IMG/VR virus record: IMGVR_UViG_3300028886_000066 | Location: 1 to 64,000 of that record | DNA length: 64,000 nucleotides | Strand: one strand, 5' to 3' | Source of the DNA: a virus | Lineage: Duplodnaviria > Caudoviricetes | Shown: piece by piece, positions 1-64,000 of the stretch | Layout of the letters: each line of letters begins with the position of its first letter | Numbering within the stretch: position 1 is the stretch's first letter | Made by a program: the position numbers and the translations under genes | The notes under the pieces: model-generated | Databases searched by the model: none | Told to the model about the DNA's origin: nothing | The model's input: the letters and a program-made list of their open reading frames with translations, nothing else

Positions 1-9
1 GTTAGCGGC

Positions 10-459
10 ATGATAGTTATGATGCGCGGCGGCGTTCCCGAATCGGTCAGCGGGTTAGTATATAACCTTTCCGAGAGGATGCAGTGGTGGTGGTCGGCGT
101 GGCTGATCGCCGTCGCTGCGTCTGTGATGGTTCCGCTGATGTCGGCTCTTGGCGATGTCGCTTGGCTTGGCTGGCTGACGGTGGTTTGTCTGATTGGTGC
201 CGCCGTCACGCCCGTGTTCAACCGTGACACGCGGACGATGCACTATGTATGTGGTATAGCGGCTGGGGTGCTCTCTCAGGTCTGCGTGGCCTGCCTGTGC
301 CCTTGGTGGCTGCTGGTGTGGCTAATCTGGCTTCCGCTGCTTGCGGGTGCTGTGGCGGCGTTTAACGACGCGGAAGAGACGCCTTACTTCATGGACGGGT
401 ACGGCGTGCTGGTTGCGGAATGTGTCTGTGCGGTGAGTTTGTATGGTGCCTTGTTTTGA
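10..459 (+). CDS. Multi-pass membrane protein (may start upstream of the window)
   Basis: 149-aa ORF with several hydrophobic segments, just upstream of the lysis genes. Confidence 0.6.
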   Translation: MIVMMRGGVPESVSGLVYNLSERMQWWWSAWLIAVAASVMVPLMSALGDVAWLGWLTVVCLIGAAVTPVFNRDTRTMHYVCGIAAGVLSQVCVACLCPWWLLVWLIWLPLLAGAVAAFNDAEETPYFMDGYGVLVAECVCAVSLYGALF

Positions 460-519
460 AAAAGGAACAACAAACGTTAAAAAAGGAATGATAAACGTTA
501 AAAAGGAAGTGTAAATAAG

Positions 520-1113
520 ATGACTGATGGTGTTGAAAATACAGTAGGAGGAAAGGCGATTCTCTGGGGGTCGATGGGTGCCGAGGTGTTGTCGGTGGTG
601 TATGACCTCCGTCACATGATACTCTGTGCGGCTGCGCTGATACTCGCTGACTTGTGGTGGGGATATAGTGCATCGAAGAAGCGATTTCTGCACGCGAAGA
701 GCATCGGGAATGAGACGCTGAAGGAGAAGTTCAAATGGCACAAGTCGCGGGCTGTGCGCAGGACGATGAATAAGATGGTGGACTATGTGACGTTCCTTGT
801 TTTGGGGGCATTGATTGGCTTGGCCATCACGGAGCCTATGGATATTTGCTCGCATATCTGGACGGCTGCTCTTGGTCTTGGAATCGGGTGCGGCTGCGAG
901 GTTGCTTCGATTATCGGGCACGTTGCATACGTGAAGATGGACGCTGAGATAAGCATGGTTGACGGCTGGAAGGCTTTCATGCGTTTCCTTGGTAGGCTGA
1001 TACGGGTCAAGTCGGAAGAGATTGGTGGTGCCGTTGAGGACTTGGGCAGGCACAGACATGGGCACCATGAGAGATATGACGAGTATGATGAGGAAACAAA
1101 TATGGAGGACTGA
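520..1113 (+). CDS. Putative holin (Bacteroidota phage type)
   Basis: TM segments, 'S.AVRRT.NK.VDY' motif, charged C-terminus, directly upstream of the endolysin. Confidence 0.65.
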   Translation: MTDGVENTVGGKAILWGSMGAEVLSVVYDLRHMILCAAALILADLWWGYSASKKRFLHAKSIGNETLKEKFKWHKSRAVRRTMNKMVDYVTFLVLGALIGLAITEPMDICSHIWTAALGLGIGCGCEVASIIGHVAYVKMDAEISMVDGWKAFMRFLGRLIRVKSEEIGGAVEDLGRHRHGHHERYDEYDEETNMED

Positions 1114-1115
1114 TT

Positions 1116-1739
1116 ATGAAACTGACAACGACACAGGTAAGACAGATTATGCCGAAGGCGCCGTATGAGCGTGCTTCGCAGTTTGCGATGTACTTCACGC
1201 AGTGGAGTGACAGATTTGGTGTTGACACGCCAGCGCGGGCGGCAGGTTTCTTGGCGCAGGTGGCGCATGAGTGTGCTGAGCTTAATACATTGACGGAGAA
1301 CCTGAACTACTCGGCTGAGGGGCTGCTGAAGGTGTTCCCGAAGTACTTCACACGGTCGAACGTCGGACTGTATGCGAGGAATCCGCAGAAGATAGGCAAT
1401 AGGGTGTATGCCAATAGGATGGGCAACGGCTCTGAGGGCAGCGGTGACGGGTATCGGTATCGCGGACGTGGGTGTATCATGATAACGGGTCGCCAGAACT
1501 ATAAGGCGTATGCTGACAGTCAGTATTGCAACGGCGATCTGATGGGACACCCCGAATGGCTGGCACAAATGCCTGGGGCGTTGAAAAGCGCGATGTGGTA
1601 CTGGCAGAAGCGTGGGCTGAACAAGTACGCTGACAAGGGCGACTTCGCGGGACTGACGAAAGCGATTAACGGCGGGTACAACGGTCTTGCGGACAGACAG
1701 AAGTATTACGAAAGGGCAAGGAAGGAGTTTGGGGCATGA
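1116..1739 (+). CDS. Endolysin, glycoside hydrolase family 19
   Basis: FLAQVAHE, ENLNYS, YRGRG.I.ITGR.NY, INGG.NGL.DR motifs. Confidence 0.92.
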   Translation: MKLTTTQVRQIMPKAPYERASQFAMYFTQWSDRFGVDTPARAAGFLAQVAHECAELNTLTENLNYSAEGLLKVFPKYFTRSNVGLYARNPQKIGNRVYANRMGNGSEGSGDGYRYRGRGCIMITGRQNYKAYADSQYCNGDLMGHPEWLAQMPGALKSAMWYWQKRGLNKYADKGDFAGLTKAINGGYNGLADRQKYYERARKEFGA

Positions 1740-2272
1740 ACTGGAAGAATGTACTGATATGGATTGTTATTCCGCTGCTGGCGGGCGTGTTCTATGGCAT
1801 GGTGTTTTCGTTTATCTTTGGCGGGTGTAATGGTGAGCCTCCGATGAAGACGGTGGTTACTACCGACACATTGGTTTTCAGAGACACCATCCACGATAGC
1901 GTCCCAAAGTTGGTGTATCGGAACGTGGTGAGATATGTCAAGGAAACGCCGATTTCTTTACACGACACTGTCTATGTGTCAAAGAATGAGGAAAATCTTT
2001 ACCTGACCGACTCGGGGGAGGTTGTCGTGCCGATTACACGGAAGGTCTATACGGATGATTCGACGTACAGGGCTGTTATTAGCGGGTACAAGGCCAGTCT
2101 CGACGAAATCGAGACATACAGGGAAAGGCAGGTGATTACGAATACCGTTACACACTATAAGGTGAAGCGTTGGAATGTCGGCGTGACGGGCGGTATAGGA
2201 TATGGACTGATGACAAGGAAGCCTGACGTGTTCGTTGGCGTTGGGGTGACTTATAACTTATTGCCGCCGTGA
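1736..2272 (+). CDS. Putative spanin-like lipoprotein (DUF6808-like)
   Basis: N-terminal hydrophobic segment with FGGC lipobox, DT-rich segments, C-terminal beta strands (GVTGGIGYG...VGVGVTY); third gene of the lysis cassette. Confidence 0.55.
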   Translation: MNWKNVLIWIVIPLLAGVFYGMVFSFIFGGCNGEPPMKTVVTTDTLVFRDTIHDSVPKLVYRNVVRYVKETPISLHDTVYVSKNEENLYLTDSGEVVVPITRKVYTDDSTYRAVISGYKASLDEIETYRERQVITNTVTHYKVKRWNVGVTGGIGYGLMTRKPDVFVGVGVTYNLLPP

Positions 2273-2417
2273 CGGTGGTACTCTTTGGTTAATAAATAAA
2301 GTTGTTTTAATGTTTTAATTGTTTTAGTGGTAATAAGTTTGTCCCGAAGCGTCGGGCGAAGTTAGTATTTTTTCATGGTTATTAGGTTTTAGTTTTAGGT
2401 TATGTTTATTATCGGTG

Positions 2418-2452
2418 AATCCCAGCCGCCTGTGAAGGTAGCTGGGATTTTT
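2418..2452 (+). terminator. GUGA-tetraloop hairpin plus T-run between convergent operons
   Basis: aatcccagc-cgcct-gtga-aggta-gctgggatt-ttt. Confidence 0.7.
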
Positions 2453-2487
2453 GAGAGGGTCATTTCTTATGTTCCTTTGCCATGTTA

Positions 2488-3225
2488 TTAATCATGGCAG
2501 TCCTCTTGGTAGTCTTGTGGTTTGCTTGTATAGTATTTCTCTATCTCCCGCTCTGTATGCTCGGTGTAGCAGCGCCAGTCGCCTTCATAGAGCCGGTAAA
2601 TCCATTTTCTGTCTTTTGTCTTGACCCTGGTAACTTTTGGATAGTGCTTTGCTGGCCAAATCTTGTCTTTTAGAGCATAGAGACCGCCTTCGACCACCTC
2701 CTCGTACTTAGGACACGGCACCATCTTGTCTTCCTCAATCTTCCATACGGCATACTTTGGCCCCTTGTCCTTGCCGCCCATCATGTAGCAATGCCCGTCC
2801 TTTGCTTTCAGACACTTGTTGCAGTTGCCATCCGGCTGGTCTTCAGTCAGCTCCACGGAGAGTATCTCGTCGTAGCGACCACGATAATCCCCTTTGCCGT
2901 AGAAGCAGGGCACGACCTCTCCGCTGCCATTAATGGCATAGCCGTTAAACACTCCTATAATGGTGTAGGTAGCTCCCAATGCGTACATCTTCTCTTTGCG
3001 GGCTTCCTCGGTCGCCATCTTACGCGATGCCTCTGTCACCCGTGCCGTCACCTTAATCCGCTGGAAGCGTTTTAGTACCAGTGGCTGATGCTCCGCAATA
3101 TATTGCAGTTTCAGGTCAAGGATTTTCTTGTCGCGCCGACGGATTTTGACTTCTATCGACCGTTCGATCTTCTCCTGCTCTTTCTCCAGCGCTTTTACCT
3201 GCTGTGTAAGTTCTTCGTAGTTCAT
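2488..3225 (-). CDS. Hypothetical protein (N-terminal coiled coil, Cys cluster)
   Basis: 245-aa ORF in the leftward operon. Confidence 0.7.
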   Translation of the reverse strand: MNYEELTQQVKALEKEQEKIERSIEVKIRRRDKKILDLKLQYIAEHQPLVLKRFQRIKVTARVTEASRKMATEEARKEKMYALGATYTIIGVFNGYAINGSGEVVPCFYGKGDYRGRYDEILSVELTEDQPDGNCNKCLKAKDGHCYMMGGKDKGPKYAVWKIEEDKMVPCPKYEEVVEGGLYALKDKIWPAKHYPKVTRVKTKDRKWIYRLYEGDWRCYTEHTEREIEKYYTSKPQDYQEDCHD

Positions 3226-3240
3226 ATTGCTCAGTCCTCC

Positions 3241-3558
3241 TTAATCTATTTTAATGAAATCATCGGCATACGATGTTGTCTCGGTCAGTACAAACTGAAG
3301 CGTGAGCATTGTCCCATCAAGGTGCGCCATAAATCCACCGCTTCCGCATGAATAGTTGTCCTCTCCGTAATGGCTTGCGGCACTGACAAGCAGCCCCTCG
3401 GCCTTCTTCATGATGCGAAATGTGCTTGGTATGGTCATTTCCCCATCGCCAATGTCCCACTTCCAGTCAAGATTGACCATAATTCGGTGTACGCGGTCAA
3501 AGTCGAAATCTTCCATGACTGCCGCTACCATGTTTTCAATTAGTTGTTCTCTGCTCAT
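3241..3558 (-). CDS. Hypothetical phage protein
   Basis: 105-aa ORF in tight operon packing. Confidence 0.7.
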   Translation of the reverse strand: MSREQLIENMVAAVMEDFDFDRVHRIMVNLDWKWDIGDGEMTIPSTFRIMKKAEGLLVSAASHYGEDNYSCGSGGFMAHLDGTMLTLQFVLTETTSYADDFIKID

Positions 3559-3571
3559 AGTTCCTTTTGTT

Positions 3572-3829
3572 TTATGTTTTACATTTTATCTCGCCACCGT
3601 AAACAATATCCATTTTGGGTTTGCGGCGTGGCTTGTCAACGAACTTGTAGTGTACCCAGTAGTCCTTGTCCTCGTACCATTCTTGGTCGAAAGGAACGAG
3701 GTGAAACATTTCGCCCTCGAAGTCCACACCGATGAGCATACAATCGATGTCACAGTCTGGGTGCTTCGTGTGCCATATCATCGTTTCCGAGTGGCGGTAG
3801 TGGTAGTTGGCGAACTGGTTCTGAGTCAT
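3572..3829 (-). CDS. Hypothetical phage protein
   Basis: 85-aa ORF in operon. Confidence 0.65.
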   Translation of the reverse strand: MTQNQFANYHYRHSETMIWHTKHPDCDIDCMLIGVDFEGEMFHLVPFDQEWYEDKDYWVHYKFVDKPRRKPKMDIVYGGEIKCKT

Positions 3830-4442
3830 TTCTTCATTATTTCGATTGCAGCGTTACTGCCAGCGGCGTAGCTCACAACGCTGACTTCGTGTAGCACCTC
3901 TTGGAGTTGTGCTGCCTTCATTCCTACGCATAGCGGGGCTATACGTTCATGCCATTGGCCTAAGTTCTCGTCTTTTCGTTTTTGGAGTTCGCGCTTCATA
4001 GTTCCTTATAAATTCGTTTAATTCGTCAATACTCCCAACCTTTCAGCGGCTTGCGGCCTCGCTTGCATCCAATGTCATCGGGTTAAACCTTCTTGCCCTG
4101 CCGTCTGATAAATCGGTTCATCTGCTTCTTTAGCCACTTGCGGGAATAGGAGAAGCACCGCCAAGGCGTGTCGCTCTCCTTCCCCCACTTGATTTCAAAT
4201 CGTTCTATCTTTTCTCTTGTTGTAGCCATTATTCGTTCAATTCGTGTTCAAAAGAGTGAAGAGTGAAGAATTTGCTACCGCTGTGGTTTCTTGTGTTCCA
4301 TGTAGTACGGCTTGCCTGTTGCCCAGTCCTTGACCTTGCAATCTGGATAGGTGCAAGGTTGCGTCCATGATTCAACGAGGCAATAATGAGCCGCACAACT
4401 ATGGTACCAACATTCTGCTGCTTCTTTCGGTATTGGCATAGG

Positions 4443-4871
4443 TCAGTCCTCCTTCTCGATGATTTCCTTCACTTCGTCCTGCGTGAAGATGAAGTCCTTG
4501 CCGTATGCCTGTAGGCAGCAGCACGTCAGTTCCACGCCTACGGCCTTGTAGTATTCTGCGACATGATAGAGGTCGGGAACGGCCTGCGGGTTGAACTGCT
4601 CCTTGTGCTCCTTGATGCGGTGTATCGCATTGTATCGGTGCAATCCAATCTCACTCATCATCAGTCCGTAGTCAAGCCAGCCTTTCCTCTGGCTTTCCTC
4701 TTCAATGCCCGGAGGTGTCGGCTCTTCCTGCTTCATCTCGTCGATGATGGACTTAACATCATTATAGGCCCAAACCCTGTGCGACCCCATGTTGTGTAAC
4801 TCTTCAAGATTTACGTCCATCAGCTTTTTGTTTATCTCGGCAATCAGTTTATCTGCGTCAATGTACTTCAT
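4443..4871 (-). CDS. Hypothetical protein (MKYIDADKL N-terminus)
   Basis: 142-aa ORF; N-terminus resembles 5880..6173. Confidence 0.7.
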   Translation of the reverse strand: MKYIDADKLIAEINKKLMDVNLEELHNMGSHRVWAYNDVKSIIDEMKQEEPTPPGIEEESQRKGWLDYGLMMSEIGLHRYNAIHRIKEHKEQFNPQAVPDLYHVAEYYKAVGVELTCCCLQAYGKDFIFTQDEVKEIIEKED

Positions 4872-5029
4872 ATATTGCTGTTTTTATAAATATGATACCA
4901 ATATTCTTCGCCTATATGCTCAATAAGGGATTGTTCTATTTTGTTGCTCCACTTGTTCGATGGCGCGGATAAATACGCCAGTGCCCCGATGCTTCACGGG
5001 GTGATGGCTTCTGATGTATAAATCTAAGC

Positions 5030-5626
5030 TCATAGTTCCTTTATATTTACGAAATCAATTAATAAAATATCGTCCTCCGTTCCTTGTTGGAGAATCTTTT
5101 CGTTGTTCAGTTTGGCGTAAAGCCACGGGTACCAGTCATCGAGATACTTTGGTGGGCAAACTGAACTATACTTCTCGGTGCAGGTGGGTTCTGGTGATTC
5201 AAAGTGATAGTCGTATTCCCAGTTGTAGAGGTTGCGTCCACACCAAAAATGGATATTGGGGTATCTTTGACGCATACGTTCACAGAATGCAATGAAGTAC
5301 TCTTTTGAAAAGTCGGTGTATTGTTTTTTGTTCCTGACCTCATGTATTACACGAACATAACAATCTCCGCGTGTATCGAGCCACAATAAATCATTCAGTA
5401 GTCTCACAATATCATATTCATACTCAACAATGCCATGAGCTACTATTAATACTTCTGGTTCTTTAAATCTTACCCTGAGGTCAAAGCACCTTACATCATG
5501 CAGTGTGTACTGCTCAATGATTGTAGCCCTTTGGCAGCGGGCAGTGAATGCTATCAGGCGCATCCACCATTTTCTTGGTTTGAGATAGCTCCAGCTATTG
5601 TGGGAGCCTAAGATGTATTTACTCAT
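5030..5626 (-). CDS. PI-specific phospholipase C X-domain-like phosphodiesterase
   Basis: LGSHNS, Q...I.EQ...VR.FDLRVR and VAHG motifs carrying both catalytic His. Confidence 0.75.
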   Translation of the reverse strand: MSKYILGSHNSWSYLKPRKWWMRLIAFTARCQRATIIEQYTLHDVRCFDLRVRFKEPEVLIVAHGIVEYEYDIVRLLNDLLWLDTRGDCYVRVIHEVRNKKQYTDFSKEYFIAFCERMRQRYPNIHFWCGRNLYNWEYDYHFESPEPTCTEKYSSVCPPKYLDDWYPWLYAKLNNEKILQQGTEDDILLIDFVNIKEL

Positions 5627-5871
5627 TGTTCGCCTCCTTCCTTGTTACTCTTTTGTTTGTCAGCTATAAAACGCCAGTGGGTGTAGTCGTTCAGGCTTCC
5701 CCACCCAGGACGTAGATAGATATAGTAACCAGACATTTCGACCACTATTTCCCCACTGATGATAGTTCCATCAGGCTTCAACAGTTCAACGTCGGTGCTA
5801 TGCGGTGGCATCTCAACGTTCATTGGATGCCATTTAGAATCCTTACTTTCGATGTAAATTCTTTCACTCAT
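5623..5871 (-). CDS. Hypothetical protein (DUF551-like)
   Basis: W....EMPP...THWR pattern. Confidence 0.6.
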   Translation of the reverse strand: MSERIYIESKDSKWHPMNVEMPPHSTDVELLKPDGTIISGEIVVEMSGYYIYLRPGWGSLNDYTHWRFIADKQKSNKEGGEQ

Positions 5872-5879
5872 TTTCCTTT

Positions 5880-6173
5880 CTATACTTTACTTACTGCCAT
5901 TCCAAGCTCAAAGAAATGTTTGGCAATATTCTCAAACTCTTCCCAACAACCCTCGAAAAATTTATCTGAGGTATCATCCCATACACGGTCTATTTCCTTA
6001 TCCAAATCCACCTCTTTCACTTCAAGGGTGTCGAGAAAAGAAAGTACTTCATCATAAGATTCTTCCTTGCAACGTGTTTGCATAGATATTTGGGAAGAGC
6101 AAGCACCTCTTAGGAGTTGCCCTTTCAGCTTCTCAATCTCCGCTACTAAAGCGTCTTTGTCTATCAGTTTCAT
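5880..6173 (-). CDS. Hypothetical protein
   Basis: 97-aa ORF starting MKLIDKDALVAEI. Confidence 0.7.
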   Translation of the reverse strand: MKLIDKDALVAEIEKLKGQLLRGACSSQISMQTRCKEESYDEVLSFLDTLEVKEVDLDKEIDRVWDDTSDKFFEGCWEEFENIAKHFFELGMAVSKV

Positions 6174-6328
6174 AACTTTACCTTTTTAGTTGCGAATGTA
6201 ATATACCAAAATAGCCATGCAAATTGTAGATAATAGATATTAATTCCTGTGAGTTTAATCCAACTTATATTGATGTTAGGTGTTATTGCAAAACACTTTA
6301 TCATTTTATCTTTCTTTATCTCCATACC

Positions 6329-6715
6329 TTACTTTCCTTTCATATAGTTTTTGAAATCGCTAAAATACCTACAATCATGTCGGCAAATGTGAGTATGAAC
6401 ACTATGAGCAAAATGCCCACAAACTTTACAATAAGCATCACAAGCCTTCTCAATAAACTTGTCCTGCTTATATTTCAGATATTTCTCAGCATCCTTCATT
6501 GTCTCGTCAAATGAAGGGAGATTTCCGTTCAAGTCAATTGGATAGCCTTTCTTTTCATACAGATACTTTGCAATCATCTTTTCATCAGGGTTAGTATCTG
6601 CCCACATTGCACCATCTATGATAGCAAGACGAATAATTTCTTTAAGTTCTTCGTTCTCCATCCCTTTACCCTTGAATGAGTTGGCATAGTTCAATATTTC
6701 TTCTGTTCTTGCCAT
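6329..6715 (-). CDS. Hypothetical protein (FIEKAC...NYMKG C-terminus)
   Basis: 128-aa ORF. Confidence 0.7.
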   Translation of the reverse strand: MARTEEILNYANSFKGKGMENEELKEIIRLAIIDGAMWADTNPDEKMIAKYLYEKKGYPIDLNGNLPSFDETMKDAEKYLKYKQDKFIEKACDAYCKVCGHFAHSVHTHICRHDCRYFSDFKNYMKGK

Positions 6716-6718
6716 ACC

Positions 6719-6874
6719 TTACTCTCCTTTCACATATTTTTCAAGCTTATCAAGAAACTCTTGTAACGAATACTCTGCCTTCAGCTTATATTTTCCATTG
6801 CCCATAGGCAGCTCTTTGAGATTATCAATAAGGAACTCTTCTACCTTCCAAATACTAATATTATTGTCAGTCAT
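6719..6874 (-). CDS. Small hypothetical protein (MTDNNISIW...KYVKGE)
   Basis: 51-aa ORF translated by hand; fills the gap between neighbours. Confidence 0.6.
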   Translation of the reverse strand: MTDNNISIWKVEEFLIDNLKELPMGNGKYKLKAEYSLQEFLDKLEKYVKGE

Positions 6875-6876
6875 AA

Positions 6877-7107
6877 TTACTCTCCTTTCATATAGTTTCT
6901 AAATTCTCTAATAAACTTTGCTTTTGTCTGAAATGTATATCCGTCACATTTCATATTTCCAGCAAGAAATTCACAAGCCTTCTCAATAAAGGCATCAGTA
7001 CCGGTGTATTCAACCGCTGTATCGTCATCAGGGTCAGGAACTTGATATAAATAAGTACTATAAATATTCTTACTTAGATATAATCTCTTTGGTGCGTTTG
7101 CTTTCAT
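6877..7107 (-). CDS. Hypothetical protein (FIEKAC...NYMKGE C-terminus)
   Basis: 76-aa ORF. Confidence 0.7.
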   Translation of the reverse strand: MKANAPKRLYLSKNIYSTYLYQVPDPDDDTAVEYTGTDAFIEKACEFLAGNMKCDGYTFQTKAKFIREFRNYMKGE

Positions 7108-7679
7108 AACTTTCCTGCTTTTAGTTTCTTTAATTGTTCGGATAGACTGTATAATTGATGTATCGTGTCTTGTGATATTTCCCAGTCCGCTTTATTACGT
7201 ATATACGAACAAATGCCATCTAAAGCTTCCGTCTGCTCATCACTCGGCTTCCACCTGTTCTGAGGTCTGAGAGATTTGAGCCTTTCTGCTGCCTTGTTAA
7301 ATGGAAGATTATAACCACCATACGTTGTATCAGGTGAATCTTCATCGTATAAATCATCCAAAGCAATTATAGCCATTCCTATAGCCTCTTCATCCTCTTC
7401 ACTCCAAGCAGGGTTCTGCTCACCTTGCTTTTCAAGCCACGCAATCCATGCACTAATATTCTTATACTTAGGGTCGTTGGGATAATACTCGGCTCTGTTT
7501 TTACAGAAGCCGAGAAGTTCTTTCCTAATCTTCTCATCCTCACTCTCTTTGAGTTCGGGAAAGATTTCTTCCATACGGTTAATCTCGGCAATATCACTAC
7601 TGAATCTACGTATATTCTCAGCGACCTTATAAGCCTCGTCATAGCGTTTTGCTTTTTCCTCAATTGATAGTTCTTTCAT
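7104..7679 (-). CDS. Hypothetical protein (ESEDEKIRK / WSEEDE / WKPSDEQ modules)
   Basis: 191-aa ORF with modular motifs common in Bacteroidota phage accessory genes. Confidence 0.7.
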   Translation of the reverse strand: MKELSIEEKAKRYDEAYKVAENIRRFSSDIAEINRMEEIFPELKESEDEKIRKELLGFCKNRAEYYPNDPKYKNISAWIAWLEKQGEQNPAWSEEDEEAIGMAIIALDDLYDEDSPDTTYGGYNLPFNKAAERLKSLRPQNRWKPSDEQTEALDGICSYIRNKADWEISQDTIHQLYSLSEQLKKLKAGKL

Positions 7680-7771
7680 AATTCAACAACATTTAATAAT
7701 TTCCATTACAATAACCAAGACAAACCATGCAATAGATAATAGTCTTAGACTTTTTAGTTTTTCTTCCATAA

Positions 7772-8140
7772 TCACAACATTTTAAGTTCATTCAAACTCA
7801 TAATCATATTTACACAAGCATCAATAGGATTATCAGCAAATGTATGTCTAAAGCTATTTCCATTAATATCCTCATAACAACAACAGTATTCTGCCCCTTC
7901 TTTACTTAATGTAAGAAAGTGATTATCTTCTGACTCGTCAGGTAAAACATCAAGCAATGCTGCGAGACTCCAAGCACAAATTTCATCTTCTCTACCACAT
8001 ACAGCAATATCATTGATTGGCACTACTCTATATTCTCTTTCTGTAAAGGGTAGTATTTTCATATCCGCACTTTCAAGTGGCAATATCTCTGCCAACTTAA
8101 GACTTTGCTCTACAGAGGTAAATGCTTTGATTGTTACCAT
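7772..8140 (-). CDS. Hypothetical protein
   Basis: 122-aa ORF with AWSLAALLDVLP motif. Confidence 0.7.
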   Translation of the reverse strand: MVTIKAFTSVEQSLKLAEILPLESADMKILPFTEREYRVVPINDIAVCGREDEICAWSLAALLDVLPDESEDNHFLTLSKEGAEYCCCYEDINGNSFRHTFADNPIDACVNMIMSLNELKML

Positions 8141-8164
8141 AGTTATGTTGTTTTGTTTTAGGGT

Positions 8165-8479
8165 TTATTCTGTTCTTTCAAATTCTCTTCCTGTGCACTT
8201 GGCTGTCACTTCGAGGTCGAAGCCGGTGATGCAGAACTCCTTTTCGTGTTCAGGTAATGCTACTTCTAACAGCCATTCGTAGATTCGCCTGCCGATGGCG
8301 AGGTACTGGTTACTGTCGTCGGGAATACCGTTGTGCGATTCCTTCTGTATGGCCAGCTCCACATTGTCTTGGCAGTCTGGATTTCTTAGTATGATGCCGT
8401 TGTCAGCGAACTCAATGGTCATTCGTAATGTATCTGCGGAAGAGACACGGGGCTTGGGGGTGTTGTTCTTGTTGGGCAT
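8165..8479 (-). CDS. Hypothetical protein
   Basis: 104-aa ORF. Confidence 0.65.
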   Translation of the reverse strand: MPNKNNTPKPRVSSADTLRMTIEFADNGIILRNPDCQDNVELAIQKESHNGIPDDSNQYLAIGRRIYEWLLEVALPEHEKEFCITGFDLEVTAKCTGREFERTE

Positions 8480-8484
8480 GGTGG

Positions 8485-8778
8485 TTATTTGTTTACTTCC
8501 TTATCGCTAACTTGCTTATGGTCGTTCCATCCGAGCTGGTAGCCGATGGAGAAGAGGGTCAAGAGCTGACGTGCTACATCGTCAGTCTCTTCTTTACTGT
8601 GTGGGGTCTTGAATCCCACTTCGACGAACTCATTGAAGAGCTGTTTGATGCGCTCATAGACGGCTCTCTGTAGGTCTTCGTGCTCCTGCTCCATTCTCTT
8701 CATGAAGTCGAGCATCTTTTCGTCCGCTGGCATTTCGAAGGAAACGCTTGCGGTGAAGGGTGGTTTGGGTGTAGTCAT
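8485..8778 (-). CDS. Hypothetical protein
   Basis: ORF; probable start MTTPKPP. Confidence 0.6.
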   Translation of the reverse strand: MTTPKPPFTASVSFEMPADEKMLDFMKRMEQEHEDLQRAVYERIKQLFNEFVEVGFKTPHSKEETDDVARQLLTLFSIGYQLGWNDHKQVSDKEVNK

Positions 8779-8881
8779 TGATTTGTTTGTATATTCAGGG
8801 TTATTTCTATTGTTACTGGGTCGTCCGTCCATTTGAGTGGTGGCAGCGTGAAGCCTTTTGGGGTTTCGATTGCCTTTGCCA

Positions 8882-9175
8882 TTAGTCCGACGAATCTACG
8901 TGATAAGTCATTCCAAGTTCCTCGCAGCGGTACACTGTGTCAGTGCCACGATGATTGTAGGATACGCATTTGAATGAGTAACCTTGTTCGCATACAGCAT
9001 CATAGACGGCACGTTCCAATCCTCCGTGCATAAACGTACCAAGCTTCGGCAGGAGAGAGCAAGGGTACCATCCGTTTGCATAGCCGAGATCTCCAATCGG
9101 CGCCAGCAGCCTGACGTCCCTCAGTCCCATCAGCCCGACCTTGCGCAGCAGTTCTTCTTTGTCTTTGTTAAACAT
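8882..9175 (-). CDS. Hypothetical protein
   Basis: 97-aa ORF, first gene after the leftward promoter. Confidence 0.6.
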   Translation of the reverse strand: MFNKDKEELLRKVGLMGLRDVRLLAPIGDLGYANGWYPCSLLPKLGTFMHGGLERAVYDAVCEQGYSFKCVSYNHRGTDTVYRCEELGMTYHVDSSD

Positions 9176-9293
9176 CGTATAAAAATGAGAGAAGAGGCTT
9201 TGGCCGCATATTGTGGTATTCTGCGGCCTCTGCCAAATCCCTCAAAACTTCTACTAACTTTCGCCTGAATACCACTAAAGGCGATTATCGCTG

Positions 9294-9301
9294 CAAAGAT
9301 A
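9294..9301 (-). promoter_or_regulatory. Bacteroidota sigma70 -7 element (TATCTTTG) for the leftward accessory operon
   Basis: Matches TAnnTTTG upstream of 9175. Confidence 0.65.
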
Positions 9302-9515
9302 GTCAAATGTGTGTGTGTAGTATGTAAAGATTTCTGATATTAGGATTTATTCTTGTGGTCGTTTGTGGTTATTTATTGTTGTGTATATAGTTTCATATTT
9401 ACAACTATTTTTGTGTTGTTATGTTAAATCGTAAACACTTTTTAAGTTTTGAAGAATTTTTCGGGCAAAAGTGCATTTTTCTTCAAAAAGACTTGCAAGG
9501 TGTCGTTTGTCATAG

Positions 9516-9523
9516 TAATTTTG
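9516..9523 (+). promoter_or_regulatory. -7 element (TAATTTTG)
   Basis: Matches TAnnTTTG followed by CA. Confidence 0.65.
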
Positions 9524-10004
9524 CAGTGCAATCGAGTAGAGGCGAGGGCAGACTTCAAGCAAAAAGGCTCTTAGGAGCACACAATAGAAACCCTGCGAAA
9601 GACCTCTACCTTTTGCGGGGTTTCACCATTTCATGATGTACCCTCTTACTACGAGGTTGAATCCGTACACTCCTCTTGGGAATTATCACCCCATATATAA
9701 AAGTGTTCTTACGATTTGCAGTCTATATCTGTTAGATGGGAAAGTGGGGGCTACGTCCGAAACCTGACGACCTCCGACATCACGACTGAAAAGTTGCGAA
9801 GTCTTTCAGATGAAGGTATAAAAAGCCAACCGAATACTGATGGAGATAGGTGATTGTGAAATCGGGCAAACATTTGAGTACCTTATTATAAGGTTGATAG
9901 CTTTGTTAAACTCAATGTTTGGTGCATTATCTGTCATTAGGCTGTACCTTATAGTTTATGATGGATATAAAGGTGAAGAAGTGTAATAAACAAAAAAAGA
10001 AAAA

Positions 10005-10808
10005 ATGAAAATTGACACTACATCGAAAATGGATTATGTAAGGCATAATTTCAAAACAGTGAAGACCAAACTGTTACATAAAAACAGTATGGCAGAGTGC
10101 CATTTTGAGGAACTTCTTAGAAAAACACCATATTATTATGTGCGTGAGAAAACCAATTTTAGATATAACACGCGCTGGTGCTATTATGATTTCTTCCTTC
10201 CTTTTTATAGGATATACGTAGAAATAGATGGGAGGAGCCATGATTCAAAAGAACAAAAGTTCATTGATGAAGAAAAAAGAGAAATTGTGAAAAGAAAACA
10301 GCGTTTTCTTGTTCGCTTAACAAATGAGGAGGTTTTGTCTATGAAAGATATTTCCATGTCGTATCTAATACACAAACTCTGTCTTCAGGAACATGAGCAC
10401 AGAAAGAATGAGCATATTAAAAAAGCATTTCTCCCTTATAACTATTATAAGAATCTATACAAAAACATAATTGATAGTATTACTGATTCAATAAAAGATA
10501 CATGTATAAAACTCCCGGAAAAAGAGGAAATCTTTATGTATGACAAGAGAATTGGTAAAATTTATAGGTTTGATAACTTATATATGCTGAGAATGTGCTT
10601 GCAGGTAAGGATAAAAGATGTAATATCTCGTGCGAGAGCTTCAGAAGAAGAGCAAATACGTAATTTGAATTATGTGTTTGGCAAATCGCAGGAAGAGTGT
10701 ATTTTGCGTGTTAAGAATGTTTTTGGATTGGAAATACAATATGAATCAAATATGCCATTTTCTTGTGATAGAAACGAAATTGAAGAAATTTGTTTGAAAA
10801 AACAATAA
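10005..10808 (+). CDS. DUF559/Vsr-like endonuclease (AT-rich insertion)
   Basis: YDFFLP...VEIDG.SH...D...R.TNEEV motif. Confidence 0.7.
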   Translation: MKIDTTSKMDYVRHNFKTVKTKLLHKNSMAECHFEELLRKTPYYYVREKTNFRYNTRWCYYDFFLPFYRIYVEIDGRSHDSKEQKFIDEEKREIVKRKQRFLVRLTNEEVLSMKDISMSYLIHKLCLQEHEHRKNEHIKKAFLPYNYYKNLYKNIIDSITDSIKDTCIKLPEKEEIFMYDKRIGKIYRFDNLYMLRMCLQVRIKDVISRARASEEEQIRNLNYVFGKSQEECILRVKNVFGLEIQYESNMPFSCDRNEIEEICLKKQ

Positions 10809-10837
10809 ACGTTGATATTTATATAAAGGATAGAATT

Positions 10838-11278
10838 ATGACAAACCGAGAGAAACTTGAGAAGTTGAAGGAGTGGTTGAAGGACAACGACATTCCTTTT
10901 GATGAGAACTACACGTCGAAGTCGAGGGGTGTGACCTTTGACCTCAGAGTAAAGAAACCGCTTATCGGTGTGTGCATCAGCAGTGAGCGTGACAAGGAGA
11001 TATTCGATAAGGTAAAGCGTGTGTATGCGCCCTTCTTCATCCGTGAGAGCGAGACTGCCGAGTTTGTTATCGAGAAGATGCAGAACTGTATTGTCAATAA
11101 GATGATGCAGGCTCAGCGTGAGTTGGAGAAGAAGAATAAGCGCGAGGATGGTAAGCGTATAGCCGAGGAGAACGAGCGCAGGCATCAGGCGAACTTGGCT
11201 AAGAAGGCTGCAGCCGAGAAAAAAGCCGAGACTCCAAAGCGCAAGCGTCAGCGTATTGTCAGATACGAAAGGGTATGA
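10838..11278 (+). CDS. Hypothetical protein
   Basis: ORF; probable start MTNREK. Confidence 0.7.
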   Translation: MTNREKLEKLKEWLKDNDIPFDENYTSKSRGVTFDLRVKKPLIGVCISSERDKEIFDKVKRVYAPFFIRESETAEFVIEKMQNCIVNKMMQAQRELEKKNKREDGKRIAEENERRHQANLAKKAAAEKKAETPKRKRQRIVRYERV

Positions 11279-11547
11279 AGGAAGAATTGCAGAACATCGT
11301 CTTGAACGAGATGAATAAAGGCTTCATAGTCTATCGGACTATCGAGGGATTGTGCAAGCAGGAGGTGACTGAATTTGTTAAGCAGCCGATTGAAGGTCAG
11401 CTGTACGACATCAACCGCGACATGGCTACCTGCCTCGCGTTCATCGACGAACCGATGGGAGTGAACAACTTTGCGTCTATGGTACTGCTGAGGTACTATT
11501 ACGACAAGTGCAAGGAACTTGAAGAGAAACTAAAGAGTTATGAGTAA
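11275..11547 (+). CDS. Hypothetical protein
   Basis: 90-aa ORF with overlapping start/stop. Confidence 0.7.
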   Translation: MKEELQNIVLNEMNKGFIVYRTIEGLCKQEVTEFVKQPIEGQLYDINRDMATCLAFIDEPMGVNNFASMVLLRYYYDKCKELEEKLKSYE

Positions 11548-11890
11548 CCAGAGAGATTTTACATCGGCAAGGGCTAAGGAGGCTCTATTGCCTGACAAGG
11601 AAGATAAATGCTGCGGCGAGTGCTGCTGGTTCTATGCAGAGGACACCTACGGATTTGGCTGCTGCCCGTTTAAGTTTGCCGACGTGCGACAGTGCGACCA
11701 ACACTGCGAGGCGGGCGTGCACTTCGTCAGCAAGAAGCAGATGCGGCACTACATGGCGGTACTCCTGCAGGCCAACCGCTACAGGAGAGACCAGAACGTG
11801 CCAGCGATATACATGATGCCAAGGCCGACGGAACTTGGCAAGGCTATCGACTTTGCCGTGAAATACATGAAGATATTCAGTGAGCTTTAG
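11540..11890 (+). CDS. Cys-rich hypothetical protein
   Basis: 116-aa ORF containing CCGECCWF. Confidence 0.7.
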   Translation: MSNQRDFTSARAKEALLPDKEDKCCGECCWFYAEDTYGFGCCPFKFADVRQCDQHCEAGVHFVSKKQMRHYMAVLLQANRYRRDQNVPAIYMMPRPTELGKAIDFAVKYMKIFSEL

Positions 11891-11905
11891 GATGATGGCA
11901 GGACG

Positions 11906-13084
11906 TTATTTCACTGCCATTTCTTTCATCTCATCAACGACGGTCTTGCGAAGTATAGAGGCGTAGACCTGCTCCGTAATCCTTATCGACGAGTGCCCAA
12001 GGATCTTTGCTACGGTTTCGATGCGTACCCCTTTATTGAGCAGCATCATCCCGGCGGTATGGCGAGACCAATGGGTTGTTAGCGGCTTGTTTATCCCTGC
12101 TTCCTTTGCCAAGGTCTTCAGTCTGGTATTGAACTGCTGGTTGCTGTACTTTGGCAGTCGGAAGTCGTATTTTTCAAGAATCTCTTTTGCCTTTGGAAGG
12201 ATAAGCACGACGTATTCCTGACCTGTCTTAATTCGCTTACCAGACAGTATCATATCGTCACCGTTCTTCTCTATCTTCTCAGGTGAGAAGTCCATGAGGT
12301 CGGAGAATGCAAGTCCGCTGTAGCAGCAGAATATAAATAGGTCGCGCACGCGCACAAGAGAACCGCTACTGAGTTCAGCCTTCTCAATCTTCGATACCTC
12401 GTCAAGAGTGAGCCACCTCTGAGTCAGCGTCTCGCCACGCTTGACCTTAACGCCGATGGACGGATCGTGCTCTATCCTGTCGTGCGCAATGGCATCGTGG
12501 ATATAGACGCGCAACAGCTTCATGTAGCCAGCTATCGTCTGTTGAGACATCTTGGATGCGTATTCCTTGCCGTCTGGACCTATCTTTGTTATCGTCCTGC
12601 CAAGCAGCCAGTCATAGTAGCCTGCAATGTTCGGTCTCGTCAGCTGCTCCCACGTTGTTATCCTGCCGTATTCCTCCAGCGAGGATAACAGTTTGGCGTG
12701 TGCCTTGCGCGTTGATTCTCTGATGTCGTTGCGCTCCGAGATACGCTGGGCTACATAGTCGATGAACGTCTGCTTCTTCTCGTCAGCGAGTTTCAGGAAG
12801 AGTTCAAGACCTTCCCATGAGAACGGTTTCCCGTTCTTGATTAGAGCGTTCAGGTAGCCGTCTATCGCCCCCTTGACGGCATCCATGCGTTCGTTCATTG
12901 CTGGTGCATCGTCACGCCTGCAGGCATGCTGCTTGTCGCTCCACTGGTCTTTGTATAGCCTTACGCCTGTGCTGACGTACTTCTTCTTCCTCTCATGGAG
13001 GATTTCAACCTGGACGAGCGCGTCCTTCGTCTTTGTCGCTGTCTTCTTTCGGTCGAAGACGAACCTTGTCGTTGGGTACTTCAT
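11906..13084 (-). CDS. int: Integrase (tyrosine recombinase with Arm-DNA-binding and SAM-like domains)
   Basis: RDLFIF.CYSGLAFSD, KT, H.SRHT, LGHSSI..T..Y; probable start MKYPTTRFVFDRK. Confidence 0.92.
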   Translation of the reverse strand: MKYPTTRFVFDRKKTATKTKDALVQVEILHERKKKYVSTGVRLYKDQWSDKQHACRRDDAPAMNERMDAVKGAIDGYLNALIKNGKPFSWEGLELFLKLADEKKQTFIDYVAQRISERNDIRESTRKAHAKLLSSLEEYGRITTWEQLTRPNIAGYYDWLLGRTITKIGPDGKEYASKMSQQTIAGYMKLLRVYIHDAIAHDRIEHDPSIGVKVKRGETLTQRWLTLDEVSKIEKAELSSGSLVRVRDLFIFCCYSGLAFSDLMDFSPEKIEKNGDDMILSGKRIKTGQEYVVLILPKAKEILEKYDFRLPKYSNQQFNTRLKTLAKEAGINKPLTTHWSRHTAGMMLLNKGVRIETVAKILGHSSIRITEQVYASILRKTVVDEMKEMAVK

Positions 13085-13141
13085 AGTTGTTTTGTTTTTG
13101 GCCATCGGGTCACTTTCATCATTGTAGGTCGAGGGTGAAGG

Positions 13142-13434
13142 TTCTACGTGTTTTTGATGTACGGTAGAAAAGGGCGGTAGAACACGGTAGAACAAAACGT
13201 ATAAATAACGGCAAAAAACCGTAAATATTGACAGATTTGGGTTCTACTGATTTTGTACTTGCTAACCTTCATTTCCTGTAAGTGATTGATTTTCAGACGA
13301 AAAAGGGAGGTCTTTGGAACCTCCCTCAGTGATTCCGTTGGTTTTGTTTGTGGAACTTGAATTATTTGCATATATTGTTGATTATCAGACTTGTATGTCG
13401 TGGTTCATTTTCATTCGGTAGAATTGTGGTAGAA
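13142..13434. other. attP: core gtgattccgttgg (13329-13341) flanked by CGGTAGAA arm-type repeats
   Basis: (C/T)GGTAGAA at 13162, 13175, 13185, 13416, 13427; core resembles the reverse complement of a Bacteroidales tRNA-Arg 3' end; terminator-like hairpin at ~13300-13327. Confidence 0.7.
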
Positions 13435-13435
13435 A

Positions 13436-14125
13436 TCAGAACTTCTTCATGCTGCCCATGACTTGGAAGACGTGCGTGATGTCTTTCTTGTCGATGACCT
13501 GCTCTGGGAATTCCTTGTTGTCTGGTACGAGAGTGAGCGTCTGGCCATTGTCCTTGACTCGCTTGATTGTCCTCAGTCCGTTTACTGTGCAGATGGCGTA
13601 AATCTCTCCGCTGATAAGGAATCTAAAATCCTCGATTCTGCGCAGGGCGATGATGTCACCACTCGATATGGTTGGCGACATAGAGTTGCCGCGTGCGTCG
13701 CACCATGCGTCACAGTGGTTGTACGGCAGGAAGTTTATCATGTATGACGGCGTGTCGGTTTGGTCGTTGACCATCAAGTCGAAGCCCAGCTCAAAGTCTA
13801 CATTAAAATAAGGTACGCCTACGTGTGCATCGTAAGAACGTGTAGGCTTGTCGTTCATGTCTTTTTCTGCCTGCTGCTTGAGTTCATCGGGTGCTTTCAT
13901 CATCTCTCCTTCGCCAGTGAGTAGCCATCCCTTCCTTACGTTAAGGCTATCTGATATTCTGTTTACATCGTTTATAGTCCAAGGGCTAATAGCCTTTGTT
14001 TTCTTGTCAAAGCCTGAAGGGTCAACGCCCACCAACAATGCGAATTTTCTATTTGTATTTCCTGACTCCCTAATGAGTAATTCCACCCTTGCAGACATTC
14101 CTTTTTGATTGATTACTATTGCCAT
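13436..14125 (-). CDS. cI: CI-like repressor (HTH plus S24 peptidase)
   Basis: WLLTGEGEM, GNSMSPTI.SGDII, TIKRV motifs. Confidence 0.9.
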   Translation of the reverse strand: MAIVINQKGMSARVELLIRESGNTNRKFALLVGVDPSGFDKKTKAISPWTINDVNRISDSLNVRKGWLLTGEGEMMKAPDELKQQAEKDMNDKPTRSYDAHVGVPYFNVDFELGFDLMVNDQTDTPSYMINFLPYNHCDAWCDARGNSMSPTISSGDIIALRRIEDFRFLISGEIYAICTVNGLRTIKRVKDNGQTLTLVPDNKEFPEQVIDKKDITHVFQVMGSMKKF

Positions 14126-14181
14126 AATCTCTAAACATCTTTAAATTTCCGTTAATATCTTATAAATTATACATCAAATTT

Positions 14182-14222
14182 ATGGAATAATTTGGAAGTT
14201 TCCATATAATTCCATACTTTTG
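14182..14222 (+). promoter_or_regulatory. Lytic promoter (-7 TACTTTTG, 14215-14222) overlapped by TGGAA/TTCCA inverted half-sites (likely operators)
   Basis: tatggaataatttggaagtttccatataattccatacttttg between divergent cI and cro-like genes. Confidence 0.6.
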
Positions 14223-14390
14223 CAGTCGTGTTAGTAAAACAACACACCACAAGAAAGTAGCACCCGCGGTCTTAGTAAAACCGCAGATTGAGATTGACGA
14301 GACAAATATACGGATAAAAACTGAGAAAATCCGCGGTTTTGCTCTTTCTTTAATAGAAATTTAAGTAAAATAATAGAATTAAACATTTCT

Positions 14391-14624
14391 ATGAAAGCTG
14401 AAAAGGTAAGTACACAGGACATTAAAAACTTGGCCTCTGGCGTGTTAGAGGTCACGCTCCCAGATTATGGGGCTTGCGAAACTGCCAAGAACCTTGTTAC
14501 AAGAGTTAAGTCACGCTATCCAGATGAGAATGGCATGACCTTTACCACAAGCACGGACAAGGCTACGAACACCATAACGATTGGCTATGTAAAGCCTGAA
14601 GACGTAAATAGGAAGAAGAACTAA
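14391..14624 (+). CDS. Small protein in the Cro position
   Basis: 77-aa ORF divergent from cI. Confidence 0.6.
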   Translation: MKAEKVSTQDIKNLASGVLEVTLPDYGACETAKNLVTRVKSRYPDENGMTFTTSTDKATNTITIGYVKPEDVNRKKN

Positions 14625-14637
14625 GAATCCGTTAGCG

Positions 14638-15297
14638 ATGAAGACGAACAATATCATGTTGCGACCAATGGGGCAGTTCAATGTTGAGCAACGTACCAAA
14701 GACGGTATGTTCAACGCAACTCAGCTTCTTCGCCAGTGGAATGATGCCAATGGTGAGAAGAAGGAGGTGACTAAGTTCTTTGAGAATGAAAACACCAAAG
14801 AGTTTATAAGTGCCTTAATATCAGAGGAAAAGTTAGATACGCAAAATTCTGCGTATGTAAAATCTAAGGCGCGTTTAGACCGTGGTGGTGGTACTTGGAT
14901 GCACCCCATCCTCTTTATTAAGTTTGCCATGTGGCTGAATCCACGATTTGAGGTTCAGGTTATTAAGTTCGTTTACGACCAGATGATAAAGTATCGCAAT
15001 GATGCTGGTGATGCTTACCGTGATCTGGCTAACTCAGTGAGTAAGATTGTCGGTAAGGAGTTTATGGCTCCTGCAATGTCGAACATTTCCAAAGGTATGA
15101 ATTATACCGTATTTGGTGAGCATTACCCTGCCGTAAGGAACGACAAGGGTACTGAGGAATTACAGCGTGACTTATTTGAACTGGAGAGAAAGATTTCTGA
15201 GCTAATAAATGATGGATTCCTGAAGAATTATGACGAGGTTATCAACTATCTCCGCAAGAAGTATCGCGAAAGGCATACACCATCTTTGCTGAAATAA
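14638..15297 (+). CDS. KilA-N domain protein (antirepressor-like)
   Basis: QRTKDGMFNAT.LL, GTWMHP.LF.KFAMWL.P.FE motifs. Confidence 0.9.
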   Translation: MKTNNIMLRPMGQFNVEQRTKDGMFNATQLLRQWNDANGEKKEVTKFFENENTKEFISALISEEKLDTQNSAYVKSKARLDRGGGTWMHPILFIKFAMWLNPRFEVQVIKFVYDQMIKYRNDAGDAYRDLANSVSKIVGKEFMAPAMSNISKGMNYTVFGEHYPAVRNDKGTEELQRDLFELERKISELINDGFLKNYDEVINYLRKKYRERHTPSLLK

Positions 15298-15355
15298 TTG
15301 ACTTTGTTTGAGAGAGAAATTATACTACCGAACAACGATTAAATATTTGTGAAAT

Positions 15356-15856
15356 ATGAATCCTAAACAAGAAGAAATATACGTTAATGTGCGTGATGAT
15401 AATCCTGTTGTCATAGAAGTAAAAGGACACAAGTTTGAAATGCACTGGTTAAAAAGAGGACAGTGGAAGAAGATGCTTGAATTGACTTGTAAATCTGGTA
15501 ATGATACTATGTCATTATGTAAGTGGTTTGCTATGCGTCTGTGTTATACATTTTGGCAGATGAAAATCTACTATCCGATTCTGTGGCGTTATCTCTATTA
15601 CGTTTTAGGAATAAACGAAAACGATAGGAGTTTTTTGGTAGATATTGCTTACAAGATGGTAAGATTGCCAGCCGAATTGCGTGGTGATGCGATTATAGAA
15701 GATGAAGCTTATAATACGCATAAATGGTTGTTCCTGCCAAAGAAATTTTTGTTTGGGCTTATAACTGTTTCTAACTGGGATTTAAATTGGGGATTTACGC
15801 AGGCGCAAATTGATTTATTGTTGCTTGATAATCCACTTATTTTATATAAAAAATGA
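15356..15856 (+). CDS. AT-rich protein resembling a fused Bacteroidota phage tail assembly chaperone (G+T)
   Basis: WL.RG..KK, LWRYLYYV and FLFGLI.V..W...WG.T.AQI.L...D.P...YK recalled from tail chaperones; unverified. Confidence 0.45.
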   Translation: MNPKQEEIYVNVRDDNPVVIEVKGHKFEMHWLKRGQWKKMLELTCKSGNDTMSLCKWFAMRLCYTFWQMKIYYPILWRYLYYVLGINENDRSFLVDIAYKMVRLPAELRGDAIIEDEAYNTHKWLFLPKKFLFGLITVSNWDLNWGFTQAQIDLLLLDNPLILYKK

Positions 15857-16131
15857 CCGACTACGAGTGCAAAAAAATCGCCAAGTATCAGGCAGAGTAT
15901 CTTGTCGAAGCCTTGAAGAAGGATGACGAGCTGCTTGACGTCGTGTTCCCGCCGAAGTATCTTGATATTCAGCAGGCATCGGAACTGACTGGCATTCCCG
16001 TGAACACTCTCTATCAGAAGAGCAGCGAGATTCCGCATGAGAAGGTTGGTAAGAGGCTCATCTTCACTGACCGAGGCCTTGCCAGATGGATAAGGCGTAA
16101 GAAGAAGAAAGATGAAGATGAGGATAAGTGA
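15853..16131 (+). CDS. Excisionase-like HTH protein
   Basis: LDIQQASELTGIPVNTLY...IPH.K.GKRLIF. Confidence 0.75.
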   Translation: MTDYECKKIAKYQAEYLVEALKKDDELLDVVFPPKYLDIQQASELTGIPVNTLYQKSSEIPHEKVGKRLIFTDRGLARWIRRKKKKDEDEDK

Positions 16132-16189
16132 TGTGACATTACATGAGTTAATGTGACACTCACACAGGCGTTGTTTGACATTTTGATAC

Positions 16190-16670
16190 AAAGGACATAA
16201 AAAGTCCTGCCCGAAGCGGTGATAGGCAGCGGAGCGACTAACAATCATTTAACCCCGTTGCTGAACTACGTTAGGCAGGCCACGGCGTTAGCCATGACGC
16301 ATGTAAGACCCTCATCAGGAGGGCGCGAGCGGCTATCAGCCATTTGGACGGCCTCAGGCTGTCAATAGAAAGGTGAATGACCATCTTCGCTAACAGTCCA
16401 TGAGCGAATAGGAGAGGAAGGATCATAGTCGGGGTTGGGCTACCGACAGCGGATGGTCAGACTATATATAGCCAGCAGGCGGCGAGGGTTGTCTGCTTGG
16501 CGCGAGTTTTTTTTGTTATAGTAATAGGTTGTTTGATAAATCATTTTTTTTTAACAGTCTTAATTATTGGATTTATATCTCCTGCTGGTGCGTGATGTAT
16601 ATTGCAGGGGGAAAGAATTTAATATGGTAAGTGATTGGACATCGTTGGTGCGTGAGCATAGGCGATGTTA
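16190..16670 (+). ncRNA. Candidate structured non-coding RNA(s)
   Basis: ~570-bp gap without a convincing ORF inside an operon; multiple GC-rich stems and GUGA-loop hairpins. Confidence 0.35.
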
Positions 16671-16702
16671 AACTTTTGTCATAGAGTGTTTTTCCGTCAA
16701 GT

Positions 16703-16903
16703 ATGACTGGCACGGAACGAGATAGAGAAAAAATAAACTATATGAAGGAAAAGATGAAACGATGGTTGGCGGGGCATCCTGACGCTACGGCTGAGGAGGC
16801 TTTCGTTGCCGGGTGGATGCTATGCACTGAGGCGTGGTGTCACGGGAAACGTGAGAAGATGGAAAAGGTGTGTGAACTAATAAAAGAGATAATCGGCGAA
16901 TGA
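16703..16903 (+). CDS. Hypothetical protein
   Basis: 66-aa ORF overlapping the next start. Confidence 0.55.
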   Translation: MTGTERDREKINYMKEKMKRWLAGHPDATAEEAFVAGWMLCTEAWCHGKREKMEKVCELIKEIIGE

Positions 16904-17370
16904 GATTCGGAGGCTGGGGCGCGAAAAGCGGGAACAAATTCGGCGCGAGGAAATCGGTTTACAAGGGAATAGAATTTGACTCCACCGTCGAACGTCAAAG
17001 ATACATGTATCTGGAATGCCAGGAGCAGAAAGGGGAGATAAGTTGCCTTCGCCGTCAGGTTCGTTTTCTGATTATTCCCAAGCTGACGCGAATGGTGGCG
17101 AAGCAGTTGAAGACAAAGGTCCGCTATGACGAGCGTGTTGTTGAACTGCCAGCCTATTATACGAGCGACTTCTGTTACATCGAGAATGGTGTGTATGTGA
17201 TGGAAGACGTGAAGAACGGATATTCTCAGGAGATACGCGACTACCCACTGAGACGCAAGCTGATGATGCAGAAAATCAAGGCTCACAACATGAAAGGCCG
17301 TGGGCAGTGGATTTTCCGGGAGTCGGTTCTTAAAGGGAAGGGTCTTGTTATTAAGGATTTGAAGACTTAG
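16900..17370 (+). CDS. DUF1064 family endonuclease
   Basis: NKFGA.K...GIEFDS..E..RY, Y.SDF.Y...EDVK. Confidence 0.85.
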   Translation: MRFGGWGAKSGNKFGARKSVYKGIEFDSTVERQRYMYLECQEQKGEISCLRRQVRFLIIPKLTRMVAKQLKTKVRYDERVVELPAYYTSDFCYIENGVYVMEDVKNGYSQEIRDYPLRRKLMMQKIKAHNMKGRGQWIFRESVLKGKGLVIKDLKT

Positions 17371-17415
17371 TCCCGTCAAGTATGACGGGCACGGAACCAT
17401 TAAAGGATATTTATT

Positions 17416-18024
17416 ATGGCAGAGAAGAAAGAGACAAAGACAAAGAGTGTGTTTGAAACGCTAAACTCAATAGATGTTTCAGAGTACACCGAGAAAAAAG
17501 GAAACTTGACCTATCTTTCCTGGGCATGGGCTTGGGCTAAGGTTAAGGAGAACTACCCTGATGCGACTTATAAGATTTACGAGAACGCTCAGGGGTTAAT
17601 CTATCACACCGACGGTAAGACGTGCTGGGTGAAGACGAGTGTTACTATAGATGGTATTGAGAACACTGAGTACCTTCCTGTAATGGATAACAGGAATAAC
17701 TCCATTCCTCTTGCCAATATCACTTCGCGTAACGTCAATGACAGCATCCAGCGCAGCCTGACGAAGGCTTGCGCAAGGCATGGTCTTGGGCTTTACATCT
17801 ATGCAGGCGAAGACTTGCCAGAGGTTGTTACTAACGAGAAAAAACAGCAGCAGGCACAGCAAGTGCAGGTGGCGGTCAGTGAGGCTCAGTATAAGGCAGA
17901 GATTGCGGCTTGTGCGAGCATGGATGCTCTGATGGCGGTGTGGCAGAAGTACCCGCAGATGCAGCAGGATAAGGGATTTCGTGATGCGTGGGCGGCTCGT
18001 AGGGGACAAGTAGAGAAGAAGTAG
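17416..18024 (+). CDS. Single-strand annealing protein (DUF1071/Sak3-like)
   Basis: YLSWAWAW, LPVMD.RN, QR.LTKA.ARHGLGLYIYAGEDLP. Confidence 0.88.
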   Translation: MAEKKETKTKSVFETLNSIDVSEYTEKKGNLTYLSWAWAWAKVKENYPDATYKIYENAQGLIYHTDGKTCWVKTSVTIDGIENTEYLPVMDNRNNSIPLANITSRNVNDSIQRSLTKACARHGLGLYIYAGEDLPEVVTNEKKQQQAQQVQVAVSEAQYKAEIAACASMDALMAVWQKYPQMQQDKGFRDAWAARRGQVEKK

Positions 18025-18027
18025 ATT

Positions 18028-18951
18028 ATGAAGATACCTGAATTGAAAGATAGCGGTGTGGTGTTCAATGAGAACGACCATACCTATTTCCTTGGCGACA
18101 AGCAGTTGAAGGGGATTACATCGACGTTGGTTCATCGGGTGTTCCCGCATGACTACGACGGCGTGTCGCAGGAGAAGCTTGACGAGCGTGCTGAGTACGG
18201 CCATAAGGTACACGACATGCTGGAGTTCTGTGTTACTAACGGTTTGGACTCCGACATGGCCGAATGGCAGATGTTCAAGCAGATAGTTGATGAGCACAGG
18301 CTGAGCATCATCCACTGTGAGTACATCGTGACGGACTTCGAGCACTATGCGTCGCCGATAGACCTTGTGATGCAGGACGCTGACGGCAGGATAGTACTTG
18401 TGGATCTGAAGACGAACTACTCGCCACCCGTTGCCAAGGGAACTGTTCAGCTGTCGTGGTACAAGCGTCAGTTTGAGAGGATGAACCCTGAGTTAAAGGT
18501 GCATGAGTGTGCCGTCCTTTGGGTGCGTGACGATGTCAAGCGCGGACACCTGAGCGGTTATTATCCTATCACTCCGTGGGCAGACGAGGCTCTTGACCTG
18601 CTGATAGACAGTGACCAGAAGGACTTGCCGTTTGACATTCAGCAGACCTATGGTACGCTGCCACAGAAGTTTGCCGAGGTGGAGGCTGAGGTTGCCCGTC
18701 TGGAACTGGCGGTCAAGGTGGCCCAGGAGCGTCAGAAGGAGCTGAAGCAGGGTTTGTATGACCTGATGACCGAGCATGACCTCAAGTCGTGGACAGGCAG
18801 CAGGGTAAGACTTACGCGGGTGTTGCCGACGAAGAAGACTACGTTTGACAGCAAGACATTCAAGGCAGAGCATCCCGACCTGTTTGCGCAATACTCCAAG
18901 GAGAGCACGGCGGCTGGGAGTCTGAGGATAACGTTGGTGGACGGCGTATGA
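18028..18951 (+). CDS. PD-(D/E)XK exonuclease (SSAP partner)
   Basis: H.Y....ITS, G..VH, IDL...VDLKT, QLS.Y. Confidence 0.8.
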   Translation: MKIPELKDSGVVFNENDHTYFLGDKQLKGITSTLVHRVFPHDYDGVSQEKLDERAEYGHKVHDMLEFCVTNGLDSDMAEWQMFKQIVDEHRLSIIHCEYIVTDFEHYASPIDLVMQDADGRIVLVDLKTNYSPPVAKGTVQLSWYKRQFERMNPELKVHECAVLWVRDDVKRGHLSGYYPITPWADEALDLLIDSDQKDLPFDIQQTYGTLPQKFAEVEAEVARLELAVKVAQERQKELKQGLYDLMTEHDLKSWTGSRVRLTRVLPTKKTTFDSKTFKAEHPDLFAQYSKESTAAGSLRITLVDGV

Positions 18952-19382
18952 AGCTAAGGGTAGTGAACACGGCGACGGGGCTTGTACCTGAGACGGATTC
19001 GGATGCCGAGTTGAAGCGCAGGATGAAGATAGGCGCAACGTATGAGGTGACGGTCAAGGAGGTGAGGAATCCGAAGTTCCATCGCTTGTTTTTCGCACTT
19101 CTTAATTGTAGTTGGGAGTTTCTGACTGAGGAGCAGCAGCGGTTCTTCCATGACAGCAAGGAGAAGTTCAGGGAGGCGTTGCTGTTGGCAACGGGCTACT
19201 CCGAGACTTTCTACGACATCAGGCGAAAGGCTTGGCTGGAGAAACCTCGGTCGATAGCATTTGACAAGATGACGGAGGCCGACTTCGAGGATTTCTATTC
19301 GCGGTCGAAAGATTGCATTTTCAACTTCTTCATCCCAGAGGTGAAGCGGGATGAGTTCGAGCAACAACTTAGATATTTTTAG
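18948..19382 (+). CDS. DUF1367 family protein
   Basis: RNPKFHRLFFALL, SIAFDKM....F. Confidence 0.8.
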   Translation: MKLRVVNTATGLVPETDSDAELKRRMKIGATYEVTVKEVRNPKFHRLFFALLNCSWEFLTEEQQRFFHDSKEKFREALLLATGYSETFYDIRRKAWLEKPRSIAFDKMTEADFEDFYSRSKDCIFNFFIPEVKRDEFEQQLRYF

Positions 19383-19435
19383 ACCTTGTGAATACGCAAG
19401 GCACAGGACAATAATAATTTTAACGTTAAAAGATT

Positions 19436-19882
19436 ATGGACATTATCGTAACGGGTGTTATCACCCAAGCACTCCCCGTTCAGCAGGGAGTGAGCCAGAA
19501 GACTGGCAATCAGTGGGCGCGTGCCTCTTACATTATTGAGCATGAGCACGGACAGTACCCCAAGCGCATGGTATTTGAAGTGAGCAACGGTAGGATTCAG
19601 GAACTGAACATTCAGGTCGGCGAGCAGTTGGCTGTTCATGTCAACGTTGACGTTCGTGAGTACCCGCAGGGTTCTGGCAAGTTCTTCAACAGTATTGAGG
19701 CTTGGAAGGTAGACCGTCAGGTGCAGCAGGCGTATGTTCCCCAGCAGGCACCGATGCCCCAGCAGGGATATGCGCCACAGCCCACGCAGCAGTACGCACC
19801 TCAGCAGGCGGCTCCTGCACCGATGCCGCAGCAGACGGGTGTTCCGCAGGGTGGCACACTGCCTTTCCCACCTGCGCAGTAA
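19436..19882 (+). CDS. DUF3127 OB-fold ssDNA-binding-like protein
   Basis: GVSQKTGNQW, QYPK...FEV, REY...FFNSI.AWK, Q/P-rich tail. Confidence 0.85.
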   Translation: MDIIVTGVITQALPVQQGVSQKTGNQWARASYIIEHEHGQYPKRMVFEVSNGRIQELNIQVGEQLAVHVNVDVREYPQGSGKFFNSIEAWKVDRQVQQAYVPQQAPMPQQGYAPQPTQQYAPQQAAPAPMPQQTGVPQGGTLPFPPAQ

Positions 19883-20067
19883 GTCGTTAGGGGGCTGGTG
19901 GCGAGAGCGGCCAGTCCCTACTTTCATTGTATAACAATTGTCTGTTTTATGATCTTCTGCTCATGCTTTCTGCGAAGACCACATGAGTTGTTTTTTTTGA
20001 TGATGTAACGTCCTTGCTGCCTGTGAAGGTGGCAAGGATTTCTTAGAAACACTAAACAGAAAGAGAT

Positions 20068-20247
20068 ATGGATTTGAAAACAATCAGGGAACTATACCAG
20101 GTGATGAGCAACGCGGAGATAGCGCGGATAGTAGGATGTAACGTGGCAACGGTGAAGTACAGGGCTTACCAGATGGGCCTGCGCAAGAATGCCGACTGCC
20201 TGAGTGAGATAAACCGCAGGAACGGCGGTAAGAAATACGGACGATGA
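20068..20247 (+). CDS. Small HTH protein
   Basis: 59 aa translated by hand: MDLKTIRELYQVMSNAEIARIVGCNVATVKYRAYQMGLRK... Confidence 0.65.
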   Translation: MDLKTIRELYQVMSNAEIARIVGCNVATVKYRAYQMGLRKNADCLSEINRRNGGKKYGR

Positions 20248-20687
20248 GAGTTGTAACAGCAAGATACGCTGCATTCAGGCAGCAAAACATCAAAAGTCTG
20301 CTGTCGTGGCACAGTCGTAACGAATATGCACTGTACGGGTATATAACACCCGCGACGCGGCCGATAAAGAAACCCTTCCGTATCAGCAGGTTTCTCGACA
20401 GCGGAGAATACCACGACTATTACTACGACGAGGACGGCGAGCTTCTGAGGTATGACTCGTCTCTGGAGATAGTGGACTGGCAGCACGTCAGGCATCCGTG
20501 GGAGAGCGATGATGACGAGCCATGGTGGCTGGAGCGCGAGTTCTACACCATCGAGCAGAAGGAGAAGTACCTGCTTGACGGTGTGATGCTTGATGCGCAG
20601 TGTGAAAGCAGAGGCATTATGTACCCTCCATTTGACTGCCTTCCTATCGGGTGGACGCTGAAAGACGGAAAGGTCACGCTATGGTAA
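20244..20687 (+). CDS. Hypothetical protein
   Basis: 147-aa ORF with ATGA overlap. Confidence 0.65.
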   Translation: MRVVTARYAAFRQQNIKSLLSWHSRNEYALYGYITPATRPIKKPFRISRFLDSGEYHDYYYDEDGELLRYDSSLEIVDWQHVRHPWESDDDEPWWLEREFYTIEQKEKYLLDGVMLDAQCESRGIMYPPFDCLPIGWTLKDGKVTLW

Positions 20688-20932
20688 AGTACGGTTTCTG
20701 CCACGGTTGGATGATAGACGCTATGTTCAATGAGGTGACGTGCAGGAGGCGGGAGCGGTGCAAGTACTACCAGGAAGACTTCTATAGACAGTACGGGGAC
20801 AGGCTCGATGAGTTTGAGGAGATGTTTCCTGACGAGCCTTGCAGGTTCTTCGTTGGCAGAGAGGATGAGGCTGCAACACCGTTGCAGCACAGCGAACAGC
20901 TTGCGACCATCTTCGAGGGTTATGAGCGGTGA
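20681..20932 (+). CDS. Cys-containing hypothetical protein
   Basis: ORF; probable start MVKYGFC. Confidence 0.6.
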   Translation: MVKYGFCHGWMIDAMFNEVTCRRRERCKYYQEDFYRQYGDRLDEFEEMFPDEPCRFFVGREDEAATPLQHSEQLATIFEGYER

Positions 20933-21000
20933 CTGCAATGTGTTTGGAGATTTTTCTTCAAGTATTTGTTGAAGTCGTTGCTGGGGGTTTGGAATAGAGG

Positions 21001-21008
21001 TAAATTTG
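21001..21008 (+). promoter_or_regulatory. -7 element (TAAATTTG)
   Basis: TAnnTTTG upstream of the replication genes. Confidence 0.6.
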
Positions 21009-21109
21009 CAAATGAGGATAACGAAGATTGATCACTTCGCGACGTGCGGCAAGCCTATCGCCGCCTCCTCTTTGCAAAATGATAGGCATAATTTAATTGA
21101 TAGGCAAAA

Positions 21110-21742
21110 ATGAGTACAGGACAAAATGGGAAAATTTGGACTTATGTGGCTACAGATTTAAGCCATACTTACAAAATTGGGCAGTCATCAAATGTGTATT
21201 CAAGAATAAAAGAATTGGCTGTTGGTAATCCGAACATAAAACTCTTATTTATTATAAGGGCAAATGTCGAGTCTCAATTACATGAAATCTTTAGAGATAA
21301 AAATTATTTTGGAGAGTGGTTCTCTTTGAGTAACGATGATATTAAACGTATCAAGTTACAATTTGCTAAATATATAGTGACACCAGAAGAGGATGAAATA
21401 GGGAAAAAGCATAAACTGCGAATGTATGATTGGTATTTCCATGAGGTGACGGCTCCTTTTTCCGTAAAAAGAAAGATAGACAAGAATACCATTGACTATT
21501 ATTTTTCTTATGTAGTTCAACATCGTTCAAGTAATTGTTTTATTTTTGTTATTACGAAAAATATTTCAAACGTATTAGATGCTAAAGGAAATATCAGAGG
21601 CGGTGTACTTCTTGGATATGCAAGAGGCATTTGGTTTAATAATATTTCTCTTTATACTCAACATTGGGGCAGTTACACGCAATATAAAGAGTTCGTAAGA
21701 AATTCAAAATCTTTATATAGAAAAATACGTGACGAGAAATGA
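21110..21742 (+). CDS. T5orf172/GIY-YIG-like domain protein (AT-rich)
   Basis: TY...YKIG.S.N...RIKEL..GNP, E..LH..F....GEWF.L. Confidence 0.8.
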   Translation: MSTGQNGKIWTYVATDLSHTYKIGQSSNVYSRIKELAVGNPNIKLLFIIRANVESQLHEIFRDKNYFGEWFSLSNDDIKRIKLQFAKYIVTPEEDEIGKKHKLRMYDWYFHEVTAPFSVKRKIDKNTIDYYFSYVVQHRSSNCFIFVITKNISNVLDAKGNIRGGVLLGYARGIWFNNISLYTQHWGSYTQYKEFVRNSKSLYRKIRDEK

Positions 21743-22452
21743 TACATATAGGAAGGATATTTATAAAGGTGTTTTCACCTAATGAACAGTTGGTAATGCT
21801 CCAGTTGTTGCTTAATGCAAACGAAAATGGCGTAGTTGAGTTCAGTGACAGGAATATGTCAAGGATGACTGAAATACCGTATCAGCAGGTTAGGACGATA
21901 CATAAAAAATGGTTATCAGACGGAACGTTGTCTAACGCACCGACTAACGCAGGCGCTAACGCAAGTCAGTGTTTTGTAACAATCTGTGACTTTGATAGTT
22001 ATAATGCAATTAACATTTTTTCAAACGCAGTCACTAACGCAGTCGCTAACGCACTTAAAGAAGTAGAAATAATAAAAGAGAAAGAGAACGTTTTCCCTCA
22101 AACTCCCTTACAAAGAGAAATAGAAAACAATAAAGACGAAGATGAAATAAAAGAAGAAGGAACTAAAGTTCCAAAGAAGAAAGTTTTCTCCCCTCCTACG
22201 TATGACGAGGTGGATGCCTATATCAGAGAGAAGGGTTTTCATTTCGATGCCAAAGACTTCATTGATTATTATGAGGCAGATGACTGGCATTACGGCACTG
22301 GCACAAAGAGAAAGAAAGTGGAAAGCTGGAAACGCTGCTGCCTTACTTGGGAGAAACAGAGGCGTCCAGAAGAGACAGATATGTTCAGCCAGCAGGAGGA
22401 GGAAGAGCACAGACCTAAAGTGTTAGTGATAAATGGTGTAACCTACCGATGA
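21739..22452 (+). CDS. Replication initiator (lambda O-like position)
   Basis: N-terminal HTH, internal iterons, F.PPT..EV..Y...F.DYY....W C-terminal domain. Confidence 0.75.
   Translation: MIHIGRIFIKVFSPNEQLVMLQLLLNANENGVVEFSDRNMSRMTEIPYQQVRTIHKKWLSDGTLSNAPTNAGANASQCFVTICDFDSYNAINIFSNAVTNAVANALKEVEIIKEKENVFPQTPLQREIENNKDEDEIKEEGTKVPKKKVFSPPTYDEVDAYIREKGFHFDAKDFIDYYEADDWHYGTGTKRKKVESWKRCCLTWEKQRRPEETDMFSQQEEEEHRPKVLVINGVTYR
21932..22053 (+). repeat. Iterons (CTAACGCA, 12-bp period); probable replication origin
   Basis: Copies at 21932, 21944, 21956, ~22022, 22034, 22046, followed by an A-rich tract. Confidence 0.7.
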
Positions 22453-24503
22453 ATGAATCAACATTGCGTCAGTGGTATGACGTATTCAAGGGTAACTGCG
22501 AACTGGTAGAGATTCGCATTATCGACCCGGTGTATAAAAAGACGTACTCTGGGTATTTCACGGACATAGAGACTATTCTTCGCGAGATAGCCCGCTATGA
22601 CTATTGCGGACTGTACTTCACGCTGAATGTCATCAATGATGCCTGCTATTCGCGTGAGCAGCATGACCGTATATCGCAGAAGCCGAAGTCAACCACCTCT
22701 GACAATGACATCATAGCAAGAGAATGGTGCCTTATAGACATTGACTGCGAAAAGCCTTCAGACACGAACTCGTCAGATGAAGAGAAGCATCTTGCTCAGG
22801 ACGTTGTCAATAAGGTCTATACCTTTCTGAGGGACGAAGGCTTTGAAGAACCAGTTATCTGCGATTCTGCCAATGGCTACCACCTGCTATACAAACAGTC
22901 GATGGTTGCCAGTGCGGAGAACACCGAGGTCATGAAGAAGTTCCTTCAAGTCCTTGATATGTATTTCTCGACTGAGAAGGTTAAGATAGACTGCGCGACA
23001 TTCAATAATAGTAGGGTATGCAAGATCTATGGTACATATTCACGGAAAGGCTCAGATACACCTGACAGGCCGCAGAGAGAGAGTAAGATACTCCGTGTTC
23101 CTCAGAATGTCAAGGTTACTGCGAATGAATACTTTGTCAAGGTGGCGGGGTATTATCCTGTTCAGGAGAAGAAGGACAGGACGAATTTCTATTCCACTGA
23201 GCGTTTTGACCTGGAAGAGTTCTTTGCGAAACATGGCATAGAGATACGCAACCGCGTTGAGACAGCCGAATACACGAAGTACGTCTTAGAGCACTGCCCG
23301 TTCAACCATTCTCATTCTGCGCCAGACAGTGCGGTGTTTAAGATGCGCGATGGCAGTTATGGCTTCAAGTGTCTTCATAACACAGACAAGCATCTGACGT
23401 TTCGAGACTTCCGTAAGTTCTACGAGCCTGACGCATACGAACGTGTCTATCAAGAGCCACACAGGACATTTGCTCCGTCACGCCAGCGTTTCCAGCACGA
23501 AGTGACCGTTCAGGACTCTGACGCTGACAAGGGCGGTGTGTGGCAGACGATGGCTGAGATAGAGAATGAGGACAGGAGCAAGATTGTATCTATTCCAAGC
23601 GGGATTACACAATACGACAAAGAGTGTTGCGGATTTGACAAGCCTTCGTTGAGTGTGTGGTCTGGGAACAACGGTTCTGCTAAATCGACCCTTCTGAACC
23701 AGATAGCCTTGAATGCTATTAACCGAGGTTTTCGGGTGGCTATCTATACTGGAGAGCTTCGCGGTCAGCGAATGAAGCGATGGATCATCCTGCAGGCAGC
23801 TGGGAAACGTTTCAACGTGAAGTCCAACTATAACGACTACGACTATTATACGCCGAACCAAATTCGCGACAAGGTCGTTTCGTGGATGGGCGACAAGCTG
23901 TTTAACTATAACACCAAGTACAGCCATGACATAGAAGTCATCTGCAAAGAGGTTGAAAAGATTGTGGTAGAGAAACACATTGACATGGTTATCATGGACA
24001 ACCTCAGTTCGCTTGACATTGATGAACTTGACAATACTCTGAACGAGCAGCAGAAGGCTGCAATCAAGATGATACTAAGGCTGACCGAGCGTCTTTGCAT
24101 CGCCACCCATCTTGTAGTGCATCCGAAGAAGAATGAAAACTTTCTTAGGAAGAACGATGTCAGCGGCACAAAATCCATAACTGACCTTGCCGACAATGTG
24201 TTTATCGTACACAGGTGGAATCAGGACACCCAGAAAGCGGCTAAGGACTTTTTGGTGTCAAAGGTCTACTACGACTTAATCAATTCTGGAACTACGAATA
24301 TTGTTGAGGTCATCAAGCACCGAGAGTTTGGTGAGGCTGAGGGGCATATCTATAAGCTGTACTATGAACCTGAAAGCAGGCGACTGAAGAATAGTGTCGC
24401 TGAGTCGATTATCTACGGATGGGAGCCTGAGCCTACTCAGCAGGAAATGTTTGGTTCGGCTGAAATGCCGTTTGAGAGTACAAATGAAGAAGCGCCATTT
24501 TAA
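22449..24503 (+). CDS. Primase-helicase fusion (AEP-like N-terminus, DnaB-type C-terminus)
   Basis: IDID, DSANGYHL, CPF..H..C.H zinc motif, G.NGSAKST Walker A, MDNL, VVHPKK. Confidence 0.85.
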   Translation: MNESTLRQWYDVFKGNCELVEIRIIDPVYKKTYSGYFTDIETILREIARYDYCGLYFTLNVINDACYSREQHDRISQKPKSTTSDNDIIAREWCLIDIDCEKPSDTNSSDEEKHLAQDVVNKVYTFLRDEGFEEPVICDSANGYHLLYKQSMVASAENTEVMKKFLQVLDMYFSTEKVKIDCATFNNSRVCKIYGTYSRKGSDTPDRPQRESKILRVPQNVKVTANEYFVKVAGYYPVQEKKDRTNFYSTERFDLEEFFAKHGIEIRNRVETAEYTKYVLEHCPFNHSHSAPDSAVFKMRDGSYGFKCLHNTDKHLTFRDFRKFYEPDAYERVYQEPHRTFAPSRQRFQHEVTVQDSDADKGGVWQTMAEIENEDRSKIVSIPSGITQYDKECCGFDKPSLSVWSGNNGSAKSTLLNQIALNAINRGFRVAIYTGELRGQRMKRWIILQAAGKRFNVKSNYNDYDYYTPNQIRDKVVSWMGDKLFNYNTKYSHDIEVICKEVEKIVVEKHIDMVIMDNLSSLDIDELDNTLNEQQKAAIKMILRLTERLCIATHLVVHPKKNENFLRKNDVSGTKSITDLADNVFIVHRWNQDTQKAAKDFLVSKVYYDLINSGTTNIVEVIKHREFGEAEGHIYKLYYEPESRRLKNSVAESIIYGWEPEPTQQEMFGSAEMPFESTNEEAPF

Positions 24504-24514
24504 CTAACAAATAT

Positions 24515-24985
24515 ATGATTACGAACTGCTATATCAAGGGGAGATTTGACTACGGCGTAGGGAAATGCGCGGTGGTTATAGTTGACGATGCGAAGCCGAA
24601 GGAGGAGCAGACGATTGCTCATCAGGCGGCATGGAAGGTTCCTGAGCGGTGGGAGTACGAGGGTACGGTCATTATGGCCGACCAGTATAACTGCGAGATA
24701 CTTGCAGCGGTGTATGCGCTGCAGTGGTGTCTGGCTAACGGCAAGGGACTTGTGAACCTGTATGCTAACACCACGACGTGCCAGAAGTGGTATATGAGAG
24801 GTGAGTTTCCTGACGAGCGGGCTATGGGCGATGCTTGGCGGGATGTGTACGGCAAATATGCCGAGCACCTGACCGAGGAGGCGGGTGAGACGGTGAGGGA
24901 CTGGTTTTTCGCTGAGTATATGGCGAAGAAAGAGGACAATGAGTTTAACAGGCTGGTGAACGAGCTGGCCGAGAAAGTGAAATAA
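24515..24985 (+). CDS. RNase H-like protein
   Basis: G.G..AVVI, N.EI.A...AL, N..V.ELA pattern. Confidence 0.55.
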   Translation: MITNCYIKGRFDYGVGKCAVVIVDDAKPKEEQTIAHQAAWKVPERWEYEGTVIMADQYNCEILAAVYALQWCLANGKGLVNLYANTTTCQKWYMRGEFPDERAMGDAWRDVYGKYAEHLTEEAGETVRDWFFAEYMAKKEDNEFNRLVNELAEKVK

Positions 24986-25002
24986 CAAAAACGTAAAGGA
25001 AA

Positions 25003-25359
25003 ATGACATTAAATGAGTATCAAGAGCGGGCGATGACAACCTGCACTGACAGTAGCCGCAACTTTGCTTACATGTTTATGAACCTTGTCGGTGAAGTTGG
25101 CGAGTTTGCGAGTAAATGTGCTAAGTTTATCAGGAAGGGAAAGGCAAGGTTTCGTGAAAACAACCAATTCTGCCCGATAAGCGTGGATACACAGGAACGC
25201 GAAGACTTGCGCAAAGAAATCGGTGATTGTTTATGGCAGATAAGCGGGCTTTGCTCGGTGATGGGTTGGACGCTGGAAGAAGTGGCTCAGGAGAACCTTG
25301 ACAAACTTGCAGACCGTCAAAAACGTGACGTTATAGTCGGGGAGGGGGACAATCGATGA
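25003..25359 (+). CDS. MazG-like nucleotide pyrophosphohydrolase
   Basis: LNEYQ, L.GEVGE, KEIGD.LW, N..KL..R. Confidence 0.88.
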   Translation: MTLNEYQERAMTTCTDSSRNFAYMFMNLVGEVGEFASKCAKFIRKGKARFRENNQFCPISVDTQEREDLRKEIGDCLWQISGLCSVMGWTLEEVAQENLDKLADRQKRDVIVGEGDNR

Positions 25360-25679
25360 GCAGGAAGGTGTATTTGAGTTTCCCGATAGGGAGCCGCGAC
25401 TTGGAAGAGCGCAGGGCGTTTGCGCGTTCGAGAGAGAAGTATTTCACTGAGACGCAGGGGTGTGAGGTGGTGAACCCGCTGAAGAACGGACTGCCCGAAG
25501 ATGCCGACTGGCATGAGCACATGCGGCAGGACTTCCGTCTGATGATGGACTGCGACGCGGTGTTCATGTGCAGGGGGTGGCAGACGAGCTGCGGTTGTCA
25601 GCTGGAGCATAACGTTGCCATTGCTGCGGGTCTGGAGATAATCTACGAGACGGTGGCATGGTCGCCGGAGAAAACATAG
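25356..25679 (+). CDS. DUF4406 (nucleoside deoxyribosyltransferase-like)
   Basis: VYLS.PI, VNP, W..HM..D......CDAV....GW..S.GC.LE. Confidence 0.85.
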   Translation: MSRKVYLSFPIGSRDLEERRAFARSREKYFTETQGCEVVNPLKNGLPEDADWHEHMRQDFRLMMDCDAVFMCRGWQTSCGCQLEHNVAIAAGLEIIYETVAWSPEKT

Positions 25680-25702
25680 TACGAACTAAAAACGAAGAAG
25701 TT

Positions 25703-26083
25703 ATGAAAAGTTTGCTTTTTGAGAGTTGGCACCAGTGGCAGGTATGCTTCGTGTCAGGGTGTAAGAAGGCGGGCTGGGGACTGCTGCGGATAGTGACCTG
25801 CATCATCTTCGGGCTTGTGAGCGTCATACGTTGGTTGTGGCGGCGTTTAATCAAAGGCGTGGGCAGTTATCCCGCTTTGGCGGTAATCGTGGCTTGTGGG
25901 GCATTTCTCGCGGTATGGCTGCTTACCTACGCCAACGGTAAGGCCAAGCTCGTCACGGCAGAGCATACGCGGGACAGTCTGGTCTATGAACTGAAGCAGA
26001 TAACGACGCTGCTTGACAAGGGCGAGAAGGTTGTTGTAGGCAGCGACACTATCAGGGTGTTTGGTAGTTATGAGGGATGGTGA
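25703..26083 (+). CDS. Membrane protein
   Basis: Two hydrophobic segments. Confidence 0.6.
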   Translation: MKSLLFESWHQWQVCFVSGCKKAGWGLLRIVTCIIFGLVSVIRWLWRRLIKGVGSYPALAVIVACGAFLAVWLLTYANGKAKLVTAEHTRDSLVYELKQITTLLDKGEKVVVGSDTIRVFGSYEGW

Positions 26084-26249
26084 GTACTACTATGCGCCTC
26101 ACAGGAGGATGTGGGGCGTGTGGAAGCGGGTTATTCCCGACGGAGATGCGTCGGGCACTATGACAGGGACGTTCGTGCAGGACTTCGAGACAAAGGAGGA
26201 GGCGCGGAGGTTTGTTTATGAGAAGAACGGTTGGAAATTATTAACTTAA
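26070..26249 (+). CDS. Hypothetical protein
   Basis: YYYAPHRRMWGVW...EEARRFVY..NGW. Confidence 0.65.
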   Translation: MRDGEYYYAPHRRMWGVWKRVIPDGDASGTMTGTFVQDFETKEEARRFVYEKNGWKLLT

Positions 26250-26262
26250 AACAAAGAGAAAA

Positions 26263-26700
26263 ATGAAAACAATCAGTGGAAAGATTTTTATTGTGAAGGT
26301 AGCCGTCGAGCGTCAGCAGGAAGACGGTCTTGTAAAGAAGGTCAAGGAAGAGTACTCCGTGAAGGCCGTGAGCTTTACCGACTGCGAGGCCAAGATTACG
26401 CAGGAGGCAGGGAGCGCGGACAACGTGAAGAGCACGTTCGAGGTTCTTTCGGAGGCCATTGCTCCGTACAGAGAGGTGTTCCTGCACGACGAGGGCGAGA
26501 AGTACTACAAGGTGAAGGTGGTTGAGTCAACCATCGACGAGGTTACTGGCAAGGAGAAGAAGACTGCTACCTACTACCTCGTGAACGCAGACACGCTGGA
26601 GCAGGCTCGCAAGCGCATTGAGCAGGCTCTGGGCGATACACTCACGGACTATGCCATTGCAGCGGTTATCGAGCAGAACACGGTAGGCGTCATAGAATAG
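26263..26700 (+). CDS. DUF4494 family protein
   Basis: G..KKV.E.Y.V.A.SFT..E, YKVKV...IDE..GKEKK. Confidence 0.85.
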   Translation: MKTISGKIFIVKVAVERQQEDGLVKKVKEEYSVKAVSFTDCEAKITQEAGSADNVKSTFEVLSEAIAPYREVFLHDEGEKYYKVKVVESTIDEVTGKEKKTATYYLVNADTLEQARKRIEQALGDTLTDYAIAAVIEQNTVGVIE

Positions 26701-26714
26701 TCGGGCAGGTCAGT

Positions 26715-27113
26715 ATGAGCGACAAGATAGGCAAGAACTACTATCTTGCAGCGGTAAAGGACGGCAGGGTAGTGGCGAGCTACTACGCATGGAACTTGGC
26801 GGCAGTAGCCTCTGTGATGCTTCGTCACCCAGGCTGCGAGGTTGAGGTCTATGACGTCAGGCAGTACGGCTTTGCCTTTGGCAAGGCTCCCGTCATCAAG
26901 GTAGACGGCGTTCCCGTGATACGCGGCGTGAGGTGTCGTGATACGGGTATGGTGTGGCAGAGCGTGAAGCAGTGCTGCGTGGACGTCGGACTGCCTTTGA
27001 AGACTCTCTATACTGCACTGCGTCGCGGCAACAGGGTCTATGGTCACTACTACGACTACTACGATCCTGCTGCCGATACGAATGGAAATGACAATGAAGA
27101 ACAGAATGGATAA
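26715..27113 (+). CDS. Hypothetical protein with NUMOD1-like HTH
   Basis: VRC.DTG.V..SV...C. Confidence 0.6.
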   Translation: MSDKIGKNYYLAAVKDGRVVASYYAWNLAAVASVMLRHPGCEVEVYDVRQYGFAFGKAPVIKVDGVPVIRGVRCRDTGMVWQSVKQCCVDVGLPLKTLYTALRRGNRVYGHYYDYYDPAADTNGNDNEEQNG

Positions 27114-27176
27114 TGAGAATGAGAGGTACGTTCCCGACTGGTTGCCAGCGGGGGCGTCGCAGAAAGGAGGCAGAGG

Positions 27177-28196
27177 ATGAGTAGAGTTGTCGTACTGCCG
27201 AAGAAGCGCGTGAGCTACACGATAGACACGACTCTGGTGAAGGACATGAAGATAGGCGACATTTTTGCGCTTGCGGGCAGGATAGAGCGCGGTGGTGGTG
27301 CTGAGAAAGTCGGCGTAGACCGTGACCTCGGACTTGCTGTCCAATACGTGAGGAACTTCCTGCTGACTTATAAGTTCAACACCCAAGGAATGTCGCTGAC
27401 GATTGAGAAGTTCAACAGGCTTCACAATATCATTGACGAGGACTACATCCAGCAGCATCGGTTGAACTACGTTTCGTACTACATCGTGCAGGACATCGCC
27501 GACTGGCTCGACGAGAAGAAGCGCATGAACCGCACGTCACAGAACTACTGGAGAAAGGCTGAACGCTGTTTCAAGGACTACCAGACGGCGCACAGGTCGA
27601 AGCTCGACAAGGGCGCGTGGAATGCCGTTCAAGACCATACGCGCATAACGTTTGACGAGGTGCATCCGTTGCTTGAGCCATTGGAGAACGCCATCCGCGA
27701 CTACCTCATACAGCACCGTCAGGGTATCATAGACGCAGGTCAGAAGGATGACATCATCCTGCTTGCGAAGACGTATATGGCACTGATGTTCTGTGCGGCG
27801 GTGAGGAACACGCAGATAAACTTCTTCAACGGCATCTGGGACCGTTACGGTGTGGACTTCAGGCGAGACTACACCTACGCGGACATCGGCGGCGTAGGCA
27901 GGAACTTCGTCTGGATGATAGGCACGTTGGGCGTGAAGTTCACGAAGGACAATGAGGGTGACTACGTGCCCGCCGGTGTTGACATGACGAAGTCGGTGCG
28001 CGTAAACTCTACGTGGAACAGCATTGTGAGCCTGCTGACGGACAGGGAGATAATGGACGAGAACGCCATTGCCGCCATCAACCTGAACCCAGACGTGAAG
28101 GCTGAATACGAAGCCCGCATAGCGAAGGTGGAGCAGGCTGAGATGGATGCGGCACTGGCGCGGCTGAAAGAGACTGCAAACGTGAGCAGCCTATGA
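27177..28196 (+). CDS. Hypothetical protein
   Basis: 339-aa ORF. Confidence 0.75.
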   Translation: MSRVVVLPKKRVSYTIDTTLVKDMKIGDIFALAGRIERGGGAEKVGVDRDLGLAVQYVRNFLLTYKFNTQGMSLTIEKFNRLHNIIDEDYIQQHRLNYVSYYIVQDIADWLDEKKRMNRTSQNYWRKAERCFKDYQTAHRSKLDKGAWNAVQDHTRITFDEVHPLLEPLENAIRDYLIQHRQGIIDAGQKDDIILLAKTYMALMFCAAVRNTQINFFNGIWDRYGVDFRRDYTYADIGGVGRNFVWMIGTLGVKFTKDNEGDYVPAGVDMTKSVRVNSTWNSIVSLLTDREIMDENAIAAINLNPDVKAEYEARIAKVEQAEMDAALARLKETANVSSL

Positions 28197-29059
28197 GACG
28201 CAAGAGGACACCTGTGTTCAAGAAGAATGCCAGTGCCGCCATTGTCGAGTTTATGCGGTGGCACAGCGAGTTTTTGAGGGAGCTTGTGGCGAAGTACAAG
28301 GAGCGGGCGTTGTTTCCCGTCTTTCCGACTCAGATTATAGAGCACTACACTGAGCCAGAAGATAAGGACATCGCCATCTTTGCTGCACTGTGCATGAACT
28401 GGGACAACGGCAAGGAGCTGCGCCAGATAGCGGCGATGCGCAAGCTGATGGGCGAGCACCCCTGGGAATGGTTCTGCAAGCGCGAGTTTGTGGTAATCAG
28501 CGTTGGAGAACGTCAGGAAGAGGCTATTGACGGTTACAGGCACGGGCGGTACTGGAAGGTGGCCAAGGTGTTTGACCTTCTCTACGACGAATGCCGACGT
28601 GAGGGCGGTGTGCTCCGTCCTTCGGTGGTGTTCGGAAGGAAGAGTATCAAGTCTTTCTGTGCCAAGGCCGATGATGTGTGCGGTATCAAGGATGCAGACT
28701 TCAAGGCTGGCGTCATGGAACTGGTGATGCGAACTCAGGACGGTATAGGCAGGGGACTGTGGCGAGACAATGGTGCTACGTGTCCCCTGCATGCCGACGC
28801 CGAGAGTCTGCTGAGGGAGTGGTTCCCGTCGTATTTATCGACCGTGTGGACTTGGGAGGAGGCTACGCAGCTGTTCGGTCTGGAGAACCGTTACGACTTC
28901 TTCTACGCATGGCTGGCCTACAGGGAGCTTCAGCAGACAAATCCGCAGGAGTGCAGCCGTTACGGGACTATCTATCATTTGAGATGGAAGAGAGGCGAGT
29001 ACTATCCGAGATACAGGTGGATAGGCGTTCAAGGCATTGTGCCGAGTATTAACTTTTAA
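28193..29059 (+). CDS. DUF2400/TIGR02757-like protein
   Basis: P.QI...Y....D..IA.F.A....W.N and L..R..DGI..GLW resemblance. Confidence 0.5.
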   Translation: MRRKRTPVFKKNASAAIVEFMRWHSEFLRELVAKYKERALFPVFPTQIIEHYTEPEDKDIAIFAALCMNWDNGKELRQIAAMRKLMGEHPWEWFCKREFVVISVGERQEEAIDGYRHGRYWKVAKVFDLLYDECRREGGVLRPSVVFGRKSIKSFCAKADDVCGIKDADFKAGVMELVMRTQDGIGRGLWRDNGATCPLHADAESLLREWFPSYLSTVWTWEEATQLFGLENRYDFFYAWLAYRELQQTNPQECSRYGTIYHLRWKRGEYYPRYRWIGVQGIVPSINF

Positions 29060-29069
29060 ATTAGGGGAA

Positions 29070-29333
29070 ATGGAAAAAGACGAAGAGATTTTCAGGGATG
29101 ATTTAATCGAGAAGAAATGCCTTGAGGTGGCGAAGTCCATTGACGGCTTGAAGTTGCCAGAGGTGCTTGTCATTCTGAGCACAGTGGTTGTCGAGTTGGT
29201 GGAATGTGCGCGTCAGGATGGTACTGACGTGAGGTCTGTTGTGTCTGGTTGGCTGAAGGAGTTGGCCAAGGGTGTGATGAATCGTGACTATAGCGAGTCG
29301 GATGCCGTTGGTGGCGGTGAGTTTTTGAACTGA
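29070..29333 (+). CDS. Hypothetical protein
   Basis: ORF starting MEKDEEI. Confidence 0.6.
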   Translation: MEKDEEIFRDDLIEKKCLEVAKSIDGLKLPEVLVILSTVVVELVECARQDGTDVRSVVSGWLKELAKGVMNRDYSESDAVGGGEFLN

Positions 29334-29364
29334 ATTACTGTTTTGGCTTTATGACCCACGACGA

Positions 29365-30045
29365 ATGGACATCAACCGACAACGGCGAAAGTATATCAGA
29401 ACCCGATTATTGGATAAAAACGCCATGAGCAGAAAGCGATACAAGAAAGTGCCTATTTGCGACCTTATGGGCGGTTGCATCGGTTACGAGTCACCCGAAA
29501 AGGGAATCAAGATAATAGAATGCGAGAAGTCACAAGCCGACCGCATCATCATCAAACATCATTATTCGCACAAGGTCACGCAAAACTCTTTCGTGTCGCT
29601 ACTGGTTATCTATAACGGCAAAGTAAGCGGAGCCTTGCAATGTGGCTACGGCATACGACCGAAAATTAAAGGCGACTACAACACCGACCAAGTGCGAGAG
29701 TTTGACCGCATGTGGCTTTCAGACGATATGCCGAAATTCAGCGAGACAATAACCCTCTCGCTGTTTCATCACTACATGAGGGCAGCGCATCCAGAAGTGA
29801 AGGTGCTTATCAGTTATGCCGACACAACGGCAGGCAACAAAGGCACCATCTACAAGGCTGCGAACTACGAGCTTGTTGACCGACTGAAAGCGGACTTTTA
29901 TCAGCTTCCAAGCGGTGAACGTATTCACCCCGTCAGCATGTGGCATCGTCACAAGACCCGAGCGTGGGAGTTTTTGCAAAAGCAATACCCAGGCATCATC
30001 CACATTCGTGACGGTGAGCAGTTGAAGTTTGTGAAGTATCTCTAA
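29365..30045 (+). CDS. mom: Mom-like adenine-modification enzyme (GNAT fold)
   Basis: II..HHYS.K, EFDRMWL.D..P..SE, LISYAD...G..GTIY.AANY. Confidence 0.8.
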   Translation: MDINRQRRKYIRTRLLDKNAMSRKRYKKVPICDLMGGCIGYESPEKGIKIIECEKSQADRIIIKHHYSHKVTQNSFVSLLVIYNGKVSGALQCGYGIRPKIKGDYNTDQVREFDRMWLSDDMPKFSETITLSLFHHYMRAAHPEVKVLISYADTTAGNKGTIYKAANYELVDRLKADFYQLPSGERIHPVSMWHRHKTRAWEFLQKQYPGIIHIRDGEQLKFVKYL

Positions 30046-30112
30046 TTCTTCACTCTTCACTTCGGCAGCAGTAAAGTTAAAACCATAAAAACGCCAATAA
30101 TGTAGCAAGATT

Positions 30113-30409
30113 ATGAAGGAGATTTCAGATGAGCTGTACGAACGGCTCGACTATCTTGGACTGATTCCCAATGAGGTGAGAGGGCATAACGTGGGCGCAA
30201 GCGACTACTCAAAGAGGCTGATTCAGCCGTGGTCGGTGTGGCTCTGCTATGACCTGAACCCTTGGGATGCGGATATTGTAAAGCGTGTTTTGAGGACTAA
30301 AGAGACGGACTCCCGACGGATGGACTACGAGAAGATTATCCATATCTGTCAGGAGCGTATCAGACAAATTGAGAAGGAGGGGTTATGCCTGCAAAATACG
30401 AACCGGTAA
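30113..30409 (+). CDS. DUF3310-like protein
   Basis: HNVG.SDY....IQPW, NPWDADIVKRVLR.K...D..KI. Confidence 0.7.
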   Translation: MKEISDELYERLDYLGLIPNEVRGHNVGASDYSKRLIQPWSVWLCYDLNPWDADIVKRVLRTKETDSRRMDYEKIIHICQERIRQIEKEGLCLQNTNR

Positions 30410-30891
30410 AGGAAGGGACATACTACAGCGTGAAGCATGGACGGATAGTCGTGCATCATGGCTGCTCTGTGAGGATTTATTGGAGCAAGGATATGCTCGA
30501 CTACTTGAAGCAGCACTACGCCACGACCTTGAACGAGGAACTTGCAGGATGTCTTGGTGTCAGTGTCAGGACGATGAAACGCAAGGCGAATGAGCTTGGT
30601 TTGGAGAAGGATTCTGGGTGGCTTCGTGGAGTCTATGATGAGCGCAGACGCATGGCGATGTCAGCGTGGAAGCGCAAGGGTAAGCCAGGCGCATTTAAGA
30701 AAGGCGTTCGCAGTTCGCCTGCGACGGAGTTCAAGAAGGGGCACACCGAGAGCGAGGAGACCAAGGCCAAGCGTATCGCATCCCTCAAGCGTTGGTACAG
30801 GATGAACCCTGAAAAAGTCATGCAGAGAGCCTTGAAAAGGGCTGAGACGAGGCGTAGGAAATCTAAAGGAGAAAGCGGAGTTGAAATGTGA
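30385..30891 (+). CDS. HTH/NUMOD3-type DNA-binding protein
   Basis: N.ELA..LGVS.RT..RKA.ELGL.K; FKKG repeats. Confidence 0.65.
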   Translation: MPAKYEPVKEGTYYSVKHGRIVVHHGCSVRIYWSKDMLDYLKQHYATTLNEELAGCLGVSVRTMKRKANELGLEKDSGWLRGVYDERRRMAMSAWKRKGKPGAFKKGVRSSPATEFKKGHTESEETKAKRIASLKRWYRMNPEKVMQRALKRAETRRRKSKGESGVEM

Positions 30892-30924
30892 GTTTTTGAA
30901 GTGAAAACACTATTAAAGAGAATA

Positions 30925-33465
30925 ATGGAATACATTGATTTTTTGAGAAAAAAGATGGCCGTGAGCGCGGAGAACGGCTTCGATGTGTCTGATATGGAAC
31001 TGACACCATCCTTATTTCCGCATGTAAAAGACACTGTAAAATGGGCGATAAAGGGTGGTCAGCGTGCCATATTCAGCTCGTTTGGTATGCAGAAGACGGT
31101 GACGCAGCTGGAGATTCTGCGCCTTATCGCCTTACATACAAACGGAAAATGCCTCGTTGTGTGTCCAAGGCGAGTCGTCGTTGAGTTTGAGGAACAGGCG
31201 AAGAAACACGTAAACTTGCCTGTAAAGTATGTGCGGACGATGCAGGAAGTCAAGGAAAATGAGCAGGACTATGACGTCTTCCTGACGAACTATGAACGAG
31301 TACGTGACGGAGAAGACGGCGTAAGGATTGACCCTAACTATTTTGTCGCAACATCATTGGATGAAGCAAGCGTTCTGCGTCAGTTTGATACGAAGACATA
31401 TCAGACATTCCTTCCCCGTTTTGCTAACGTGAAATACAAGTTTGTTGCAACTGCTACGCCAAGCCCCAACAGGTATGACGAAATGGTTCAGTACGCTGGC
31501 TATCTTGGCATTATGGATACCAATCAGGCTATCCAGCGTTTCTTCAAGCGTGACCAGACGAAGAACAACAACTTGACGTTATATCCGAATAAGGTTGATG
31601 AGTTCTGGACTTGGGTGTCAACGTGGGCATTGTTTATCACCAAGCCCAGTGATTTGGGGTATTCGGATGAAGGTTTTGAGCTTCCTAAGCTGACGGTTAT
31701 TGATGAGGTTGTCGGGGTCGATAACGATACGGCTGGCTATGACGAAGACGGTCAGAAGCGAATGTTCCGCGATGCCGCCGTAGGCTTGCAGGCTGCTGCG
31801 AAAGAGAGACGTGACAATATGCCTGCAAAGATTGCGAGGGTGGTAGAGATTCTGAACCGTCCCGAGAATAAGGATGACCATTTTCTTTTGTGGCATGACT
31901 TAGAGGCAGAGAGAATTGCGTTGTGTAAGGCTATTGATGGTTGCAAAGCCGTTTACGGCTCTCAGAGCGACGAGGAAGCAGACAAGAATGTGCTTGACTT
32001 TAAGGAGGGACGTTTGAAGTATCTTGCCGCAAAGCCCGAAATGCTTGGTGAAGGTCTTAATTTCCAGCACCACTGCCACAAGGCAATCATGTTTATCGAC
32101 TACCGGTTCAATGACAAGTTTCAGGCTGTTGCCCGCATACACCGATTCATGCAGAAACACGAAGTGACGTTATATCTTGTTTATGCGGAGAGTGAGCAGG
32201 AAATCCATAAGACATTTATGCACAAATGGGCACGTCATAACGAAATGATTGAGCGTATGGCTCAGATGCTTCGCAAGAACGGATTGTTTGGGACTGACAT
32301 AACAAAGAAACTGGAGCGTTACTTATTCTCGCAGCGTGAAGAAGAAAGTGGCAAATTGTGGCGAAGTATCAATAATGACAACTGTCTCGAACTTCCGCAC
32401 ATGGAAGATAACTCAGTAGGGCTTATCGTTACATCCATTCCTTTCAGCGACCAGTACCAATACACATCGACGTACAACGATATGGGCTTTAATGATGGGA
32501 ATGATGACTTCTTTAAGCAGATGGGCTTCCTGACACCTCACTTGTTGCGTGTGTTGCAGCCTGGTCGTATAGCTTGCATTCATGTGAAAGACAGGGTATT
32601 GAGTGGCTATAAGGGCGGTACATGCTTTCAGACCGTCGTTCCATTCAGTGACTTGTCCGTGCTGCATTACATCAAGCATGGATTCAAGTATTGCGGACGT
32701 ATCACGGTAGATACGGACGTTGTGCAGGAGAATAACAAGTCGTATCGTCTGGGATATACGGAAATGTGCAAGGACGGAACAAAGATGTCGGTTGGCTGTC
32801 CTGAGTATATTCTGATATTCAGGAAAGAGCCGTCAGATACGAGTGATGCCTATGCAGACGTTCCTGTAACGAAGTCAAAGGATGAGTACTCACTTGCTCG
32901 CTGGCAGATAGATGCTCATGGCGACTGGAAGTCAAGCGGAAATCGTCTGCTTTCGTATGATGATGTAAAGAATCTTACACTTGAAGGCATACGTGAATAC
33001 TACAAGAAGTATGCTTCTGAGCATATCTATAATTACGAAGACCATGTAGCTTTCAGCGAGACACTTGAAGCGGCTGGCAGGTTGAGCAAGGAATCATTTG
33101 TGCTTGCGCCTATTTCTCATAAGGACTATATTTGGGACCTGAGTGAGTATCAGCGTGCCAAGACATTGAACACCAAGCAGGCGAAAGCCGACAAGCAGGT
33201 TCATATCTGCCCACTCCCGATAGACTTGGTAAACCGTTGTATTGAAAGATGGAGCAATAAAGGCGAGTGGGTATTTGACCCGTTCAGTGGTCTTGCCACT
33301 GTTCCGTATTGCGCTATCAAGTTAGGTCGGAAGGGAGTTGGTACTGAACTGAACTACGAATACTGGCGTGACGGTCTGACTTACCTGCGTGAGGCTGAAA
33401 TGGACGTTCTTTCGCCGACGTTGTTCGACTTCATGGGATTTGAGTCTGAAAATAGTCAGCCTTAA
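30925..33465 (+). CDS. SNF2-like helicase fused to an N4/N6 DNA methyltransferase
   Basis: FGMQKT, LDEAS, TATPSPN, GLNFQ..R.HRF; VTSIPF and DPFSG.ATV MTase motifs. Confidence 0.88.
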   Translation: MEYIDFLRKKMAVSAENGFDVSDMELTPSLFPHVKDTVKWAIKGGQRAIFSSFGMQKTVTQLEILRLIALHTNGKCLVVCPRRVVVEFEEQAKKHVNLPVKYVRTMQEVKENEQDYDVFLTNYERVRDGEDGVRIDPNYFVATSLDEASVLRQFDTKTYQTFLPRFANVKYKFVATATPSPNRYDEMVQYAGYLGIMDTNQAIQRFFKRDQTKNNNLTLYPNKVDEFWTWVSTWALFITKPSDLGYSDEGFELPKLTVIDEVVGVDNDTAGYDEDGQKRMFRDAAVGLQAAAKERRDNMPAKIARVVEILNRPENKDDHFLLWHDLEAERIALCKAIDGCKAVYGSQSDEEADKNVLDFKEGRLKYLAAKPEMLGEGLNFQHHCHKAIMFIDYRFNDKFQAVARIHRFMQKHEVTLYLVYAESEQEIHKTFMHKWARHNEMIERMAQMLRKNGLFGTDITKKLERYLFSQREEESGKLWRSINNDNCLELPHMEDNSVGLIVTSIPFSDQYQYTSTYNDMGFNDGNDDFFKQMGFLTPHLLRVLQPGRIACIHVKDRVLSGYKGGTCFQTVVPFSDLSVLHYIKHGFKYCGRITVDTDVVQENNKSYRLGYTEMCKDGTKMSVGCPEYILIFRKEPSDTSDAYADVPVTKSKDEYSLARWQIDAHGDWKSSGNRLLSYDDVKNLTLEGIREYYKKYASEHIYNYEDHVAFSETLEAAGRLSKESFVLAPISHKDYIWDLSEYQRAKTLNTKQAKADKQVHICPLPIDLVNRCIERWSNKGEWVFDPFSGLATVPYCAIKLGRKGVGTELNYEYWRDGLTYLREAEMDVLSPTLFDFMGFESENSQP

Positions 33466-33538
33466 TACTTTTGCAACGTGTTTTCAAATAATTCTTCAAA
33501 AATTTTGGGATAGTGTGTTTTTTGTATTTGTGCGTGCG

Positions 33539-33546
33539 TAACTTTG
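33539..33546 (+). promoter_or_regulatory. -7 element (TAACTTTG)
   Basis: TAnnTTTG. Confidence 0.6.
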
Positions 33547-34171
33547 CATTGTGAATCAAGTCGTGACGGACAAGAAACACAGGTGCAAAGCGAAGAAATA
33601 CGACTATCAAGGCTTAGGCACAAGATATATCATCCAAGCGGAACACCTACAACTCCTTAGAATCACTTTTGCTTTGCATTAGAATTCGCAACCCGTCACG
33701 ACGAGAGTTGCAAGGGTTTCGCTTGCTTTTATGCCAGCACTCCCAAAAGACATAGAGGTTCCATCAGTGGCCACCTCGCGGAAACTCAACATTTCGCAAT
33801 ACAAAAGGCCCCTTATAAAAACATTGTCGGTGTAGATGCGGCAAGAAACATCTTCGGGGGAGCAAGCCAATTTCTCGCTCTGTGCGTAATCCTCACAACG
33901 AGAGACTTACATGACTCGACAACCCGCTTCTTTCTTGACGTAAACGAAAACAAAGATAAGCCCGAAGAAATCGGGGGAGTGAGGGACGGAAGTGCTACAC
34001 TGGCTTGAACGAAACTTGGAGCAACTGCAAAGTTGATGTTGAGCAAAGTCCAATGTTGAAGTTCATTCTCGAAACAAGCCCAAATAGGTTTTACATCTTT
34101 TTATGGGGGAGTGAGGGAATAAAGGATTAAGTGTGCATAAACGAAATTTTGTTTGAAAAGAAAAAAGAATT

Positions 34172-34432
34172 ATGAGAATTAGACAAGCAATACAGGTTGG
34201 CAATAACGTGACCAACATTATGAGTCTTCCGTGCATAGAAAAGTGCGTGAAGCGGAATGACAAGAATGGCTTGGAGTGGTTGGAGTACGTGACTACGGAC
34301 GGCGACATCGTTGAGCGTGGTGACTGGCTGTGTGAGACGGATGAAGACAAATGGATGCCGATGAGTGATGAGGAATATCAAAAGTTTGCCAAAAATGAGA
34401 ATACCGAAAACGAAACGATTAAAAGCGTATGA
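34172..34432 (+). CDS. Hypothetical protein
   Basis: 86-aa ORF. Confidence 0.65.
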   Translation: MRIRQAIQVGNNVTNIMSLPCIEKCVKRNDKNGLEWLEYVTTDGDIVERGDWLCETDEDKWMPMSDEEYQKFAKNENTENETIKSV

Positions 34433-35106
34433 TAGTTCAAGCAATGACACCCGACGAGGTGTATAGGGAAATGGAGCTTGACATGCCAGAGGTGTCGCGT
34501 TGGTGGCTGAGACAGCGGGAGGTGCTTATTAAAAGAGCATTGAAGATGATGAAGTTCCCGATGAACGTCTGGTATGAGTACAAGAGCAAGCGGCATAACA
34601 GGTGGCTTGTGCTGGCGATGATAATGGGCAGGAAGTACAACAACACTGGCATGACGGCTGTTGTGACCCTGCAGAAGTGGGAGCGTGGCTACGCCATCTA
34701 CTACACGCGGTGGCCTTGGCAGGTGGCGGCAGACAGGATGGTGATTCAGCCGCACGTCTTCGACCGCTACGGCGAGCGCATGAAGGTGGGCAAGACAGGC
34801 ATTGAGCTGATAAAGCACTACATCGAGCGCAGTCCGCATGGCGAGCCTACGGACAACAGTCGCTTCTCTGGCAGGAGCGTGAGGTACGGCGGGCGTGACA
34901 ATGTTTGCCTGAGCATTCAGGACGGCGTGCTGCTTGGTGAGAATGTGAACGGGATTTTTGTTGCTCATACGTTCATTACCTACGACATGGCGGGTGGACT
35001 CCAAAAAGAGGAGTTCGAGAAAAACAGGGCGAAGGTAAGGAGCAATGAGCAACTGTTGAGAGATATTAAGAATTACATGGAATACTTAAAACAACAAAAT
35101 CAATGA
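34429..35106 (+). CDS. Hypothetical protein (PH.F.RY.ER motif)
   Basis: 225-aa ORF. Confidence 0.7.
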   Translation: MIVQAMTPDEVYREMELDMPEVSRWWLRQREVLIKRALKMMKFPMNVWYEYKSKRHNRWLVLAMIMGRKYNNTGMTAVVTLQKWERGYAIYYTRWPWQVAADRMVIQPHVFDRYGERMKVGKTGIELIKHYIERSPHGEPTDNSRFSGRSVRYGGRDNVCLSIQDGVLLGENVNGIFVAHTFITYDMAGGLQKEEFEKNRAKVRSNEQLLRDIKNYMEYLKQQNQ

Positions 35107-35471
35107 GAAACGTAGAATTAAGTGAACAGGAACTGTTCGATTTGAGAGATGAAGTGTGTAGGCACATCGAAGAGAATGTTGATGACGTGCTGGCTGAACG
35201 TATTGGCGACGCGATTCTGAATGCGATGGTAGGCCCTGACGGTAAGGACACTGACGAACTGAGCACAAGGAAATGCTTTGTGAACCTTGTCTATGCCGTG
35301 GCGACGTTCCTTGACGCCCTGCTTGAGATTACCAACAGGACTCGCCCGAAGGACAAGCAGTTCAAGTGCGAGCAGTTCGGTGAGGAGTTTAGCGACCACT
35401 TGGATGCTTTCTGCTGCGTAAATGACTACAAGCGGGAAGATAGAGCGAAGATGAAGGAGAGTGAAGATTAA
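35103..35471 (+). CDS. Hypothetical protein
   Basis: 122-aa ORF. Confidence 0.65.
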   Translation: MRNVELSEQELFDLRDEVCRHIEENVDDVLAERIGDAILNAMVGPDGKDTDELSTRKCFVNLVYAVATFLDALLEITNRTRPKDKQFKCEQFGEEFSDHLDAFCCVNDYKREDRAKMKESED

Positions 35472-35549
35472 GGAGTTAGGGGCTGCGCGACGGTGCGCGG
35501 CTCTCTTCTTTTGTTGGACTTAAATTACATTATCGGATGGAAAGTAACT

Positions 35550-36335
35550 TCACCACAGAGTAAGCTGCTGTTGCTCTCGTTGGATGCGTTTCTGTGCCCA
35601 ATCGACATAACGTGGCGATATTTCGCTGCCAATGTAGTTGCGCTTTTCGCGAATGCAAGCAATAGCCGTCGTTCCTGTCCCCATGAACGGGTCGTAGATG
35701 GTGTCGCCCTCCTTTGAGTACAACAGCAGGAGTTTTCTGCACAAGACCGTCGAATACGTCGCTTTGTGTATCGGACAAACCTCGTCATTGTTCGGAGCTT
35801 CCAAGAAGTTGAAGTAATTCTTGTAGTGCTGTTGACCATTCGGACGCTGCACGCCTTTCTCCTTGTAGCAGTTGAACGTTGAAAGCTCAGTCTTTCGGCA
35901 GAATACGAACACGAACTCACAGATGCGTGTCAGCTTGTTTGTGCTCTCGCTGTTCGGTGCTGCTGATTTCTTCTTCCAAATGATGCAATCGGCAATCGTG
36001 AACGGGGTGTTCTGCATGACGCTTGCAACTGTCAGCCACATGAGCGCGATGTTCTCCGATGAATAACTGAGGTTGTAGAGTATGCACCCGTTAGGCTTTA
36101 ACGTCTTGTCGAAAGCGTTGAAGATGTCGTTAGTCCATGCGATGTATTCCTCATTCGGTCGGCAGTCGTCAAACTCGTCGTACCTGATGTTTACGTCGGC
36201 AGCGTCCAACGATGACCCCTTGCGGCTTGTATTGTATGGCGGCGATGTCATTATGACGTCTACGGCCATAATCCTTTCCATCGTCTTTATGCAATCTTCG
36301 TTAAAAATCGTATTGATGTCTGCGTTACTTTCCAT
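35550..36335 (-). CDS. N4-cytosine/N6-adenine DNA methyltransferase (beta class)
   Basis: TSPPY, DPFMGTGTT, IGSEI. Confidence 0.92.
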   Translation of the reverse strand: MESNADINTIFNEDCIKTMERIMAVDVIMTSPPYNTSRKGSSLDAADVNIRYDEFDDCRPNEEYIAWTNDIFNAFDKTLKPNGCILYNLSYSSENIALMWLTVASVMQNTPFTIADCIIWKKKSAAPNSESTNKLTRICEFVFVFCRKTELSTFNCYKEKGVQRPNGQQHYKNYFNFLEAPNNDEVCPIHKATYSTVLCRKLLLLYSKEGDTIYDPFMGTGTTAIACIREKRNYIGSEISPRYVDWAQKRIQREQQQLTLW

Positions 36336-36520
36336 CCGAGAAAGTAGCGAATGAGCGTTACATTACGAAGATAAAGTAAGATTTAGGGAAATTTGCCTGT
36401 TTTTGCAGAAATGCTACAAAAACGGGACTTTGAATAGAGAATAATATGTTTTAGCAACGGCTAAACTCTAATTTTTGCGGGTGGGATTCCAACTAAGGAG
36501 TCTCACCCCTTTTTTGTGTG

Positions 36521-36850
36521 TTAGCAGGCTGAGATTTCAGCCGTAAATCGAATTGTGTCCTTTGTCGCAAGCTTGCCGTCTCTGTTCCATATTAATGCTT
36601 CGCACGGCTCTAACAAAAGTGTCTCATTCCCTTCTTCATCGACATTTGCGAAGAAATCAAACTCGTATTCGTGCCGTCTGGATAAAAAGATTATGTTCCA
36701 TACACCCAGCTCGTTTGCTATGCCTGTTGTTACGTCGATTGCTTCATTGTCAGGATGATTGGTTATAACATCTGTCAGGTCATCGTTTAGCACTGCTACT
36801 TTTTCAATTTTGAGTCCATTGACCTCAAATCTAATGGTAATTTTTTTCAT
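36521..36850 (-). CDS. Hypothetical protein
   Basis: 109-aa ORF. Confidence 0.6.
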   Translation of the reverse strand: MKKITIRFEVNGLKIEKVAVLNDDLTDVITNHPDNEAIDVTTGIANELGVWNIIFLSRRHEYEFDFFANVDEEGNETLLLEPCEALIWNRDGKLATKDTIRFTAEISAC

Positions 36851-36915
36851 ACATTTACAACGTTTAATCAGAGTAGTTATTGTGCTTTAGGGAGAAATTA
36901 ACCTCCCTGAAAGCA

Positions 36916-37761
36916 TTATGAGTTGAAGAACGACATCGCTTCGGTTGAAGCCTTCTGCTTGTTGACCTTTATGTAGCGTTCGGTCATGGAAAGCGATTGG
37001 TGTCCCATATACTGAGAAATCTCTGGAACTGGAACACCCTTTGATGCAAGGATTGAGGCGAACGAACGGCGAGCCGTATGTTGGCCAACTAATTCGTACT
37101 TCTCCTTGGTAATCATTGAGCCGTGGTAATAGAGCGTGACCAAATCGTCGATTCCGCACTTCTTGCACACTTCCTTTAGTATGCGGTTGGTCGTTGTGCG
37201 CGAATACTCCTTTGAGGGCTTGTGTTTGAACAAGTCCTTGATGCGGTAGTGTTCGGGAATGACGGCGAGCGTGTGAGTCTTCCGTGAGACGTAAGAGAGC
37301 AGTCCATCCTGAATGTTCTCGTAGTCCAAATCGGAGACGTCGTTTCCTCTTGCACCACAATAGCACTCGATGAGGAAAAGGTTGAGGACGTCGCGCGTGA
37401 TGTCGTTCTTCTTTTCGTGTGGCAGAGCCTGATAGTAGGCGTCGATGCGGTGAACCTCTTCTTCGGTGAGGGCGATGTTCTGCTGTGGCACTTTCTTGAC
37501 TCGGAGAATTTTGGCGAACTTCATAGTAGGTAGTTCGACTTCGTCGGACACCATGTTCAGAAAGCTCTTGACGATGGCGCAATAGGTAAATGCGCTGTTT
37601 GGCGTGACAGTCTTGGTGAGGTAGGACACGAAATCGGTGAGATTGATGGCCGTGAGGTCGCACCAGTTGACTTCTTCTTTCCCGATTGCAGCCCGCATAT
37701 ACCTTACGAGAAATTCGTAATTGGGATAGCGGTGAATGAACTCTTTTTCAAATTTTTCCAT
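36916..37761 (-). CDS. Second tyrosine recombinase (Xer-sized, no arm domain)
   Basis: CGAR..D, KT, HTARRSF, MGH....MT.RY; catalytic residues intact. Confidence 0.88.
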   Translation of the reverse strand: MEKFEKEFIHRYPNYEFLVRYMRAAIGKEEVNWCDLTAINLTDFVSYLTKTVTPNSAFTYCAIVKSFLNMVSDEVELPTMKFAKILRVKKVPQQNIALTEEEVHRIDAYYQALPHEKKNDITRDVLNLFLIECYCGARGNDVSDLDYENIQDGLLSYVSRKTHTLAVIPEHYRIKDLFKHKPSKEYSRTTTNRILKEVCKKCGIDDLVTLYYHGSMITKEKYELVGQHTARRSFASILASKGVPVPEISQYMGHQSLSMTERYIKVNKQKASTEAMSFFNS

Positions 37762-37931
37762 ATCATTTCAGTTTTAAATTAGACATAAAAAGGAGCGACA
37801 CCGCAAGCTGATGCGATGCCGCCTTACACTCAAAAAACTCTTGATTATGAGCCTCGCGGCTGATAAGCGTCCCGACTCTGGGTTGGCAGGGCGGGGACTG
37901 AATGGAAGTCACGGCGGGCGTGACGTGATGG

Positions 37932-38231
37932 TTAATCCTTGCACCATGAGGCACAGGGAACGCCGTACTTGTCCTGATTGTCAAGCATACGGTAGGCTTT
38001 GCGGACGGCCTCCATGCGCTGCTTGTAAGGCAGACGGGAGAGGCGTTCGCCAGCGTTACTGCATGACTGACAGTAGGCATCGTACTGCTGCTCCTGGTCT
38101 TCGCTCATTGCAAGGACTTCGTCGGTAGTCTTCTGATTTTCAACGTGGTTGAGGAAATAGAAGGCATCCTCTGTGTAGTCGTCAACGTCGATACACAGGT
38201 CAGGGATTGTGAGAGCTTGTTGTTTTTTCAT
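37932..38231 (-). CDS. Hypothetical protein translationally coupled to ftsK
   Basis: Start MKKQQAL overlaps the ftsK stop. Confidence 0.6.
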   Translation of the reverse strand: MKKQQALTIPDLCIDVDDYTEDAFYFLNHVENQKTTDEVLAMSEDQEQQYDAYCQSCSNAGERLSRLPYKQRMEAVRKAYRMLDNQDKYGVPCASWCKD

Positions 38232-39472
38232 ATATAGATGAAGCCTCCCAAGCGGCTTTTGATAACTTTGCATCCGTACTTGTTCACGTCGCTACACACT
38301 CCGTTCGGCAGTTGTGGGATTTCTTTTTGCTTCATTACCGTCTGTTCACAGTTATCGTACTCGTCGGCAACCTCGTCGCAGAGTTGGATAACCTCTTCGG
38401 TGGAGATATAGGCACACTGGCAGCGCGTGGTGTCGCCACCGTCGTAGAAGAGCATATCGCCCTTTCCCGTCAGTTTCTCAGCACCGATACGGTCGAGGAT
38501 GACGCGGGAGTCAGTACCCGTGACGGTACGGAAAGCGATGCGGGTGGGGAAGTTCGCCTTGATGCGGCCTGTTACGATGTCGGTTGACGGTCGCTGAGTG
38601 GAGATAATCATGTGGATTCCGACGGCGCGGGCTTTCTGAGCGATGCGGCAGATAGCGTTCTCCATTGCAGTTCCCTTTGTCTGCATGATGAGGTCGCCGT
38701 ACTCGTCGATTATTACGACGTAGTAGGGGAGTTTTCCGTTTTGGCCTGCGGGGGAAGCCGCAGGCACGGTGGCGTTGTACTCCTCGATGTTGCGGACGTT
38801 GGCCTGCTTCAGGAGAGTATAACGCTCTTCCATGATGTCGATGACGCAATCTAAGGCTTTCTGAGCGTTTTCTGTGTCGGTGATGATAGATTCGCCATCC
38901 GACGAGAGTTTCGCGATGTACGGCCTTGCTATGCGTTCGTAGACGGTCAATTCAACTTGTTTCGGGTCGATGAGAATAAGTTTCAGTTCGTCGGGACGCT
39001 TTTTATTGATGAGCGAGGCGATAATGACGTTGAGTCCGACTGACTTACCCATTCCAGTAGCACCAGCCACGAGCAGATGAGGCATCGTGGCGAGGTCGGC
39101 CATGAAGACTGAGTTGTCGGTACGGCGTCCCATGCAGAGCGGGAGAGCCATGTCGGTTTCGCGGTAGTCGGAAGACTCCAGCATATCGGCGAACGGAATG
39201 ACGTTGCGGCTGACGTTGGGGACTTCGATTCCGACCGTTCCGTTAGGCATCGGTGCGATTATCCGTACTGACGGCACTTTGAGTCCGACTGCAAATTCAT
39301 CCTTGAGATTGCGGATTTTGGAGATTCTGACTCCGTCGTTAGGTGTCAGCTCATAGAGCGTGACGGTAGGGCCAGCGACGGCATTGATGTCCTGATAGCC
39401 TATTTTGAAGCTATGCAGGATTTCGCCGATACGTCGCTTGGTCTCGATGATTTCCTTGTTACTGCGTTGCAT
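38228..39472 (-). CDS. ftsK: FtsK/SpoIIIE motor (alpha-beta only)
   Basis: GPTVTLYE, MPHLLVAGATGMGKS, IDPK..EL, IIDEYGDL, ARAVGIH....TQRPS, AEKL.GKGDML. Confidence 0.92.
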   Translation of the reverse strand: MQRSNKEIIETKRRIGEILHSFKIGYQDINAVAGPTVTLYELTPNDGVRISKIRNLKDEFAVGLKVPSVRIIAPMPNGTVGIEVPNVSRNVIPFADMLESSDYRETDMALPLCMGRRTDNSVFMADLATMPHLLVAGATGMGKSVGLNVIIASLINKKRPDELKLILIDPKQVELTVYERIARPYIAKLSSDGESIITDTENAQKALDCVIDIMEERYTLLKQANVRNIEEYNATVPAASPAGQNGKLPYYVVIIDEYGDLIMQTKGTAMENAICRIAQKARAVGIHMIISTQRPSTDIVTGRIKANFPTRIAFRTVTGTDSRVILDRIGAEKLTGKGDMLFYDGGDTTRCQCAYISTEEVIQLCDEVADEYDNCEQTVMKQKEIPQLPNGVCSDVNKYGCKVIKSRLGGFIYI

Positions 39473-39542
39473 TTTTTATTTTTTTGCATTGCCGAGTGAC
39501 TTCTCCTCAGCACAAGGCTTCACAGCAAGCCCGATTCGGCAA

Positions 39543-39550
39543 CAAAGTTA
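39543..39550 (-). promoter_or_regulatory. -7 element (TAACTTTG) upstream of ftsK
   Basis: TAnnTTTG. Confidence 0.6.
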
Positions 39551-39629
39551 AACAATAATTTTAAATAACACTTGTTTCCGCAAGGTAATTTAACACCTTT
39601 GCGGAAGATTTTCGGAATAGTTTACAAAA

Positions 39630-41330
39630 TTACGCCACCATTGACGTTTTCGGTGACGCGCACAGGATAACGTCGATGACATTGCATACTGAGCCGTCGG
39701 AGAGAGACACGACACCGTTCTCGATGCGCTCGATAGAAACGCCCGTGGAGAGGCTGACGAAATCGGCGAACCAGTCAGGGAGCGTACACTTGCGCTTGTC
39801 GGTAGGCAGCAGCAGCTCGGAAGAGACGTAGCAGAAGAGCCATCCCTTCAAGCGGATGAACGCCGTTCGCTTGCGCAGAGAAACTACTTTGACGATGCAG
39901 TCGTAGCCAGACGTCGTTTGCAGGATAGCAAAGTCGCCTGCATGGACACCATGAGAGTTGGCATCGACTTGCGGATTGTCTTCGTCAGAGACGTTCTCCA
40001 TGTCAATCTGCTGCATAGCGTCGAAGCGTCGGACGGTCTGAGCGTTACGCAGTTGTTCGCGTATCTCGGACTGAGAGCCGTACTTCAGGAACTCGCAGAC
40101 TTCACAGATAATGTCGGCCTTTGACTTGACTGAGCCGCCACCGAACATATCGCACATTCCAGATGAAGCGGATGACGCCTCGTTGTTGTAGAGGATGAAG
40201 ATACGCTTGAGCGTGTTCGTCTTCGCGCTGTTGATTGCATCGGCGAGAGCCTTGACGATAGGATTGGTGAAGTCGGCCACCGTCGATTCCTGATTGTCGA
40301 AAGCGAGATTGCTCTGACGAGAGAAACCAGACACAACCTGACCAAAGGCGATTCCCGTAGCGAGCGCGTGATAGCAGAGGTGGATGGCCTCGGCCATTTC
40401 GGACTCCAAAGAATACTCGTCGAGACTGATGTTCGTTGAAATCTCGGAGAGAGCCGTGATGATGTTCAGGCGCATACCAGCGAACTTGTTAATCTGACGG
40501 ACTGCATCGGGATTCTTCTGGAAAGCCTTGCCGATAAGCACGTTCTCCAGAATCTCCTTTGCCTTTGCGGAGATACGCTCGTTGCTTGCGCCGTCGAACA
40601 TTTCGGACATCTTCATCCCCGTGATGACCTTTGAGCGAATCAGCTCGGTCACGGCCTCGGATGAGGCTTTCTGACTGGAGTAGAACTCGGCGATAGTGTC
40701 AAAAGTATTGATAGAGCGGATGAGGCGTCGGAACGTCTCGTCGCTGACTTTCTTTCCCATTGACACGGCATCTTCGGTCTTGGACATTCCCTTTTTCTCG
40801 TCCTGATTGAACGCGGCGAAGATTTCCGTAGTGTACGGATATTCATCGTCGGCGACAAGGCAGATGCGCGGATGAGAGAATGACTTGACTTGCTCTTCGG
40901 TGAATCCGTACTTGTTGGGAAATTCTTGCAGGTAGCTAATGTACGCCTTGTCGGTGTCGTAGCGTGCTGCAATTATTCCCGCCATTGTACGTCCGTTACC
41001 AGAGAGGACGATTCCGTCCTTTGAGACGATTGGCGGTATTGTGAGAGCCTGCTCGTCGTAGTTGTCGGCTATTGAGCGCGTGACGGTCTGAGCGAACGTG
41101 TCGCGCTCGTAGTCTCGGTCGTTTACTGTCTGCCCGTTGGAATCGGTTGGGAATCCATCGGACTTGCAGAACGAGTCGAACGGATCGTGACTCGGAGTCA
41201 CTGCGCCCGATTCAGCCAGCAGGTAGCGTCCCTTGACTTTCAGTCCTGACGGCGTAGCGATTTTGTCGGCGTAGCCGTAGAGTTTCCGTGCATCGTCGAA
41301 GCGTTTGCGGATGAGTTGTAAGTTTTCCAT
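39630..41330 (-). CDS. ddrB-like ParB-superfamily domain protein
   Basis: PSHDP, NDRDY, PPIV..DG.VLSGNGRTMA; start at MENLQL where the conserved upstream motif lies. Confidence 0.75.
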   Translation of the reverse strand: MENLQLIRKRFDDARKLYGYADKIATPSGLKVKGRYLLAESGAVTPSHDPFDSFCKSDGFPTDSNGQTVNDRDYERDTFAQTVTRSIADNYDEQALTIPPIVSKDGIVLSGNGRTMAGIIAARYDTDKAYISYLQEFPNKYGFTEEQVKSFSHPRICLVADDEYPYTTEIFAAFNQDEKKGMSKTEDAVSMGKKVSDETFRRLIRSINTFDTIAEFYSSQKASSEAVTELIRSKVITGMKMSEMFDGASNERISAKAKEILENVLIGKAFQKNPDAVRQINKFAGMRLNIITALSEISTNISLDEYSLESEMAEAIHLCYHALATGIAFGQVVSGFSRQSNLAFDNQESTVADFTNPIVKALADAINSAKTNTLKRIFILYNNEASSASSGMCDMFGGGSVKSKADIICEVCEFLKYGSQSEIREQLRNAQTVRRFDAMQQIDMENVSDEDNPQVDANSHGVHAGDFAILQTTSGYDCIVKVVSLRKRTAFIRLKGWLFCYVSSELLLPTDKRKCTLPDWFADFVSLSTGVSIERIENGVVSLSDGSVCNVIDVILCASPKTSMVA

Positions 41331-41396
41331 AATCTTGAGTTTTAGTGATACATAAATTGTACGCACAGGTTGTTTTCGCAGCCCATGCGCTTTGTG

Positions 41397-41579
41397 TCAG
41401 TCTTCAGTGAAGGCATTTGCTTTCTTGAATACTTCGTAGACTCTGTTCTTTGCCTCGGCAATAGCCTCGCAAGCATCTGCATCGGAAACGAGTTTTGTAG
41501 CGTCGTTGTAACGCTCCATTTCGTGCAGGAGTGCAGTCACGATGATGTCGATTTCCTGCTTGTTGAATGTCTCTTTCAT
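41397..41579 (-). CDS. Small early-array protein
   Basis: 60 aa. Confidence 0.65.
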   Translation of the reverse strand: MKETFNKQEIDIIVTALLHEMERYNDATKLVSDADACEAIAEAKNRVYEVFKKANAFTED

Positions 41580-41834
41580 AATTCGTACTTAAATTGAGTT
41601 AAACTTTAGGTGAATTGTTTTTGTAGTTGCAAAAATATTCCTACTTTTGCAACCGAAAACCATGTGGGAGGTGTGCAAGACCTCCCTTTGGACTTACCGA
41701 AGCGAAACGGCCAACGTAACGCTGACGTGCCAAATTCTAATCGAAATGCTGAATCTCATAGAAACATGGTTTTTTATCCCTACACTTTACTATCTGGCTT
41801 TCGGGACTGCCAACCCGCTACACGTAACAGGATT

Positions 41835-42170
41835 TCATTCTGAGCGAACGAGACGTCTGACCTCGTCGTAGATTCGCAGCATATTGTCGATGGAGAGGAA
41901 GCAAGAACTGCCCCAGTACTCATCGTTGAACTGCGTGACGTAGAACTGGCTACCATTTCGGCTGTCCATGTAGGCAATACGGTCGGCAAGGATTGTCTCG
42001 CTTGTCTCGTTCTTGAAGTTGTGGAGAATCAGCGTATGACGAAACACGACATCCTGCCCGACTTCTGCTCCAAGCTGTTTCAGCAGCTCGATTGTCGATG
42101 TGGTTATTGACTCGCGGCACTCGGCTACGGCGTTGTTCACTCGCTTGTTTGTCTTAGTCTTGATTTTCAT
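41835..42170 (-). CDS. Early-array protein
   Basis: 111 aa, motif upstream. Confidence 0.7.
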   Translation of the reverse strand: MKIKTKTNKRVNNAVAECRESITTSTIELLKQLGAEVGQDVVFRHTLILHNFKNETSETILADRIAYMDSRNGSQFYVTQFNDEYWGSSCFLSIDNMLRIYDEVRRLVRSE

Positions 42171-42237
42171 AATTGTTGAGTTTTAATTGGTTAGACATAA
42201 ATTCGTGAGCCGCCCCGCGATTGGGCGTTTGCGGCTC

Positions 42238-42528
42238 TTAGAGAGACTTGTACTCTTCGTACTTTGTCTTCATACCAACAGGAGCGTAGACGTTCAGGGC
42301 GTAGTCTACAAGTGCTTCCTGCAAGTCCAAGTCAAGTTCAACAAAGAAATAGTTCATTACCGCATGACTTCCGTAATCGTCGTAGATTTGGTTAAACTTC
42401 CCTCTTAGATGGTTTTTGAGGTAGTTTTTTCCAGTCTTCTCGCAGATGTAGTTGATAAACTCTTCTGGATTCGGGTAGTTGTAGCCGAATTTCACAAAGA
42501 TGTGAACAAGTAGCATTTCTTTTCTCAT
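42238..42528 (-). CDS. Early-array protein
   Basis: 96 aa. Confidence 0.7.
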   Translation of the reverse strand: MRKEMLLVHIFVKFGYNYPNPEEFINYICEKTGKNYLKNHLRGKFNQIYDDYGSHAVMNYFFVELDLDLQEALVDYALNVYAPVGMKTKYEEYKSL

Positions 42529-42543
42529 AATCGTACTTTTGTT

Positions 42544-42702
42544 TTAGAGTTCAACTTCCTGTTCGATGTCCATAAGATAGCCCTCTTTTCCGCAATTCGG
42601 GAAAGCACAAGTGCCGTAATCGACGTACATTTCCGTCATGCAGCTGTTGCAGATGACGTGGTCTGGGCAGAAGTAGTTCACGTTGGAAAAATCTTTAATC
42701 AT
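42544..42702 (-). CDS. Small Zn-finger-like early-array protein
   Basis: 52 aa translated by hand (CNSC...CAFPNC), motif upstream. Confidence 0.65.
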   Translation of the reverse strand: MIKDFSNVNYFCPDHVICNSCMTEMYVDYGTCAFPNCGKEGYLMDIEQEVEL

Positions 42703-42777
42703 AATTGTTTGAGTTTTAAATTGTTAGACATAAAATTCGTACTCGGCAGGCAACTTTCGTGTCTGCCAAGCAGGGAG

Positions 42778-43026
42778 TTACGCTTCGATTTCGTCAAGCG
42801 TCAGTTCGATGGAATACTTTTCGAGCGCTTCAAACATCCATTTCTTACGGCGGTACTGTAACTCTGCCCAAGACTCGCGGTAGTCTTCATCTTTGTCGAG
42901 ACGGTTGGCTTCGCGACGAGCAATCAGATACTCGTTGATGTCGTTCAGGACTTCAGCCGTTTCCTCGAAGTCGAAGTCACGGCACATCATCTCGTTCAGG
43001 AGTTCGATAAGTGTCTGTTGTTTCAT
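42778..43026 (-). CDS. Acidic early-array protein
   Basis: 82 aa. Confidence 0.7.
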   Translation of the reverse strand: MKQQTLIELLNEMMCRDFDFEETAEVLNDINEYLIARREANRLDKDEDYRESWAELQYRRKKWMFEALEKYSIELTLDEIEA

Positions 43027-43304
43027 TCTTCCTCAAAGTTTAGGTAGAGATTCTGTCTTGCCATGTCGCAGTAATCAATGGAGCCAATCGGCTCGCACAA
43101 TTCCCAATCCATTTCCTCGTCGGTATGAAATTCTGGATTGCGACCTGAATAGATGCAGTTCACGTTTGAGCAGTTGAAAGCGGAAAGTGAGCCGTCGCTG
43201 GTGTCGTAGACAAATTCGATGCCCTTGTTTCTGGCTTCGCAGAGGACTGCGTTAAGTTTCTTCAAAACTTCGAGATGTTCGGTAGTTAATGCTTTTTGTT
43301 TCAT
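43023..43304 (-). CDS. Early-array protein
   Basis: Start MKQKAL with motif upstream. Confidence 0.7.
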   Translation of the reverse strand: MKQKALTTEHLEVLKKLNAVLCEARNKGIEFVYDTSDGSLSAFNCSNVNCIYSGRNPEFHTDEEMDWELCEPIGSIDYCDMARQNLYLNFEEE

Positions 43305-43459
43305 AATCATTTGAGTTTTTAAGGGTTAGACAATAAAAAGTGACGGCAATGAGTTTTTCGCTCAAAGCCGACTGCAAGTTTAGCATCACAAAGTCCACAC
43401 CTGAAATGAGGTGGATAGCGTGGGAGCTGGCAAAGCTGATTGCCTGCGCCCTGAAGAGT

Positions 43460-43690
43460 TTAGATGTTTGCTGTGCAGAAGAAATCGTCGTTCACAAAAC
43501 AAACGCCCTCGTAGTTCCTGAAAATCACGCAGTCAGGAACAATTTCGTCGGCGTTTGCTAAATCGAAATAGGACGGCTCGTTGTAGTCCACGTCTAAGAC
43601 TTCTGCAAACGTTCCCTCATCGGCGAGCTGTTCGAGATAGTTACATTTCAGCTCAGTCAGTTGTTCTCTTGTTAATTCTGTTACGTCCAT
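43460..43690 (-). CDS. Highly acidic early-array protein
   Basis: 76 aa. Confidence 0.7.
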   Translation of the reverse strand: MDVTELTREQLTELKCNYLEQLADEGTFAEVLDVDYNEPSYFDLANADEIVPDCVIFRNYEGVCFVNDDFFCTANI

Positions 43691-43693
43691 AAT

Positions 43694-43900
43694 TCATTTC
43701 AGATTAAGTTCACATTTGATTCCTAATTTCATACAGAGAAGTTCGTACTCGGCAAAGTACTTGTGGTCACGCAGGATTCCCTCTTCGATTTCATGTCTGA
43801 GAGTTTTTTCTGCCCGTTTGATTGCATCGACGTTGTGGTTGTTCTGCCAGAAGTCCCACAGATATTCGCCGATTGCGATTCTGATTTTGTCTAAGGTCAT
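43694..43900 (-). CDS. Early-array protein
   Basis: Start MTLDKI with motif upstream. Confidence 0.65.
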   Translation of the reverse strand: MTLDKIRIAIGEYLWDFWQNNHNVDAIKRAEKTLRHEIEEGILRDHKYFAEYELLCMKLGIKCELNLK

Positions 43901-43964
43901 AATCGTTTGAGTTTTAAGGTGAAACAATAAGTGCAATCGGTAACGTTTCCGCTACCGAAAGCGT

Positions 43965-44201
43965 TTAGAACTGGACTTGCGACACGAACCATTCTTCGCG
44001 GAATCCGTACTTTGCGGCGACTTGATTCCCTGTGCGTTGAACATTGCGAATGTCTCGGCGGTGTAGTCGTAGTCATCATCACAGAGGAAGACGAGGCGGG
44101 AATGTGAAAAACCATCGAAATCGATGGGTTTAAAGCCGTACTTCTTGCAGGTTTTCAAGAGCTGCTTCGAGTATTTTTAGGCAGTTCAACTACTATTTCA
44201 T
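43965..44201 (-). pseudogene. Frameshifted array cassette (restorable to MKIVVELPKKYSKQLLKTC...EEWFVSQVQF)
   Basis: ATG after the motif is followed by AAA TAG; three single-base insertions in homopolymer runs restore one ORF. Confidence 0.5.
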
Positions 44202-44213
44202 AGTCTCTGAGTT

Positions 44214-44447
44214 TTAATTGTTGATTAAATTCTTGATTTCTTCTTGTGTTTCGGTGACGCGGATTTCCTTATATTGGACTCCGTTGGTGTATTCGACTAA
44301 GGCGTAGGGATAGCCCCAATACTTCGCTTCGGATTCGTTTACATTCTCGAAACGGACGATGCAATCAGAGTTGAATGTCACCTTTGCGGTTTTCATCTCC
44401 TCTGTTGCGCCACTTGTAATAACTGTAAGGTCGATAAATTTTGCCAT
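44214..44447 (-). CDS. Early-array protein (FlbD-like pattern)
   Basis: FIDLT...FN.D.I..FE...V.ET.EEI. Confidence 0.7.
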   Translation of the reverse strand: MAKFIDLTVITSGATEEMKTAKVTFNSDCIVRFENVNESEAKYWGYPYALVEYTNGVQYKEIRVTETQEEIKNLINN

Positions 44448-44459
44448 AATCTTTGCGTT

Positions 44460-44690
44460 TTAATATTCAACTTTGATTCCACAACTTTTGATGATATTCT
44501 CCTGTGCTTTGTGTACGAAAGCAGGAGCGAAATAGCCATCAGTCCACATTATCAGTTCTCCGTGCATACCACGCTGATAACCGATGTAATGTGTTTCAAT
44601 AGCACCCGTGCTAAGCCCATGACTTTTTAGCACGTCAATAACTTTCTGTACGCACCCAGGGCGCGTTTCGAGATAATACAATTTGTTCAT
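44460..44690 (-). CDS. Early-array protein
   Basis: Start MNKLYY. Confidence 0.65.
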   Translation of the reverse strand: MNKLYYLETRPGCVQKVIDVLKSHGLSTGAIETHYIGYQRGMHGELIMWTDGYFAPAFVHKAQENIIKSCGIKVEY

Positions 44691-44745
44691 AATCTTAATG
44701 TTTTGAAATGTATAGTAAGCCACGCCGAAACTAATCCGTGTGACT

Positions 44746-44889
44746 TTAGTGGGGTAAAGTAACGTAAAGTGGCCAGACAATCAGATTACGCTCGTTCTTT
44801 ACGTCTTTAACGTAATACGTTCCGTTGTAGCAGTGTTCGCAAGTCGAAATTCGTCTTGCAATACAATCTTTGCAGCATTTGTACTTCAT
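44746..44889 (-). CDS. Small Cys-rich early-array protein
   Basis: MKYKCCKDC...CEHC with ATGA overlap. Confidence 0.5.
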   Translation of the reverse strand: MKYKCCKDCIARRISTCEHCYNGTYYVKDVKNERNLIVWPLYVTLPH

Positions 44890-45131
44890 AGTGCAGAAAA
44901 TTCCGTTGAAACATCTTTCCAGTCCGTAAACACCTTTGACACTTTGTCCCAATACTCTGTGCCGTTGTGTTTCCCCAGAGAAACCTCAATCGTGAAGAGG
45001 TGCATCGTCTTGAAATTTCCGTCATCGTAGATACGATAGGATTTTCCGTCCTTACCAGTCTTTCGCTCAATCTCTCTCGGAGCAAGCAGATAAGCCATTC
45101 TCTCAGCTTCGTTCTTGAAATTCTTTTTCAT
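44886..45131 (-). CDS. Early-array protein
   Basis: 81 aa, motif upstream. Confidence 0.7.
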   Translation of the reverse strand: MKKNFKNEAERMAYLLAPREIERKTGKDGKSYRIYDDGNFKTMHLFTIEVSLGKHNGTEYWDKVSKVFTDWKDVSTEFSAL

Positions 45132-45197
45132 AATCTTTTGAGTTTAGTGAAACAATAAATTTGTACCTTTGCGGAAAACCGATTCCGCAAAAGTAGT

Positions 45198-45356
45198 TCA
45201 GGAGATTCTTTCGAGACGTTTGTTTGCGCCTATCCAGTGATGCAGGACGGATGACGGCGATAAGTCTGCACTGTCGAACTCGTAGGTTTTCACTTCGTCG
45301 GTGTGGTCGTGGTTTTTCGCGGACATGGGATTGTAGGTGAGTCTGTATTTGGACAT
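45198..45356 (-). CDS. Small early-array protein
   Basis: 52 aa translated by hand (MSKYRLTY...). Confidence 0.5.
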   Translation of the reverse strand: MSKYRLTYNPMSAKNHDHTDEVKTYEFDSADLSPSSVLHHWIGANKRLERIS

Positions 45357-45360
45357 GGCC

Positions 45361-45573
45361 TTAGATATTTACGAAGTAGAGCCACGAATTAATCAGCGAA
45401 ATCTCGTCATCGTTGACTTTTTCAGAAAGTTCATCCAGAGTGAGGATGTCTGCCTCGTCATATCCGAAATTGGATGCAATGTTAGCGAGGTCGTACTTCT
45501 CTCTGTCGCTCATCTTTACCAACTCGTCACGATTGTAAGAGTCGGCGGAAAATAATAATGCGTAAGTTTTCAT
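45361..45573 (-). CDS. Acidic early-array protein
   Basis: 70 aa, motif upstream. Confidence 0.7.
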   Translation of the reverse strand: MKTYALLFSADSYNRDELVKMSDREKYDLANIASNFGYDEADILTLDELSEKVNDDEISLINSWLYFVNI

Positions 45574-45643
45574 AATTCTTTGAGTTTAATAAGTGAAACA
45601 TAAATTTGTAGAGTAGGGGAAACTAATCCCCAGACTCCGACGG

Positions 45644-45913
45644 CTACATCTTTTCGGGATTCCAGATGTCATCCTTTGTAGCCCATTTCTCAATCTTCTC
45701 GCCACAAACCATTGCGTGAACAAGGAAAAGAAGATTGCGCGTACTTGTAGAACTGCATTTCATCATGCAGAGTCCGACACCTCGTCTCAGGAAATACCAG
45801 AAATCAGGCTCATTTTCAGTTCCGCAATTATTGACGGTTGCGGTAATGAACACGTTTTTCTTTGCAGCGCACTTGATAGCGTTTGAAACCAAATTGTCAA
45901 TACAATACTTCAT
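45644..45913 (-). CDS. Early-array protein
   Basis: 89 aa, motif upstream. Confidence 0.7.
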   Translation of the reverse strand: MKYCIDNLVSNAIKCAAKKNVFITATVNNCGTENEPDFWYFLRRGVGLCMMKCSSTSTRNLLFLVHAMVCGEKIEKWATKDDIWNPEKM

Positions 45914-45970
45914 AATCTTTAGAGTTTAGTGAAACATTTGCGATGTTTGGGACATTTCTGCCCCAAACTT

Positions 45971-46204
45971 CTACGCAGCAATCTTTTCGCGCACCTTAGC
46001 GACTTTCTCAGGTGTATCGAACCAGCACCGACCGTCAATGCAGTAATACTGCAAATCATCTTGTGGAACGTGATAGACTTCAATCACTTTCTCGTCAGTT
46101 ACTTTCTCGGCAAACTGCTTAACTTCTTCTTCTGTCAAATCGTAGGTGTAAACAAGGCAGTTGTCGCCATTCTCGAAATTCACGAATAAATTCTTTACTT
46201 CCAT
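45971..46204 (-). CDS. Early-array protein
   Basis: Start MEVKNL with motif upstream. Confidence 0.7.
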   Translation of the reverse strand: MEVKNLFVNFENGDNCLVYTYDLTEEEVKQFAEKVTDEKVIEVYHVPQDDLQYYCIDGRCWFDTPEKVAKVREKIAA

Positions 46205-46271
46205 AATCTTTGAGTTTTTAAGTGAGACATAAAATTCGTACTTCGCAGGACATTCCAGCCCTGCAAAGCGG

Positions 46272-46610
46272 TTAGATACAAAAGTCCGATTCATACCCGC
46301 CTTTGTTGTCAGGCCACATCGGATAATTTGTAAGGATGAATCCAAGATGATAGAACGGGAACTTGAACTTTGCCACATTTGAGCCATCATCAAGCAATCC
46401 CAAAAGCGGCTTGACCATTTCCGTAGCCTTTTCGTCAATGTACTTTTCAGAATACCACCATGCCAGAGGCTCGTTTGCAAACATTGCACGCATTATATTC
46501 TTGATTGATTCTTTTATCTCATCAAGATTGTCACTGCTGGAAATGTTCAGAGAATGAGACTCTTGCGTGTGACAAGTGGTCAGGTACAGATAAAATGCTT
46601 TCTTTTCCAT
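46272..46610 (-). CDS. Early-array protein
   Basis: 112 aa, motif upstream. Confidence 0.7.
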   Translation of the reverse strand: MEKKAFYLYLTTCHTQESHSLNISSSDNLDEIKESIKNIMRAMFANEPLAWWYSEKYIDEKATEMVKPLLGLLDDGSNVAKFKFPFYHLGFILTNYPMWPDNKGGYESDFCI

Positions 46611-46676
46611 AATTTTTGAGTTTTAAAGTGAATACTAATTTTGTACTTCGCAGGAAAATTGATTCCTGCAAAGTGT

Positions 46677-46877
46677 TTACTTTCCGTAATTTGGATTCGG
46701 CACTCGCGTTTCAGTTATCCGCACTCTTGCACCTGCCTCACGATAGCCAGCAACGTCACGGCGAACGTCGGAATACTTTTCTTCTGGCTTAAAGTAAGAA
46801 CATTCGATTTCCCATCCGTAGCCGTAGTTTGTCCAGATATTCCATCCGTACAGATACTTGTTTTCTTTCTTTTTCAT
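46677..46877 (-). CDS. Early-array protein (NYGYGWE motif)
   Basis: 66 aa, motif upstream. Confidence 0.7.
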   Translation of the reverse strand: MKKKENKYLYGWNIWTNYGYGWEIECSYFKPEEKYSDVRRDVAGYREAGARVRITETRVPNPNYGK

Positions 46878-46941
46878 AATTCATAAAGTTTTAAAAGTGA
46901 AACATAAGCGACTCAGGGAAGAATTAACCTCCCCGAATCTT

Positions 46942-47343
46942 TCAATGAAGAGTCAAGCCTAAAAGTTCGTATGTCGTCATACCCATTTCGCGGATAGGCT
47001 CTGCGAGAATGGCATGATTCAGATGAGGACATTTTGTTGAGCCGATTTTTTCATCCTCTGCAATGAACTTTCCGACTTTGAGAAGAACCCATCTCTGATT
47101 TGTTTCGGGATAGACTCTTTTCATCGTGCAGAGCAATTCCGTAACGTCAACATAAACATCGAATTTAGAATACTCGTAAGCCAGATAAGTCTCACGGTCA
47201 ACTTGTTTGCCGATTTCTTTTTCGTACTCGTCAAAAAGAGCTTGATGTTTCTTCCAGCTGATTTTCCCGTTTTTGTCAAGAATACTTTTGCTGAAAATCT
47301 CGCCTTCCAGACTCTTGATTGTTGAATAATCATACTTTGCCAT
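46942..47343 (-). CDS. Early-array protein
   Basis: 133 aa, motif upstream. Confidence 0.7.
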   Translation of the reverse strand: MAKYDYSTIKSLEGEIFSKSILDKNGKISWKKHQALFDEYEKEIGKQVDRETYLAYEYSKFDVYVDVTELLCTMKRVYPETNQRWVLLKVGKFIAEDEKIGSTKCPHLNHAILAEPIREMGMTTYELLGLTLH

Positions 47344-47405
47344 AATTCAATGAGTTTTAAGTGAAACAATAGAATCAGTGGGCTAAACTGATAGCCCAGA
47401 GATTT

Positions 47406-47666
47406 TTAGAACCATCCAAGAAATCCCAAATAACGTGTGGACTTCCTTTTCTGACTTGCGTTTACTTTCGGGTTGATTGCGCCGTGAGTGTAGCCGTAAG
47501 TTTCTTTGCGGTAGATTGCATCCATTACAGCATAGACTTCTTTGTAGTCTTCAACTTTGCTTAGGTCGATTGCGTTACGCTTGAATAATTTGTTCAGATT
47601 GCACTCAACCGTTTCCCAAGAGACAAACTGCTCTTTGCACATCTCCAAAAATTTCTCTTTTTCCAT
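47406..47666 (-). CDS. Early-array protein
   Basis: 86 aa, motif upstream. Confidence 0.7.
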   Translation of the reverse strand: MEKEKFLEMCKEQFVSWETVECNLNKLFKRNAIDLSKVEDYKEVYAVMDAIYRKETYGYTHGAINPKVNASQKRKSTRYLGFLGWF

Positions 47667-47733
47667 AATTCAATGAGTTTAGATTGTTAGACAAATTTTG
47701 AACAATCGGGCAAAACTAATCGCCCGAAAGTTT

Positions 47734-48075
47734 TCAGCCGAAACGGTTCAGGTCGTAGGAAACAGAAACGAGACATTTGTTCAAATCTGTTACTACTTCC
47801 TCGAACTCGAATGTCTTCTTGACAAATTGCTGGTCGTACTTCATGATGATTTCCTTTGCAAGCGCAAAACTCTCTCTCTCGATATTCCCGTCTCTATGTC
47901 CAGAGTAAAGAGTGAATTTCTCATGCCAGATGTCTCCGTTGTTTGAAAGGAAAGTTTTCTCATCCCTTTCTGCAATACAAATCACACCATAGAAACCGTG
48001 AAAGAAGAAATAGTTCTTTCCAGTGAAGAGAATGTTGACTTCTCCACCAAATAATTCTGATTTAAAAAATTCCAT
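47734..48075 (-). CDS. Early-array protein
   Basis: 113 aa, motif upstream. Confidence 0.7.
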   Translation of the reverse strand: MEFFKSELFGGEVNILFTGKNYFFFHGFYGVICIAERDEKTFLSNNGDIWHEKFTLYSGHRDGNIERESFALAKEIIMKYDQQFVKKTFEFEEVVTDLNKCLVSVSYDLNRFG

Positions 48076-48148
48076 AATTCATAAAGTTTTAAAGATTAAA
48101 CATAAATTAGCCACCAGAGCGAAAATTAATCCGCTCCGATGAAAAGAT

Positions 48149-48448
48149 TCAGATGATTTCTTTCTTTATCATTTCAGCCAAAGCCAAAAGCGTAAAGCCA
48201 GCGTTTCCGTCGTAGGCCAAATCCTTGCGGCAGACGACATTGTGATAGAAAGCGTTTTCGAAAACATCTTCATTGCAACTCAGGCTTGCGCCGACGGCGG
48301 TACGGTACGGGTCAATCATGTAAGCGATGAGGTTTGCGCGTTTTCCTAAGATTCGGATGACTTCCTGTGTACGATTGCGGACGATTTCGATTGCATCATC
48401 AATCTGCTTGTCGGTGTAAAGGCGACGCTTTTCGATTTTCTTTTTCAT
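48149..48448 (-). CDS. Early-array protein
   Basis: Start MKKKIEK with motif upstream. Confidence 0.7.
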   Translation of the reverse strand: MKKKIEKRRLYTDKQIDDAIEIVRNRTQEVIRILGKRANLIAYMIDPYRTAVGASLSCNEDVFENAFYHNVVCRKDLAYDGNAGFTLLALAEMIKKEII

Positions 48449-48526
48449 AATTCTGTGAGTTTTTAAAGTGAAACATAAATCGTAGGCACGCCAACTTCTC
48501 AGCCAGCGCACCCGAAACATTATCCA

Positions 48527-48730
48527 TTATGAAACTACAATTCCAAACATTTCAATTCTCCGATTGATTTCCGCTTTTGCTTCTTTCAGAGTATCAGTAA
48601 TCATCGGAATCATATAACCACAGGAATAGATTTCGTACTGCTTTGCAGGAATCCATTTCGTACCGTCAAATTCAACTACTCTTTTTCGCTGAATTTCATA
48701 ACCTTTGTAGGTGTAAGTCTTTGTAATCAT
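48527..48730 (-). CDS. Early-array protein
   Basis: 67 aa, motif upstream. Confidence 0.7.
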   Translation of the reverse strand: MITKTYTYKGYEIQRKRVVEFDGTKWIPAKQYEIYSCGYMIPMITDTLKEAKAEINRRIEMFGIVVS

Positions 48731-48798
48731 AATCTTTTGAGTTTTAAGTGAATAATTCGCTCCCCGAAAATATTTCTCGTACTTTCGGGAAAATTGTG

Positions 48799-49248
48799 TT
48801 ACGCAGCTTCTTTTTCCTGTTCGCGCTCGTATTCAAGTTCGGAAATCCACTCGCCGAAATTGTAAGTGAGTCCCCAAGTTCCGAAAGCACGGAAAAACCA
48901 ATCAAACGCCCACGTCTGGAACTTCTTCAAATCTTCGTCGGAAATAGTTTCGTCGTCAATGCTTTTTATCACATCGTCAAACGTTCCCCACGGCTGAATC
49001 TCAGAACCGATAAACTCAGGACAATATTCCCAGTCTTCACGAATATTGCAGAAATTCCCGCACATCTTCGTATCTTTTCTGTGAACGTACTTTTTCATCG
49101 ACTCCAAAGTTTCAAACGCGGAGTTGGCAGCGTAATCTTCGGTTTCGGATTCCCAAGAACCGTAATCCATTCCGTAATTTTCGATTGTCTCCTTGAAGAG
49201 ATTCAGGAACGTTTCGTAAACGTCATCGTAATTCAAAAAATCTTTCAT
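48799..49248 (-). CDS. Highly acidic protein, possible DNA mimic
   Basis: 149 aa, ~35 D/E versus ~14 K/R, aromatic-rich. Confidence 0.7.
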   Translation of the reverse strand: MKDFLNYDDVYETFLNLFKETIENYGMDYGSWESETEDYAANSAFETLESMKKYVHRKDTKMCGNFCNIREDWEYCPEFIGSEIQPWGTFDDVIKSIDDETISDEDLKKFQTWAFDWFFRAFGTWGLTYNFGEWISELEYEREQEKEAA

Positions 49249-49319
49249 AATGGTTGAGTTTTTAAAAGTGAATAAATAATTATCGTACTTTGGCGCAGGA
49301 CTGACCGCGCCAAAATAAA

Positions 49320-49649
49320 TCAGGATACTTCGATAATTTCGTCAATGCGTCCGCAAACAACATGACGCAGTGCAGTTTTATCAAAAGCATAATACTCAAA
49401 CCAACTTCCGTATTGGTTAATAATGTACCTTTTCAGGAAATCTTTGAAACCAAATAGCCAACCTTGCAGCGGAATAGAATGCTTTGAAAAGGTGTTGTGA
49501 AAAACTTTTTCGGAAATCCAGTTCTTTTCTTCGCGTGAAAGTTTCTCGCCATTCATGCACTTTTGTTTGAGTTGATAAACTTTGCTTTCTTTCAATTCTT
49601 CGAGCGCAGGAACTTCCCACGTTACGAACTTGTAAGCCATTTCTTTCAT
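49320..49649 (-). CDS. Early-array protein
   Basis: 109 aa, motif upstream. Confidence 0.7.
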   Translation of the reverse strand: MKEMAYKFVTWEVPALEELKESKVYQLKQKCMNGEKLSREEKNWISEKVFHNTFSKHSIPLQGWLFGFKDFLKRYIINQYGSWFEYYAFDKTALRHVVCGRIDEIIEVS

Positions 49650-49715
49650 AATTATTTTGAGTTTTAGGGGTTAATTTTCGTACTTCCCGCGAAATCTCTC
49701 TCACGGGAAATAAAT

Positions 49716-49862
49716 TCAGCGCAAAGACGGATAACGTTTCATGATACGCTCGCACTCCCTGGATAAAGTCAGATACAACATAGAACTTTTTTCAAGATTC
49801 GCCATGATGTTACGATTCGCGTTCAACGAATTGCTCGCAACCAATTTGTCTAATTTGCTCAT
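49716..49862 (-). CDS. Small early-array protein
   Basis: 48 aa translated by hand. Confidence 0.5.
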   Translation of the reverse strand: MSKLDKLVASNSLNANRNIMANLEKSSMLYLTLSRECERIMKRYPSLR

Positions 49863-49865
49863 AAC

Positions 49866-50084
49866 TCACGCAACTTTTGATTTCATAAGTTTGTCGTACA
49901 AAGTTTCTGGAGTATCTTTTTCCTCCCAGAACATTTCAAGACAGGCGCAAATCTCATTCTTCGTAGCGTTTGGGAAAACATCACGAACAACTTCCGACAT
50001 CTTTTTCGTACTCTCAGGATTAACCCAAGCAAGAAGAGGATCATCAAAAATCCTCTCCAGTTCCTTTCTTAATTCTTCTTTCAT
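49866..50084 (-). CDS. Early-array protein
   Basis: 72 aa, motif upstream. Confidence 0.7.
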   Translation of the reverse strand: MKEELRKELERIFDDPLLAWVNPESTKKMSEVVRDVFPNATKNEICACLEMFWEEKDTPETLYDKLMKSKVA

Positions 50085-50148
50085 AATTATAAGAGTTTTA
50101 AGTGAATAAAAAATCGTACTATCGGTAAGATTTACCCTACCGATAATT

Positions 50149-50289
50149 TTAGAAACACAAACCTATATTCTGCTGAGAATTGAAAAACTTTTCAGCTTTC
50201 TCAAGCATTTTCGTACTACCACAACCGAAATTGTAATACAGTCGATAAACTCTTTCGAGCTGTTCGGAAATCTGTTTGAACGTTTTCAT
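50149..50289 (-). CDS. Small early-array protein
   Basis: Start MKTFKQI. Confidence 0.6.
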   Translation of the reverse strand: MKTFKQISEQLERVYRLYYNFGCGSTKMLEKAEKFFNSQQNIGLCF

Positions 50290-50351
50290 AATTTTCTCCT
50301 TTCTGAAATAAAATTCGTACTTCGTGCCAGCTCTCACCAGCACAAAGCAAA

Positions 50352-50795
50352 TTACCAGACTTTTATCGGCTTTCTTTTCGGATTCATCAACGCGCCACCT
50401 TTCAAGAAAGAATTGCAGGCGCGTTTCAGAGATTTCCCAGAATAGAATTGCCAAAGCTGACCGTCAATTTCATCGCCGTTTTCATTTATCGGCATGAAAT
50501 CGGAATTGTAACGGCCATCGGGTGAAACCTGAGTTTCATAATGCTCAAATTCATTTTTCCCGTCGTAATTCTCGTAGCCGATTGTTCCGACATAAAGTTT
50601 TCTTTCAGTGTCGAAAACTTCAGCGGTGAAATACGGATGACCAAAAGACAAATCTGAAAAATCGACATAAAATTTCGGATTCGGATTTTCTTTTGTCGCT
50701 CTCATCGTCGTCCCGTGACTTTCGTCTTTAATGTACGGGCAAAACTGCAAACCGAGATTCGCAGAAGTCTTTTCGCAAAATTCTTTGAAGTTCAT
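50352..50795 (-). CDS. Early-array protein
   Basis: 147 aa, motif upstream. Confidence 0.7.
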   Translation of the reverse strand: MNFKEFCEKTSANLGLQFCPYIKDESHGTTMRATKENPNPKFYVDFSDLSFGHPYFTAEVFDTERKLYVGTIGYENYDGKNEFEHYETQVSPDGRYNSDFMPINENGDEIDGQLWQFYSGKSLKRACNSFLKGGALMNPKRKPIKVW

Positions 50796-50867
50796 AATCT
50801 TTGAGTTTTAATTGTGAATAATTATCGTACTTCCAAAATATTTTTCGTACTTTGGAAGTGAAAAGTA

Positions 50868-50963
50868 CTATCCGAAAAACAGGATAACAAAGTAAGTCAG
50901 GACAAGCCAGCAGATGCAGCAGATGAAACCGCCACAGAAATCTAAAATCTCTTTTCTATTCAT
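50868..50963 (-). CDS. 31-aa single-TM peptide
   Basis: MNRKEILDFCGGFICCICWLVLTYFVILFFG, translated by hand. Confidence 0.5.
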   Translation of the reverse strand: MNRKEILDFCGGFICCICWLVLTYFVILFFG

Positions 50964-51030
50964 AATTTTCGTACTTTGAAATAATTATCGTACTCTGGAA
51001 GTAATTTTCGTACTCCCAGAATTTTCGTAC

Positions 51031-51240
51031 TTACTGATACGCTGCAATCAATTTCCAATCGTTACGGTTTTTCACGTAAACCTGAATCAGAAAAGCGTTC
51101 ACGTCGCGTTTCGCTTCTGCAAAAATCTTGCGGGCGTGTACCTGAGCATCGGCGTGACACTCAAACATTTCACGATGAAAATTAAAACCAGCGGTCAGAT
51201 TCGTGTTCTGAAAATGAATCTCGAACAAATAACTTTTCAT
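51031..51240 (-). CDS. Early-array protein
   Basis: Start MKSYLFE with motif upstream. Confidence 0.7.
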   Translation of the reverse strand: MKSYLFEIHFQNTNLTAGFNFHREMFECHADAQVHARKIFAEAKRDVNAFLIQVYVKNRNDWKLIAAYQ

Positions 51241-51286
51241 AATCTTTTGAGTTTTTAAGTAAGACAATTAGCTTTCGCCACCTGAA

Positions 51287-51592
51287 TTAACAGGCAGCGA
51301 AATAAAGTTTTCGGTAAGTCTTGAAATCAATTCCGTTTTCTTTCAGGAACTCACAACTCCACCGAAATTCTTTCATAAGAGATTGCAAACGCTCGAAGTC
51401 GCAAAGGAAATCATAAAACTTTTGAAAATCCCTGGACTTTTCAATTCCTAAATTCTGAATCATTGAAAATTCAGCTTCCAAGTCACGCGAAAGAATAATC
51501 AAATATCTTTGTTCGCGCGAATAGTTCTTCACGAAATATTGTGCGGCCTGACTCCGCTGGGAATCAAGCCGTTTTCTATCTTCTGACATCAT
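51287..51592 (-). CDS. Early-array protein
   Basis: 101 aa. Confidence 0.65.
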   Translation of the reverse strand: MMSEDRKRLDSQRSQAAQYFVKNYSREQRYLIILSRDLEAEFSMIQNLGIEKSRDFQKFYDFLCDFERLQSLMKEFRWSCEFLKENGIDFKTYRKLYFAAC

Positions 51593-51717
51593 AACGCAAG
51601 AGTTTTGATTGTTTCAATACTTTTTGCGCCGCAAATTGCGCACATCATAACGTCACCGAACTTTGCGGAAATCTTTTCAGAAAGTTCCGCGAGCTTGTAA
51701 ATTAAATCGTCGTTCAT
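51589..51717 (-). CDS. Small early-array protein
   Basis: 42 aa translated by hand, motif upstream. Confidence 0.5.
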   Translation of the reverse strand: MNDDLIYKLAELSEKISAKFGDVMMCAICGAKSIETIKTLAL

Positions 51718-51747
51718 AATCTTTTGAGTTTTATTGAGTGAATAAAT

Positions 51748-52020
51748 TTAATCTCTCTCAAAGTGCTTTGTTGCAACAAATTCCGTAATTGCAGAAATCG
51801 GATAAACGAATTTTATTCCGTCATCATTCCGAGAAAAATTGCGCCCGACCGCAATCTGTGTGCGGACGATTGAATAAACCTTTTCCAAATCAGAATCTAA
51901 AATGGAATTGTGCCACTCGATTTCAATCTGGAAATCATTTACTTTCTTGATTGATACTCTGTAAAGAGTTACATTCCCGTCGATAGTGTCGATGGAAATA
52001 CGATAAACTTTTGTTTTCAT
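51748..52020 (-). CDS. Early-array protein
   Basis: 90 aa. Confidence 0.7.
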   Translation of the reverse strand: MKTKVYRISIDTIDGNVTLYRVSIKKVNDFQIEIEWHNSILDSDLEKVYSIVRTQIAVGRNFSRNDDGIKFVYPISAITEFVATKHFERD

Positions 52021-52339
52021 AATTGATAATGTTTAAAATTTATTGAGCTTTAATACGGAATCGAACCGCCGAGAAATTTCTAAAAGAAATCTTCAAACCA
52101 GAATAAAACAAAAAGGAAATGACAAAACGGAAATCTTTTAACCCGTCACTTTGTTTTTCAAAATCTTTTCGGAAAACTTCCGCTTTGTCACTCCAAAAAA
52201 TCTTTTCACGTTTCAACAAAAATGCAAACGCCAAAAAGATTTGCAACGAAAACTCAATTATGAATTTTTCTTTTGCCGTTTTTCGTCGCTTTTTTCGTTT
52301 TCCGCAAATATCACTTTTTAGAATCGGTTGCAAATAAAA

Positions 52340-53290
52340 CGCCGACGGGATCACCCGCCGACGAAACACCACCGCCACCGTCACCCGCCGCCCTGATATG
52401 GGCAGGAGTGAGGAACGGCAGCAGGGCAGCAGGGCAGACCACCCGCCACAAAGGGCAGGCAGGCCACCGCCGCCGCCGCCCTGATATGGGCAGGAGCAAC
52501 ACGACGAAACACGGCCGCCGGGAACATCATGCAGGGCAGGGAAACCGCCGACACCCGGACACCTAAACCCGCCGACCCACGCCGACAAGCCCCCAAGACA
52601 CCGACCCCACCACCGCACAAAAGGCAGCGGGGCAGGCCGAGGAACAACCCGACGCAACCGACGGAGGAACCAGGGCAGCAGGAACACCACCCACACACAA
52701 CGCCCCCAGCGTTTTAGTACACTCCCAGTTACAACCGACAAGACAACCGCCCGCCCTGATAGCAACCAGGAGGAACGGAAACAAGCCCCAGGGCACCCAA
52801 CAACCCGCCGCCACAAAGGGCAGCAGGGCAGCAGGGCAGGCAAGCCAACGCCAACCAGCAACACCGCCACAAGGGCAGCGCACACGATCAGCAAGCCCGC
52901 CACCAATCGACAACCAGGAACACCACCGCAGGAACCACGCAACCACGCCGGGCAATTTTCCGCCAACACCACCGAAACAAAGGGCAGGGAGGGCAGAACA
53001 CACCCAACGCGAACACGCAGCCAAAGGACACCCAAAGGGCACCCACAAGGGCAGCACCAACGCCGAAAGGGCAGGGAGGGCAGGAGCAACCGGGCAGGCT
53101 AAGCCCCGGAAACTCCCTACTTTAAGCAGGATAAGCAGTTACGGAAAGCCCGTCTAAACCGTAACAGTCGATCGTCAAAAAGTAACTTTTGCGCCCTGAT
53201 GAGGAAACGAACCCCAACCGCCTAAAGGCAGGCCACCAGGCCAGAGCAGGAGGCAGGCAGCAGGAACACCGCCCACCCTGATAGGGTGCA
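52340..53290 (+). repeat. Strand-asymmetric, T-poor, GC-rich non-coding tract with GGGCAG, CCGCCACAAAGGGCAG and GCCCTGATATGGGC repeats
   Basis: ~18 GGGCAG all on +; ccgccgccctgatatgggcaggag twice (~52386, ~52474). Confidence 0.8.
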
Positions 53291-53291
53291 A

Positions 53292-54371
53292 TTACATCTG
53301 CAATAATTTATCAATAGTAGAGGCCACCGAGTAAGCCCGTGAACGCTCTTTTAACGCGCTCTTAATAGTCCGCGCAATCTTCGCAGGGCAGTTATCAGTA
53401 TCAAGGACGGTAACACCACCTAACGACAAGATAAGATCATTTGCGCCGTTAATACGTGCAACCGCTTTCTCTAAGTTGGCGCGTAGTTGTTTGCGCTCTT
53501 TATGGTCAGAAGTTGAGCTATAGTTATAATCCCGCCTCACGTCTGAAAGTACACGATCCATATCGTAACCCAGACGCTTCGCAAGCCTAACGGCGAGGCC
53601 GATATATGTCGTATAATCAAAGCGATCAGAAGAACGAGCCGCCGACAAACGGCGATTAAATTCCGACACTTCACGAAGCGATAACAGGGCAGCGACAACG
53701 GCAGAAGCAGAAGCCCCAGCCGCGACTGGTACACTATCGACGAAGTCAGAAAGAACAGAGTTAGAACGAACAACCGACACCGACAAGCGCCAAGAATAGT
53801 TATTTAAGCCGTTTTCCCTGATATGGGCAACCACGGCAGCGAACGACATACCAACCAACGAAACAAACTCCTTAAGATAGGAACGACGAATAACAACCAA
53901 CACACGCCCAACGGTACAAGCAGGTGCCGACAAATCTAAACCCGCTTTTTTGGCAGCCCCAGCAACGGCGGCATTTATCATTTCGTCCGACCAGTCGGGG
54001 AACGTAGCCCGAAGGGCGTTTTCTGTTTTCTCTTTTTCCGACCACTCAGGAGCCGCAAAGTTACTAACAATGTCGGCAGACAATTCACGAACACCACGCG
54101 ACAACTTAAAGCCCTCAAAACGCAAGGAACTTTCTAATTTTGCCCGCATATCGAGACGTGCAGCACGACGAGAAGAAGCCGAAGAAGAACCGACACCGAC
54201 AACAGGAGCAGAGTTAACAGAGCCAGAAGCCGCCGAGCCAACACCCGACCCAGCAGGAGCCGACACCGACACACCATTTACAACCATCTGCAAATCCTTT
54301 GCAGATACTTTTTCACTCTTGCGAGATCCGCGAGTTTTGCGGGACATCTCTTTTTTGTTTGTTGTAGCCAT
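53292..54371 (-). CDS. Basic Ser/Ala/Arg-rich hypothetical protein (terminus-proximal)
   Basis: 359-aa ORF with an A/T-rich start region. Confidence 0.75.
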   Translation of the reverse strand: MATTNKKEMSRKTRGSRKSEKVSAKDLQMVVNGVSVSAPAGSGVGSAASGSVNSAPVVGVGSSSASSRRAARLDMRAKLESSLRFEGFKLSRGVRELSADIVSNFAAPEWSEKEKTENALRATFPDWSDEMINAAVAGAAKKAGLDLSAPACTVGRVLVVIRRSYLKEFVSLVGMSFAAVVAHIRENGLNNYSWRLSVSVVRSNSVLSDFVDSVPVAAGASASAVVAALLSLREVSEFNRRLSAARSSDRFDYTTYIGLAVRLAKRLGYDMDRVLSDVRRDYNYSSTSDHKERKQLRANLEKAVARINGANDLILSLGGVTVLDTDNCPAKIARTIKSALKERSRAYSVASTIDKLLQM

Positions 54372-54418
54372 AATAAATAATGATTAAATGATTAATAACT
54401 GATTTACTTATTTATATC

Positions 54419-54619
54419 TTAATACCTTTCGAAAGTATTTATATAACTGATAGAATCCACAAGAGGAGCAACAACCAACAACGCCCAACCGATAAGGGCT
54501 AAATTTGTCCCCGCTAATGTAAGAGGAGTAAACAGACCAGCCGCGATAGCGACACCCAGAAAGGAAACACCACCCAACAGCAGGGAAGCAACCAAAAACG
54601 ATAAATCATACTTTTTCAT
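54419..54619 (-). CDS. Small two-TM membrane protein
   Basis: 66 aa, directly after the promoter at 54659-54666. Confidence 0.65.
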   Translation of the reverse strand: MKKYDLSFLVASLLLGGVSFLGVAIAAGLFTPLTLAGTNLALIGWALLVVAPLVDSISYINTFERY

Positions 54620-54658
54620 ATTCTTGAAATTTTTAGTGAATAAACCAATTTAACGCTG

Positions 54659-54910
54659 CAAAGTTACATAATAATAAGGTACGATATTTCCCGAAGATAG
54701 ACAAAAAGAATATAAAGTAACAACTAACAACCACAAAACAAAATAACAACAACAACAAAAAGAAAGTAAAGAAATTTGATAACAAAATAAGAGTATTTGG
54801 GGTGGAGAAAGGAGGAGACAAAAGCCTTATTTTCAGGTATTTACGTCAATTTTCGAGGTGCAAAAGTAACATTATATATAATAAAGTAATAAATCTTTTT
54901 TGCAAAAGTA
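54659..54910 (-). promoter_or_regulatory. Three tandem leftward -7 elements (54659-54666, 54861-54868, 54903-54910)
   Basis: TAACTTTG, TACTTTTG and TACTTTTG on the minus strand. Confidence 0.6.
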
Positions 54911-54990
54911 GGGGGTAACCCCCCGATGCACAAAAGCCGCGGGCATACTGACCCCTTCTCGGAATTTTTTAATTTTTCAAATTTCATTCC
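54911..54990. other. Putative genome terminus / packaging site
   Basis: gggggtaacccccc palindrome, GC patch and T-tracts at a point of divergent transcription and skew inversion. Confidence 0.4.
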
Positions 54991-55097
54991 GTTAAGATTT
55001 TGACTTAACGTTTTTAACATTCTTAAAGTTTTGAAGAAAAGTTAGTGCATAATGTCGAAAAAATGGTGTAGTGTTTGGAGAATGGTTTAAAATGGGG

Positions 55098-55105
55098 TAA
55101 TTTTG
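55098..55105 (+). promoter_or_regulatory. -7 element (TAATTTTG)
   Basis: TAnnTTTG upstream of the D5-like gene. Confidence 0.6.
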
Positions 55106-55193
55106 CGGCAATAGTGTAGTATATGTAGGATAATACTTCATATATAGATGGATTTAAGTATTTGATAAATATAATATTATAAGGGTTTACATA

Positions 55194-56663
55194 ATGGTCA
55201 TGTTATCAGAAAATAATGTACTTAACTCACGTATTATCAGTGACTTACGTGAGTGTATAGATACTACACAGTTAATGCGTGCTTATCAGCATCCTCGGAA
55301 GAATGGCCGTTTATATGGTTATTGTGACGTATTGCGTAGTGCTTGTGGCAAGTGTTTTTACTGGCGTGATGGAGTTGTTTACGTGTTTGACGGCAGGGTA
55401 TGGGTACCGTTTAGTCCCGATGTATTGAAGTATTTGGTTCGCGATGTTTTTGTTGATGTTGCCGGTATTGGTTCTGAAGTTGTGAAGAGTGACTGGGTAG
55501 ACAGTGAGCGGAAGTTATGGGGTTATGCTTTGGATGGTATTATGAGTCATGTATTGGAGTACAATGTGTCGCTGGTAGGTTTCAGCAATGGTGTATGGGA
55601 TTTCAGTGACATGAGTAATCCTGTTCGTCATAGTTTCAGTGAGCGTATGCCTATTACGTCGTTGTTAGGTTACAAGTACGACCCGTCTGCTGTTTGTCCT
55701 GTGTGGTTGAATTTTCTGAAGATGATGTTACCGAGCCAGCGTGACGTTGATATGTTGCAGAAGTTCATGTCGTTAGGGTGCTGTAATCGCGGTTCTCTTG
55801 GCCAGAAGGTTGAGGAGAGTTTATGGTTGATAGGTGATGGTGCTAATGGCAAGACGACGATACAGAATGTCATTCGGATGTTGTATGGTGAGCAGAATGT
55901 ATCATCCATCAGTTTTGATGCTTTGTTGGATAGGTTTGTTGATTCTCGTTTTCGTGCCATTGGAGCCATGGAGGGCAAGTTGTTTAATATGTGTCAGGAG
56001 ATAAGTGGTACTGATATTGAGAAAGGCAGTGATGTGTTCAAGAGTGTTGTGAGTGGTGAAGAGCAGTCTATACGCAGTTTGGGTAAGGACATTCGTACCA
56101 CGAAGGCCATTCCTTATCTTATTTTCTCAATGAACCAGATGCCTTCCAACAAGCGTATGGACAATGCCTTCCGTCGTCGTATTGTTGCGATAAATTTCCA
56201 TTCGAGTGTCAAGCGTGAGGACATGGACAGGGGTTTGCTGATAAAACTGGCTGGTGAGTTGAGTGGTATCAGGAACTGGGTTATTGAGGGTTGGTTCAAG
56301 CTGGTCCGTGACGGTTACTCTATAAAGCCCGTGAAGTCTGGTGACAAGATGAGTTCTGAAGAGATTGAGTGGTGCATCATGAACGGTCAGACCGTTGATG
56401 TGTGGTTGGATCAGTGGGCGTTCATCTACCCATCCCGCCATGTCGGGCATGACGATGAGGTTTGTCTTGAGATTCGTGGTATTGACTTGTATAATGACTA
56501 TAAGTCGTATTGCGAGAATCTCATTCATTGTGAAGAGGATAATCTGAAGGTGTTTGGTACGAACCTTCACGACCGTCTTAACTTCGAGAGACATCGTAAG
56601 GCTCAGGGAGTGTTCTATCGTGTCTATTGTGACAAAGATAATAAGTTTAACGTTAAACAGTGA
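55194..56663 (+). CDS. D5/P4-like SF3 helicase (primase C-terminal type)
   Basis: D5_N-like F.NGV.D...YDP.A.CP.W..FL, GDGANGKTT, FKS.VSGE, FSMN..P, F.RRI. Confidence 0.88.
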   Translation: MVMLSENNVLNSRIISDLRECIDTTQLMRAYQHPRKNGRLYGYCDVLRSACGKCFYWRDGVVYVFDGRVWVPFSPDVLKYLVRDVFVDVAGIGSEVVKSDWVDSERKLWGYALDGIMSHVLEYNVSLVGFSNGVWDFSDMSNPVRHSFSERMPITSLLGYKYDPSAVCPVWLNFLKMMLPSQRDVDMLQKFMSLGCCNRGSLGQKVEESLWLIGDGANGKTTIQNVIRMLYGEQNVSSISFDALLDRFVDSRFRAIGAMEGKLFNMCQEISGTDIEKGSDVFKSVVSGEEQSIRSLGKDIRTTKAIPYLIFSMNQMPSNKRMDNAFRRRIVAINFHSSVKREDMDRGLLIKLAGELSGIRNWVIEGWFKLVRDGYSIKPVKSGDKMSSEEIEWCIMNGQTVDVWLDQWAFIYPSRHVGHDDEVCLEIRGIDLYNDYKSYCENLIHCEEDNLKVFGTNLHDRLNFERHRKAQGVFYRVYCDKDNKFNVKQ

Positions 56664-56668
56664 ATGTT

Positions 56669-57124
56669 ATGGAAGAGAAGAAGCGTGTGCGTCCTACGTG
56701 GGCGCAGGTGAGGGAGTTGGAGTCTTTGGTTGGCAGTCTTCGTGAGGAGCTGCGTCTGAGTCAGCGTGAGTTGTCGCTAAGTAGCAAAGGTCATGATGCC
56801 TTGGTTGAGGAGTCCGCTGCGATGAGTGCTGAGATTGTCGAACTCCGCAGGAAGCTGGATGAGCAGATGGAGGGGACGAGCCGACTTGTGAAGGACTGCG
56901 ATGACTGGCGGGAGAAGTACCGCGTATTGTCAGAGAAGTGCGCTGGTCTTGGCGACATTGAGACCCACTGCAAGTCTTTGGAAGATTCCAACGTGGCTTT
57001 GAACAAAGAGCTTGACAAGTACCGTGAGAGTAATGTAGGGCTTGGCAAGAAGTGCGCCGAGCTGAGTGACGAAATCGAAAGAATGAAGTCCCGTGGATTC
57101 TGGGCGCGTGTGTTTAATAAGTAG
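56669..57124 (+). CDS. Coiled-coil protein
   Basis: Heptad pattern with RGFWARVF C-terminus. Confidence 0.7.
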   Translation: MEEKKRVRPTWAQVRELESLVGSLREELRLSQRELSLSSKGHDALVEESAAMSAEIVELRRKLDEQMEGTSRLVKDCDDWREKYRVLSEKCAGLGDIETHCKSLEDSNVALNKELDKYRESNVGLGKKCAELSDEIERMKSRGFWARVFNK

Positions 57125-57128
57125 TGCC

Positions 57129-57356
57129 ATGGAGTCAGGAGACAAGGAGATACTGGCTAAGATTCTCGCCCGCCCCATTGGTGAGGCTGTCTCTCAGTGG
57201 GCTAAGAAGAATGATGTGGATTCCCCTGTCGAGGTCTATGCGGAGCTGAGTACTCCGACGCTGTACCTTGACGAGAACGGTGTCGCTCACAACGGTAATC
57301 TTGTGACTGTGAACGTCACGCTTTCCGATGAGGATGACGATGATGATGAGTTTTAA
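57129..57356 (+). CDS. Hypothetical protein
   Basis: ORF starting MESGDK. Confidence 0.6.
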   Translation: MESGDKEILAKILARPIGEAVSQWAKKNDVDSPVEVYAELSTPTLYLDENGVAHNGNLVTVNVTLSDEDDDDDEF

Positions 57357-57375
57357 CTTTTAATATTATTGTATT

Positions 57376-57606
57376 ATGGCTATTATCCAAGAGAAGAGAA
57401 ATGATGCGCCGCGTCCTGAGACGAGAGAAACGGACTATGGTGCTCAGTATGTGACTGCTGGTACGGAGACTCCTATTGCTCCTGCCGCTGAAGAGAGTGT
57501 CGGGTCTGCTGAGGAGGTTATCACTGCCTCTGAGGTGGAGAGTGTTGTACCTGCCGCCCCTGCTTCGCCGAAGAAGAAGGGTGGTCGTAAGAAGTCTCGC
57601 CGATGA
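57376..57606 (+). CDS. Hypothetical protein
   Basis: 76 aa. Confidence 0.6.
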   Translation: MAIIQEKRNDAPRPETRETDYGAQYVTAGTETPIAPAAEESVGSAEEVITASEVESVVPAAPASPKKKGGRKKSRR

Positions 57607-57758
57607 GTGCTGACGAGATGGAGAGCAGGGTGCTGTTGCTTGAGGAGAAGGTTGATGCCGTTCTTGATGTCCTTGACTGTCTCCTGAAGAAGGTGTACGG
57701 CCCTGAGTTTATGAGTAAGGTGGATAAACTTGCGGCTTATGGCAAAGAAAATGATTAG
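57603..57758 (+). CDS. Small hypothetical protein
   Basis: 51 aa translated by hand, ATGA overlap. Confidence 0.5.
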   Translation: MSADEMESRVLLLEEKVDAVLDVLDCLLKKVYGPEFMSKVDKLAAYGKEND

Positions 57759-58362
57759 TGAGGGTAGCTTGCCTACTATTCCCTACGGAAAGGCCGTTCG
57801 TGTGGGTAACTATAAGTTGTGGCGTGGCAAGTATGTGCTGTCTGGCAAGGAGAAGGCGAGTATCGACTGCATCCATGTGAGCAGTCTTGACGGTACGTGG
57901 ATGACGCGCGTTCCTGCTACGTCTGGTATGTTCACGACCATCTGCAACGGCTATGCTACTACTGAAGATGACCTCCGCGCTAAGTTCCTTGGCACGATAT
58001 TCTCCGATATGTATGACATTTGCAACCGTTCATCAGAGGCTCTTCACGATGCGTTCCATTTCCTGCTGGAGATGATGCAGTTCCCGTATCTTCTCCTGTC
58101 AGAGAAGGAGATGAGCCGTCGGATGAAGAGTACGATGCAGGCGGCTGGCATCGGCAAGGAACAGCAGAAGGAGCATATTGCGAAGATGGTGGAGTACCGT
58201 CGCGGTCTCTACGAGCTGATAGAGCGCAAGAAGGATGCTTTCCTTGAGGCTTACGAGCGTCAGCTTGCGGAAGCCCGTGACAAGGAGTCTGAGAGCCTTG
58301 ATGCGCTGCGCCATGACGAGATAGCGGAGCAGGCTGTTGACATACTGAATGAAACGGAATAG
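57739..58362 (+). CDS. Hypothetical protein
   Basis: ~207 aa. Confidence 0.7.
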   Translation: MAKKMISEGSLPTIPYGKAVRVGNYKLWRGKYVLSGKEKASIDCIHVSSLDGTWMTRVPATSGMFTTICNGYATTEDDLRAKFLGTIFSDMYDICNRSSEALHDAFHFLLEMMQFPYLLLSEKEMSRRMKSTMQAAGIGKEQQKEHIAKMVEYRRGLYELIERKKDAFLEAYERQLAEARDKESESLDALRHDEIAEQAVDILNETE

Positions 58363-58404
58363 TATTCTGTGTTCTTGGTGGATGGATAAATAAGAAGGCG
58401 AGGA

Positions 58405-58989
58405 TTAAACCCCCGCCTTCTTCTTTGCTCTCTCAATCATCGGTGCTGCGTTCCGAATGATGCCGTCCATCTCAACAGGTCTTATCTCCCGCTGCCCCTT
58501 CTCGCTCACCCATTCGTTATAGGCGTAGAACAGCGGGCATTGGTTGCACTTCACGGGGAAGTAGAATCTGAACGAGTCCATCGCCTCGTTGGTGGCGGCG
58601 TCGTTCTTTCGGGTGAGGTCTGCGTATTTCATGAACATCTCGCCCCGCTCCTTTGAGCCTTCAGGCATCTTCTTGGCGATTTTCAGTATCTCCTTTGCCG
58701 TCATCTCATTGTCGATTAGCTCGATGTCTGCTGTGTCGCCTGAGAACTCAAGGATGTTGGCGTTGCTGAGCCTGCGTTTCTCGCACAGTTCCTTGAATGC
58801 CATGCTTGACGTTGTCTTCCTCTTGTTCGCGAGCTGTAGCTGCTGTCCGAGTCCTGCGTATTCCGGGAAGGCGATTGTGAATGCGTCGTTCTCCGTGTAG
58901 CCGATGGATAGCAGGTCTGCCATGACCAGCTCGCCGACGCTTGCGCCGAGCTTTTTTGCTTCTAATTTCTTGTTTGTTGATAGTTCCAT
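58405..58989 (-). CDS. Hypothetical protein, possibly terminase small subunit-like
   Basis: 194 aa at the end of the head operon, with a C..CPL motif. Confidence 0.55.
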   Translation of the reverse strand: MELSTNKKLEAKKLGASVGELVMADLLSIGYTENDAFTIAFPEYAGLGQQLQLANKRKTTSSMAFKELCEKRRLSNANILEFSGDTADIELIDNEMTAKEILKIAKKMPEGSKERGEMFMKYADLTRKNDAATNEAMDSFRFYFPVKCNQCPLFYAYNEWVSEKGQREIRPVEMDGIIRNAAPMIERAKKKAGV

Positions 58990-59000
58990 GATTTGTTATA

Positions 59001-59867
59001 TTAACTGTTTAATGATTTCTCGAATACAGGAACAGCATAGCAGCAGCAGTGTCCGTGGAACTGCGGGAATGAGCCTACGTCATCTATCGTGTGCCATCCT
59101 ACGTGAGAGTCGCAAAGAGTGCATGGGTATGTACTTCCTCTGTTTACAATATATCCTGCCGCTCCTCTTTCTTTGAAGTTAAGGATCTGGTTTTTCATCC
59201 AAGCCATCTGCAGTGTAATCTCTGCAAAGCGTAGTATGTTATTTGCCTCGCTGTTTGAACTGCCTACATTTCCATGCTTAACACCTTTGTCGCGCAGGTA
59301 TTTTGCCTGCATCATAACCGACCGTCTAAATGCCGCTCTTACCTCTGGCATGAGATAGACAGCGTGGAGATTTGACTTCACTTTTGTAATGGCTTGTCCG
59401 ATGTTGACGTTAGCCAGCTTTAGTGATGCGACCATCGCCTCAATATCTCGCATGAACATTCTCAACCTCGACTCCAATGTTTGTTTCAGATTATTGTTTC
59501 CGCCCCCCAGTGCAAGAATCCAAGGAAGCAGTACTCCCCTTCTCTTTTCGCTTTTGGTGCATCGCGTGGCGTAATCGAGCGTAAGGCTAAGGATTTCATC
59601 TTCAAGGTCGTTTAGTACATCTGCTATCTCGCCAAACATCTGTTCGTTGTATTTCTGTGATATACTGAATGTCTTAGGGTCGATGTTGTACCGATAGCAG
59701 ATCCTTGTAATCTTCTCTGCTGCATCTTTAAGCAGCGCATCTATGAGCGCAGAAAGCCCGTGTGCCGCTGACTCTCTGCGCCCGATGTAGTTTTGTGCTG
59801 ACTGAATATCCTTGTCGGTAATCGGCTCGTAAATATCCATCAACTGTAAATCAATGCTTTCCGCCAT
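59001..59867 (-). CDS. MuF-like head morphogenesis protein
   Basis: RGS.YPC..CD...HG.CCC C-terminus, downstream of the portal. Confidence 0.7.
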   Translation of the reverse strand: MAESIDLQLMDIYEPITDKDIQSAQNYIGRRESAAHGLSALIDALLKDAAEKITRICYRYNIDPKTFSISQKYNEQMFGEIADVLNDLEDEILSLTLDYATRCTKSEKRRGVLLPWILALGGGNNNLKQTLESRLRMFMRDIEAMVASLKLANVNIGQAITKVKSNLHAVYLMPEVRAAFRRSVMMQAKYLRDKGVKHGNVGSSNSEANNILRFAEITLQMAWMKNQILNFKERGAAGYIVNRGSTYPCTLCDSHVGWHTIDDVGSFPQFHGHCCCYAVPVFEKSLNS

Positions 59868-59871
59868 AATT

Positions 59872-60945
59872 CTAATCTTTTGCGTATTTCCAAATATAGC
59901 CAAAGGCCGAGTGGCTTCTTCCTGCGAGGTTATTCCCTATACAAGTGGTAGTCCCTTGTCCAAGTTTTTTTATAGCATCGTTTATTGACTCGTATTTAGA
60001 TACGAATTTGCCATCCAACGTGTATTGTTCAATGCTTCTTTTAATTTTATTTTTAAAAGGCTTCGGGTCTGGACTCCCTTCGTAACTCCACAAATAACCG
60101 TATGCAGATTTCAGTTTGCCGTTACAACAATTCACAATATCACTGGCTCTATTCTCATTGTTGAGAAATATAGCAGCAAGCTTAACACTGTCAAATGTTT
60201 GTACGTATTCTCCGTTTTTCAGAAATTGACGCACTCTTTTAGATGCGCGTTTTGAAATATCAGGTCTTTCTCCTTTCTTGCCTTTAGGAATGTATTCGTT
60301 ATCTTTTTCTTCTACAATAAATATTTTGTCTTTTATAATTTTGACACCTTGGCGTGTTTTAGTGCGAGAAAAAAGATGTCTTTCGAAACAATTATCTCTT
60401 GCTGCTTCAGATACACTTTTATATTTCTTTAATTCCTCCCCCTTCTCGTTGACAAGAATAACGAATTTCTGATGACTTTTCTTTGTTTCGCTCAAATTAT
60501 CAAAAACCACACCGTTTTTCTGATAACGCAAGGATATTTCTGAAGCGTTGTACGGTTCAGAGGTAAGAGGTTTTTTCTTCCTCCTTTCTATTAGTGTTCC
60601 GTAAGTGTTATTGTACGAATAAGAACACCATTCAAGATTAGAAACGTTCGGGTTTAATTTATTCTCATCTTTGTGGTTGACGCATGGCAGATTATTAGGA
60701 TTTGGAATAAACGCTTGCGCAACTAAAACATGGACGCCCTTTGTAATACAAAAACCGTTCTCTTGGACAAGCCTAACGGTTAAATAACCATCACGCGAAA
60801 CGCCTGGTTTGATTATTTTCTGTCCATATATTAGTTTTCTGCCATTCACATCTATGGTCGTGCGTTTTAGTCGCATGACAACACCATTCTCGTTGATTTT
60901 GTAAATACCTTCAAAACCTAAAACATCCCTCCATTCTTCTTTCAT
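59872..60945 (-). CDS. NUMOD4-HNH-NUMOD1 homing endonuclease
   Basis: EEWRDV.GFEG.Y, H.LVA.AFIPNP..LP.VNHKDENK.N....NLEWC, NUMOD1 repeats; AT-rich; own -7 element at 60990-60997. Confidence 0.9.
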   Translation of the reverse strand: MKEEWRDVLGFEGIYKINENGVVMRLKRTTIDVNGRKLIYGQKIIKPGVSRDGYLTVRLVQENGFCITKGVHVLVAQAFIPNPNNLPCVNHKDENKLNPNVSNLEWCSYSYNNTYGTLIERRKKKPLTSEPYNASEISLRYQKNGVVFDNLSETKKSHQKFVILVNEKGEELKKYKSVSEAARDNCFERHLFSRTKTRQGVKIIKDKIFIVEEKDNEYIPKGKKGERPDISKRASKRVRQFLKNGEYVQTFDSVKLAAIFLNNENRASDIVNCCNGKLKSAYGYLWSYEGSPDPKPFKNKIKRSIEQYTLDGKFVSKYESINDAIKKLGQGTTTCIGNNLAGRSHSAFGYIWKYAKD

Positions 60946-61053
60946 TGTTGTAAGATTTAGCCAGAATGAGTTAGTCCCCATTCTGGCTACAAATGTACGA
61001 TTTTTTTCTGAATTAACCAAACTTGCAATATGATTATTAAAGAAAATTAAGAA

Positions 61054-62811
61054 CTAATTTTGAAGATTCCACTTCTCCCAATTATTTTCGCCTTCTCTAT
61101 TGCCCCACTTGTCAGTATTAACAGTTCGTGGCCTTCCTGCGCCTCTACCTGTCGCGACGCTTCCTTTCTTGCGAGAGACCTTGCGGGCTTGTTTTTCCTT
61201 TCCCTCTTCAATCTTGGCTTGGTTGGCTGCAATCTCAGTCTGTTGTTCCACCTGAATATCGGACAGTTCTTCTTGCATCTCAACGTTTGCGTCGTTCTGG
61301 ATTTCCAGTTTCTTTTCCTGCAGGAGAAGTTCGCGCATTTGTTCGTCATGCTTCTCGTTGTCAAGCCTTGCCTTCTCTGTTGCCGTACTGTACGGATTGC
61401 GCTCGCTTGCAGTCTCCTTGGACAAGAACCCGTTTTGTACGCCAAGAGCCAAATTCTGGCACAACTCGCTTTCGTTGATGGGAATGAACGGGATGCACCA
61501 ATGACTCATGCCGAGATTTACGAAACTAAGTCTTGTTTCTTTTTCGACACCTGCCCCATAAAGAAAGATTGCGACAATATCGTCTATCACTTCGTCGAAC
61601 TCCTGCGACTCATTCAGTGCTTTGTTGTAAGAGTCTGAGTACAAGAGCTTGATAGCTGCGGCAGGGGTGTCACCAGACTTTAGTTCGGGAGCCTTAACGA
61701 CCATCGACATCTCGTAGATTTTCTTCTTTAGTTCGTCGAGCTGAGACTTGTAGGCACCTGAGGCATCTTGTCTCTGCAGGAACTCTGCCTTTCCCTCGGA
61801 AGGAATGAGGAATATCTTCGCGGCGTATGTCATGTCACCCATCGCCAACTGCTCGATATTGCGGCCATTGCCCTTTGTCAGCGCGAGGATGGGTAGTCCG
61901 AATGCTGAATTACTCTGGGCGAGTCTGCTGAAGGCAAGTTCAAAATGCTCGATAGCCTCTTGGCTGTTAGACCAACAAGGGCCGCTGTCCTTTCTCATGT
62001 AAGCAACTGGTATGCGGTCAAATCCGTGCGGCGACTTTTCTTCAAGAGTATAACCTGAGCACTTAAAACCTCCAATAGTGAATTCTTCTTTCTTTTCTTC
62101 TTTGTTGGCATCACCTTCTGACGGAGCGGCATCGACAAGGCGATAGTAATATCTCTCATCCCATACGTCGATGTAATTATGTGAATCGCCGTCATCTCCA
62201 AAATTGACATACTTACGTGCAAATATTTTCAGTTTTCCTGTTTTTCTGTCATGGTGAGGGTACAACTCATCGCCTTTTAGGAAAGACAATACTTTCCAAA
62301 GAAAAACGCCATTATCCATGATGCCGATAAAAGCAGCATCTCCTGTTGCCAGTGTCGACTTTGCCACCTCGTACCATGCACGTTCCATTGACTTTTCAAC
62401 CCAAGTAGCCTTGAACTTGTAAAAGATTTCCCTGTCGGAGTCGTTTTCGGTTCTGTTAGACAGGTCGAACTGAATGTCATTTCCGGTCAGTCGGACGAGC
62501 CTGTCTTCAAGTATCTCCTGTTGGAAAGCAAAGGCATGGCGTTCCCACTCAGTCTGATAGTAGAGTCCGTCATCTTCGTTTTCCATCCAATTCTGATAGA
62601 TGTTCTTATCGTTGATGGCATGAGAGTTGGGGTCGAGTTCTCTGATAAAATCAGCCTGCGTTACGACCTCGTATTTGACGGCGTCATTCATGACAGGAGT
62701 TTCCCCCGTCTCTTCTCTTAGTACGCTTTCCCTTTTGCCTACATCTGCTTTGATTCGTTAACACGGCTTTTTGGTAAGCAGTTCCCGATGTTTAACTTGA
62801 TTTGTTGTCAT
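61054..62811 (-). CDS. Portal protein (in-frame TAA at 62758-62760; open from 62691)
   Basis: SPP1-like HGF..IPVAY, KSGD.P..AIKLLY, LSKETASE; follows TerL. Confidence 0.8.
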
Positions 62812-62865
62812 TGCTGTGAAGTTTAATTGTTAATATTTATCTGAACGTGTGGGCCTCACAGCAGT

Positions 62866-64000
62866 TCAGCTGAAAGAAAATGTTCTTATACTTTTCACAT
62901 GTTTGCGGAGGAACTCGGGCACTTCCGTGTCGGACTCTTTGACATCGAATATCTCGAACATGCAGAGTGCTTCGATGAAGTCTGGAGAGTGACCGACAAG
63001 CGAACGTCTCTTCATGGTGTCTTTCGGTATGAGGCACCACCCTTTGTCCACCTTGCTCATGTCCTGTCTGATAGCCTTGCGCTCTCTTTGTAGGATGAAC
63101 TGCAGGTCGTTGGTGGCTCGTCCAGACTTGAACTGCCTTTTGAGCAGTGTCGGTTCGATGCTCCATTCTCCCTGCTGTGTGTGTTGTGCGAACTTGTATG
63201 CGCACTGCGACTTCATGCAGTCGTAGAGGTTTCTGTCTTCTCGTGCCACCGCTTCCTGGTTGTTGAACGGCACTGCATTAGGGAAAGCGCCCTTGAATAT
63301 CTGCCCGATTCCTTGCAGGTCATACACGAAGTTCTGTTCAAGGACTCCCCATTCGCGCAGCTTAGCCTTTATCAACGGTACGGTATTGTATGGGTCTACA
63401 CGGCAGACGTACAAGTCCTGTACGTGATTCCCGATTTTAAGCCATGTCACGCAGTTATCGCCTCCGTCACCAGCGACGTCGCACGATGCTCTGCGCACAT
63501 GGTCACCCATCATGGCGGCATTACTAAAGCATTTCTCCAAGTGGTACGGCTGTATGAGGTCATCGCCGACGGCTATGGCATCCCAGTTACCTTCCCACTC
63601 CTTTGCGCGTTCCTCTGGCGATTTGTTCAGTATTGAGGCGATGTAGTTAGGGTCGTTCATCAGCAGTGCCTTGTTCTCCATTATGCTGGCCTTGATGAAC
63701 ACTGCTGATTTGACTGCAAAGGACATCTTGTCGTAACCGAAGTCCTGTAGTTTCGGGTCCCATGAAGCGTCAATCTCCTCTTTTGCCTGCTCGTAGACCT
63801 CTTCGGGTGTGTTTCCCCATACTATGTTGTCCACGGAATCGCCTGTGATGAAGAAATAGCGTACCACACCGTTACGCCAAGGTATAGGTAGTCCGTGACG
63901 TTCAGGGTGTTTCTCTCCATCGGGATAGACGGTATCCTTGTCGGCTATCCACCAGTCGACGAACTTCCTGAGCCAAGACAGCGGGTCTGGGTTACACGTT
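62866..64000 (-). CDS. terL: Terminase large subunit (5' end outside the window)
   Basis: TCNPDP.SW, GNWD, CDVAGDGGD, HSPDF.EAL. Confidence 0.9.
   Translation of the reverse strand, partial: TCNPDPLSWLRKFVDWWIADKDTVYPDGEKHPERHGLPIPWRNGVVRYFFITGDSVDNIVWGNTPEEVYEQAKEEIDASWDPKLQDFGYDKMSFAVKSAVFIKASIMENKALLMNDPNYIASILNKSPEERAKEWEGNWDAIAVGDDLIQPYHLEKCFSNAAMMGDHVRRASCDVAGDGGDNCVTWLKIGNHVQDLYVCRVDPYNTVPLIKAKLREWGVLEQNFVYDLQGIGQIFKGAFPNAVPFNNQEAVAREDRNLYDCMKSQCAYKFAQHTQQGEWSIEPTLLKRQFKSGRATNDLQFILQRERKAIRQDMSKVDKGWCLIPKDTMKRRSLVGHSPDFIEALCMFEIFDVKESDTEVPEFLRKHVKSIRTFSFS

Follow-up and report, generated by a model that had tools for sequence, protein, structure and literature searches.

The stretch of phage DNA analysed here (the window, 64,000 nucleotides) carries what we judge, at about an even chance, to be a phage Xer-type module, in which a recombinase and a helical partner switch methylase genes at dyad sites and an FtsK serves as accessory. 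The conserved unit would comprise a tyrosine recombinase of ~280 aa, a helical partner of 80–110 aa and a soluble FtsK that most members have. Recombination between inverted sites would flip, and so switch, DNA-modification genes, and in the window the inverted pair would flip a methylase gene at 35550–36335; if the sites do recombine, methylation by the phage would be phase-variable. The arrangement of the recombinase and FtsK genes is not due to chance, since dozens of independent contigs from metagenomes have it too, and no published description of such a phage module was found in the literature searched.

The source record holds a phage genome of 104,673 bp; a 126-bp repeat found at both ends suggests a complete circle. 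It belongs to a family of ~105-kb phages of rumen and gut Bacteroidales, for which circular or terminally repeated genomes are indicated, and conservation of the module was counted over 32 related contigs (7 complete genomes). The ORFs for the recombinase, a small protein, FtsK and a ddrB-ParB protein are all on the minus strand at the coordinates given below, and the gene identities proposed in the initial annotation were correct.

The recombinase gene (36916..37761, minus strand) encodes a 281-aa protein of Xer/Cre size that matches Pfam PF00589 (Phage_integrase, 1.4e-13) and consists of the core-binding and catalytic regions only, without an arm-binding domain. The catalytic set R138, K161, H228, R231, H254 and Y263 is invariant across relatives. 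The best NCBIfam match is to XerA, at 55.6 bits far below the cut-off of 220, and the scores against the curated XerD (37.5/329.6), XerC (33/335) and XerS (17/267 bits) models also lie below cut-off. The source phage has a separate 429-aa integrase of Bacteroides type (11906–13195), and the 281-aa protein was thus rightly described as an additional enzyme. It is a core gene, found in 7/7 complete genomes together with a large integrase in each; in a search of five of these genomes (G000, G001, G002, G007 and G010), each proved to have exactly two tyrosine recombinases and no serine recombinase. Just upstream of the gene is a terminator-like hairpin (37794..37823, minus strand; a 12-pair stem, then a T run) followed by a leader, and this hairpin and GTCTAATTTAAAA leader are conserved in relatives. 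An ORF of 109 aa (36521..36850, minus strand), with no Pfam or PHROG match and no assigned function, separates the recombinase from the methylase cassette.

The most likely substrates of the recombinase, judged from sequence, are short dyads with arms of the TTACATTA or GTTACTTTC type and a 6–7 bp spacer. That inverted pairs of these candidate sites surround DNA-modification genes suggests inversion switching to be a main activity of the enzyme, an aspect that the initial annotation had missed. The dyad ACATTA-N6-TAATGT is present in 2–7 copies in four relatives, with ~0 expected, and five assemblies of ruminant Bacteroidales (~12.6 Mb in total) do not contain the motif. In the neighbouring operon, paired inverted sites that share the same spacer enclose DNA-modification genes, either whole or in their 5′ part; seven of the eight bracketed segments checked hold a DNA methylase or PAPS-reductase gene and the remaining one an unannotated 310-aa ORF. 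The methylase cassettes of contigs L013 and L017 are 74% identical and reversed, with the flanking genes in the same orientation, and in L008 an orthologue of the window's methylase (65% identical) lies in the opposite orientation with a 17-bp inverted repeat of its own. When the 205 bp that separate the arms in genome G001 are flipped in silico, a full C5 methylase of 261 aa is regained, and its alignment with its relatives starts at residue 1. By such comparisons the bracketed segments are classed as putative invertible DNA, both orientations being seen between related phages, not within a population.

The sites lie from 0.6 to ~20 kb from the recombinase gene. One site type is common to G001, G002, G007 and G010, whose small recombinases cluster (56–80% identity) and whose large integrases do not; the integrase of G001 is 74% identical to that of G006, a genome without such site pairs. 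Site type, on this evidence, tracks the small recombinase and not the large integrase. No recognisable site pairs were found in the complete genomes G006 and G009, though the recombinase is present in both.

This phage has four copies of the dyad site, site R included, again with ~0 expected. Site L (TTACATTA-TCGGATG-GAAAGTAA; 35525..35547, plus strand) and its inverted partner R (36324..36348, minus strand) share a 16-bp exact inverted repeat, TCGGATGGAAAGTAAC, and bracket an N6/N4 DNA methylase gene (35550..36335, minus strand; Pfam N6_N4_Mtase, 3e-39), the ATG of which lies within site R. The gene is a candidate invertible cassette, and its ORF stays intact in either orientation. A terminator-like hairpin on the plus strand (35479–35504) precedes the left site, so that a simple on/off logic for this cassette is not obvious. 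The comparison drew on assembled contigs, which showed no strand-change joints, and in a second, independent assembly of this phage the cassette has the same orientation.

A further site, T (TTACATTA-CGAAGA-TAAAGTAA; 36358..36379, plus strand), bears on a quite improbable alternative, namely integron-like capture, in which single-gene cassettes (methylases, PAPS reductase, HNH) would move in and out at TTACATTA-type sites and build up a hypervariable DNA-modification operon, inversions being by-products. In a relative, contigs run from 35524 straight on to 36358 through eight shared letters (TTACATTA), which indicates that the methylase cassette is absent there, and this joint, exactly at two direct TTACATTA half-sites, leaves one site; it rests, however, on short contig pieces, with 27 letters on one side. 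Capture would also fit G001 and G010, where single-gene units lie side by side in arrays and every unit has a site pair to itself, and the great variation among close relatives in the stretch from the recombinase to the conserved replication genes. On the other hand, sites L and T have different spacers, and tyrosine recombinases normally do not recombine sites that differ in this way; the integron-integrase model TIGR02249 scores 25.3 against a cut-off of 265 bits and matches the C-terminal 50 residues only, and no circular form of a cassette was seen.

The FtsK gene (38228..39472, minus strand) encodes a soluble 414-aa protein with the alpha and beta motor domains (Pfam FtsK_alpha, 8e-22; FtsK_SpoIIIE, 2e-48), residues 7–364 of which align to the Pseudomonas aeruginosa FtsK motor (PDB 2iuu). 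It has the motifs GATGMGKS (Walker A), VVIIDE (Walker B) and TQRP, and both Walker motifs and QRP are invariant in eight relatives. The alpha and beta motor domains of a chromosomal FtsK/SpoIIIE translocase, with Walker A, Walker B and arginine finger, are thus present. Its description as a motor-only FtsK holds: the protein begins at position 17 of the alpha-domain profile, inside that domain, leaving no room for an N-terminal membrane domain, and the ~45 residues after the motor give no Pfam match, to gamma or otherwise, even at E 10. The phage homologues are 394–468 aa long, as against 800–1040 aa for FtsK of Bacteroidales hosts. The longer ones keep a C-terminal winged helix (predicted fold) at the gamma position, which aligns with P. 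aeruginosa FtsK gamma (2ve8) at an rmsd of 2.5 Å over 55/65 residues and a Z of 4.9, a score tied with those of other winged helices; since relatives retain this gamma-like domain and this phage has lost it, only the motor remains here. The phage FtsKs are monophyletic with Bacteroidales host FtsK as sister clade, a tree that indicates a single capture from a Bacteroidales host. Upstream of the gene (39473..39629, minus strand) is a Bacteroides-type −7 box, TAACTTTG, in an element common to contig L003 only, whereas in other relatives the usual hairpin-plus-leader precedes FtsK.

Drawing on the precedent of FtsK with XerCD at dif, we infer that this FtsK may be an accessory of the recombinase, acting as a septum-independent motor or activator. 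The motor-only FtsK occurs in 26/32 related contigs, and the ~280-aa recombinase adjoins it in every one of the 26, with the order swapped once (L030), so the proposed linkage of these two genes is borne out. The adjacency holds whether the small ORF stands before or after FtsK, and the two reading frames overlap or nearly overlap in several relatives. The recombinase also occurs without FtsK, and two complete genomes of this kind (G001 and G002) have several switches; thus FtsK is not needed for inversion. We note that the FtsK of this phage lacks the domain through which known systems activate Xer, which counts against an accessory role, and that the two genes could adjoin because synteny at the end of the early array was inherited.

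FtsK may instead be independent of the recombinase, an early host-takeover or anti-defence motor that might strip proteins from DNA, form dominant-negative hexamers against host FtsK and division, or process DNA, the adjacency reflecting only a shared place at the end of the early array. This we regard as unlikely, although FtsK is one of the small genes of this array, which share a hairpin-plus-leader module, and the array also holds anti-defence domains of the polyvalent-protein type (ddrB-ParB, LPD11 and MutS_I). Moreover, the PHROGs class for phage FtsKs is host takeover, and the motor is 49–54% identical to those of host FtsKs, making mixed hexamers conceivable. The FtsK tree conflicts with that of the recombinase, on which the lineages lacking FtsK fall in separate places, and there have been at least three losses of FtsK. 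Against independence stand the near-overlapping or overlapping frames and an adjacency that is complete despite changes in the surrounding gene order. The three-gene trio of the initial annotation is not the conserved unit. Independent assortment, the outcome named there as refuting it, is seen in part: the ParB-like and FtsK genes vary independently of the recombinase, and the FtsK–recombinase linkage is what survives.

The small ORF (37932..38231, minus strand), whose ATG overlaps the TGA stop of FtsK (ATGA), encodes 99 aa. Homologues are present in 26/32 contigs, before FtsK, after FtsK or without it, and the gene, by its distribution, is conserved alongside the recombinase whether FtsK is there or not. 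The structure model (pLDDT 96) is all helical and has no match in the PDB, and the protein has none in Pfam, PHROG or NCBIfam. Identity with a gamma winged helix was rejected, the predicted fold being a helical bundle; the suggestion that the ORF replaces gamma is further contradicted by its coexistence with gamma-like domains in relatives and its occurrence in phages lacking FtsK.

The ddrB-ParB gene (39630..41330, minus strand) encodes a 566-aa early protein similar to P1 DdrB; its PF18763 score is 32 bits (cut-off 27.6), and it contains a GNGR motif. The conserved array leader precedes the ATG at 41330, which is thus taken as the start in place of the GTG at 41366. The C-terminal 370 residues match no family, and the whole protein has no NCBIfam match, all matches being to the ddrB-ParB subfamily. 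The gene accompanies the module in only 9/32 contigs and 2/7 complete genomes and is therefore not a member of a trio. A partition ParB (ParABS) identity, which calls for a ParB N-terminal domain with an HTH, a ParA partner and parS sites, was rejected, given the restriction of matches to this subfamily and the absence of the gene from most relatives; no ParA-type match was found among the adjacent genes scanned. Since the protein falls into the class of P1 DdrB (Dar anti-restriction) and not that of partition ParBs, the idea of a segregation module falls; from its matches it is classed as a separate, Dar-like early anti-restriction protein, unrelated to the module.

The other half of that idea, autonomous resolution, finds a conserved single dyad site. 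Site S (TAACATTA-TATATAA-TAAAGTAA; 54867..54889, plus strand) lies ~305 nt upstream of a replication gene (DUF5906), and single sites occur in the matching position in G001, G002, G007 and G010, giving 5/7 complete genomes in all. Their spacers are AT-rich and their arms follow the local site type. The unpaired site is a candidate resolution site that may serve multimer resolution or circularisation. We think it unlikely that this is the principal role of the module, with FtsK driving or activating the reaction away from the septum and cassette inversion a side activity, on the model of P1 Cre at lox and XerCD at dif. Such a role would be consistent with the dif-like architecture of the sites, the presence of the recombinase in all complete genomes, the FtsK gene that, where present, always adjoins it, the gamma-like winged helix kept in relatives and the circular or terminally repeated genomes. 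Yet the single site could be an operator, the large integrase means that an episomal state is not indicated, two complete genomes have the single site but no FtsK, the FtsK of this phage is without gamma, and a partition ParB and ParA-type neighbour are lacking. The preferred reading remains that of a switching module.

Chromosomal FtsK is tethered to the septum by an N-terminal membrane domain and linker, and its gamma domain reads KOPS and activates XerD; XerC, XerD and XerS carry out FtsK-dependent dimer resolution at a single dif site. The phage module resembles FtsK-XerCD-dif, XerS/difSL and XerH/difH in combining an FtsK alpha/beta motor with a simple tyrosine recombinase of ~280–300 aa that has the full catalytic set, in its sites with inverted arms and 6–7 bp spacer, and in the winged helix of relatives. 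Unlike these systems, it is phage-encoded, its FtsK is soluble, without membrane domain or linker and here without gamma, and its recombinase, far below the XerC, XerD and XerS models, occurs without FtsK too; moreover, most of its sites are inverted pairs around genes, which would give inversion and not deletion.

As with P1 Cre-lox, P1 Cin and Mu Gin, a large temperate phage here has an extra site-specific recombinase beside its lysogeny functions, with short sites that would serve resolution, cyclisation or inversion. Cin and Gin, however, are serine recombinases that flip tail-fibre genes, and Cre has no FtsK partner; beyond the tyrosine-recombinase fold, no relationship in sequence emerged. 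XafT of the Vibrio satellite phage TLC-phi, a small protein that replaces FtsK in Xer activation (PMC6744903), shows how a small phage protein travelling with a recombinase, like that of the small ORF, could function, but XafT acts on host XerD. Membership of the ORF in the XafT family was rejected, as it has no family match and its helical bundle none in the PDB. The ddrB-ParB domain family of polyvalent proteins has been described (PMC5512222), and the window's protein is like P1 DdrB in its N-terminal PF18763 domain and Arg motif and in having neighbours with domains of this kind (an SNF2-methylase fusion here, LPD11 and MutS_I in relatives); it differs in being the product of a stand-alone early gene, where polyvalent proteins are packaged in the virion and encoded beside late genes, and in having no metallopeptidase domain.

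In epigenetic invertons, tyrosine recombinases invert phase-variable Type I hsdS genes (PMC7672463; PMC7096588). The phage segments are like these in that short inverted repeats flank methylation genes or parts of them, the element itself encodes the tyrosine recombinase, and a flip is predicted to change which methylase is made. They are unlike the hsdS invertons in that they lie in a phage genome and contain genes for orphan N6/N4 and C5 methylases of Type II-like kind, along with one for a PAPS reductase, and in that whole genes or 5′ segments, instead of hsdS specificity domains, would be switched on and off, with several independent switches in a row.

The record whose first 64 kb make up the window is an IMG/VR phage genome of 104,673 bp, and since its two ends share a 126-bp direct repeat (1-126 and 104541-104666, stopping 7 nt short of the end) it is probably essentially complete, a circle or a terminally repeated molecule of about 104.5 kb, despite being listed as 'linear'. 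The stretch occurs in sequencing runs of gut metagenomes from cattle and other animals. The co-oriented genes described in the initial annotation, including an FtsK without a membrane part or gamma domain (the C-terminal winged helix that reads KOPS and activates XerD), are confirmed, and four minus-strand genes are present: a ddrB-ParB gene (566 aa, 39630-41330), ftsK (414 aa, 38228-39472), a small ORF (99 aa, 37932-38231) whose ATG overlaps the FtsK stop and, after a terminator-like hairpin, a tyrosine recombinase gene (281 aa, 36916-37761). The recombinase has a complete catalytic set (R138, K161, H228, R231, H254 and Y263), and its scores against the Xer and integron models all fall far under the cut-offs; a Bacteroides-type integrase of 429 aa (11906-13195) is separate from the module. 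About 30 small minus-strand genes at 41331-52040 are each headed by a hairpin and, directly before the ATG, a leader that hardly varies (consensus approximately TTATGTTTCACTTAAAACTCAAAGATT); a leader of this type is present at the ddrB-ParB gene, as a variant at the recombinase gene, and is missing at the window ftsK. Where two operons converge downstream of the recombinase gene, a palindromic element, GTTTTTGTA...GCAAAAACAGGC (36400-36460), is conserved in several relatives (about 9900-9960 in contig L004 and 9340-9400 in contig L008). HNH/NUMOD homing-endonuclease genes (59872-61020 in the window; 9701-10648, 9757-10629 and 11887-12450 in contigs L002, L003 and L008) lie at variable places, in close relatives also just downstream of the recombinase gene, and may be a further source of mosaicism here.

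The window FtsK aligns with the P. aeruginosa motor over residues 7-364, with Walker A, Walker B and QRP intact; it starts within the alpha domain and stops about 45 residues past the motor, and no gamma hit was obtained in it. In a tree, all the phage FtsKs (394-468 aa) form one clade that is sister to the Bacteroidales host clade, which indicates that the motor was captured once, long ago, and has been retained since. An FtsK-alignment scan of species-representative genomes found only full-length Bacteroidales host FtsKs (800-1040 aa, 49-54 % identical to the phage proteins in the motor, with no such recombinase nearby) and no integrated prophage copy. The longer phage FtsKs continue for about 90 residues at the C terminus, with an 'E-x-G-I-I' pattern, and this extension is predicted to be a winged helix (pLDDT 83). 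P. aeruginosa FtsK gamma ranks among its closest structural matches (Z 4.9; 55 of 65 residues at rmsd 2.5 A), level with other winged helices; Pfam finds no gamma in these proteins, and the structure is that of a generic winged helix only. This extension suggests that the ancestral phage FtsK was probably an alpha-beta-gamma protein minus the membrane part, and given such an ancestor, gamma has been lost in the window phage and its closest relatives. A motor-only FtsK has been kept beside the phage's own Xer-like recombinase while the lineage diverged widely, FtsK identity dropping to about 50 %.

A search with the single FtsK as query turned up no close relatives. Gene associations were compared in a set of 32 related contigs, drawn from ENA, Logan and IMG/VR, and in seven genomes of 103-110 kb that are complete or nearly so. 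FtsK is encoded in 26 of the 32 contigs, and in all 26 the recombinase gene is adjacent and co-oriented, an arrangement that persists with swapped order (contig L030) or overlapping reading frames. The small recombinase is present in all seven complete genomes, each time together with the large integrase, and two of these (G001 and G002) have the recombinase without any FtsK; FtsK therefore implies the recombinase, while the reverse is not true. The small ORF, found in 26/32 contigs, lies before or after ftsK, occurs in FtsK-less phages too and goes with the recombinase. The ddrB-ParB gene is near the module in only nine of the 32 contigs and is present in two of the seven genomes, so that of the trio originally proposed as a unit (ddrB-ParB, FtsK and recombinase) the FtsK-recombinase linkage stands and the ddrB-ParB gene drops out. 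The unit should be redrawn as the small ORF, the FtsK motor and the Xer-like recombinase, with the ddrB-ParB gene as an unrelated anti-restriction gene. We found no description of a phage FtsK-recombinase module in the literature searched, which was not exhaustive.

The ddrB-ParB family takes its name from DdrB, encoded in the Dar anti-restriction operon of phage P1, and is characteristic of polyvalent anti-defence proteins (PMC5512222). Polyvalent-type domains occur in genes near ddrB-ParB, namely an SNF2-methylase fusion in the window and LPD11 and MutS_I in relatives, and an atlas search with the C-terminal part of the protein matched only other ddrB-ParB viral proteins; it is neither a partition ParB nor part of the unit. 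The SNF2 helicase-N6/N4 methylase fusion (854 aa, 30901-33465; 842 aa in contigs L006 and L007) is conserved in relatives, has a polyvalent-protein-like architecture and sits in a replication and modification operon.

The suggestion that the small ORF might replace gamma does not hold: relatives have both it and the winged helix, it is missing beside some gamma-less forms (no copy was found in the flanks examined at L030, whose FtsK lacks gamma), and it is modelled as an all-helical bundle (pLDDT 96). Foldseek returned no match and no solved relative. In phage TLC-phi a small protein, XafT, activates a Xer recombinase without FtsK (PMC6744903); the small ORF is unrelated to XafT, but by analogy its product could likewise activate the recombinase.

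About 600 bp from the recombinase gene, a 16-bp exact inverted repeat surrounds an N6/N4 methylase gene (35550-36335), and because the methylase ATG lies within the repeat the ORF is intact in either orientation. The repeat arms belong to dyad sites, TTACATTA-TCGGATG-GAAAGTAA and an inverted partner, with a third site, TTACATTA-CGAAGA-TAAAGTAA, 20 bp further on; three such sites thus cluster at this gene against approximately none expected, and terminator-like hairpins flank the cassette, making its regulatory logic less obvious. A further site of the window type (ACATTA-CTCATC-TAAAGTA) is located at genome position 86404, beyond the window, in the intergenic gap right after a 2570-aa structural gene. 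In contig L008 the methylase orthologue (65 % identical) has the opposite orientation and is bounded by a different 17-bp inverted repeat of the same arm type, and between contigs L013 and L017 one cassette (74 % nucleotide identity) is reversed whereas the flanking genes are not. The motif ACATTA-N6-TAATGT occurs in two to seven copies in each of genomes G001, G002, G007 and G010 (approximately none expected). Inverted pairs with identical spacers surround whole N6/N4 methylase, PAPS-reductase and other genes in relatives, and other pairs span just the 5' parts of N6/N4 and C5 methylase genes. When the 205 bp between one such pair in G001 are flipped in silico, a truncated C5 methylase of 205 aa becomes a 261-aa protein that aligns from residue 1, motif I included, with the G002 and G007 C5 methylases; regaining a full enzyme in this way is the hallmark of an on/off inversion switch. 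Individual DNA-modification genes (for N6/N4 and C5 methylases and a PAPS reductase) each lie between their own pair of inverted sites, every pair with a unique spacer, and in places three cassettes follow one another; the bracketed segments lie at 35525-36379 in the window, 54619-57900 and 64963-65203 in G001, 62910-65937 in G010, 6554-7217 in G002 and 54259-54528 in G007.

No recognized site pairs were found in genomes G006 and G009, and the inverted repeats of G006 at 58-65 kb fall within large structural ORFs and seem to reflect repeats in the proteins. Assembled Logan contigs of public runs contained no strand-change joints at 31000-44000, a survey in which coverage of the source runs is patchy and rare orientations are not visible. 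An independent assembly of this phage, L223, is 100 % identical to the window sequence and has the cassette in the same orientation. A cassette-absent joint in one relative is based on short contig pieces, and exact-pattern scans for the methylase start and an exact look-up of the methylase protein gave no match among viral and metagenome contigs.

No serine recombinase was found in the five complete genomes searched, each of which encodes exactly two tyrosine recombinases. The small recombinases of the four ACATTA-type genomes cluster at 56-80 % identity, against at most 45 % to others, whereas their large integrases do not cluster, that of G001 being 74 % identical to the integrase of G006, which has no such pairs. 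Window-type sites are likewise restricted to loci whose small recombinase falls in the window's clade. Site type thus follows the small recombinase, and mainly for this reason we infer that this enzyme performs the inversions at the dyad sites. The sites were also considered as host dif, which we rejected since none of five ruminant Bacteroidales assemblies (about 12.6 Mb together) contains the motif.

In five of the seven complete genomes a single unpaired dyad site, its spacer AT-rich, is found about 300-700 nt before the start of a DUF5906 replication gene, within the long intergenic region upstream; the site is TAACATTA-TATATAA-TAAAGTAA in the window (54867) and GTTACATTA-TATTCA-TAATGTAAC in G007, the arms varying together with the local site type. 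This may be a site of the dif/lox kind, used in resolving multimers or in circularization, which would give FtsK a natural role, or it may be an operator. The idea of an autonomous resolution module is therefore rescued in part by a candidate site, although its ParB component lies outside the unit. About 1.6 kb from the single site, a GC-rich tract (52340-53290) contains some 20 copies of GGGCAG, all on the plus strand, and could be an origin, a pac site or iterons; we rejected a KOPS function, as the array is local and one-sided, there is no genome-wide polar skew and the window FtsK lacks gamma.

That FtsK is a partner of the recombinase is the weakest part of our account. The strict adjacency of the two genes, the precedent of FtsK-Xer (host chromosome machinery borrowed by mobile elements) and the gamma-like domain in relatives all argue for it, but FtsK is missing from genomes with several switches and the single site, the tree of FtsK conflicts with that of the recombinase, FtsK-minus lineages are scattered, and the window FtsK has no gamma. 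FtsK may instead act on its own in takeover or anti-defence, for instance by interfering with host FtsK. If FtsK is indeed the partner, one reasonable reading is that, whereas host FtsK is active at the septum only, a soluble phage FtsK would enable Xer-type reactions anywhere and at any time; gamma-less forms would be left with motor functions alone.

Taken as a whole, a phage 'phasevarion' can be proposed only tentatively, and we consider it rather less than probable: the phage's own FtsK-Xer-type system would drive an array of independently invertible DNA-modification genes, so that one population would hold many differently methylated states and be insured against the range of restriction systems met in hosts; multimers would be resolved by the same enzyme at a dif-like site close to the origin, and with a soluble FtsK the reaction would no longer depend on the septum. 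If the recombinase does flip the bracketed methylase genes, phase-variable epigenetic switching would extend to phages, acting on orphan methylases, with a bearing on gut and rumen phages that face many restriction systems and on the interpretation of methylation-based host assignments for metagenomic phages. The sites of about 22 bp and the 281-aa recombinase could also serve as a compact recombination tool for Bacteroidales. Epigenetic invertons are known in bacteria (PMC7672463), and we found no report of invertible phage methylases in a literature search that was not exhaustive. The module is a variant of kinds already known, FtsK/Xer systems and epigenetic invertons, and it is its setting that is new.

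Follow-up and report, generated by a model that had tools for sequence, protein, structure and literature searches.

A phage genome of 104,673 bp, whose first 64,000 nucleotides make up the window (the whole stretch of DNA that was analysed), carries on its minus strand a block of 36 ORFs lying head to tail, from the ATG at 52020 to that of the ddrB-ParB gene at 41330, in which unrelated small genes are joined by copies of one connector of about 65 nt: a hairpin that folds on the sense strand, followed by a conserved leader that runs into the start codon. Relatives retain these connectors but differ in the ORFs that lie between them, through replacement, reordering or loss. We hold, with moderate confidence, that the connector is an expression element acting at the RNA level which also provides homology for recombination, that is, a variant of the promoter-early stem-loop (PeSL) cassettes of T4-type phages and of the start-associated sequences (SAS) of mycobacteriophages.

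The array and its connectors

The array lies where the initial annotation had placed about 35 small genes. Besides the ParB gene it comprises 34 small ORFs (31-149 aa) and, at 44201, one ORF broken by a nonsense codon; it is followed downstream by genes for an FtsK-like protein, a 113-aa ORF and a 281-aa tyrosine recombinase (Table 1). As had also been claimed, the ORFs are mutually unrelated (mean column identity 6%) while their junctions are conserved. Among the 38 proteins of the array region, Pfam yielded just two DUF matches and PHROGs two families, both of unknown function, and Atlas look-ups of two conserved ORFs returned nothing usable. For the array ORFs shared with relatives, dN/dS was 0.08-0.31; the approximately 34 small ORFs are real protein genes. 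The block is a hyperplastic "ORFanage" in the early-left region of a siphophage that infects gut Bacteroidales and that its S24 repressor marks as temperate. The tRNA scan was negative, and a 349-aa ORF starting with TTG at 52040-53089 was rejected as an artefact of A-depletion.

Searched literally, the motif GTACGAATTTATG gave 3 matches at ≤2 mismatches, which is the chance level. In its place we used a profile of the 43 nt preceding the ATG. Its matches in the whole genome are confined to the minus strand from 41328 to 51715, where it picks out 22 starts; a gapped exact pattern of the leader occurs 7 times, versus 0 in 100 shuffles. The claim of a module shared by most genes therefore stands for the leader, the literal motif being rare, and that of a GTACGA box is correct in part: only about half of the junctions in this genome have GTACGA or GTACAA after the hairpin, and relatives have other boxes. 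In all there are about 25 copies of these 40-70 nt, in a single orientation, with ATT-ATG invariant at the end of the leader (22/36 genes). Gaps between module-bearing genes are uniform (55-78 nt), and module-less genes follow their upstream neighbour directly or with an overlap (-4 to +15 nt); some leader fragments sit in 12-nt gaps, leaving no room for a promoter. The variant module with a hairpin that had been reported before the recombinase gene is present as well.

The hairpin was evaluated in 67 non-redundant junctions, of which 49 hold a strong one (at least 20 on our own score), compared with 2-3% of random or shuffled windows. It has 12-14 bp and a GNRA tetraloop or UYRRUU hexaloop, begins 0-8 nt past the upstream stop codon and ends a median of 30 nt before the ATG; its median dG is -15.9 kcal/mol (z = -5.6). 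In the consensus hairpin of 12 pairs, double-sided changes were seen at 12/12 pairs, paired cells amounted to 91.9% (51% in shuffled and ≤50% in slid controls), and the covariation score of 1.04, against 0.26, was reached in 0/500 shuffles. Upper stems are distinct in 52/58 cases and the lower stem is semi-conserved, the helix being near-perfect and devoid of conserved bulges or core. G.T cells outnumber A.C cells by 102 to 10 (P = 2e-20), and this bias, together with the covariation, indicates that the hairpin folds on the sense strand. Folding most likely takes place in the mRNA; G.T-tolerant folding of sense-strand single-stranded DNA would give an equal strand bias.

No Shine-Dalgarno sequence was found in the leader, which is predicted to be unpaired, and accessibility is higher at array than at non-array starts (0.62 vs 0.53; P = 0.007). 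All leaders (100%) have A at position -3, about 80% have it at -6 and about 95% at -12 to -14, which matches the A enrichment of Bacteroidota mRNAs at -3, -6 and -11 to -15 (PMC7366714). The leader is a super-consensus of this Shine-Dalgarno-less start context. It is also specific to the array, although a generic translation-initiation signal had been considered beforehand: the TTCAC box occurs in 0/69 non-array genes, and ATT precedes the ATG in 10/69. Rfam covariance models run over 36.5-55.5 kb gave no meaningful match at E ≤ 10. We presume, as a lead only, a resemblance of the leader to the 16S rRNA segment around E. coli position 907-920; the Rfam scan contained no partial SSU match for it.

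Table 1. Features of the array region and its surroundings, listed from right to left (G002, G003 and L032 are relatives)
Feature	Position	Strand	Hairpin	Remarks
Canonical Bacteroidota -7 boxes	54659-54910	-		54903-54910, 54861-54868 and 54659-54666; upstream of whole leftward unit
First small gene of leftward unit	54419-54619	-		Module-like leader 3' of canonical -7 box
A-poor tract	52330-53290	-		5.7% A, 950 nt; ends in canonical terminator 52330-52363; between gene family 2 and array
Array	41328-52020	-		36 ORFs (34 small, 1 broken, ddrB-ParB start) joined by connectors; ORFans
Connector before gene 2	51718-51747	-		Leader only, 30 nt; no strong hairpin
Connector before gene 4	51241-51302	-	51273-51302	Upstream stop codon within TTAATT loop
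Variant junction before gene 5	50964-51030	-		Four tandem AGTACGAwAAT boxes, without TTCAC leader
Connector before gene 6	50796-50867	-	50829-50859	Loop holds GTACGA; crossover example
Variant junction before gene 7	50290-50351	-	50318-50349	GTACGA and Shine-Dalgarno-like AGGAG replacing leader
Connector before gene 8	50085-50148	-	50118-50147	Loop TAAA
Connector before gene 10 (J10)	49650-49715	-	49679-49714	GAGA loop; orthologous in G002
Connector before gene 11 (J11)	49249-49319	-	49284-49319	Orthologous in L032 and G002; compensatory stem changes
Connector before gene 12	48731-48798	-	48760-48792	
Connector before gene 13 (J13)	48449-48526	-	48484-48513	GAGA loop; orthologous in G002 and G003; compensatory changes
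Connector before gene 14 (J14)	48076-48148	-	48111-48142	Hairpin identical in G002, both flanking ORFs different
Connector before gene 15	47667-47733	-	47706-47727	TTAGTT loop
Connector before gene 16	47344-47405	-	47379-47398	TCAGTT loop
Connector before gene 17	46878-46941	-	46910-46939	TTAATT loop
Connector before gene 18	46611-46676	-	46645-46674	
Connector before gene 19	46205-46271	-	46240-46269	
Connector before gene 20	45914-45971	-	45942-45971	GAAA loop
Connector before gene 21	45574-45643	-	45616-45631	TTAGTT loop
Connector before gene 23	45132-45197	-	45164-45195	
Broken cassette	44193-44201	-		Leader, ATG AAA TAG, then ~290 nt without good ORF
Connector before gene 28	43901-43958	-	43937-43958	GAAA loop
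Long junction before gene 30	43305-43459	-		Leader and weak hairpin
Connector before gene 32	42703-42777	-	42740-42772	
Connector before gene 34	42171-42237	-	42211-42227	Short hairpin
Canonical signals in block, upstream of gene 35	41630-41686	-	41666-41686	Terminator-like hairpin and T-run, then TAnnTTTG -7 box 41630-41637
Connector before ddrB-ParB gene	41331-41396	-	41361-41390	
ddrB-ParB-domain protein	39630-41330	-		566 aa
FtsK/SpoIIIE-type motor protein	38228-39472	-		414 aa
Variant connector before recombinase	37762-37825	-	37794-37823	Degenerate leader
Xer-like tyrosine recombinase	36916-37761	-		281 aa; backbone gene

Gene exchange at the connectors

Relatives were recovered by DNA pattern scans. 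Megablast of the region against phage records gave no match, single-protein locus searches with ParB and with a 359-aa protein encoded just upstream of the array gave no close relatives, and a scan of bacterial genomes returned only isolated single matches, without any array or prophage copy. In each of three complete genomes there is one single-strand array, with no profile matches outside it. Rather than being identical in content and order, the arrays are mosaic between relatives, and 30 of the 38 ends of homology blocks fall within junction intervals, which represent 26% of the array (P about 1e-11). Four orthologous junctions persist around unrelated ORFs, some letter for letter, and one gene pair is swapped between relatives, the crossover lying inside the module. 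These alignments support the proposal that the genes behave as exchangeable units, with gain, loss, replacement and reordering located at the junctions and not at random inside genes.

The boundaries of replacement are variable, lying at the stop codon, between hairpin and leader, or at the ATG. In several cases the boundary coincides exactly with the stop codon or the ATG, where only about 10 nt of homology are shared, so that plain homologous recombination would need help from selection or microhomology. The phage encodes a single-strand annealing protein (Sak), a RecE-like exonuclease and NinB/Orf; as 40-70 nt are repeated about 25 times and the phage has recombination proteins of its own, unrelated ORFs are also joined at the connectors, and homologous recombination by the Sak/RecE-like/Orf system is the probable mechanism. 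Of the two agents proposed earlier for recombination at the module, the annealing protein is indeed encoded by the phage, and a role of the 36916-37761 recombinase is unsupported.

A proposed expression role of the connectors and rival readings

In the mechanism that we propose, the array would be transcribed polycistronically, with transcription probably entering at canonical host-type promoters upstream and not at each connector. The hairpin would most likely cap and stabilise the 3' end of the upstream cistron and insulate neighbouring cistrons, and perhaps also attenuate read-through. The unpaired leader would consist of the TGTTTCAC box, a few bases, AAAACTCAAAGATT and the AUG, and any ORF placed behind it would be given an identical start signal, and perhaps a shared handle on which a regulator could act; coordination of expression by the module, as suggested in the initial annotation, is plausible. 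The T7 early region, with five RNase III sites formed by long irregular stems in a polycistronic early mRNA, offers an analogy, in that a stable intercistronic hairpin may leave a protective 3' hairpin on the upstream cistron; unlike in T7, the approximately 25 stems here are short and regular, with defined loop classes, and are fused to a standard leader.

Many units of stem-loop, conserved box and gene in a hyperplastic region, with the motif as the place of breakpoints, recall the PeSLs of T4-type phages (Arbiol et al. 2010, PMC2839356; Comeau et al. 2014, PMC4122927). Shared with them are the many copies of a short stem-loop with a conserved regulatory sequence flanking ORFans, the insertion, deletion and replacement ends that fall in the motif between relatives, and a phage-own recombination system working on short homology. 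That the connectors are true PeSL-type cassettes, with the hairpin as terminator or attenuator, the box after it as an early promoter for host RNA polymerase of non-canonical or phage-modified specificity, and each small gene as its own transcription unit, nevertheless appears unlikely. In its favour, the box is conserved beyond the needs of translation and in some junctions reads TAtgTTTC, one base off the -7 consensus, 21 nt before the ATG, which as a promoter would leave a leader of about 15 nt. However, the canonical TAnnTTTG occurs in 2/67 junctions, both times within stems, on which ground a canonical host sigma-A promoter in the connector was rejected, and TA precedes the box in only 10/41; with stem and ATG only about 30 nt apart, a -33 region would land in the freely varying stem. 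A T-rich tail (at least 5 T in 8 nt) follows only 5/49 hairpins, and for lack of U-tracts canonical intrinsic terminators were rejected for most of them, although hairpins may end transcription without a U-tract in Bacteroidota. Some 25 unrepressed promoters would be awkward for a temperate phage, and no RNA polymerase or sigma factor was found among the phage proteins. Canonical boxes and terminators do exist, at 54.66-54.91, 52.34 and 41.63-41.69 kb, and in two cases (54619 and 41579) a module-like leader sits downstream of a canonical box, so that the one at 54619 lies inside a 5'UTR. Whereas PeSLs carry a sigma70-consensus promoter, a proven terminator and a stem of conserved G- and C-runs, the connectors have neither canonical host promoter nor U-tract, their stem varies freely with covariation and their conserved part reaches the ATG as a translation leader, and they belong to another host phylum and phage type (temperate Bacteroidales siphophage).

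The leader also invites comparison with Cluster K mycobacteriophages, whose SAS and extended SAS (ESAS) are absent from the host and of unknown function, and are thought to act in translation initiation (Pope et al. 2011, PMC3203893). Like SAS, it is a conserved asymmetric motif that lies within a few bases upstream of the start codon, in a subset of genes and in one orientation; SAS genes are non-structural, and in many cases an inverted repeat lies upstream of SAS, across a spacer of 4-13 nt. In contrast to SAS, which has 13 bp with a Shine-Dalgarno core, the leader has about 27 nt without one, the stem arms are not conserved in sequence as those of ESAS are, and the units form one dense array with documented gene replacement.

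Conservation of TGTTTCAC and of the CTC in the A-run goes past what a generic A-rich start needs, which makes a sequence-specific reader likely, the candidates being a protein, an RNase or a non-canonical transcription factor; the two loop classes (TYRRTT in about 26/58 and GNRA in about 12/58), conserved while the stems vary, also hint at recognition. From this follows a further reading, to which we give a rather low probability, that the connector is mainly a shared regulatory handle, an RNA-binding protein or endoribonuclease of phage or host reading the loops and/or TGTTTCAC-AAAACTC and, as with T4 RegA/RegB, processing the polycistronic RNA or switching off all array genes, with exchange as a side effect. 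Genome-specific loop types (junctions being slightly more alike within than between genomes, P ≤ 0.001) and the 359-aa protein, which is basic and conserved in four genomes, are consistent with it. Yet no candidate protein emerged, the 359-aa protein having no family matches and an unusable structure model (pLDDT 48.5), orthologous hairpins alternate between GNRA loop and hexaloop, which argues for a generic stabilising role, and for an antisense RNA acting in trans on the leader this genome offers only scattered 10-mers.

It is very unlikely that the connectors constitute a dedicated cassette-exchange system, in which ORFs would be moved from start to stop by machinery reading the folded hairpin. 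One candidate is the linked Xer-like recombinase, acting together with the FtsK-like motor on single-stranded DNA; alternatively, the phage's reverse transcriptase might copy processed mRNA units of leader, ORF and hairpin back into DNA. Such a system, if real, would give the viruses of gut Bacteroidales a phage counterpart of the integron. Its integron-like form, with the hairpins as attC-like folded sites at which recombinase and motor would move single-gene cassettes, is the least probable reading of all. The likeness lies in promoter-poor single-gene units of one orientation, each followed 3' by a hairpin-forming site whose structure is kept while stems vary around a semi-conserved lower stem, in the tyrosine recombinase and FtsK-like protein found at the distal array end in all three complete genomes, in the variant connector before the recombinase gene, and in the precedent of CTX phage for Xer enzymes acting on folded single-stranded DNA. 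Against this, (i) the recombinase is generically Xer-like and far from an IntI-type integrase, scoring 25 bits (cutoff 265) with the integron-integrase model TIGR02249, over its last 49 residues only, and at best 55 bits (cutoff 220) with a XerA-type model, (ii) attC sites recombine as folded bottom strands, while the fold here is selected on the top strand, with GNRA loops that point to RNA, (iii) the near-perfect stems lack R/L boxes, an R-box-type core and conserved extrahelical bases, (iv) breakpoints do not lie at one fixed site, (v) Bacteroides phage BI-TP1 has a 36% identical recombinase and only about 6 small genes with a degenerate module, and (vi) integron cassettes lack a long conserved translation leader. 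The recombinase, earlier suggested as one possible shuffling enzyme, is most likely a backbone gene working with its FtsK-like and ParB-like neighbours.

Significance

Phage genomes are full of small ORFans, whose acquisition, expression and shuffling are, to our knowledge, understood in mechanistic detail mainly for T4-type PeSLs. The array described here looks like a built-in gene-shuffling scaffold, by which temperate phages of gut Bacteroidales would follow PeSL-type logic in another guise, with a standard RNA connector that would provide a 3' hairpin and a Shine-Dalgarno-less start signal for whatever ORF two copies enclose. The connector may also represent a compact natural "expression cassette" for Bacteroidota, a phylum with poorly exploited translation signals, and its profile or covariance model could serve as a search key for accessory-gene arrays in gut viromes. 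The array ORFs are prime candidates for host-takeover or counter-defence functions, and the array as a whole would lend itself well to testing whether evolvability is what such scaffolds evolve for.

Genetic organization of the phage and its array

The virus record is 104,673 bp long, the window being its first 64 kb, and encodes a large terminase, an SPP1-type portal and a major head protein, together with a ~2,570-aa tape measure, tail-fibre-like giants, a reverse transcriptase, a Bacteroidota-type integrase, an S24-peptidase repressor, KilA-N, a DnaB-like helicase, a D5-type primase, methyltransferases, an endolysin and a full complement of short-homology recombination genes (Sak SSAP, RecE-like exonuclease and NinB/Orf); neither an RNA polymerase nor a sigma factor was found among its genes. 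The nearest terminases are those of LoVEphage, Bacteroides phage BI-TP1, Phocaeicola phage PV4-TP1 and Parabacteroides phages and, judged by gene content and these affinities, the phage is a temperate siphophage of gut Bacteroidales.

On the minus strand, 36 ORFs lie head-to-tail from the ATG at 52020 to the ddrB-ParB gene (ATG at 41330). The next three ORFs encode an FtsK-type motor, a 113-aa product and a 281-aa tyrosine recombinase. When the 43 nt preceding the start codon served as a profile, 22 array starts matched and neither strand of the genome gave any further match, confirming the array of small genes with a common start module that the initial annotation had placed here. An exact gapped pattern gave 7 matches, compared with 0 in 100 shuffles. 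Module-bearing genes are separated by 55-78 nt, and module-less genes overlap or abut the preceding gene. GTACGA, initially taken as the conserved part of the module, does follow the hairpin in about half of this phage's junctions, but relatives carry other short boxes; the conserved core runs from the TGTTTCAC box through 2-5 variable bases to AAAACTC and then, across 4-8 bases of which the last three are ATT, to the ATG.

Several junctions deviate from this plan. In one cassette a normal leader fragment leads into ATG AAA TAG, and the ~290 nt that follow (43901-44192) hold only a 68-aa TTG frame; this cassette was probably inactivated through a nonsense mutation. Ahead of the 31-aa gene 5 stand four tandem AGTACGAwAAT boxes spaced 17-20 nt apart, several of which make up mini-palindromes of the type AGTA-N7-TACT; three relatives (G001, G002 and L032) have kept this arrangement, which resembles an operator or a series of binding sites. 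Before gene family [3] (46 aa), here and in the G001 and G002 orthologues, the standard leader gives way to AAAGGAGAAAATT, a strong Shine-Dalgarno-like sequence and an uncommon feature in a Bacteroidota phage; AGGAGG-type sites also occur at a few non-array genes.

The first array gene is preceded by an AT-rich 320-nt spacer with three ARAGATTT repeats. Near 52066 the spacer carries a tRNA T-arm-like GGTTCGATTCC motif, at which a tRNA scan called none, and which recurs before the first array gene in L032, G001 and another relative, G003; the motif may represent a regulatory RNA or what is left of an attachment site. Adjoining the spacer, a 950-nt tract contains 5.7% A on its sense strand, the genome minimum (genome median 26%), with many CCTGCCC-type repeats alongside small CCC-ATATCA-GGG hairpins, and is closed by a canonical terminator. 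This tract, for which Rfam returned no match, is found at the same position in G001, G002 and L032 and is absent from G003 and the related genome G005; a 349-aa TTG ORF within it was rejected as an artefact of A-depletion.

Hairpin and leader of the connectors

In this phage and its relatives, a strong hairpin is present at 49 of 67 non-redundant junctions, at a score cut-off reached by 2-3% of random or shuffled windows. The stems (12-14 bp; median -15.9 kcal/mol; z = -5.6) start mostly 0-8 nt past the upstream stop codon. RNAalifold analysis of a 53-sequence alignment returned a 12-pair helix with double-sided changes at every pair; 91.9% of cells pair, versus 51% in shuffles and <=50% with slid partners, and the covariation score of 1.04 (vs 0.26) was reached by none of 500 shuffles. 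Distinct upper stems number 52 out of 58, and there are two main loop classes, TYRRTT hexaloops and GNRA tetraloops. The excess of G.T over A.C pairs (102 versus 10; p = 2e-20) shows that the helix is selected on the coding strand, and this selection, together with the GNRA loops, points to a hairpin acting in the mRNA. No Rfam family matched the hairpin or the connector.

The central triplet of the hexaloops is TAG, TAA or TGA in 23 of 31 cases. In gene family [1] a real stop codon lies within the hairpin loop in 5/5 genomes; at other junctions the loop triplet differs from the ORF's own stop.

In the junction leaders ATT-ATG is invariant, and A occupies position -3 in 100%, -6 in ~80% and -12 to -14 in ~95% of junctions, the same adenine distribution as has been reported in Bacteroidota mRNAs that lack a Shine-Dalgarno sequence (PMC7366714). 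The leader is predicted to be unpaired, with an accessibility of 0.62 in the array versus 0.53 at the start regions of 36 non-array genes (p = 0.007). Among 69 non-array genes, ATT-ATG was found at 10, AAACTC at 2 and the TTCAC box at none; non-array starts therefore show only a weak generic version of the leader, and the module is array-specific, distinct from a generic start signal. The leader core AAACTCAAAG(A)ATT appears similar to the universal 16S rRNA stretch that the 907/926 primers target, a likeness that may be coincidental given the A-rich constraint.

Gene exchange at the connectors

Pattern scans of IMG/VR DNA retrieved about a dozen contigs with the same arrays, and no arrays were found in the bacterial representative genomes scanned. 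The three complete genomes (this phage; G003, 109.8 kb; G005, 108 kb) each have one array on one strand and no other profile match. Gene content is mosaic, any one relative having homologues of only 7-12 of this phage's 36 array genes; the common genes are collinear with G003, and one pair is swapped in G001. The shared small ORFs, including those of 31-48 aa, are judged to be real genes because of their dN/dS of 0.08-0.31 at dS of 0.4 to >2. The anti-defence role initially proposed is a candidate function for the array.

Homology blocks within the array end inside junction intervals, which make up 26% of its length, in 30/38 cases (p about 1e-11) or, counting distinct breakpoints only, in 20/28 (p about 6e-7). 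Together with the mosaic content, this placement at the module supports the cassette exchange initially proposed, as do three exact cases: (i) between family [4] and its counterpart in L032, homology starts just past the upstream stop and ends at the next ATG, taking in the upstream hairpin (with 2 compensatory changes), the ORF and the entire downstream connector, (ii) in the swapped pair, each ORF travels together with its particular leader variant and the hairpin downstream of it, which places the crossover between hairpin and leader, (iii) four collinear connectors (before genes 10, 11, 13 and 14) are 80-95% identical to those of G002, one hairpin letter for letter, while the intervening ORFs are dissimilar (best E = 0.25). 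Connectors of one genome resemble each other slightly more than connectors of different genomes do (p <= 0.001). Conserved connectors around dissimilar ORFs, together with the breakpoint cases, indicate that the connectors are the persistent scaffold and the ORFs the replaceable content. In the array of G001 (L050, about 18545-19020), one cassette consists of a RadC/JAB-like gene with an HNHPSG motif, flanked by the homologues of genes 5 and 7.

The terminal recombinase, known systems and transcription signals

The recombinase and the FtsK-type motor stand at the distal end of the array in 3/3 complete genomes. The recombinase matches the generic phage-integrase fold only (best NCBIfam model XerA-type, 55 bits; cutoff 220), and none of the solved structures is related to it in sequence. 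An integron-like mechanism, with this enzyme acting on the hairpins as cassette sites, is very unlikely, since the integron-integrase model gives 25 bits (cutoff 265) over the last 49 residues only, the hairpin folds on the sense strand, attC-type boxes are absent, crossover positions vary, and a 36%-identical homologue occupies the same backbone position in BI-TP1, which has only about 6 small genes and a degenerate module. Given the generic Xer-like match, the variable crossovers and the homologue in the nearly array-less BI-TP1, a role of the recombinase as the shuffling enzyme, one of two options in the initial annotation, is not supported. In BI-TP1 it adjoins the true integrase. The ddrB-ParB protein, the motor-only FtsK and the Xer-sized recombinase form a conserved trio which, beside the separate arm-type integrase of this phage, suggests plasmid-like partition or dimer resolution.

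Among known systems, the PeSL of T4-type phages, a stem-loop with an early promoter that is enriched around ORFans and mediates modular shuffling, is the closest functional analogue; the connector shares its architecture and evolutionary behaviour but lacks a canonical host promoter and probably a terminator. The SAS/ESAS repeats of Cluster K mycobacteriophages have start-codon association and an upstream inverted repeat in common with the connector but, unlike it, are SD-based with conserved arms. No description of the connector was found in the papers searched on LoVEphage-type or Bacteroides phages.

Positions of sequence features in and around the array
Feature	Position	Strand
Canonical -7 boxes upstream of leftward unit	54903-54910, 54861-54868, 54659-54666	
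A-poor tract	52341-53290	-
GC-stem + T-run terminator	52330-52363	-
AT-rich spacer	52021-52340	-
Array hairpin loops (examples)	51273-51302, 48111-48142, 47706-47727	
Tandem AGTACGAwAAT boxes	50964-51030	-
Shine-Dalgarno-like site	50290-50300	
Leader core (example)	45574-45600	
ATG AAA TAG cassette	44193-44201	
Terminator-like hairpin + -7 box	41630-41686	
ddrB-ParB/FtsK/recombinase trio	36916-41330	
Arm-type integrase	11906-13195	

At several non-array genes a canonical TAnnTTTG box lies 6-14 nt before the ATG (window positions 9406 and 60990; genome positions 65706, 70958 and 87072), which would give leaderless or near-leaderless mRNAs.

Within the junctions, this canonical Bacteroidota -7 box occurs in 2/67, both accidental and within stems, and the TA needed for a -7-like TGTTTCAC box in 10/41. 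As the median stem-to-ATG distance is 30 nt, the upstream half of any promoter would occupy the freely varying stem. A T-rich tail follows only 5/49 strong hairpins. Genes 54619 and 41579 each have a module-like leader positioned after a canonical -7 box, within the presumed 5'UTR. Since the connector mostly lacks canonical promoter and terminator features, and canonical signals are used elsewhere, we infer that it is an RNA-level element of a polycistronic early transcript.

Follow-up and report, generated by a model that had tools for sequence, protein, structure and literature searches.

Repeated intercistronic hairpin connectors in a small-gene array of a siphovirus-like phage from cattle gut

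In phages T7 and T4, processing sites for RNase III and RNase E lie between early genes, and cleavage at these sites leaves a 3' hairpin which stabilises the upstream mRNA. Intercistronic C(UUCG)G hairpins were reportedly described in phage T4 mRNAs by Tuerk et al. in 1988. The promoter-early stem-loops (PeSLs) of T4-type phages combine near-consensus host σ70 promoters with terminator stem-loops built of a G-run, a loop, a C-run and a T-run (Arbiol et al. 2010, PMC2839356; Comeau et al. 2014, PMC4122927).

The window (the whole stretch of DNA analysed, 64,000 nucleotides) comes from a siphovirus-like phage of the cattle gut with a genome of ~105 kb, for which we infer a host among the Bacteroidota. 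On the minus strand, which is the sense strand here, nearly every small gene between 52020 and 36521 is followed by a hairpin of 10-14 bp and a conserved leader.

36479..52020, minus strand: array of ~35 small co-oriented genes joined by a repeated connector
41328-52020, minus strand: array core with 22 ORF-defined connectors of 55-110 nt each
37761-36916: gene of a Xer-sized tyrosine recombinase within the array, with a leader before and a class-1 hairpin after it

Beyond the core, the array runs on via ParB-like, FtsK-like and Xer-like genes, and its last connector hairpins lie at 36915-36883 and 36508-36479. The genes are joined by one repeated type of intercistronic connector of ~70 nt. 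The original prediction had described conserved loop classes on freely varying stems; it missed that the whole connector is conserved, beyond the loop alone. On the mRNA, the 5' half runs from the stop codon (UGA/UAA-AACUUU) through a G-rich 5' arm to the apex R-R-[UYRRWU]-Y-Y, and the 3' half comprises a C-rich 3' arm, AAAGU, the single-stranded segment ACGAAWWUUAU, GUYUMAC and UUAAAACUCAA..AUU-AUG. The stop-codon context TGAAAACTTT is also conserved. In a census of 88 spacers from 7 loci, a hairpin of -10 kcal/mol or better was found in 81. The motif GTACGA is unpaired in both of its settings, i.e. directly 3' of the stem (34/81 hairpins) or within the loop (10/81).

46202..46241, minus strand: example of the conserved leader, GTACGAATTTTATGTCTCAC-TTAAAAACTCAAAGATT-ATG

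Every hairpin listed in the original prediction was found at the position given there, and these fold on the sense strand with ΔG values of -11 to -23 kcal/mol (z-scores -2.8 to -5.7). The plus-strand octamer AAAYYRAT, which had defined class 1, corresponds to a sense hexaloop U-Y-R-R-W-Y together with its A-U closing pair. A fixed class-1 loop on differing stems was borne out: in the clade of this phage (G000), the hexaloop is carried by 23 of 43 distinct cassette hairpins versus 8 of 355 other hairpins of the same loci (Fisher's exact test, 4e-19). This phage itself has 12 class-1 hairpins in total, and 10 of its 22 cassette hairpins carry the hexaloop, the expectation being 0.9% per hexamer (binomial, 2.5e-15). 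The loop sits on unrelated stems, with A-U as its closing pair and G-C or G-U as the next one, the two closing pairs have the purine at the 5' side in 22/23 class-1 hairpins, and U1, U5 and U6 are 90-100% conserved over more than 20 different stems and deep divergence.

51273..51302, minus strand: class-1 hairpin, loop UUAAUU, which contains the stop codon of gene 51592-51287
49286..49317, minus strand: class-1-like hairpin, loop UCAGUC, followed by GTACGA
48111..48142, minus strand: class-1 hairpin, loop UUAAUU, stem UCAUCGGAGCGGA/UUCGCUCUGGUGG with several G-U pairs
47701..47732, minus strand: class-1 hairpin, loop UUAGUU, stem UCGGGCGA/UUGCCCGA, G-U pair beside the A-U closing pair; the module begins at the stop codon within TGAAAACTTT
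47373..47404, minus strand: class-1 hairpin, loop UCAGUU, stem UGGGCUA/UAGCCCA
46905..46944, minus strand: class-1 hairpin, loop UUAAUU, stem CGGGGAGG/CUUCCCUG
46645..46674, minus strand: class-1 hairpin, loop UCAAUU, stem ACUUUGCAGGAA/UUCCUGCGAAGU, GTACAA directly after
45608..45641, minus strand: class-1 hairpin, loop UUAGUU, stem GGGGA/UCCCC within GGAGU/ACUCU
45164..45195, minus strand: class-1 hairpin, loop UCGGUU, stem UACUUUUGCGGAA/UUCCGCAAAGGUA
44717..44746, minus strand: class-1 hairpin, loop UUAGUU, stem imperfect
36883..36915, minus strand: class-1 hairpin, loop UUAAUU, directly 3' of the Xer-like recombinase gene
36479..36508, minus strand: terminal hairpin of the array, sense loop UUAGUU; on the plus strand a canonical terminator, followed by CTTTTTTGTG

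Classes 2 and 3 are mostly GNRA tetraloops or loops with a copy of GTACGAAAA, a motif whose usual place is directly 3' of the stem; the original prediction had overlooked the largely generic GNRA nature of these loops. The class 2 hairpins at 43943 and 45952 have GAAA tetraloops and the one at 46250 a UGGAAU hexaloop, and class 3 is a mixture of GNRA-type loops (41375, 42752) and loops bearing GTACGARAA (48776, 50843, 51006). GNRA loops occur in 10/81 hairpins of the 7 loci.

43933..43962, minus strand: class 2 of the original prediction, GAAA tetraloop
45942..45971, minus strand: class 2, GAAA tetraloop
46240..46269, minus strand: class 2, UGGAAU hexaloop, stem family CUUUGCAGG as in 46674-46645
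50829..50859, minus strand: hairpin with a copy of GTACGAAAAA in the loop and a second GTACGA after the stem
51022-50992 and 48792-48760, minus strand: hairpins similar to 50829..50859

Free variation of the stems was confirmed for a hypervariable core of 5-6 bp and does not extend to the base (ACTTT/AAAGT) and the two apical pairs (R-R/Y-Y), which are conserved; the 5' arm is G-rich. Covariation was determined in a loop-anchored alignment of 23 class-1 hairpins. Standard pairs fill 91.8% of the cells, a figure which is partly circular because the hairpins were picked by folding, compared to 60.3 ± 2.4 in shuffled alignments (0 of 500 shuffles) and 37-62% in a slid alignment, and two-sided changes occur in 9/9 stem pairs. 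Loop enrichment and orthologous compensatory changes constitute the non-circular evidence. Such changes among orthologues were found after a 133-aa gene, and the orthologues of hairpin 46905..46944 read CGGGGAUG/CGUCCCUG (L137) and CGGGGCAA/UUGCCCUG (L140), with compensatory changes at one orthologous site. Covariation and compensatory changes at orthologous positions uphold the predicted selection on a folded single strand; the loop and its flanks stay the same, and changes in the stem core are compensated.

The relatives exchange genes around the connectors. Just 1-3 of 12-23 array genes are common to relatives, despite syntenic primase, portal and terminase. Hairpin 47373..47404 is identical in L136 and L140 despite different upstream genes, and the same 29 nt of hairpin 45608..45641 are found in L142, flanked there by unrelated genes. 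The places where homology breaks off are not fixed; they include the stop codon, the leader and the ATG. The connector is the scaffold of a cassette-shuffling region like the T4 PeSLs, which had also been missed. Class-1 loops are present in L142 and L143 (primase identity 61% and 51%). The sister clade has none (0/34) and carries other, heterogeneous loops on retained stems, which indicates that the hairpin can fulfil its basic role without a class-1 loop. One stem was retained while its loop changed (CGGGUGA-UUGAUU-UCGCCCG in L139 versus CGGGCGA-ACUGCUA-UCGCCCA in L129 of the sister clade).

We give a probability of roughly one half to the reading that the connectors act between cistrons as RNA modules of a hyperplastic array of cassettes, with the hairpin as 3'-end cap or insulator and an apex read by a candidate factor. 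Long transcripts of the array would start at its head, in promoter regions that are AT-rich or of host type, and each hairpin would probably act on the RNA as a cap or insulator of the upstream cistron. The adjoining unpaired AU-rich segment GUACGAAAAUU may be where the transcript is cut or bound; it is only weakly similar to RN|WUU, the core motif of RNase E (Chao et al. 2017, PMC5222698), a match expected by chance in AU-rich sequence. A putative trans factor would probably read the fixed apex. No reader protein or nuclease was found, and the two conserved proteins at the operon head had no family or fold match. Distinct stem cores may prevent mispairing among the 30-odd hairpins and limit deletions between connectors, and the conserved connector parts may provide the homology for cassette exchange, as in T4 PeSLs. 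Of the functions proposed originally, the endoribonuclease processing site and the protein-read RNA site form the core of this reading, where we infer the part played by a protein. Overall, the original interpretation is partly supported.

It is possible, if rather unlikely, that the connectors are strict promoter-terminator cassettes in the PeSL sense, in which the hairpin attenuates upstream transcription and GTACGA...TTATGTYTMAC is a promoter in each connector. A product encoded in the early operon upstream would reprogramme host RNA polymerase, giving a middle-promoter class like the MotA-dependent PmSLs (phage nt-1); PeSLs and PmSLs are the precedent (PMC2839356, PMC4122927). A canonical terminator stands between the array and the operon driven by host promoters (54910 to 52340), and the array thus needs its own promoter. 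Between this terminator and the first array gene lies a 320-nt AT-rich ORF-free region in which the -7 boxes found are near-consensus only, so that each connector could still hold a promoter.

52340..52363, minus strand: canonical intrinsic terminator shortly before the array, with a GC stem of 10 bp and then UUUUAUUUG
54659..54917, minus strand: perfect Bacteroidota -7 boxes (TAnnTTTG then C) at 54910, 54868 and 54666
50961..51033, minus strand: four tandem copies of AGTACGAAAAT; relatives have 3-5 at the equivalent place

The three boxes head a leftward operon and follow the consensus of the Bacteroidota, the presumed host. GTACGA-type motifs are strictly strand-specific and array-confined (genome-wide 12 on the minus strand, 12/12 inside the array, and 1 on the plus strand), and three clades show 3-5 tandem copies clustered close to the head of the array. 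Only the last base sets TATGTTTC apart from the host TAnnTTTG box, some L143 connectors read AACTTTTG, and in three genes GTACGA stands 7-8 nt ahead of the ATG, which fits leaderless starts. However, no TAnnTTTG-type -7 box was found on the cassette sense strand and no -33 TTTG at proper spacing in the connectors; perfect host-type -7 boxes and canonical terminators occur elsewhere in the genome and are absent from the cassettes. The GTACGA-to-TMAC-to-ATG spacing is variable (GTACGA to TMAC 5-12 nt, a variation of 7 nt), which makes for a poor fit to a two-box promoter. The phage was searched for a sigma factor with no hit, and no phage RNA polymerase is recognisable: the three largest proteins have neither a polymerase-family match nor a DxDGD motif (a search for T7-type RNA polymerase carries no weight here, as its control gave no match either). 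The lack of U-tails was correctly predicted (≥ 5 U in the 8 nt after the stem in just 5/81 hairpins). The build of the hairpin is not that of a canonical terminator, since on either strand the stem is preceded by U's and followed by A's; with no U-tail, attenuation would be non-canonical, and a promoter does not account for the repeated placement of the motif inside hairpin loops.

Protein-operator hairpins, with the UYRRWU apex bound on nascent or mature RNA by a phage regulator which times or shuts off many cassette genes together (cf. lambda N-boxB, the coat-protein operator, T4 RegA), are improbable as an explanation, which overlaps the RNA-module reading rather than excluding it. Loop sequence, loop size and closing-pair orientation are held on unrelated stems down to 51% primase identity, and the block switch of loop identity in one clade fits a reader with changed specificity. 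Yet only about half of the connectors have the loop, the rest showing GNRA or unrelated loops at the same position, and neither a candidate RNA-binding protein nor a boxA-like partner was recognised.

We also consider it very doubtful that the loop is conserved by descent or copying only, i.e. that a few ancestral modules were spread by recombination with a loop that has no reader, and that stem cores diverged fast via quasipalindrome template switching or selection against inter-connector recombination. Conservation of the whole module including the stop-codon context, the tolerance of varied loops in the sister clade and the recurrence of stem family CUUUGCAGG with three loops (UCAAUU, UGGAAU, UUAAUU) would fit, and the T4 C(UUCG)G hairpins illustrate that a loop can recur without being read by a protein. 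Neutral loops, however, should drift at least as fast as stems, contrary to the conservation of U1, U5 and U6, and the orthologous hairpin of L139 and L129 kept its stem and replaced its loop. UYRRWU closed by A-U is, to our knowledge, not an extra-stable loop; thermodynamics alone is therefore insufficient, unlike for T4 C(UUCG)G.

The hairpin is selected as a sense-strand fold. The sense fold is better than the antisense fold in 19/22 ORF-defined spacers (mean -5.2 kcal/mol, p = 2.6e-4), a comparison which avoids the bias of a hairpin set ascertained via sense-strand folding and comprises 22 spacers only. Stem positions 1-7 contain 16 G-U and 2 A-C pairs, an asymmetry equally compatible with folding of the non-template DNA strand. 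The 5.2 kcal/mol asymmetry, the excess of G-U over A-C and the GNRA tetraloops point to the sense strand as the folded one. N4-type ssDNA promoters fold on the template strand, with stems of 5-7 bp and loops of 3 nt, and attC sites fold on the bottom strand; the sense-strand fold argues against both options, which the original prediction had included. Although the cassette architecture with a hairpin at each gene's 3' end, the recombinase gene in the array and a conserved tetranucleotide-like GTAC at the hairpin foot would suit ssDNA elements (attC-/CALIN-like sites used by the neighbouring tyrosine recombinase, hairpins of REP/IS200 type or N4-type promoters), these are highly improbable, because the recombinase is not an integron integrase (25.3 bits versus a cut-off of 265), RYYYAAC/GTTRRRY boxes are absent and the stem base reads ACTTT/AAAGT, homology breakpoints vary, no Y1 transposase was found, the giant proteins show no virion RNA polymerase signature, and stems of 10-14 bp with loops of 4-8 nt are unlike N4 promoters.

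Among known systems, integron attC sites and CALINs share with the connectors one structured site 3' of each gene, co-oriented cassettes and a nearby tyrosine recombinase; the connectors differ in their recombinase, which is not IntI, in having neither R nor L boxes, in a fold that is favoured on the sense strand, and in a conserved translation leader for each cassette. Like boxB of lambda nut, they keep loop and closing pair constant over a stem of free sequence, but with ~12 copies per genome instead of 2, a hexaloop instead of a GNRA-like pentaloop, no boxA and no recognised N-like protein. The RNase sites of T7 and T4 are similar in placing a hairpin beside an unpaired AU-rich stretch that separates cistrons on a long early transcript (for the array a presumed one, with putative cleavage), although the connector stems do not reach the length of classical RNase III sites. 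The T4 C(UUCG)G hairpins likewise show a recurrent loop on varying stems between phage cistrons at the RNA level, and the GAAA and GAGA loops found here share their logic of intrinsically stable tetraloops. Unlike PeSLs, the connectors have no host-type (TAnnTTTG) promoter and no terminator tail, their hairpin precedes a conserved leader instead of sitting between -35 and -10 boxes, one hexaloop accounts for half of the loops, and host phylum and phage type are different. PeSLs and connectors are alike as repeated intergenic units of ~70-100 nt which combine a stem-loop with the start region of the next gene, both occur mainly where small orphan genes make up a hyperplastic region, both include degenerate and tandem partial copies, and in both the flanking gene content differs among close relatives, with breakpoints inside the units.

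The array comprises ~35 small genes on the minus strand, from position 52020 down to 36521 of the phage genome (G000). On the sense (minus) strand, almost every spacer of 60-85 nt contains the same parts in the same order. This intercistronic unit, called connector in the following, is composed of:

Part 1: stop codon, embedded in UGAAAACUUU-like sequence
Part 2: hairpin of 10-14 bp, dG -11 to -23 kcal/mol
Part 3: AAAGU, which closes the stem
Part 4: ACGAAWWUUAU, then GUYUMAC
Part 5: UUAAAACUCAA, then 2-6 nt and AUU-AUG

Genome-wide, a conserved GTACGA-type motif, usually directly 3' of the stem, has 12 copies on the minus strand, 12/12 of them inside the array, and a single copy on the plus strand. 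In three genes the motif is found immediately 5' of ATTATG, and one cluster is present:

51033-50961, minus strand: four tandem GTACGA-type copies near the array head

Rfam covariance models gave 0 matches at E ≤ 1 for the region 36000-55500 on both strands. The region 43897-44216 is a decayed cassette (array gene), in which the leader-like TTAAAACTCAGAGACTATG is followed only by ATG AAA TAG and ~200 nt of overlapping weak ORFs precede the next hairpin and leader. At 36916-41330 (minus strand), genes for ddrB-ParB (ParB-like), motor-only FtsK-like and Xer-like proteins have the transcriptional direction of the array; the Xer-like recombinase gene has a cassette leader on its 5' side and, on its 3' side, a class-1 hairpin, i.e., a connector hairpin with the sense hexaloop U-Y-R-R-W-Y.

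The genome record has 104,673 bp and is rated complete (IMG/VR); the window is its first 64 kb. The public runs containing it are bovine gut metagenomes, and no RNA run was among those listed. Structural genes encode the portal, the large terminase, the major head protein, a 2570-aa tape-measure protein and two tail-region proteins of ~2000 aa; further genes encode a D5/DUF5906 primase, helicases, an integrase and the ParB-like/FtsK-like/Xer-like trio. No sigma factor was matched in the genome and its giant proteins contain no RNA polymerase motif; the search for a T7-type RNA polymerase (PF00940) gave no match, as did its control. Perfect Bacteroidota-type -7 boxes (TAnnTTTG, then C) are found at operon heads, e.g. 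54910, 54868, 54666 (minus) and 55098 (plus), and a Shine-Dalgarno sequence is missing from all cassettes but one. Bacteroidota make little use of Shine-Dalgarno pairing. From the -7 boxes and the rarity of Shine-Dalgarno sequences we infer that the host is a member of the Bacteroidota; a prophage copy of the phage was not found in representative genomes. The exception among the cassettes is a 46-aa gene at 50289-50149 (within 50149-50354), whose true Shine-Dalgarno sequence, AAAGGAG, is located 7 nt 5' of the ATG; both sequence and gene are kept in the relatives L128 and L142.

The sense strand gave the better fold in 19 of 22 ORF-defined spacers, with a mean difference of 5.2 kcal/mol (p = 2.6e-4), and stem positions 1-7 of the class-1 set contain 16 G-U versus 2 A-C pairs. 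Hairpins found via sense-strand folding carry an ascertainment bias; compared to a control set which had been picked identically, the connectors of the G000 clade still exceeded it (p = 0.0017), those of the sister clade (L129-L135) did not.

The octamer of the original prediction corresponds to the hexaloop U-Y-R-R-W-Y plus its A-U closing pair, and 12 such hairpins exist in G000. This loop is carried by 23/43 distinct connector hairpins of the G000 clade versus 8/355 other hairpins of the same loci (Fisher 4e-19), and in G000 alone by 10/22 versus an expected 0.9%. In a loop-anchored alignment of the 23 hairpins, U1 is invariant and U5 and U6 are conserved to at least 90%. The closing pair is A-U in 18 hairpins, the adjoining pair is G-C (9), G-U (8) or A-U (5), and a purine forms the 5' side of the apical pairs in 22/23. 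Over nine stem pairs, 91.8% of the positions were paired versus 60.3 ± 2.4% after shuffling (0/500) and 37-62% after sliding, a value which is partly circular because the hairpins were chosen by folding; 9/9 pairs changed on both sides. Not circular are the enrichment of the class-1 loop and the changes at the single orthologous site after the gene for a 133-aa array protein, where the stem is CGGGGAGG/CUUCCCUG in G000, CGGGGAUG/CGUCCCUG in L137 and CGGGGCAA/UUGCCCUG in L140 with identical flanks. Stems had been described as freely varying, but this applies only to a hypervariable core of 5-6 bp: base (ACUUU/AAAGU) and apex are both conserved, the 5' arm is rich in G, and certain stem families are found repeatedly. 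Two further loop groups dissolved on inspection: class 2 consists of two GAAA tetraloops and one UGGAAU hexaloop, and class 3 of GNRA-type loops and three loops with a GTACGARAA copy. GNRA loops are present in 10/81 hairpins.

The array hairpins are real, on stronger evidence than first stated; covariation and orthologous stem changes support the proposed selection on a folded single strand, and the asymmetry of folding points to the sense strand. Given this asymmetry, the excess of G-U pairs and the GNRA loops, the mRNA is the folded species, with the non-template DNA strand as a less simple alternative. Outside the window, at 77459-77500 (plus strand), another UUAGUU loop caps an 11-bp hairpin that lies in sense orientation between late (tail-region) genes and has no U-tail; hence the loop type extends outside the array.

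The noted lack of U-tails was borne out: at least 5 U within 8 nt 3' of the stem were counted in just 5/81 hairpins (seven loci). By this count the hairpins also appear, as far as can be read from sequence, to lack the terminator anatomy of promoter-early stem-loops (PeSLs) of T4-type phages. Usually, U's are placed 5' and A's 3' of the stem, an arrangement which lengthens the helix and leaves a U-tail on neither strand. A GC-rich hairpin followed by a U-tract, i.e., a canonical intrinsic terminator, was not found in the connectors. Such terminators are present at:

52363-52340, minus strand: canonical terminator just upstream of the array
36479-36508, plus strand: canonical terminator elsewhere in the genome
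16460, plus strand: canonical terminator elsewhere in the genome

As canonical terminators are used elsewhere in the genome, the absence of the tail in connectors looks designed. Upstream of the array, the terminator at 52363-52340 is followed by a 320-nt AT-rich, ORF-free region (52340-52021) and the first array gene (region 52021-52600), and it is preceded by two copies of the G-rich direct repeat CCTGCCCATATCAGGGCGGCGG. A 349-aa ORF with a TTG start (53089-52040) crosses this terminator and is probably over-called. Neither this ORF nor the other conserved head-of-operon protein (54371-53292) had a PHROG, Pfam or PDB-sequence match. The latter, a 359-aa protein (53292-54371, minus strand) at the head of the leftward operon, is conserved beside the primase in every relative that was inspected. 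Its N-terminus (residues 1-89) is Ser/Gly-rich and disordered, its body helical; the AF2 model (pLDDT 72.8) gave no Foldseek match at E ≤ 0.001.

A host-consensus early promoter inside each unit, as in PeSLs, was not found in the connectors. Perfect TAnnTTTG on the sense strand of the array occurs only via overlap with two hairpins (45195, 47718), a -33 TTTG at proper spacing is absent, and the spacing between conserved connector boxes varies by up to 7 nt. Four other functions were considered and rejected. Only 47718 reads TAGTTTTG in the loop as a host -33/-7 promoter box would, and the spacing to -7-like boxes is inconsistent. Antisense host-type promoters were judged coincidental: perfect TAnnTTTG is found on the plus strand of three connectors (45156, 45601, 46636) with a -33 spacing of 15 nt, and most connectors have no box. 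Pairing between loop (AGUUU) and leader (AAACU) gave no signal in either clade (own leader -1.36 versus shuffled -1.44 kcal/mol). In-frame back-up stops in the loop (YRR in frame with the stop in 8/12 hairpins) are not an independent signal, because the conserved module starts with a stop codon at a fixed 18-nt offset. Inside the array, a 261-nt ORF-free spacer (41577-41837) has a strong fold (dG -69 kcal/mol), divergent perfect host-type -7 boxes at 41637 (minus, TATTTTTG) and 41642 (plus, TACTTTTG) as well as a GC hairpin (41666-41686); a regulatory node or a gene for a small RNA may be located here.

Searching IMG/VR, JGI metagenomes and representative genomes for relatives yielded just two contigs, a viral one of 21 kb and one of 1.7 kb. 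The useful relatives were ENA and Logan contigs with genes for homologues of the primase and of the 133-aa array protein, plus one IMG/VR relative. Arrays with the same hairpin connectors were present in 2/2 relatives with readable DNA, and similar small-gene arrays were called in two more (gene calls only). Contigs of four DNA runs contained many joints with short sides (21-33 nt) inside repeated leaders, which are indistinguishable from connector cross-matching and were given no weight.

L142 (primase 61% identical) and L143 (51%) have the same connector as G000, where the loops UUAGUU, UUAAUU, UCAGUU and UUGGUU are placed on different stems and some hairpin loops contain GTACGAAAA. G000 (45641-45608) and L142 (within 46-110) share one 29-nt hairpin, GGAGTCTGGGGATTAGTTTCCCCTACTCC, without any difference, although the genes on its sides are not homologous; this would result either from independent movement of connectors or from gene replacement between connectors that stay in place. 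In the sister clade (primase 47%), a hairpin follows every gene, class-1 loops are absent (0/34) and the loops are G-poor, often CUUACAA-like. At the orthologous site after the 133/134-aa gene, L139 has the stem CGGGUGA/UCGCCCG with the loop UUGAUU and L129 the stem CGGGCGA/UCGCCCA with the loop ACUGCUA; thus, the stem is kept and the loop is different. The 662 nt upstream of the sister-clade array (L129, 7829-8490) contain many palindromic CAAAGTTTG / ACAAACTTTGT copies and a canonical terminator, and may be an operator or origin region. Only 1-3 of 12-23 array genes are common to G000 and relatives; primase, portal and terminase are syntenic. Homology around the 133-aa gene starts just past the preceding stop codon (two loci) or inside the leader (third locus) and stops at the next ATG.

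The connector combines a selected sense-strand fold, no terminator tail and a hypervariable stem core between conserved apex and flanks, and cassettes are exchanged around it. The fixed apex implies a putative sequence-specific reader, and the switch of the loop in one clade points to a phage-encoded reader. We tentatively propose, with a probability of about one in five, that the apex R-R-UYRRWU-Y-Y and the adjoining unpaired GUACGAAAA form the joint site of a putative dedicated phage RNA-binding/RNA-cutting factor, which would convert a ~11-kb transcript into ~35 hairpin-capped messages; the changed loop of the sister clade would then reflect co-evolution of factor and site. The reading which we favour, based on the lack of host-type promoters in connectors and the variable box spacing, is that of long transcripts, which would start at the array head (320-nt AT-rich region 52340-52021) and at the internal host-type box 41637. 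On the RNA, hairpins would cap 3' ends or insulate, and the unpaired AU-rich GUACGAAAAUU would be cut or bound. This segment is always single-stranded, either beside the helix or in the loop, and loosely fits the RNase E core RN|WUU (PMC5222698), a fit which AU-rich leaders are expected to show by chance. With diverse stem cores, the 30-odd hairpins of one transcript would not mispair, and deletions would be limited.

As main rival we consider a true promoter-terminator unit, with GTACGA or TTATGTTTCAC as putative boxes in each connector, downstream of which a reprogrammed host polymerase would initiate. It is favoured by the canonical terminator on the upstream side of the array and by the clusters of tandem motifs; the lack of host-type promoters and the box spacing point to long transcripts instead. 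The earlier interpretation is reduced to an RNA-level element, and the single-stranded DNA readings (attC-like, REP/IS200-like, N4-type) are disfavoured by the fold on the sense strand, an adjacent recombinase which is not IntI, missing R boxes, the lack of a Y1 transposase in the genome and hairpin dimensions unlike those of N4 promoters.

The connector is the marker of a large and rapidly changing reservoir of small accessory genes, probably for host takeover or counter-defence. It is present in what appears to be a large family of phages (~100 kb) from cattle and other guts, with 276 primase relatives at E ≤ 1e-20. Its motifs can be used for locating such arrays and delimiting cassettes in metagenomes. 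If true, reading by a dedicated factor would constitute a private, sequence-addressed mRNA-processing system in a large gut/rumen phage family. To our knowledge, post-transcriptional control in Bacteroidota is little explored; having ~12 copies in each genome, this defined RNA element therefore offers a tractable entry point.

Compared to known systems, the connectors differ from integron attC/CALIN arrays in several respects. The 281-aa recombinase and the 429-aa integrase score 25.3 and 40.9 bits with TIGR02249 (cut-off 265), the stem base is ACTTT/AAAGT instead of R''/R' boxes (RYYYAAC / GTTRRRY), folding occurs on the sense instead of the bottom strand, and breakpoints vary, whereas attC has a fixed crossover. 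N4-type promoters are template-strand hairpins with short stems (5-7 bp) and 3-nt loops, and a virion RNA polymerase reads them; connectors have 10-14 bp stems and 4-8 nt loops on the sense strand. REP and IS200-IS605 hairpins need a Y1 (HUH) transposase or RAYT, for which G000 gave no match. A lambda nut site consists of boxA and a boxB with a GNRA-like pentaloop bound by an arginine-rich N protein; connector loops have 6 nt, and by eye no boxA-like partner was seen. PeSLs differ by their host promoter and terminator tail, by phage type and by host phylum, and the connector has instead a hypervariable compensated stem core and a fixed hexaloop. Both are recurring intergenic stem-loop units that cluster in a hyperplastic region, between small orphan genes, and both are portable regulatory joints with modular shuffling around them: genes are gained, lost or replaced between relatives of G000 with breakpoints in the units, the behaviour described for T4-type PeSLs (PMC2839356, PMC4122927). 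The connectors, whose anatomy differs, thus carry the PeSL idea over to phages of another type and to another host phylum.
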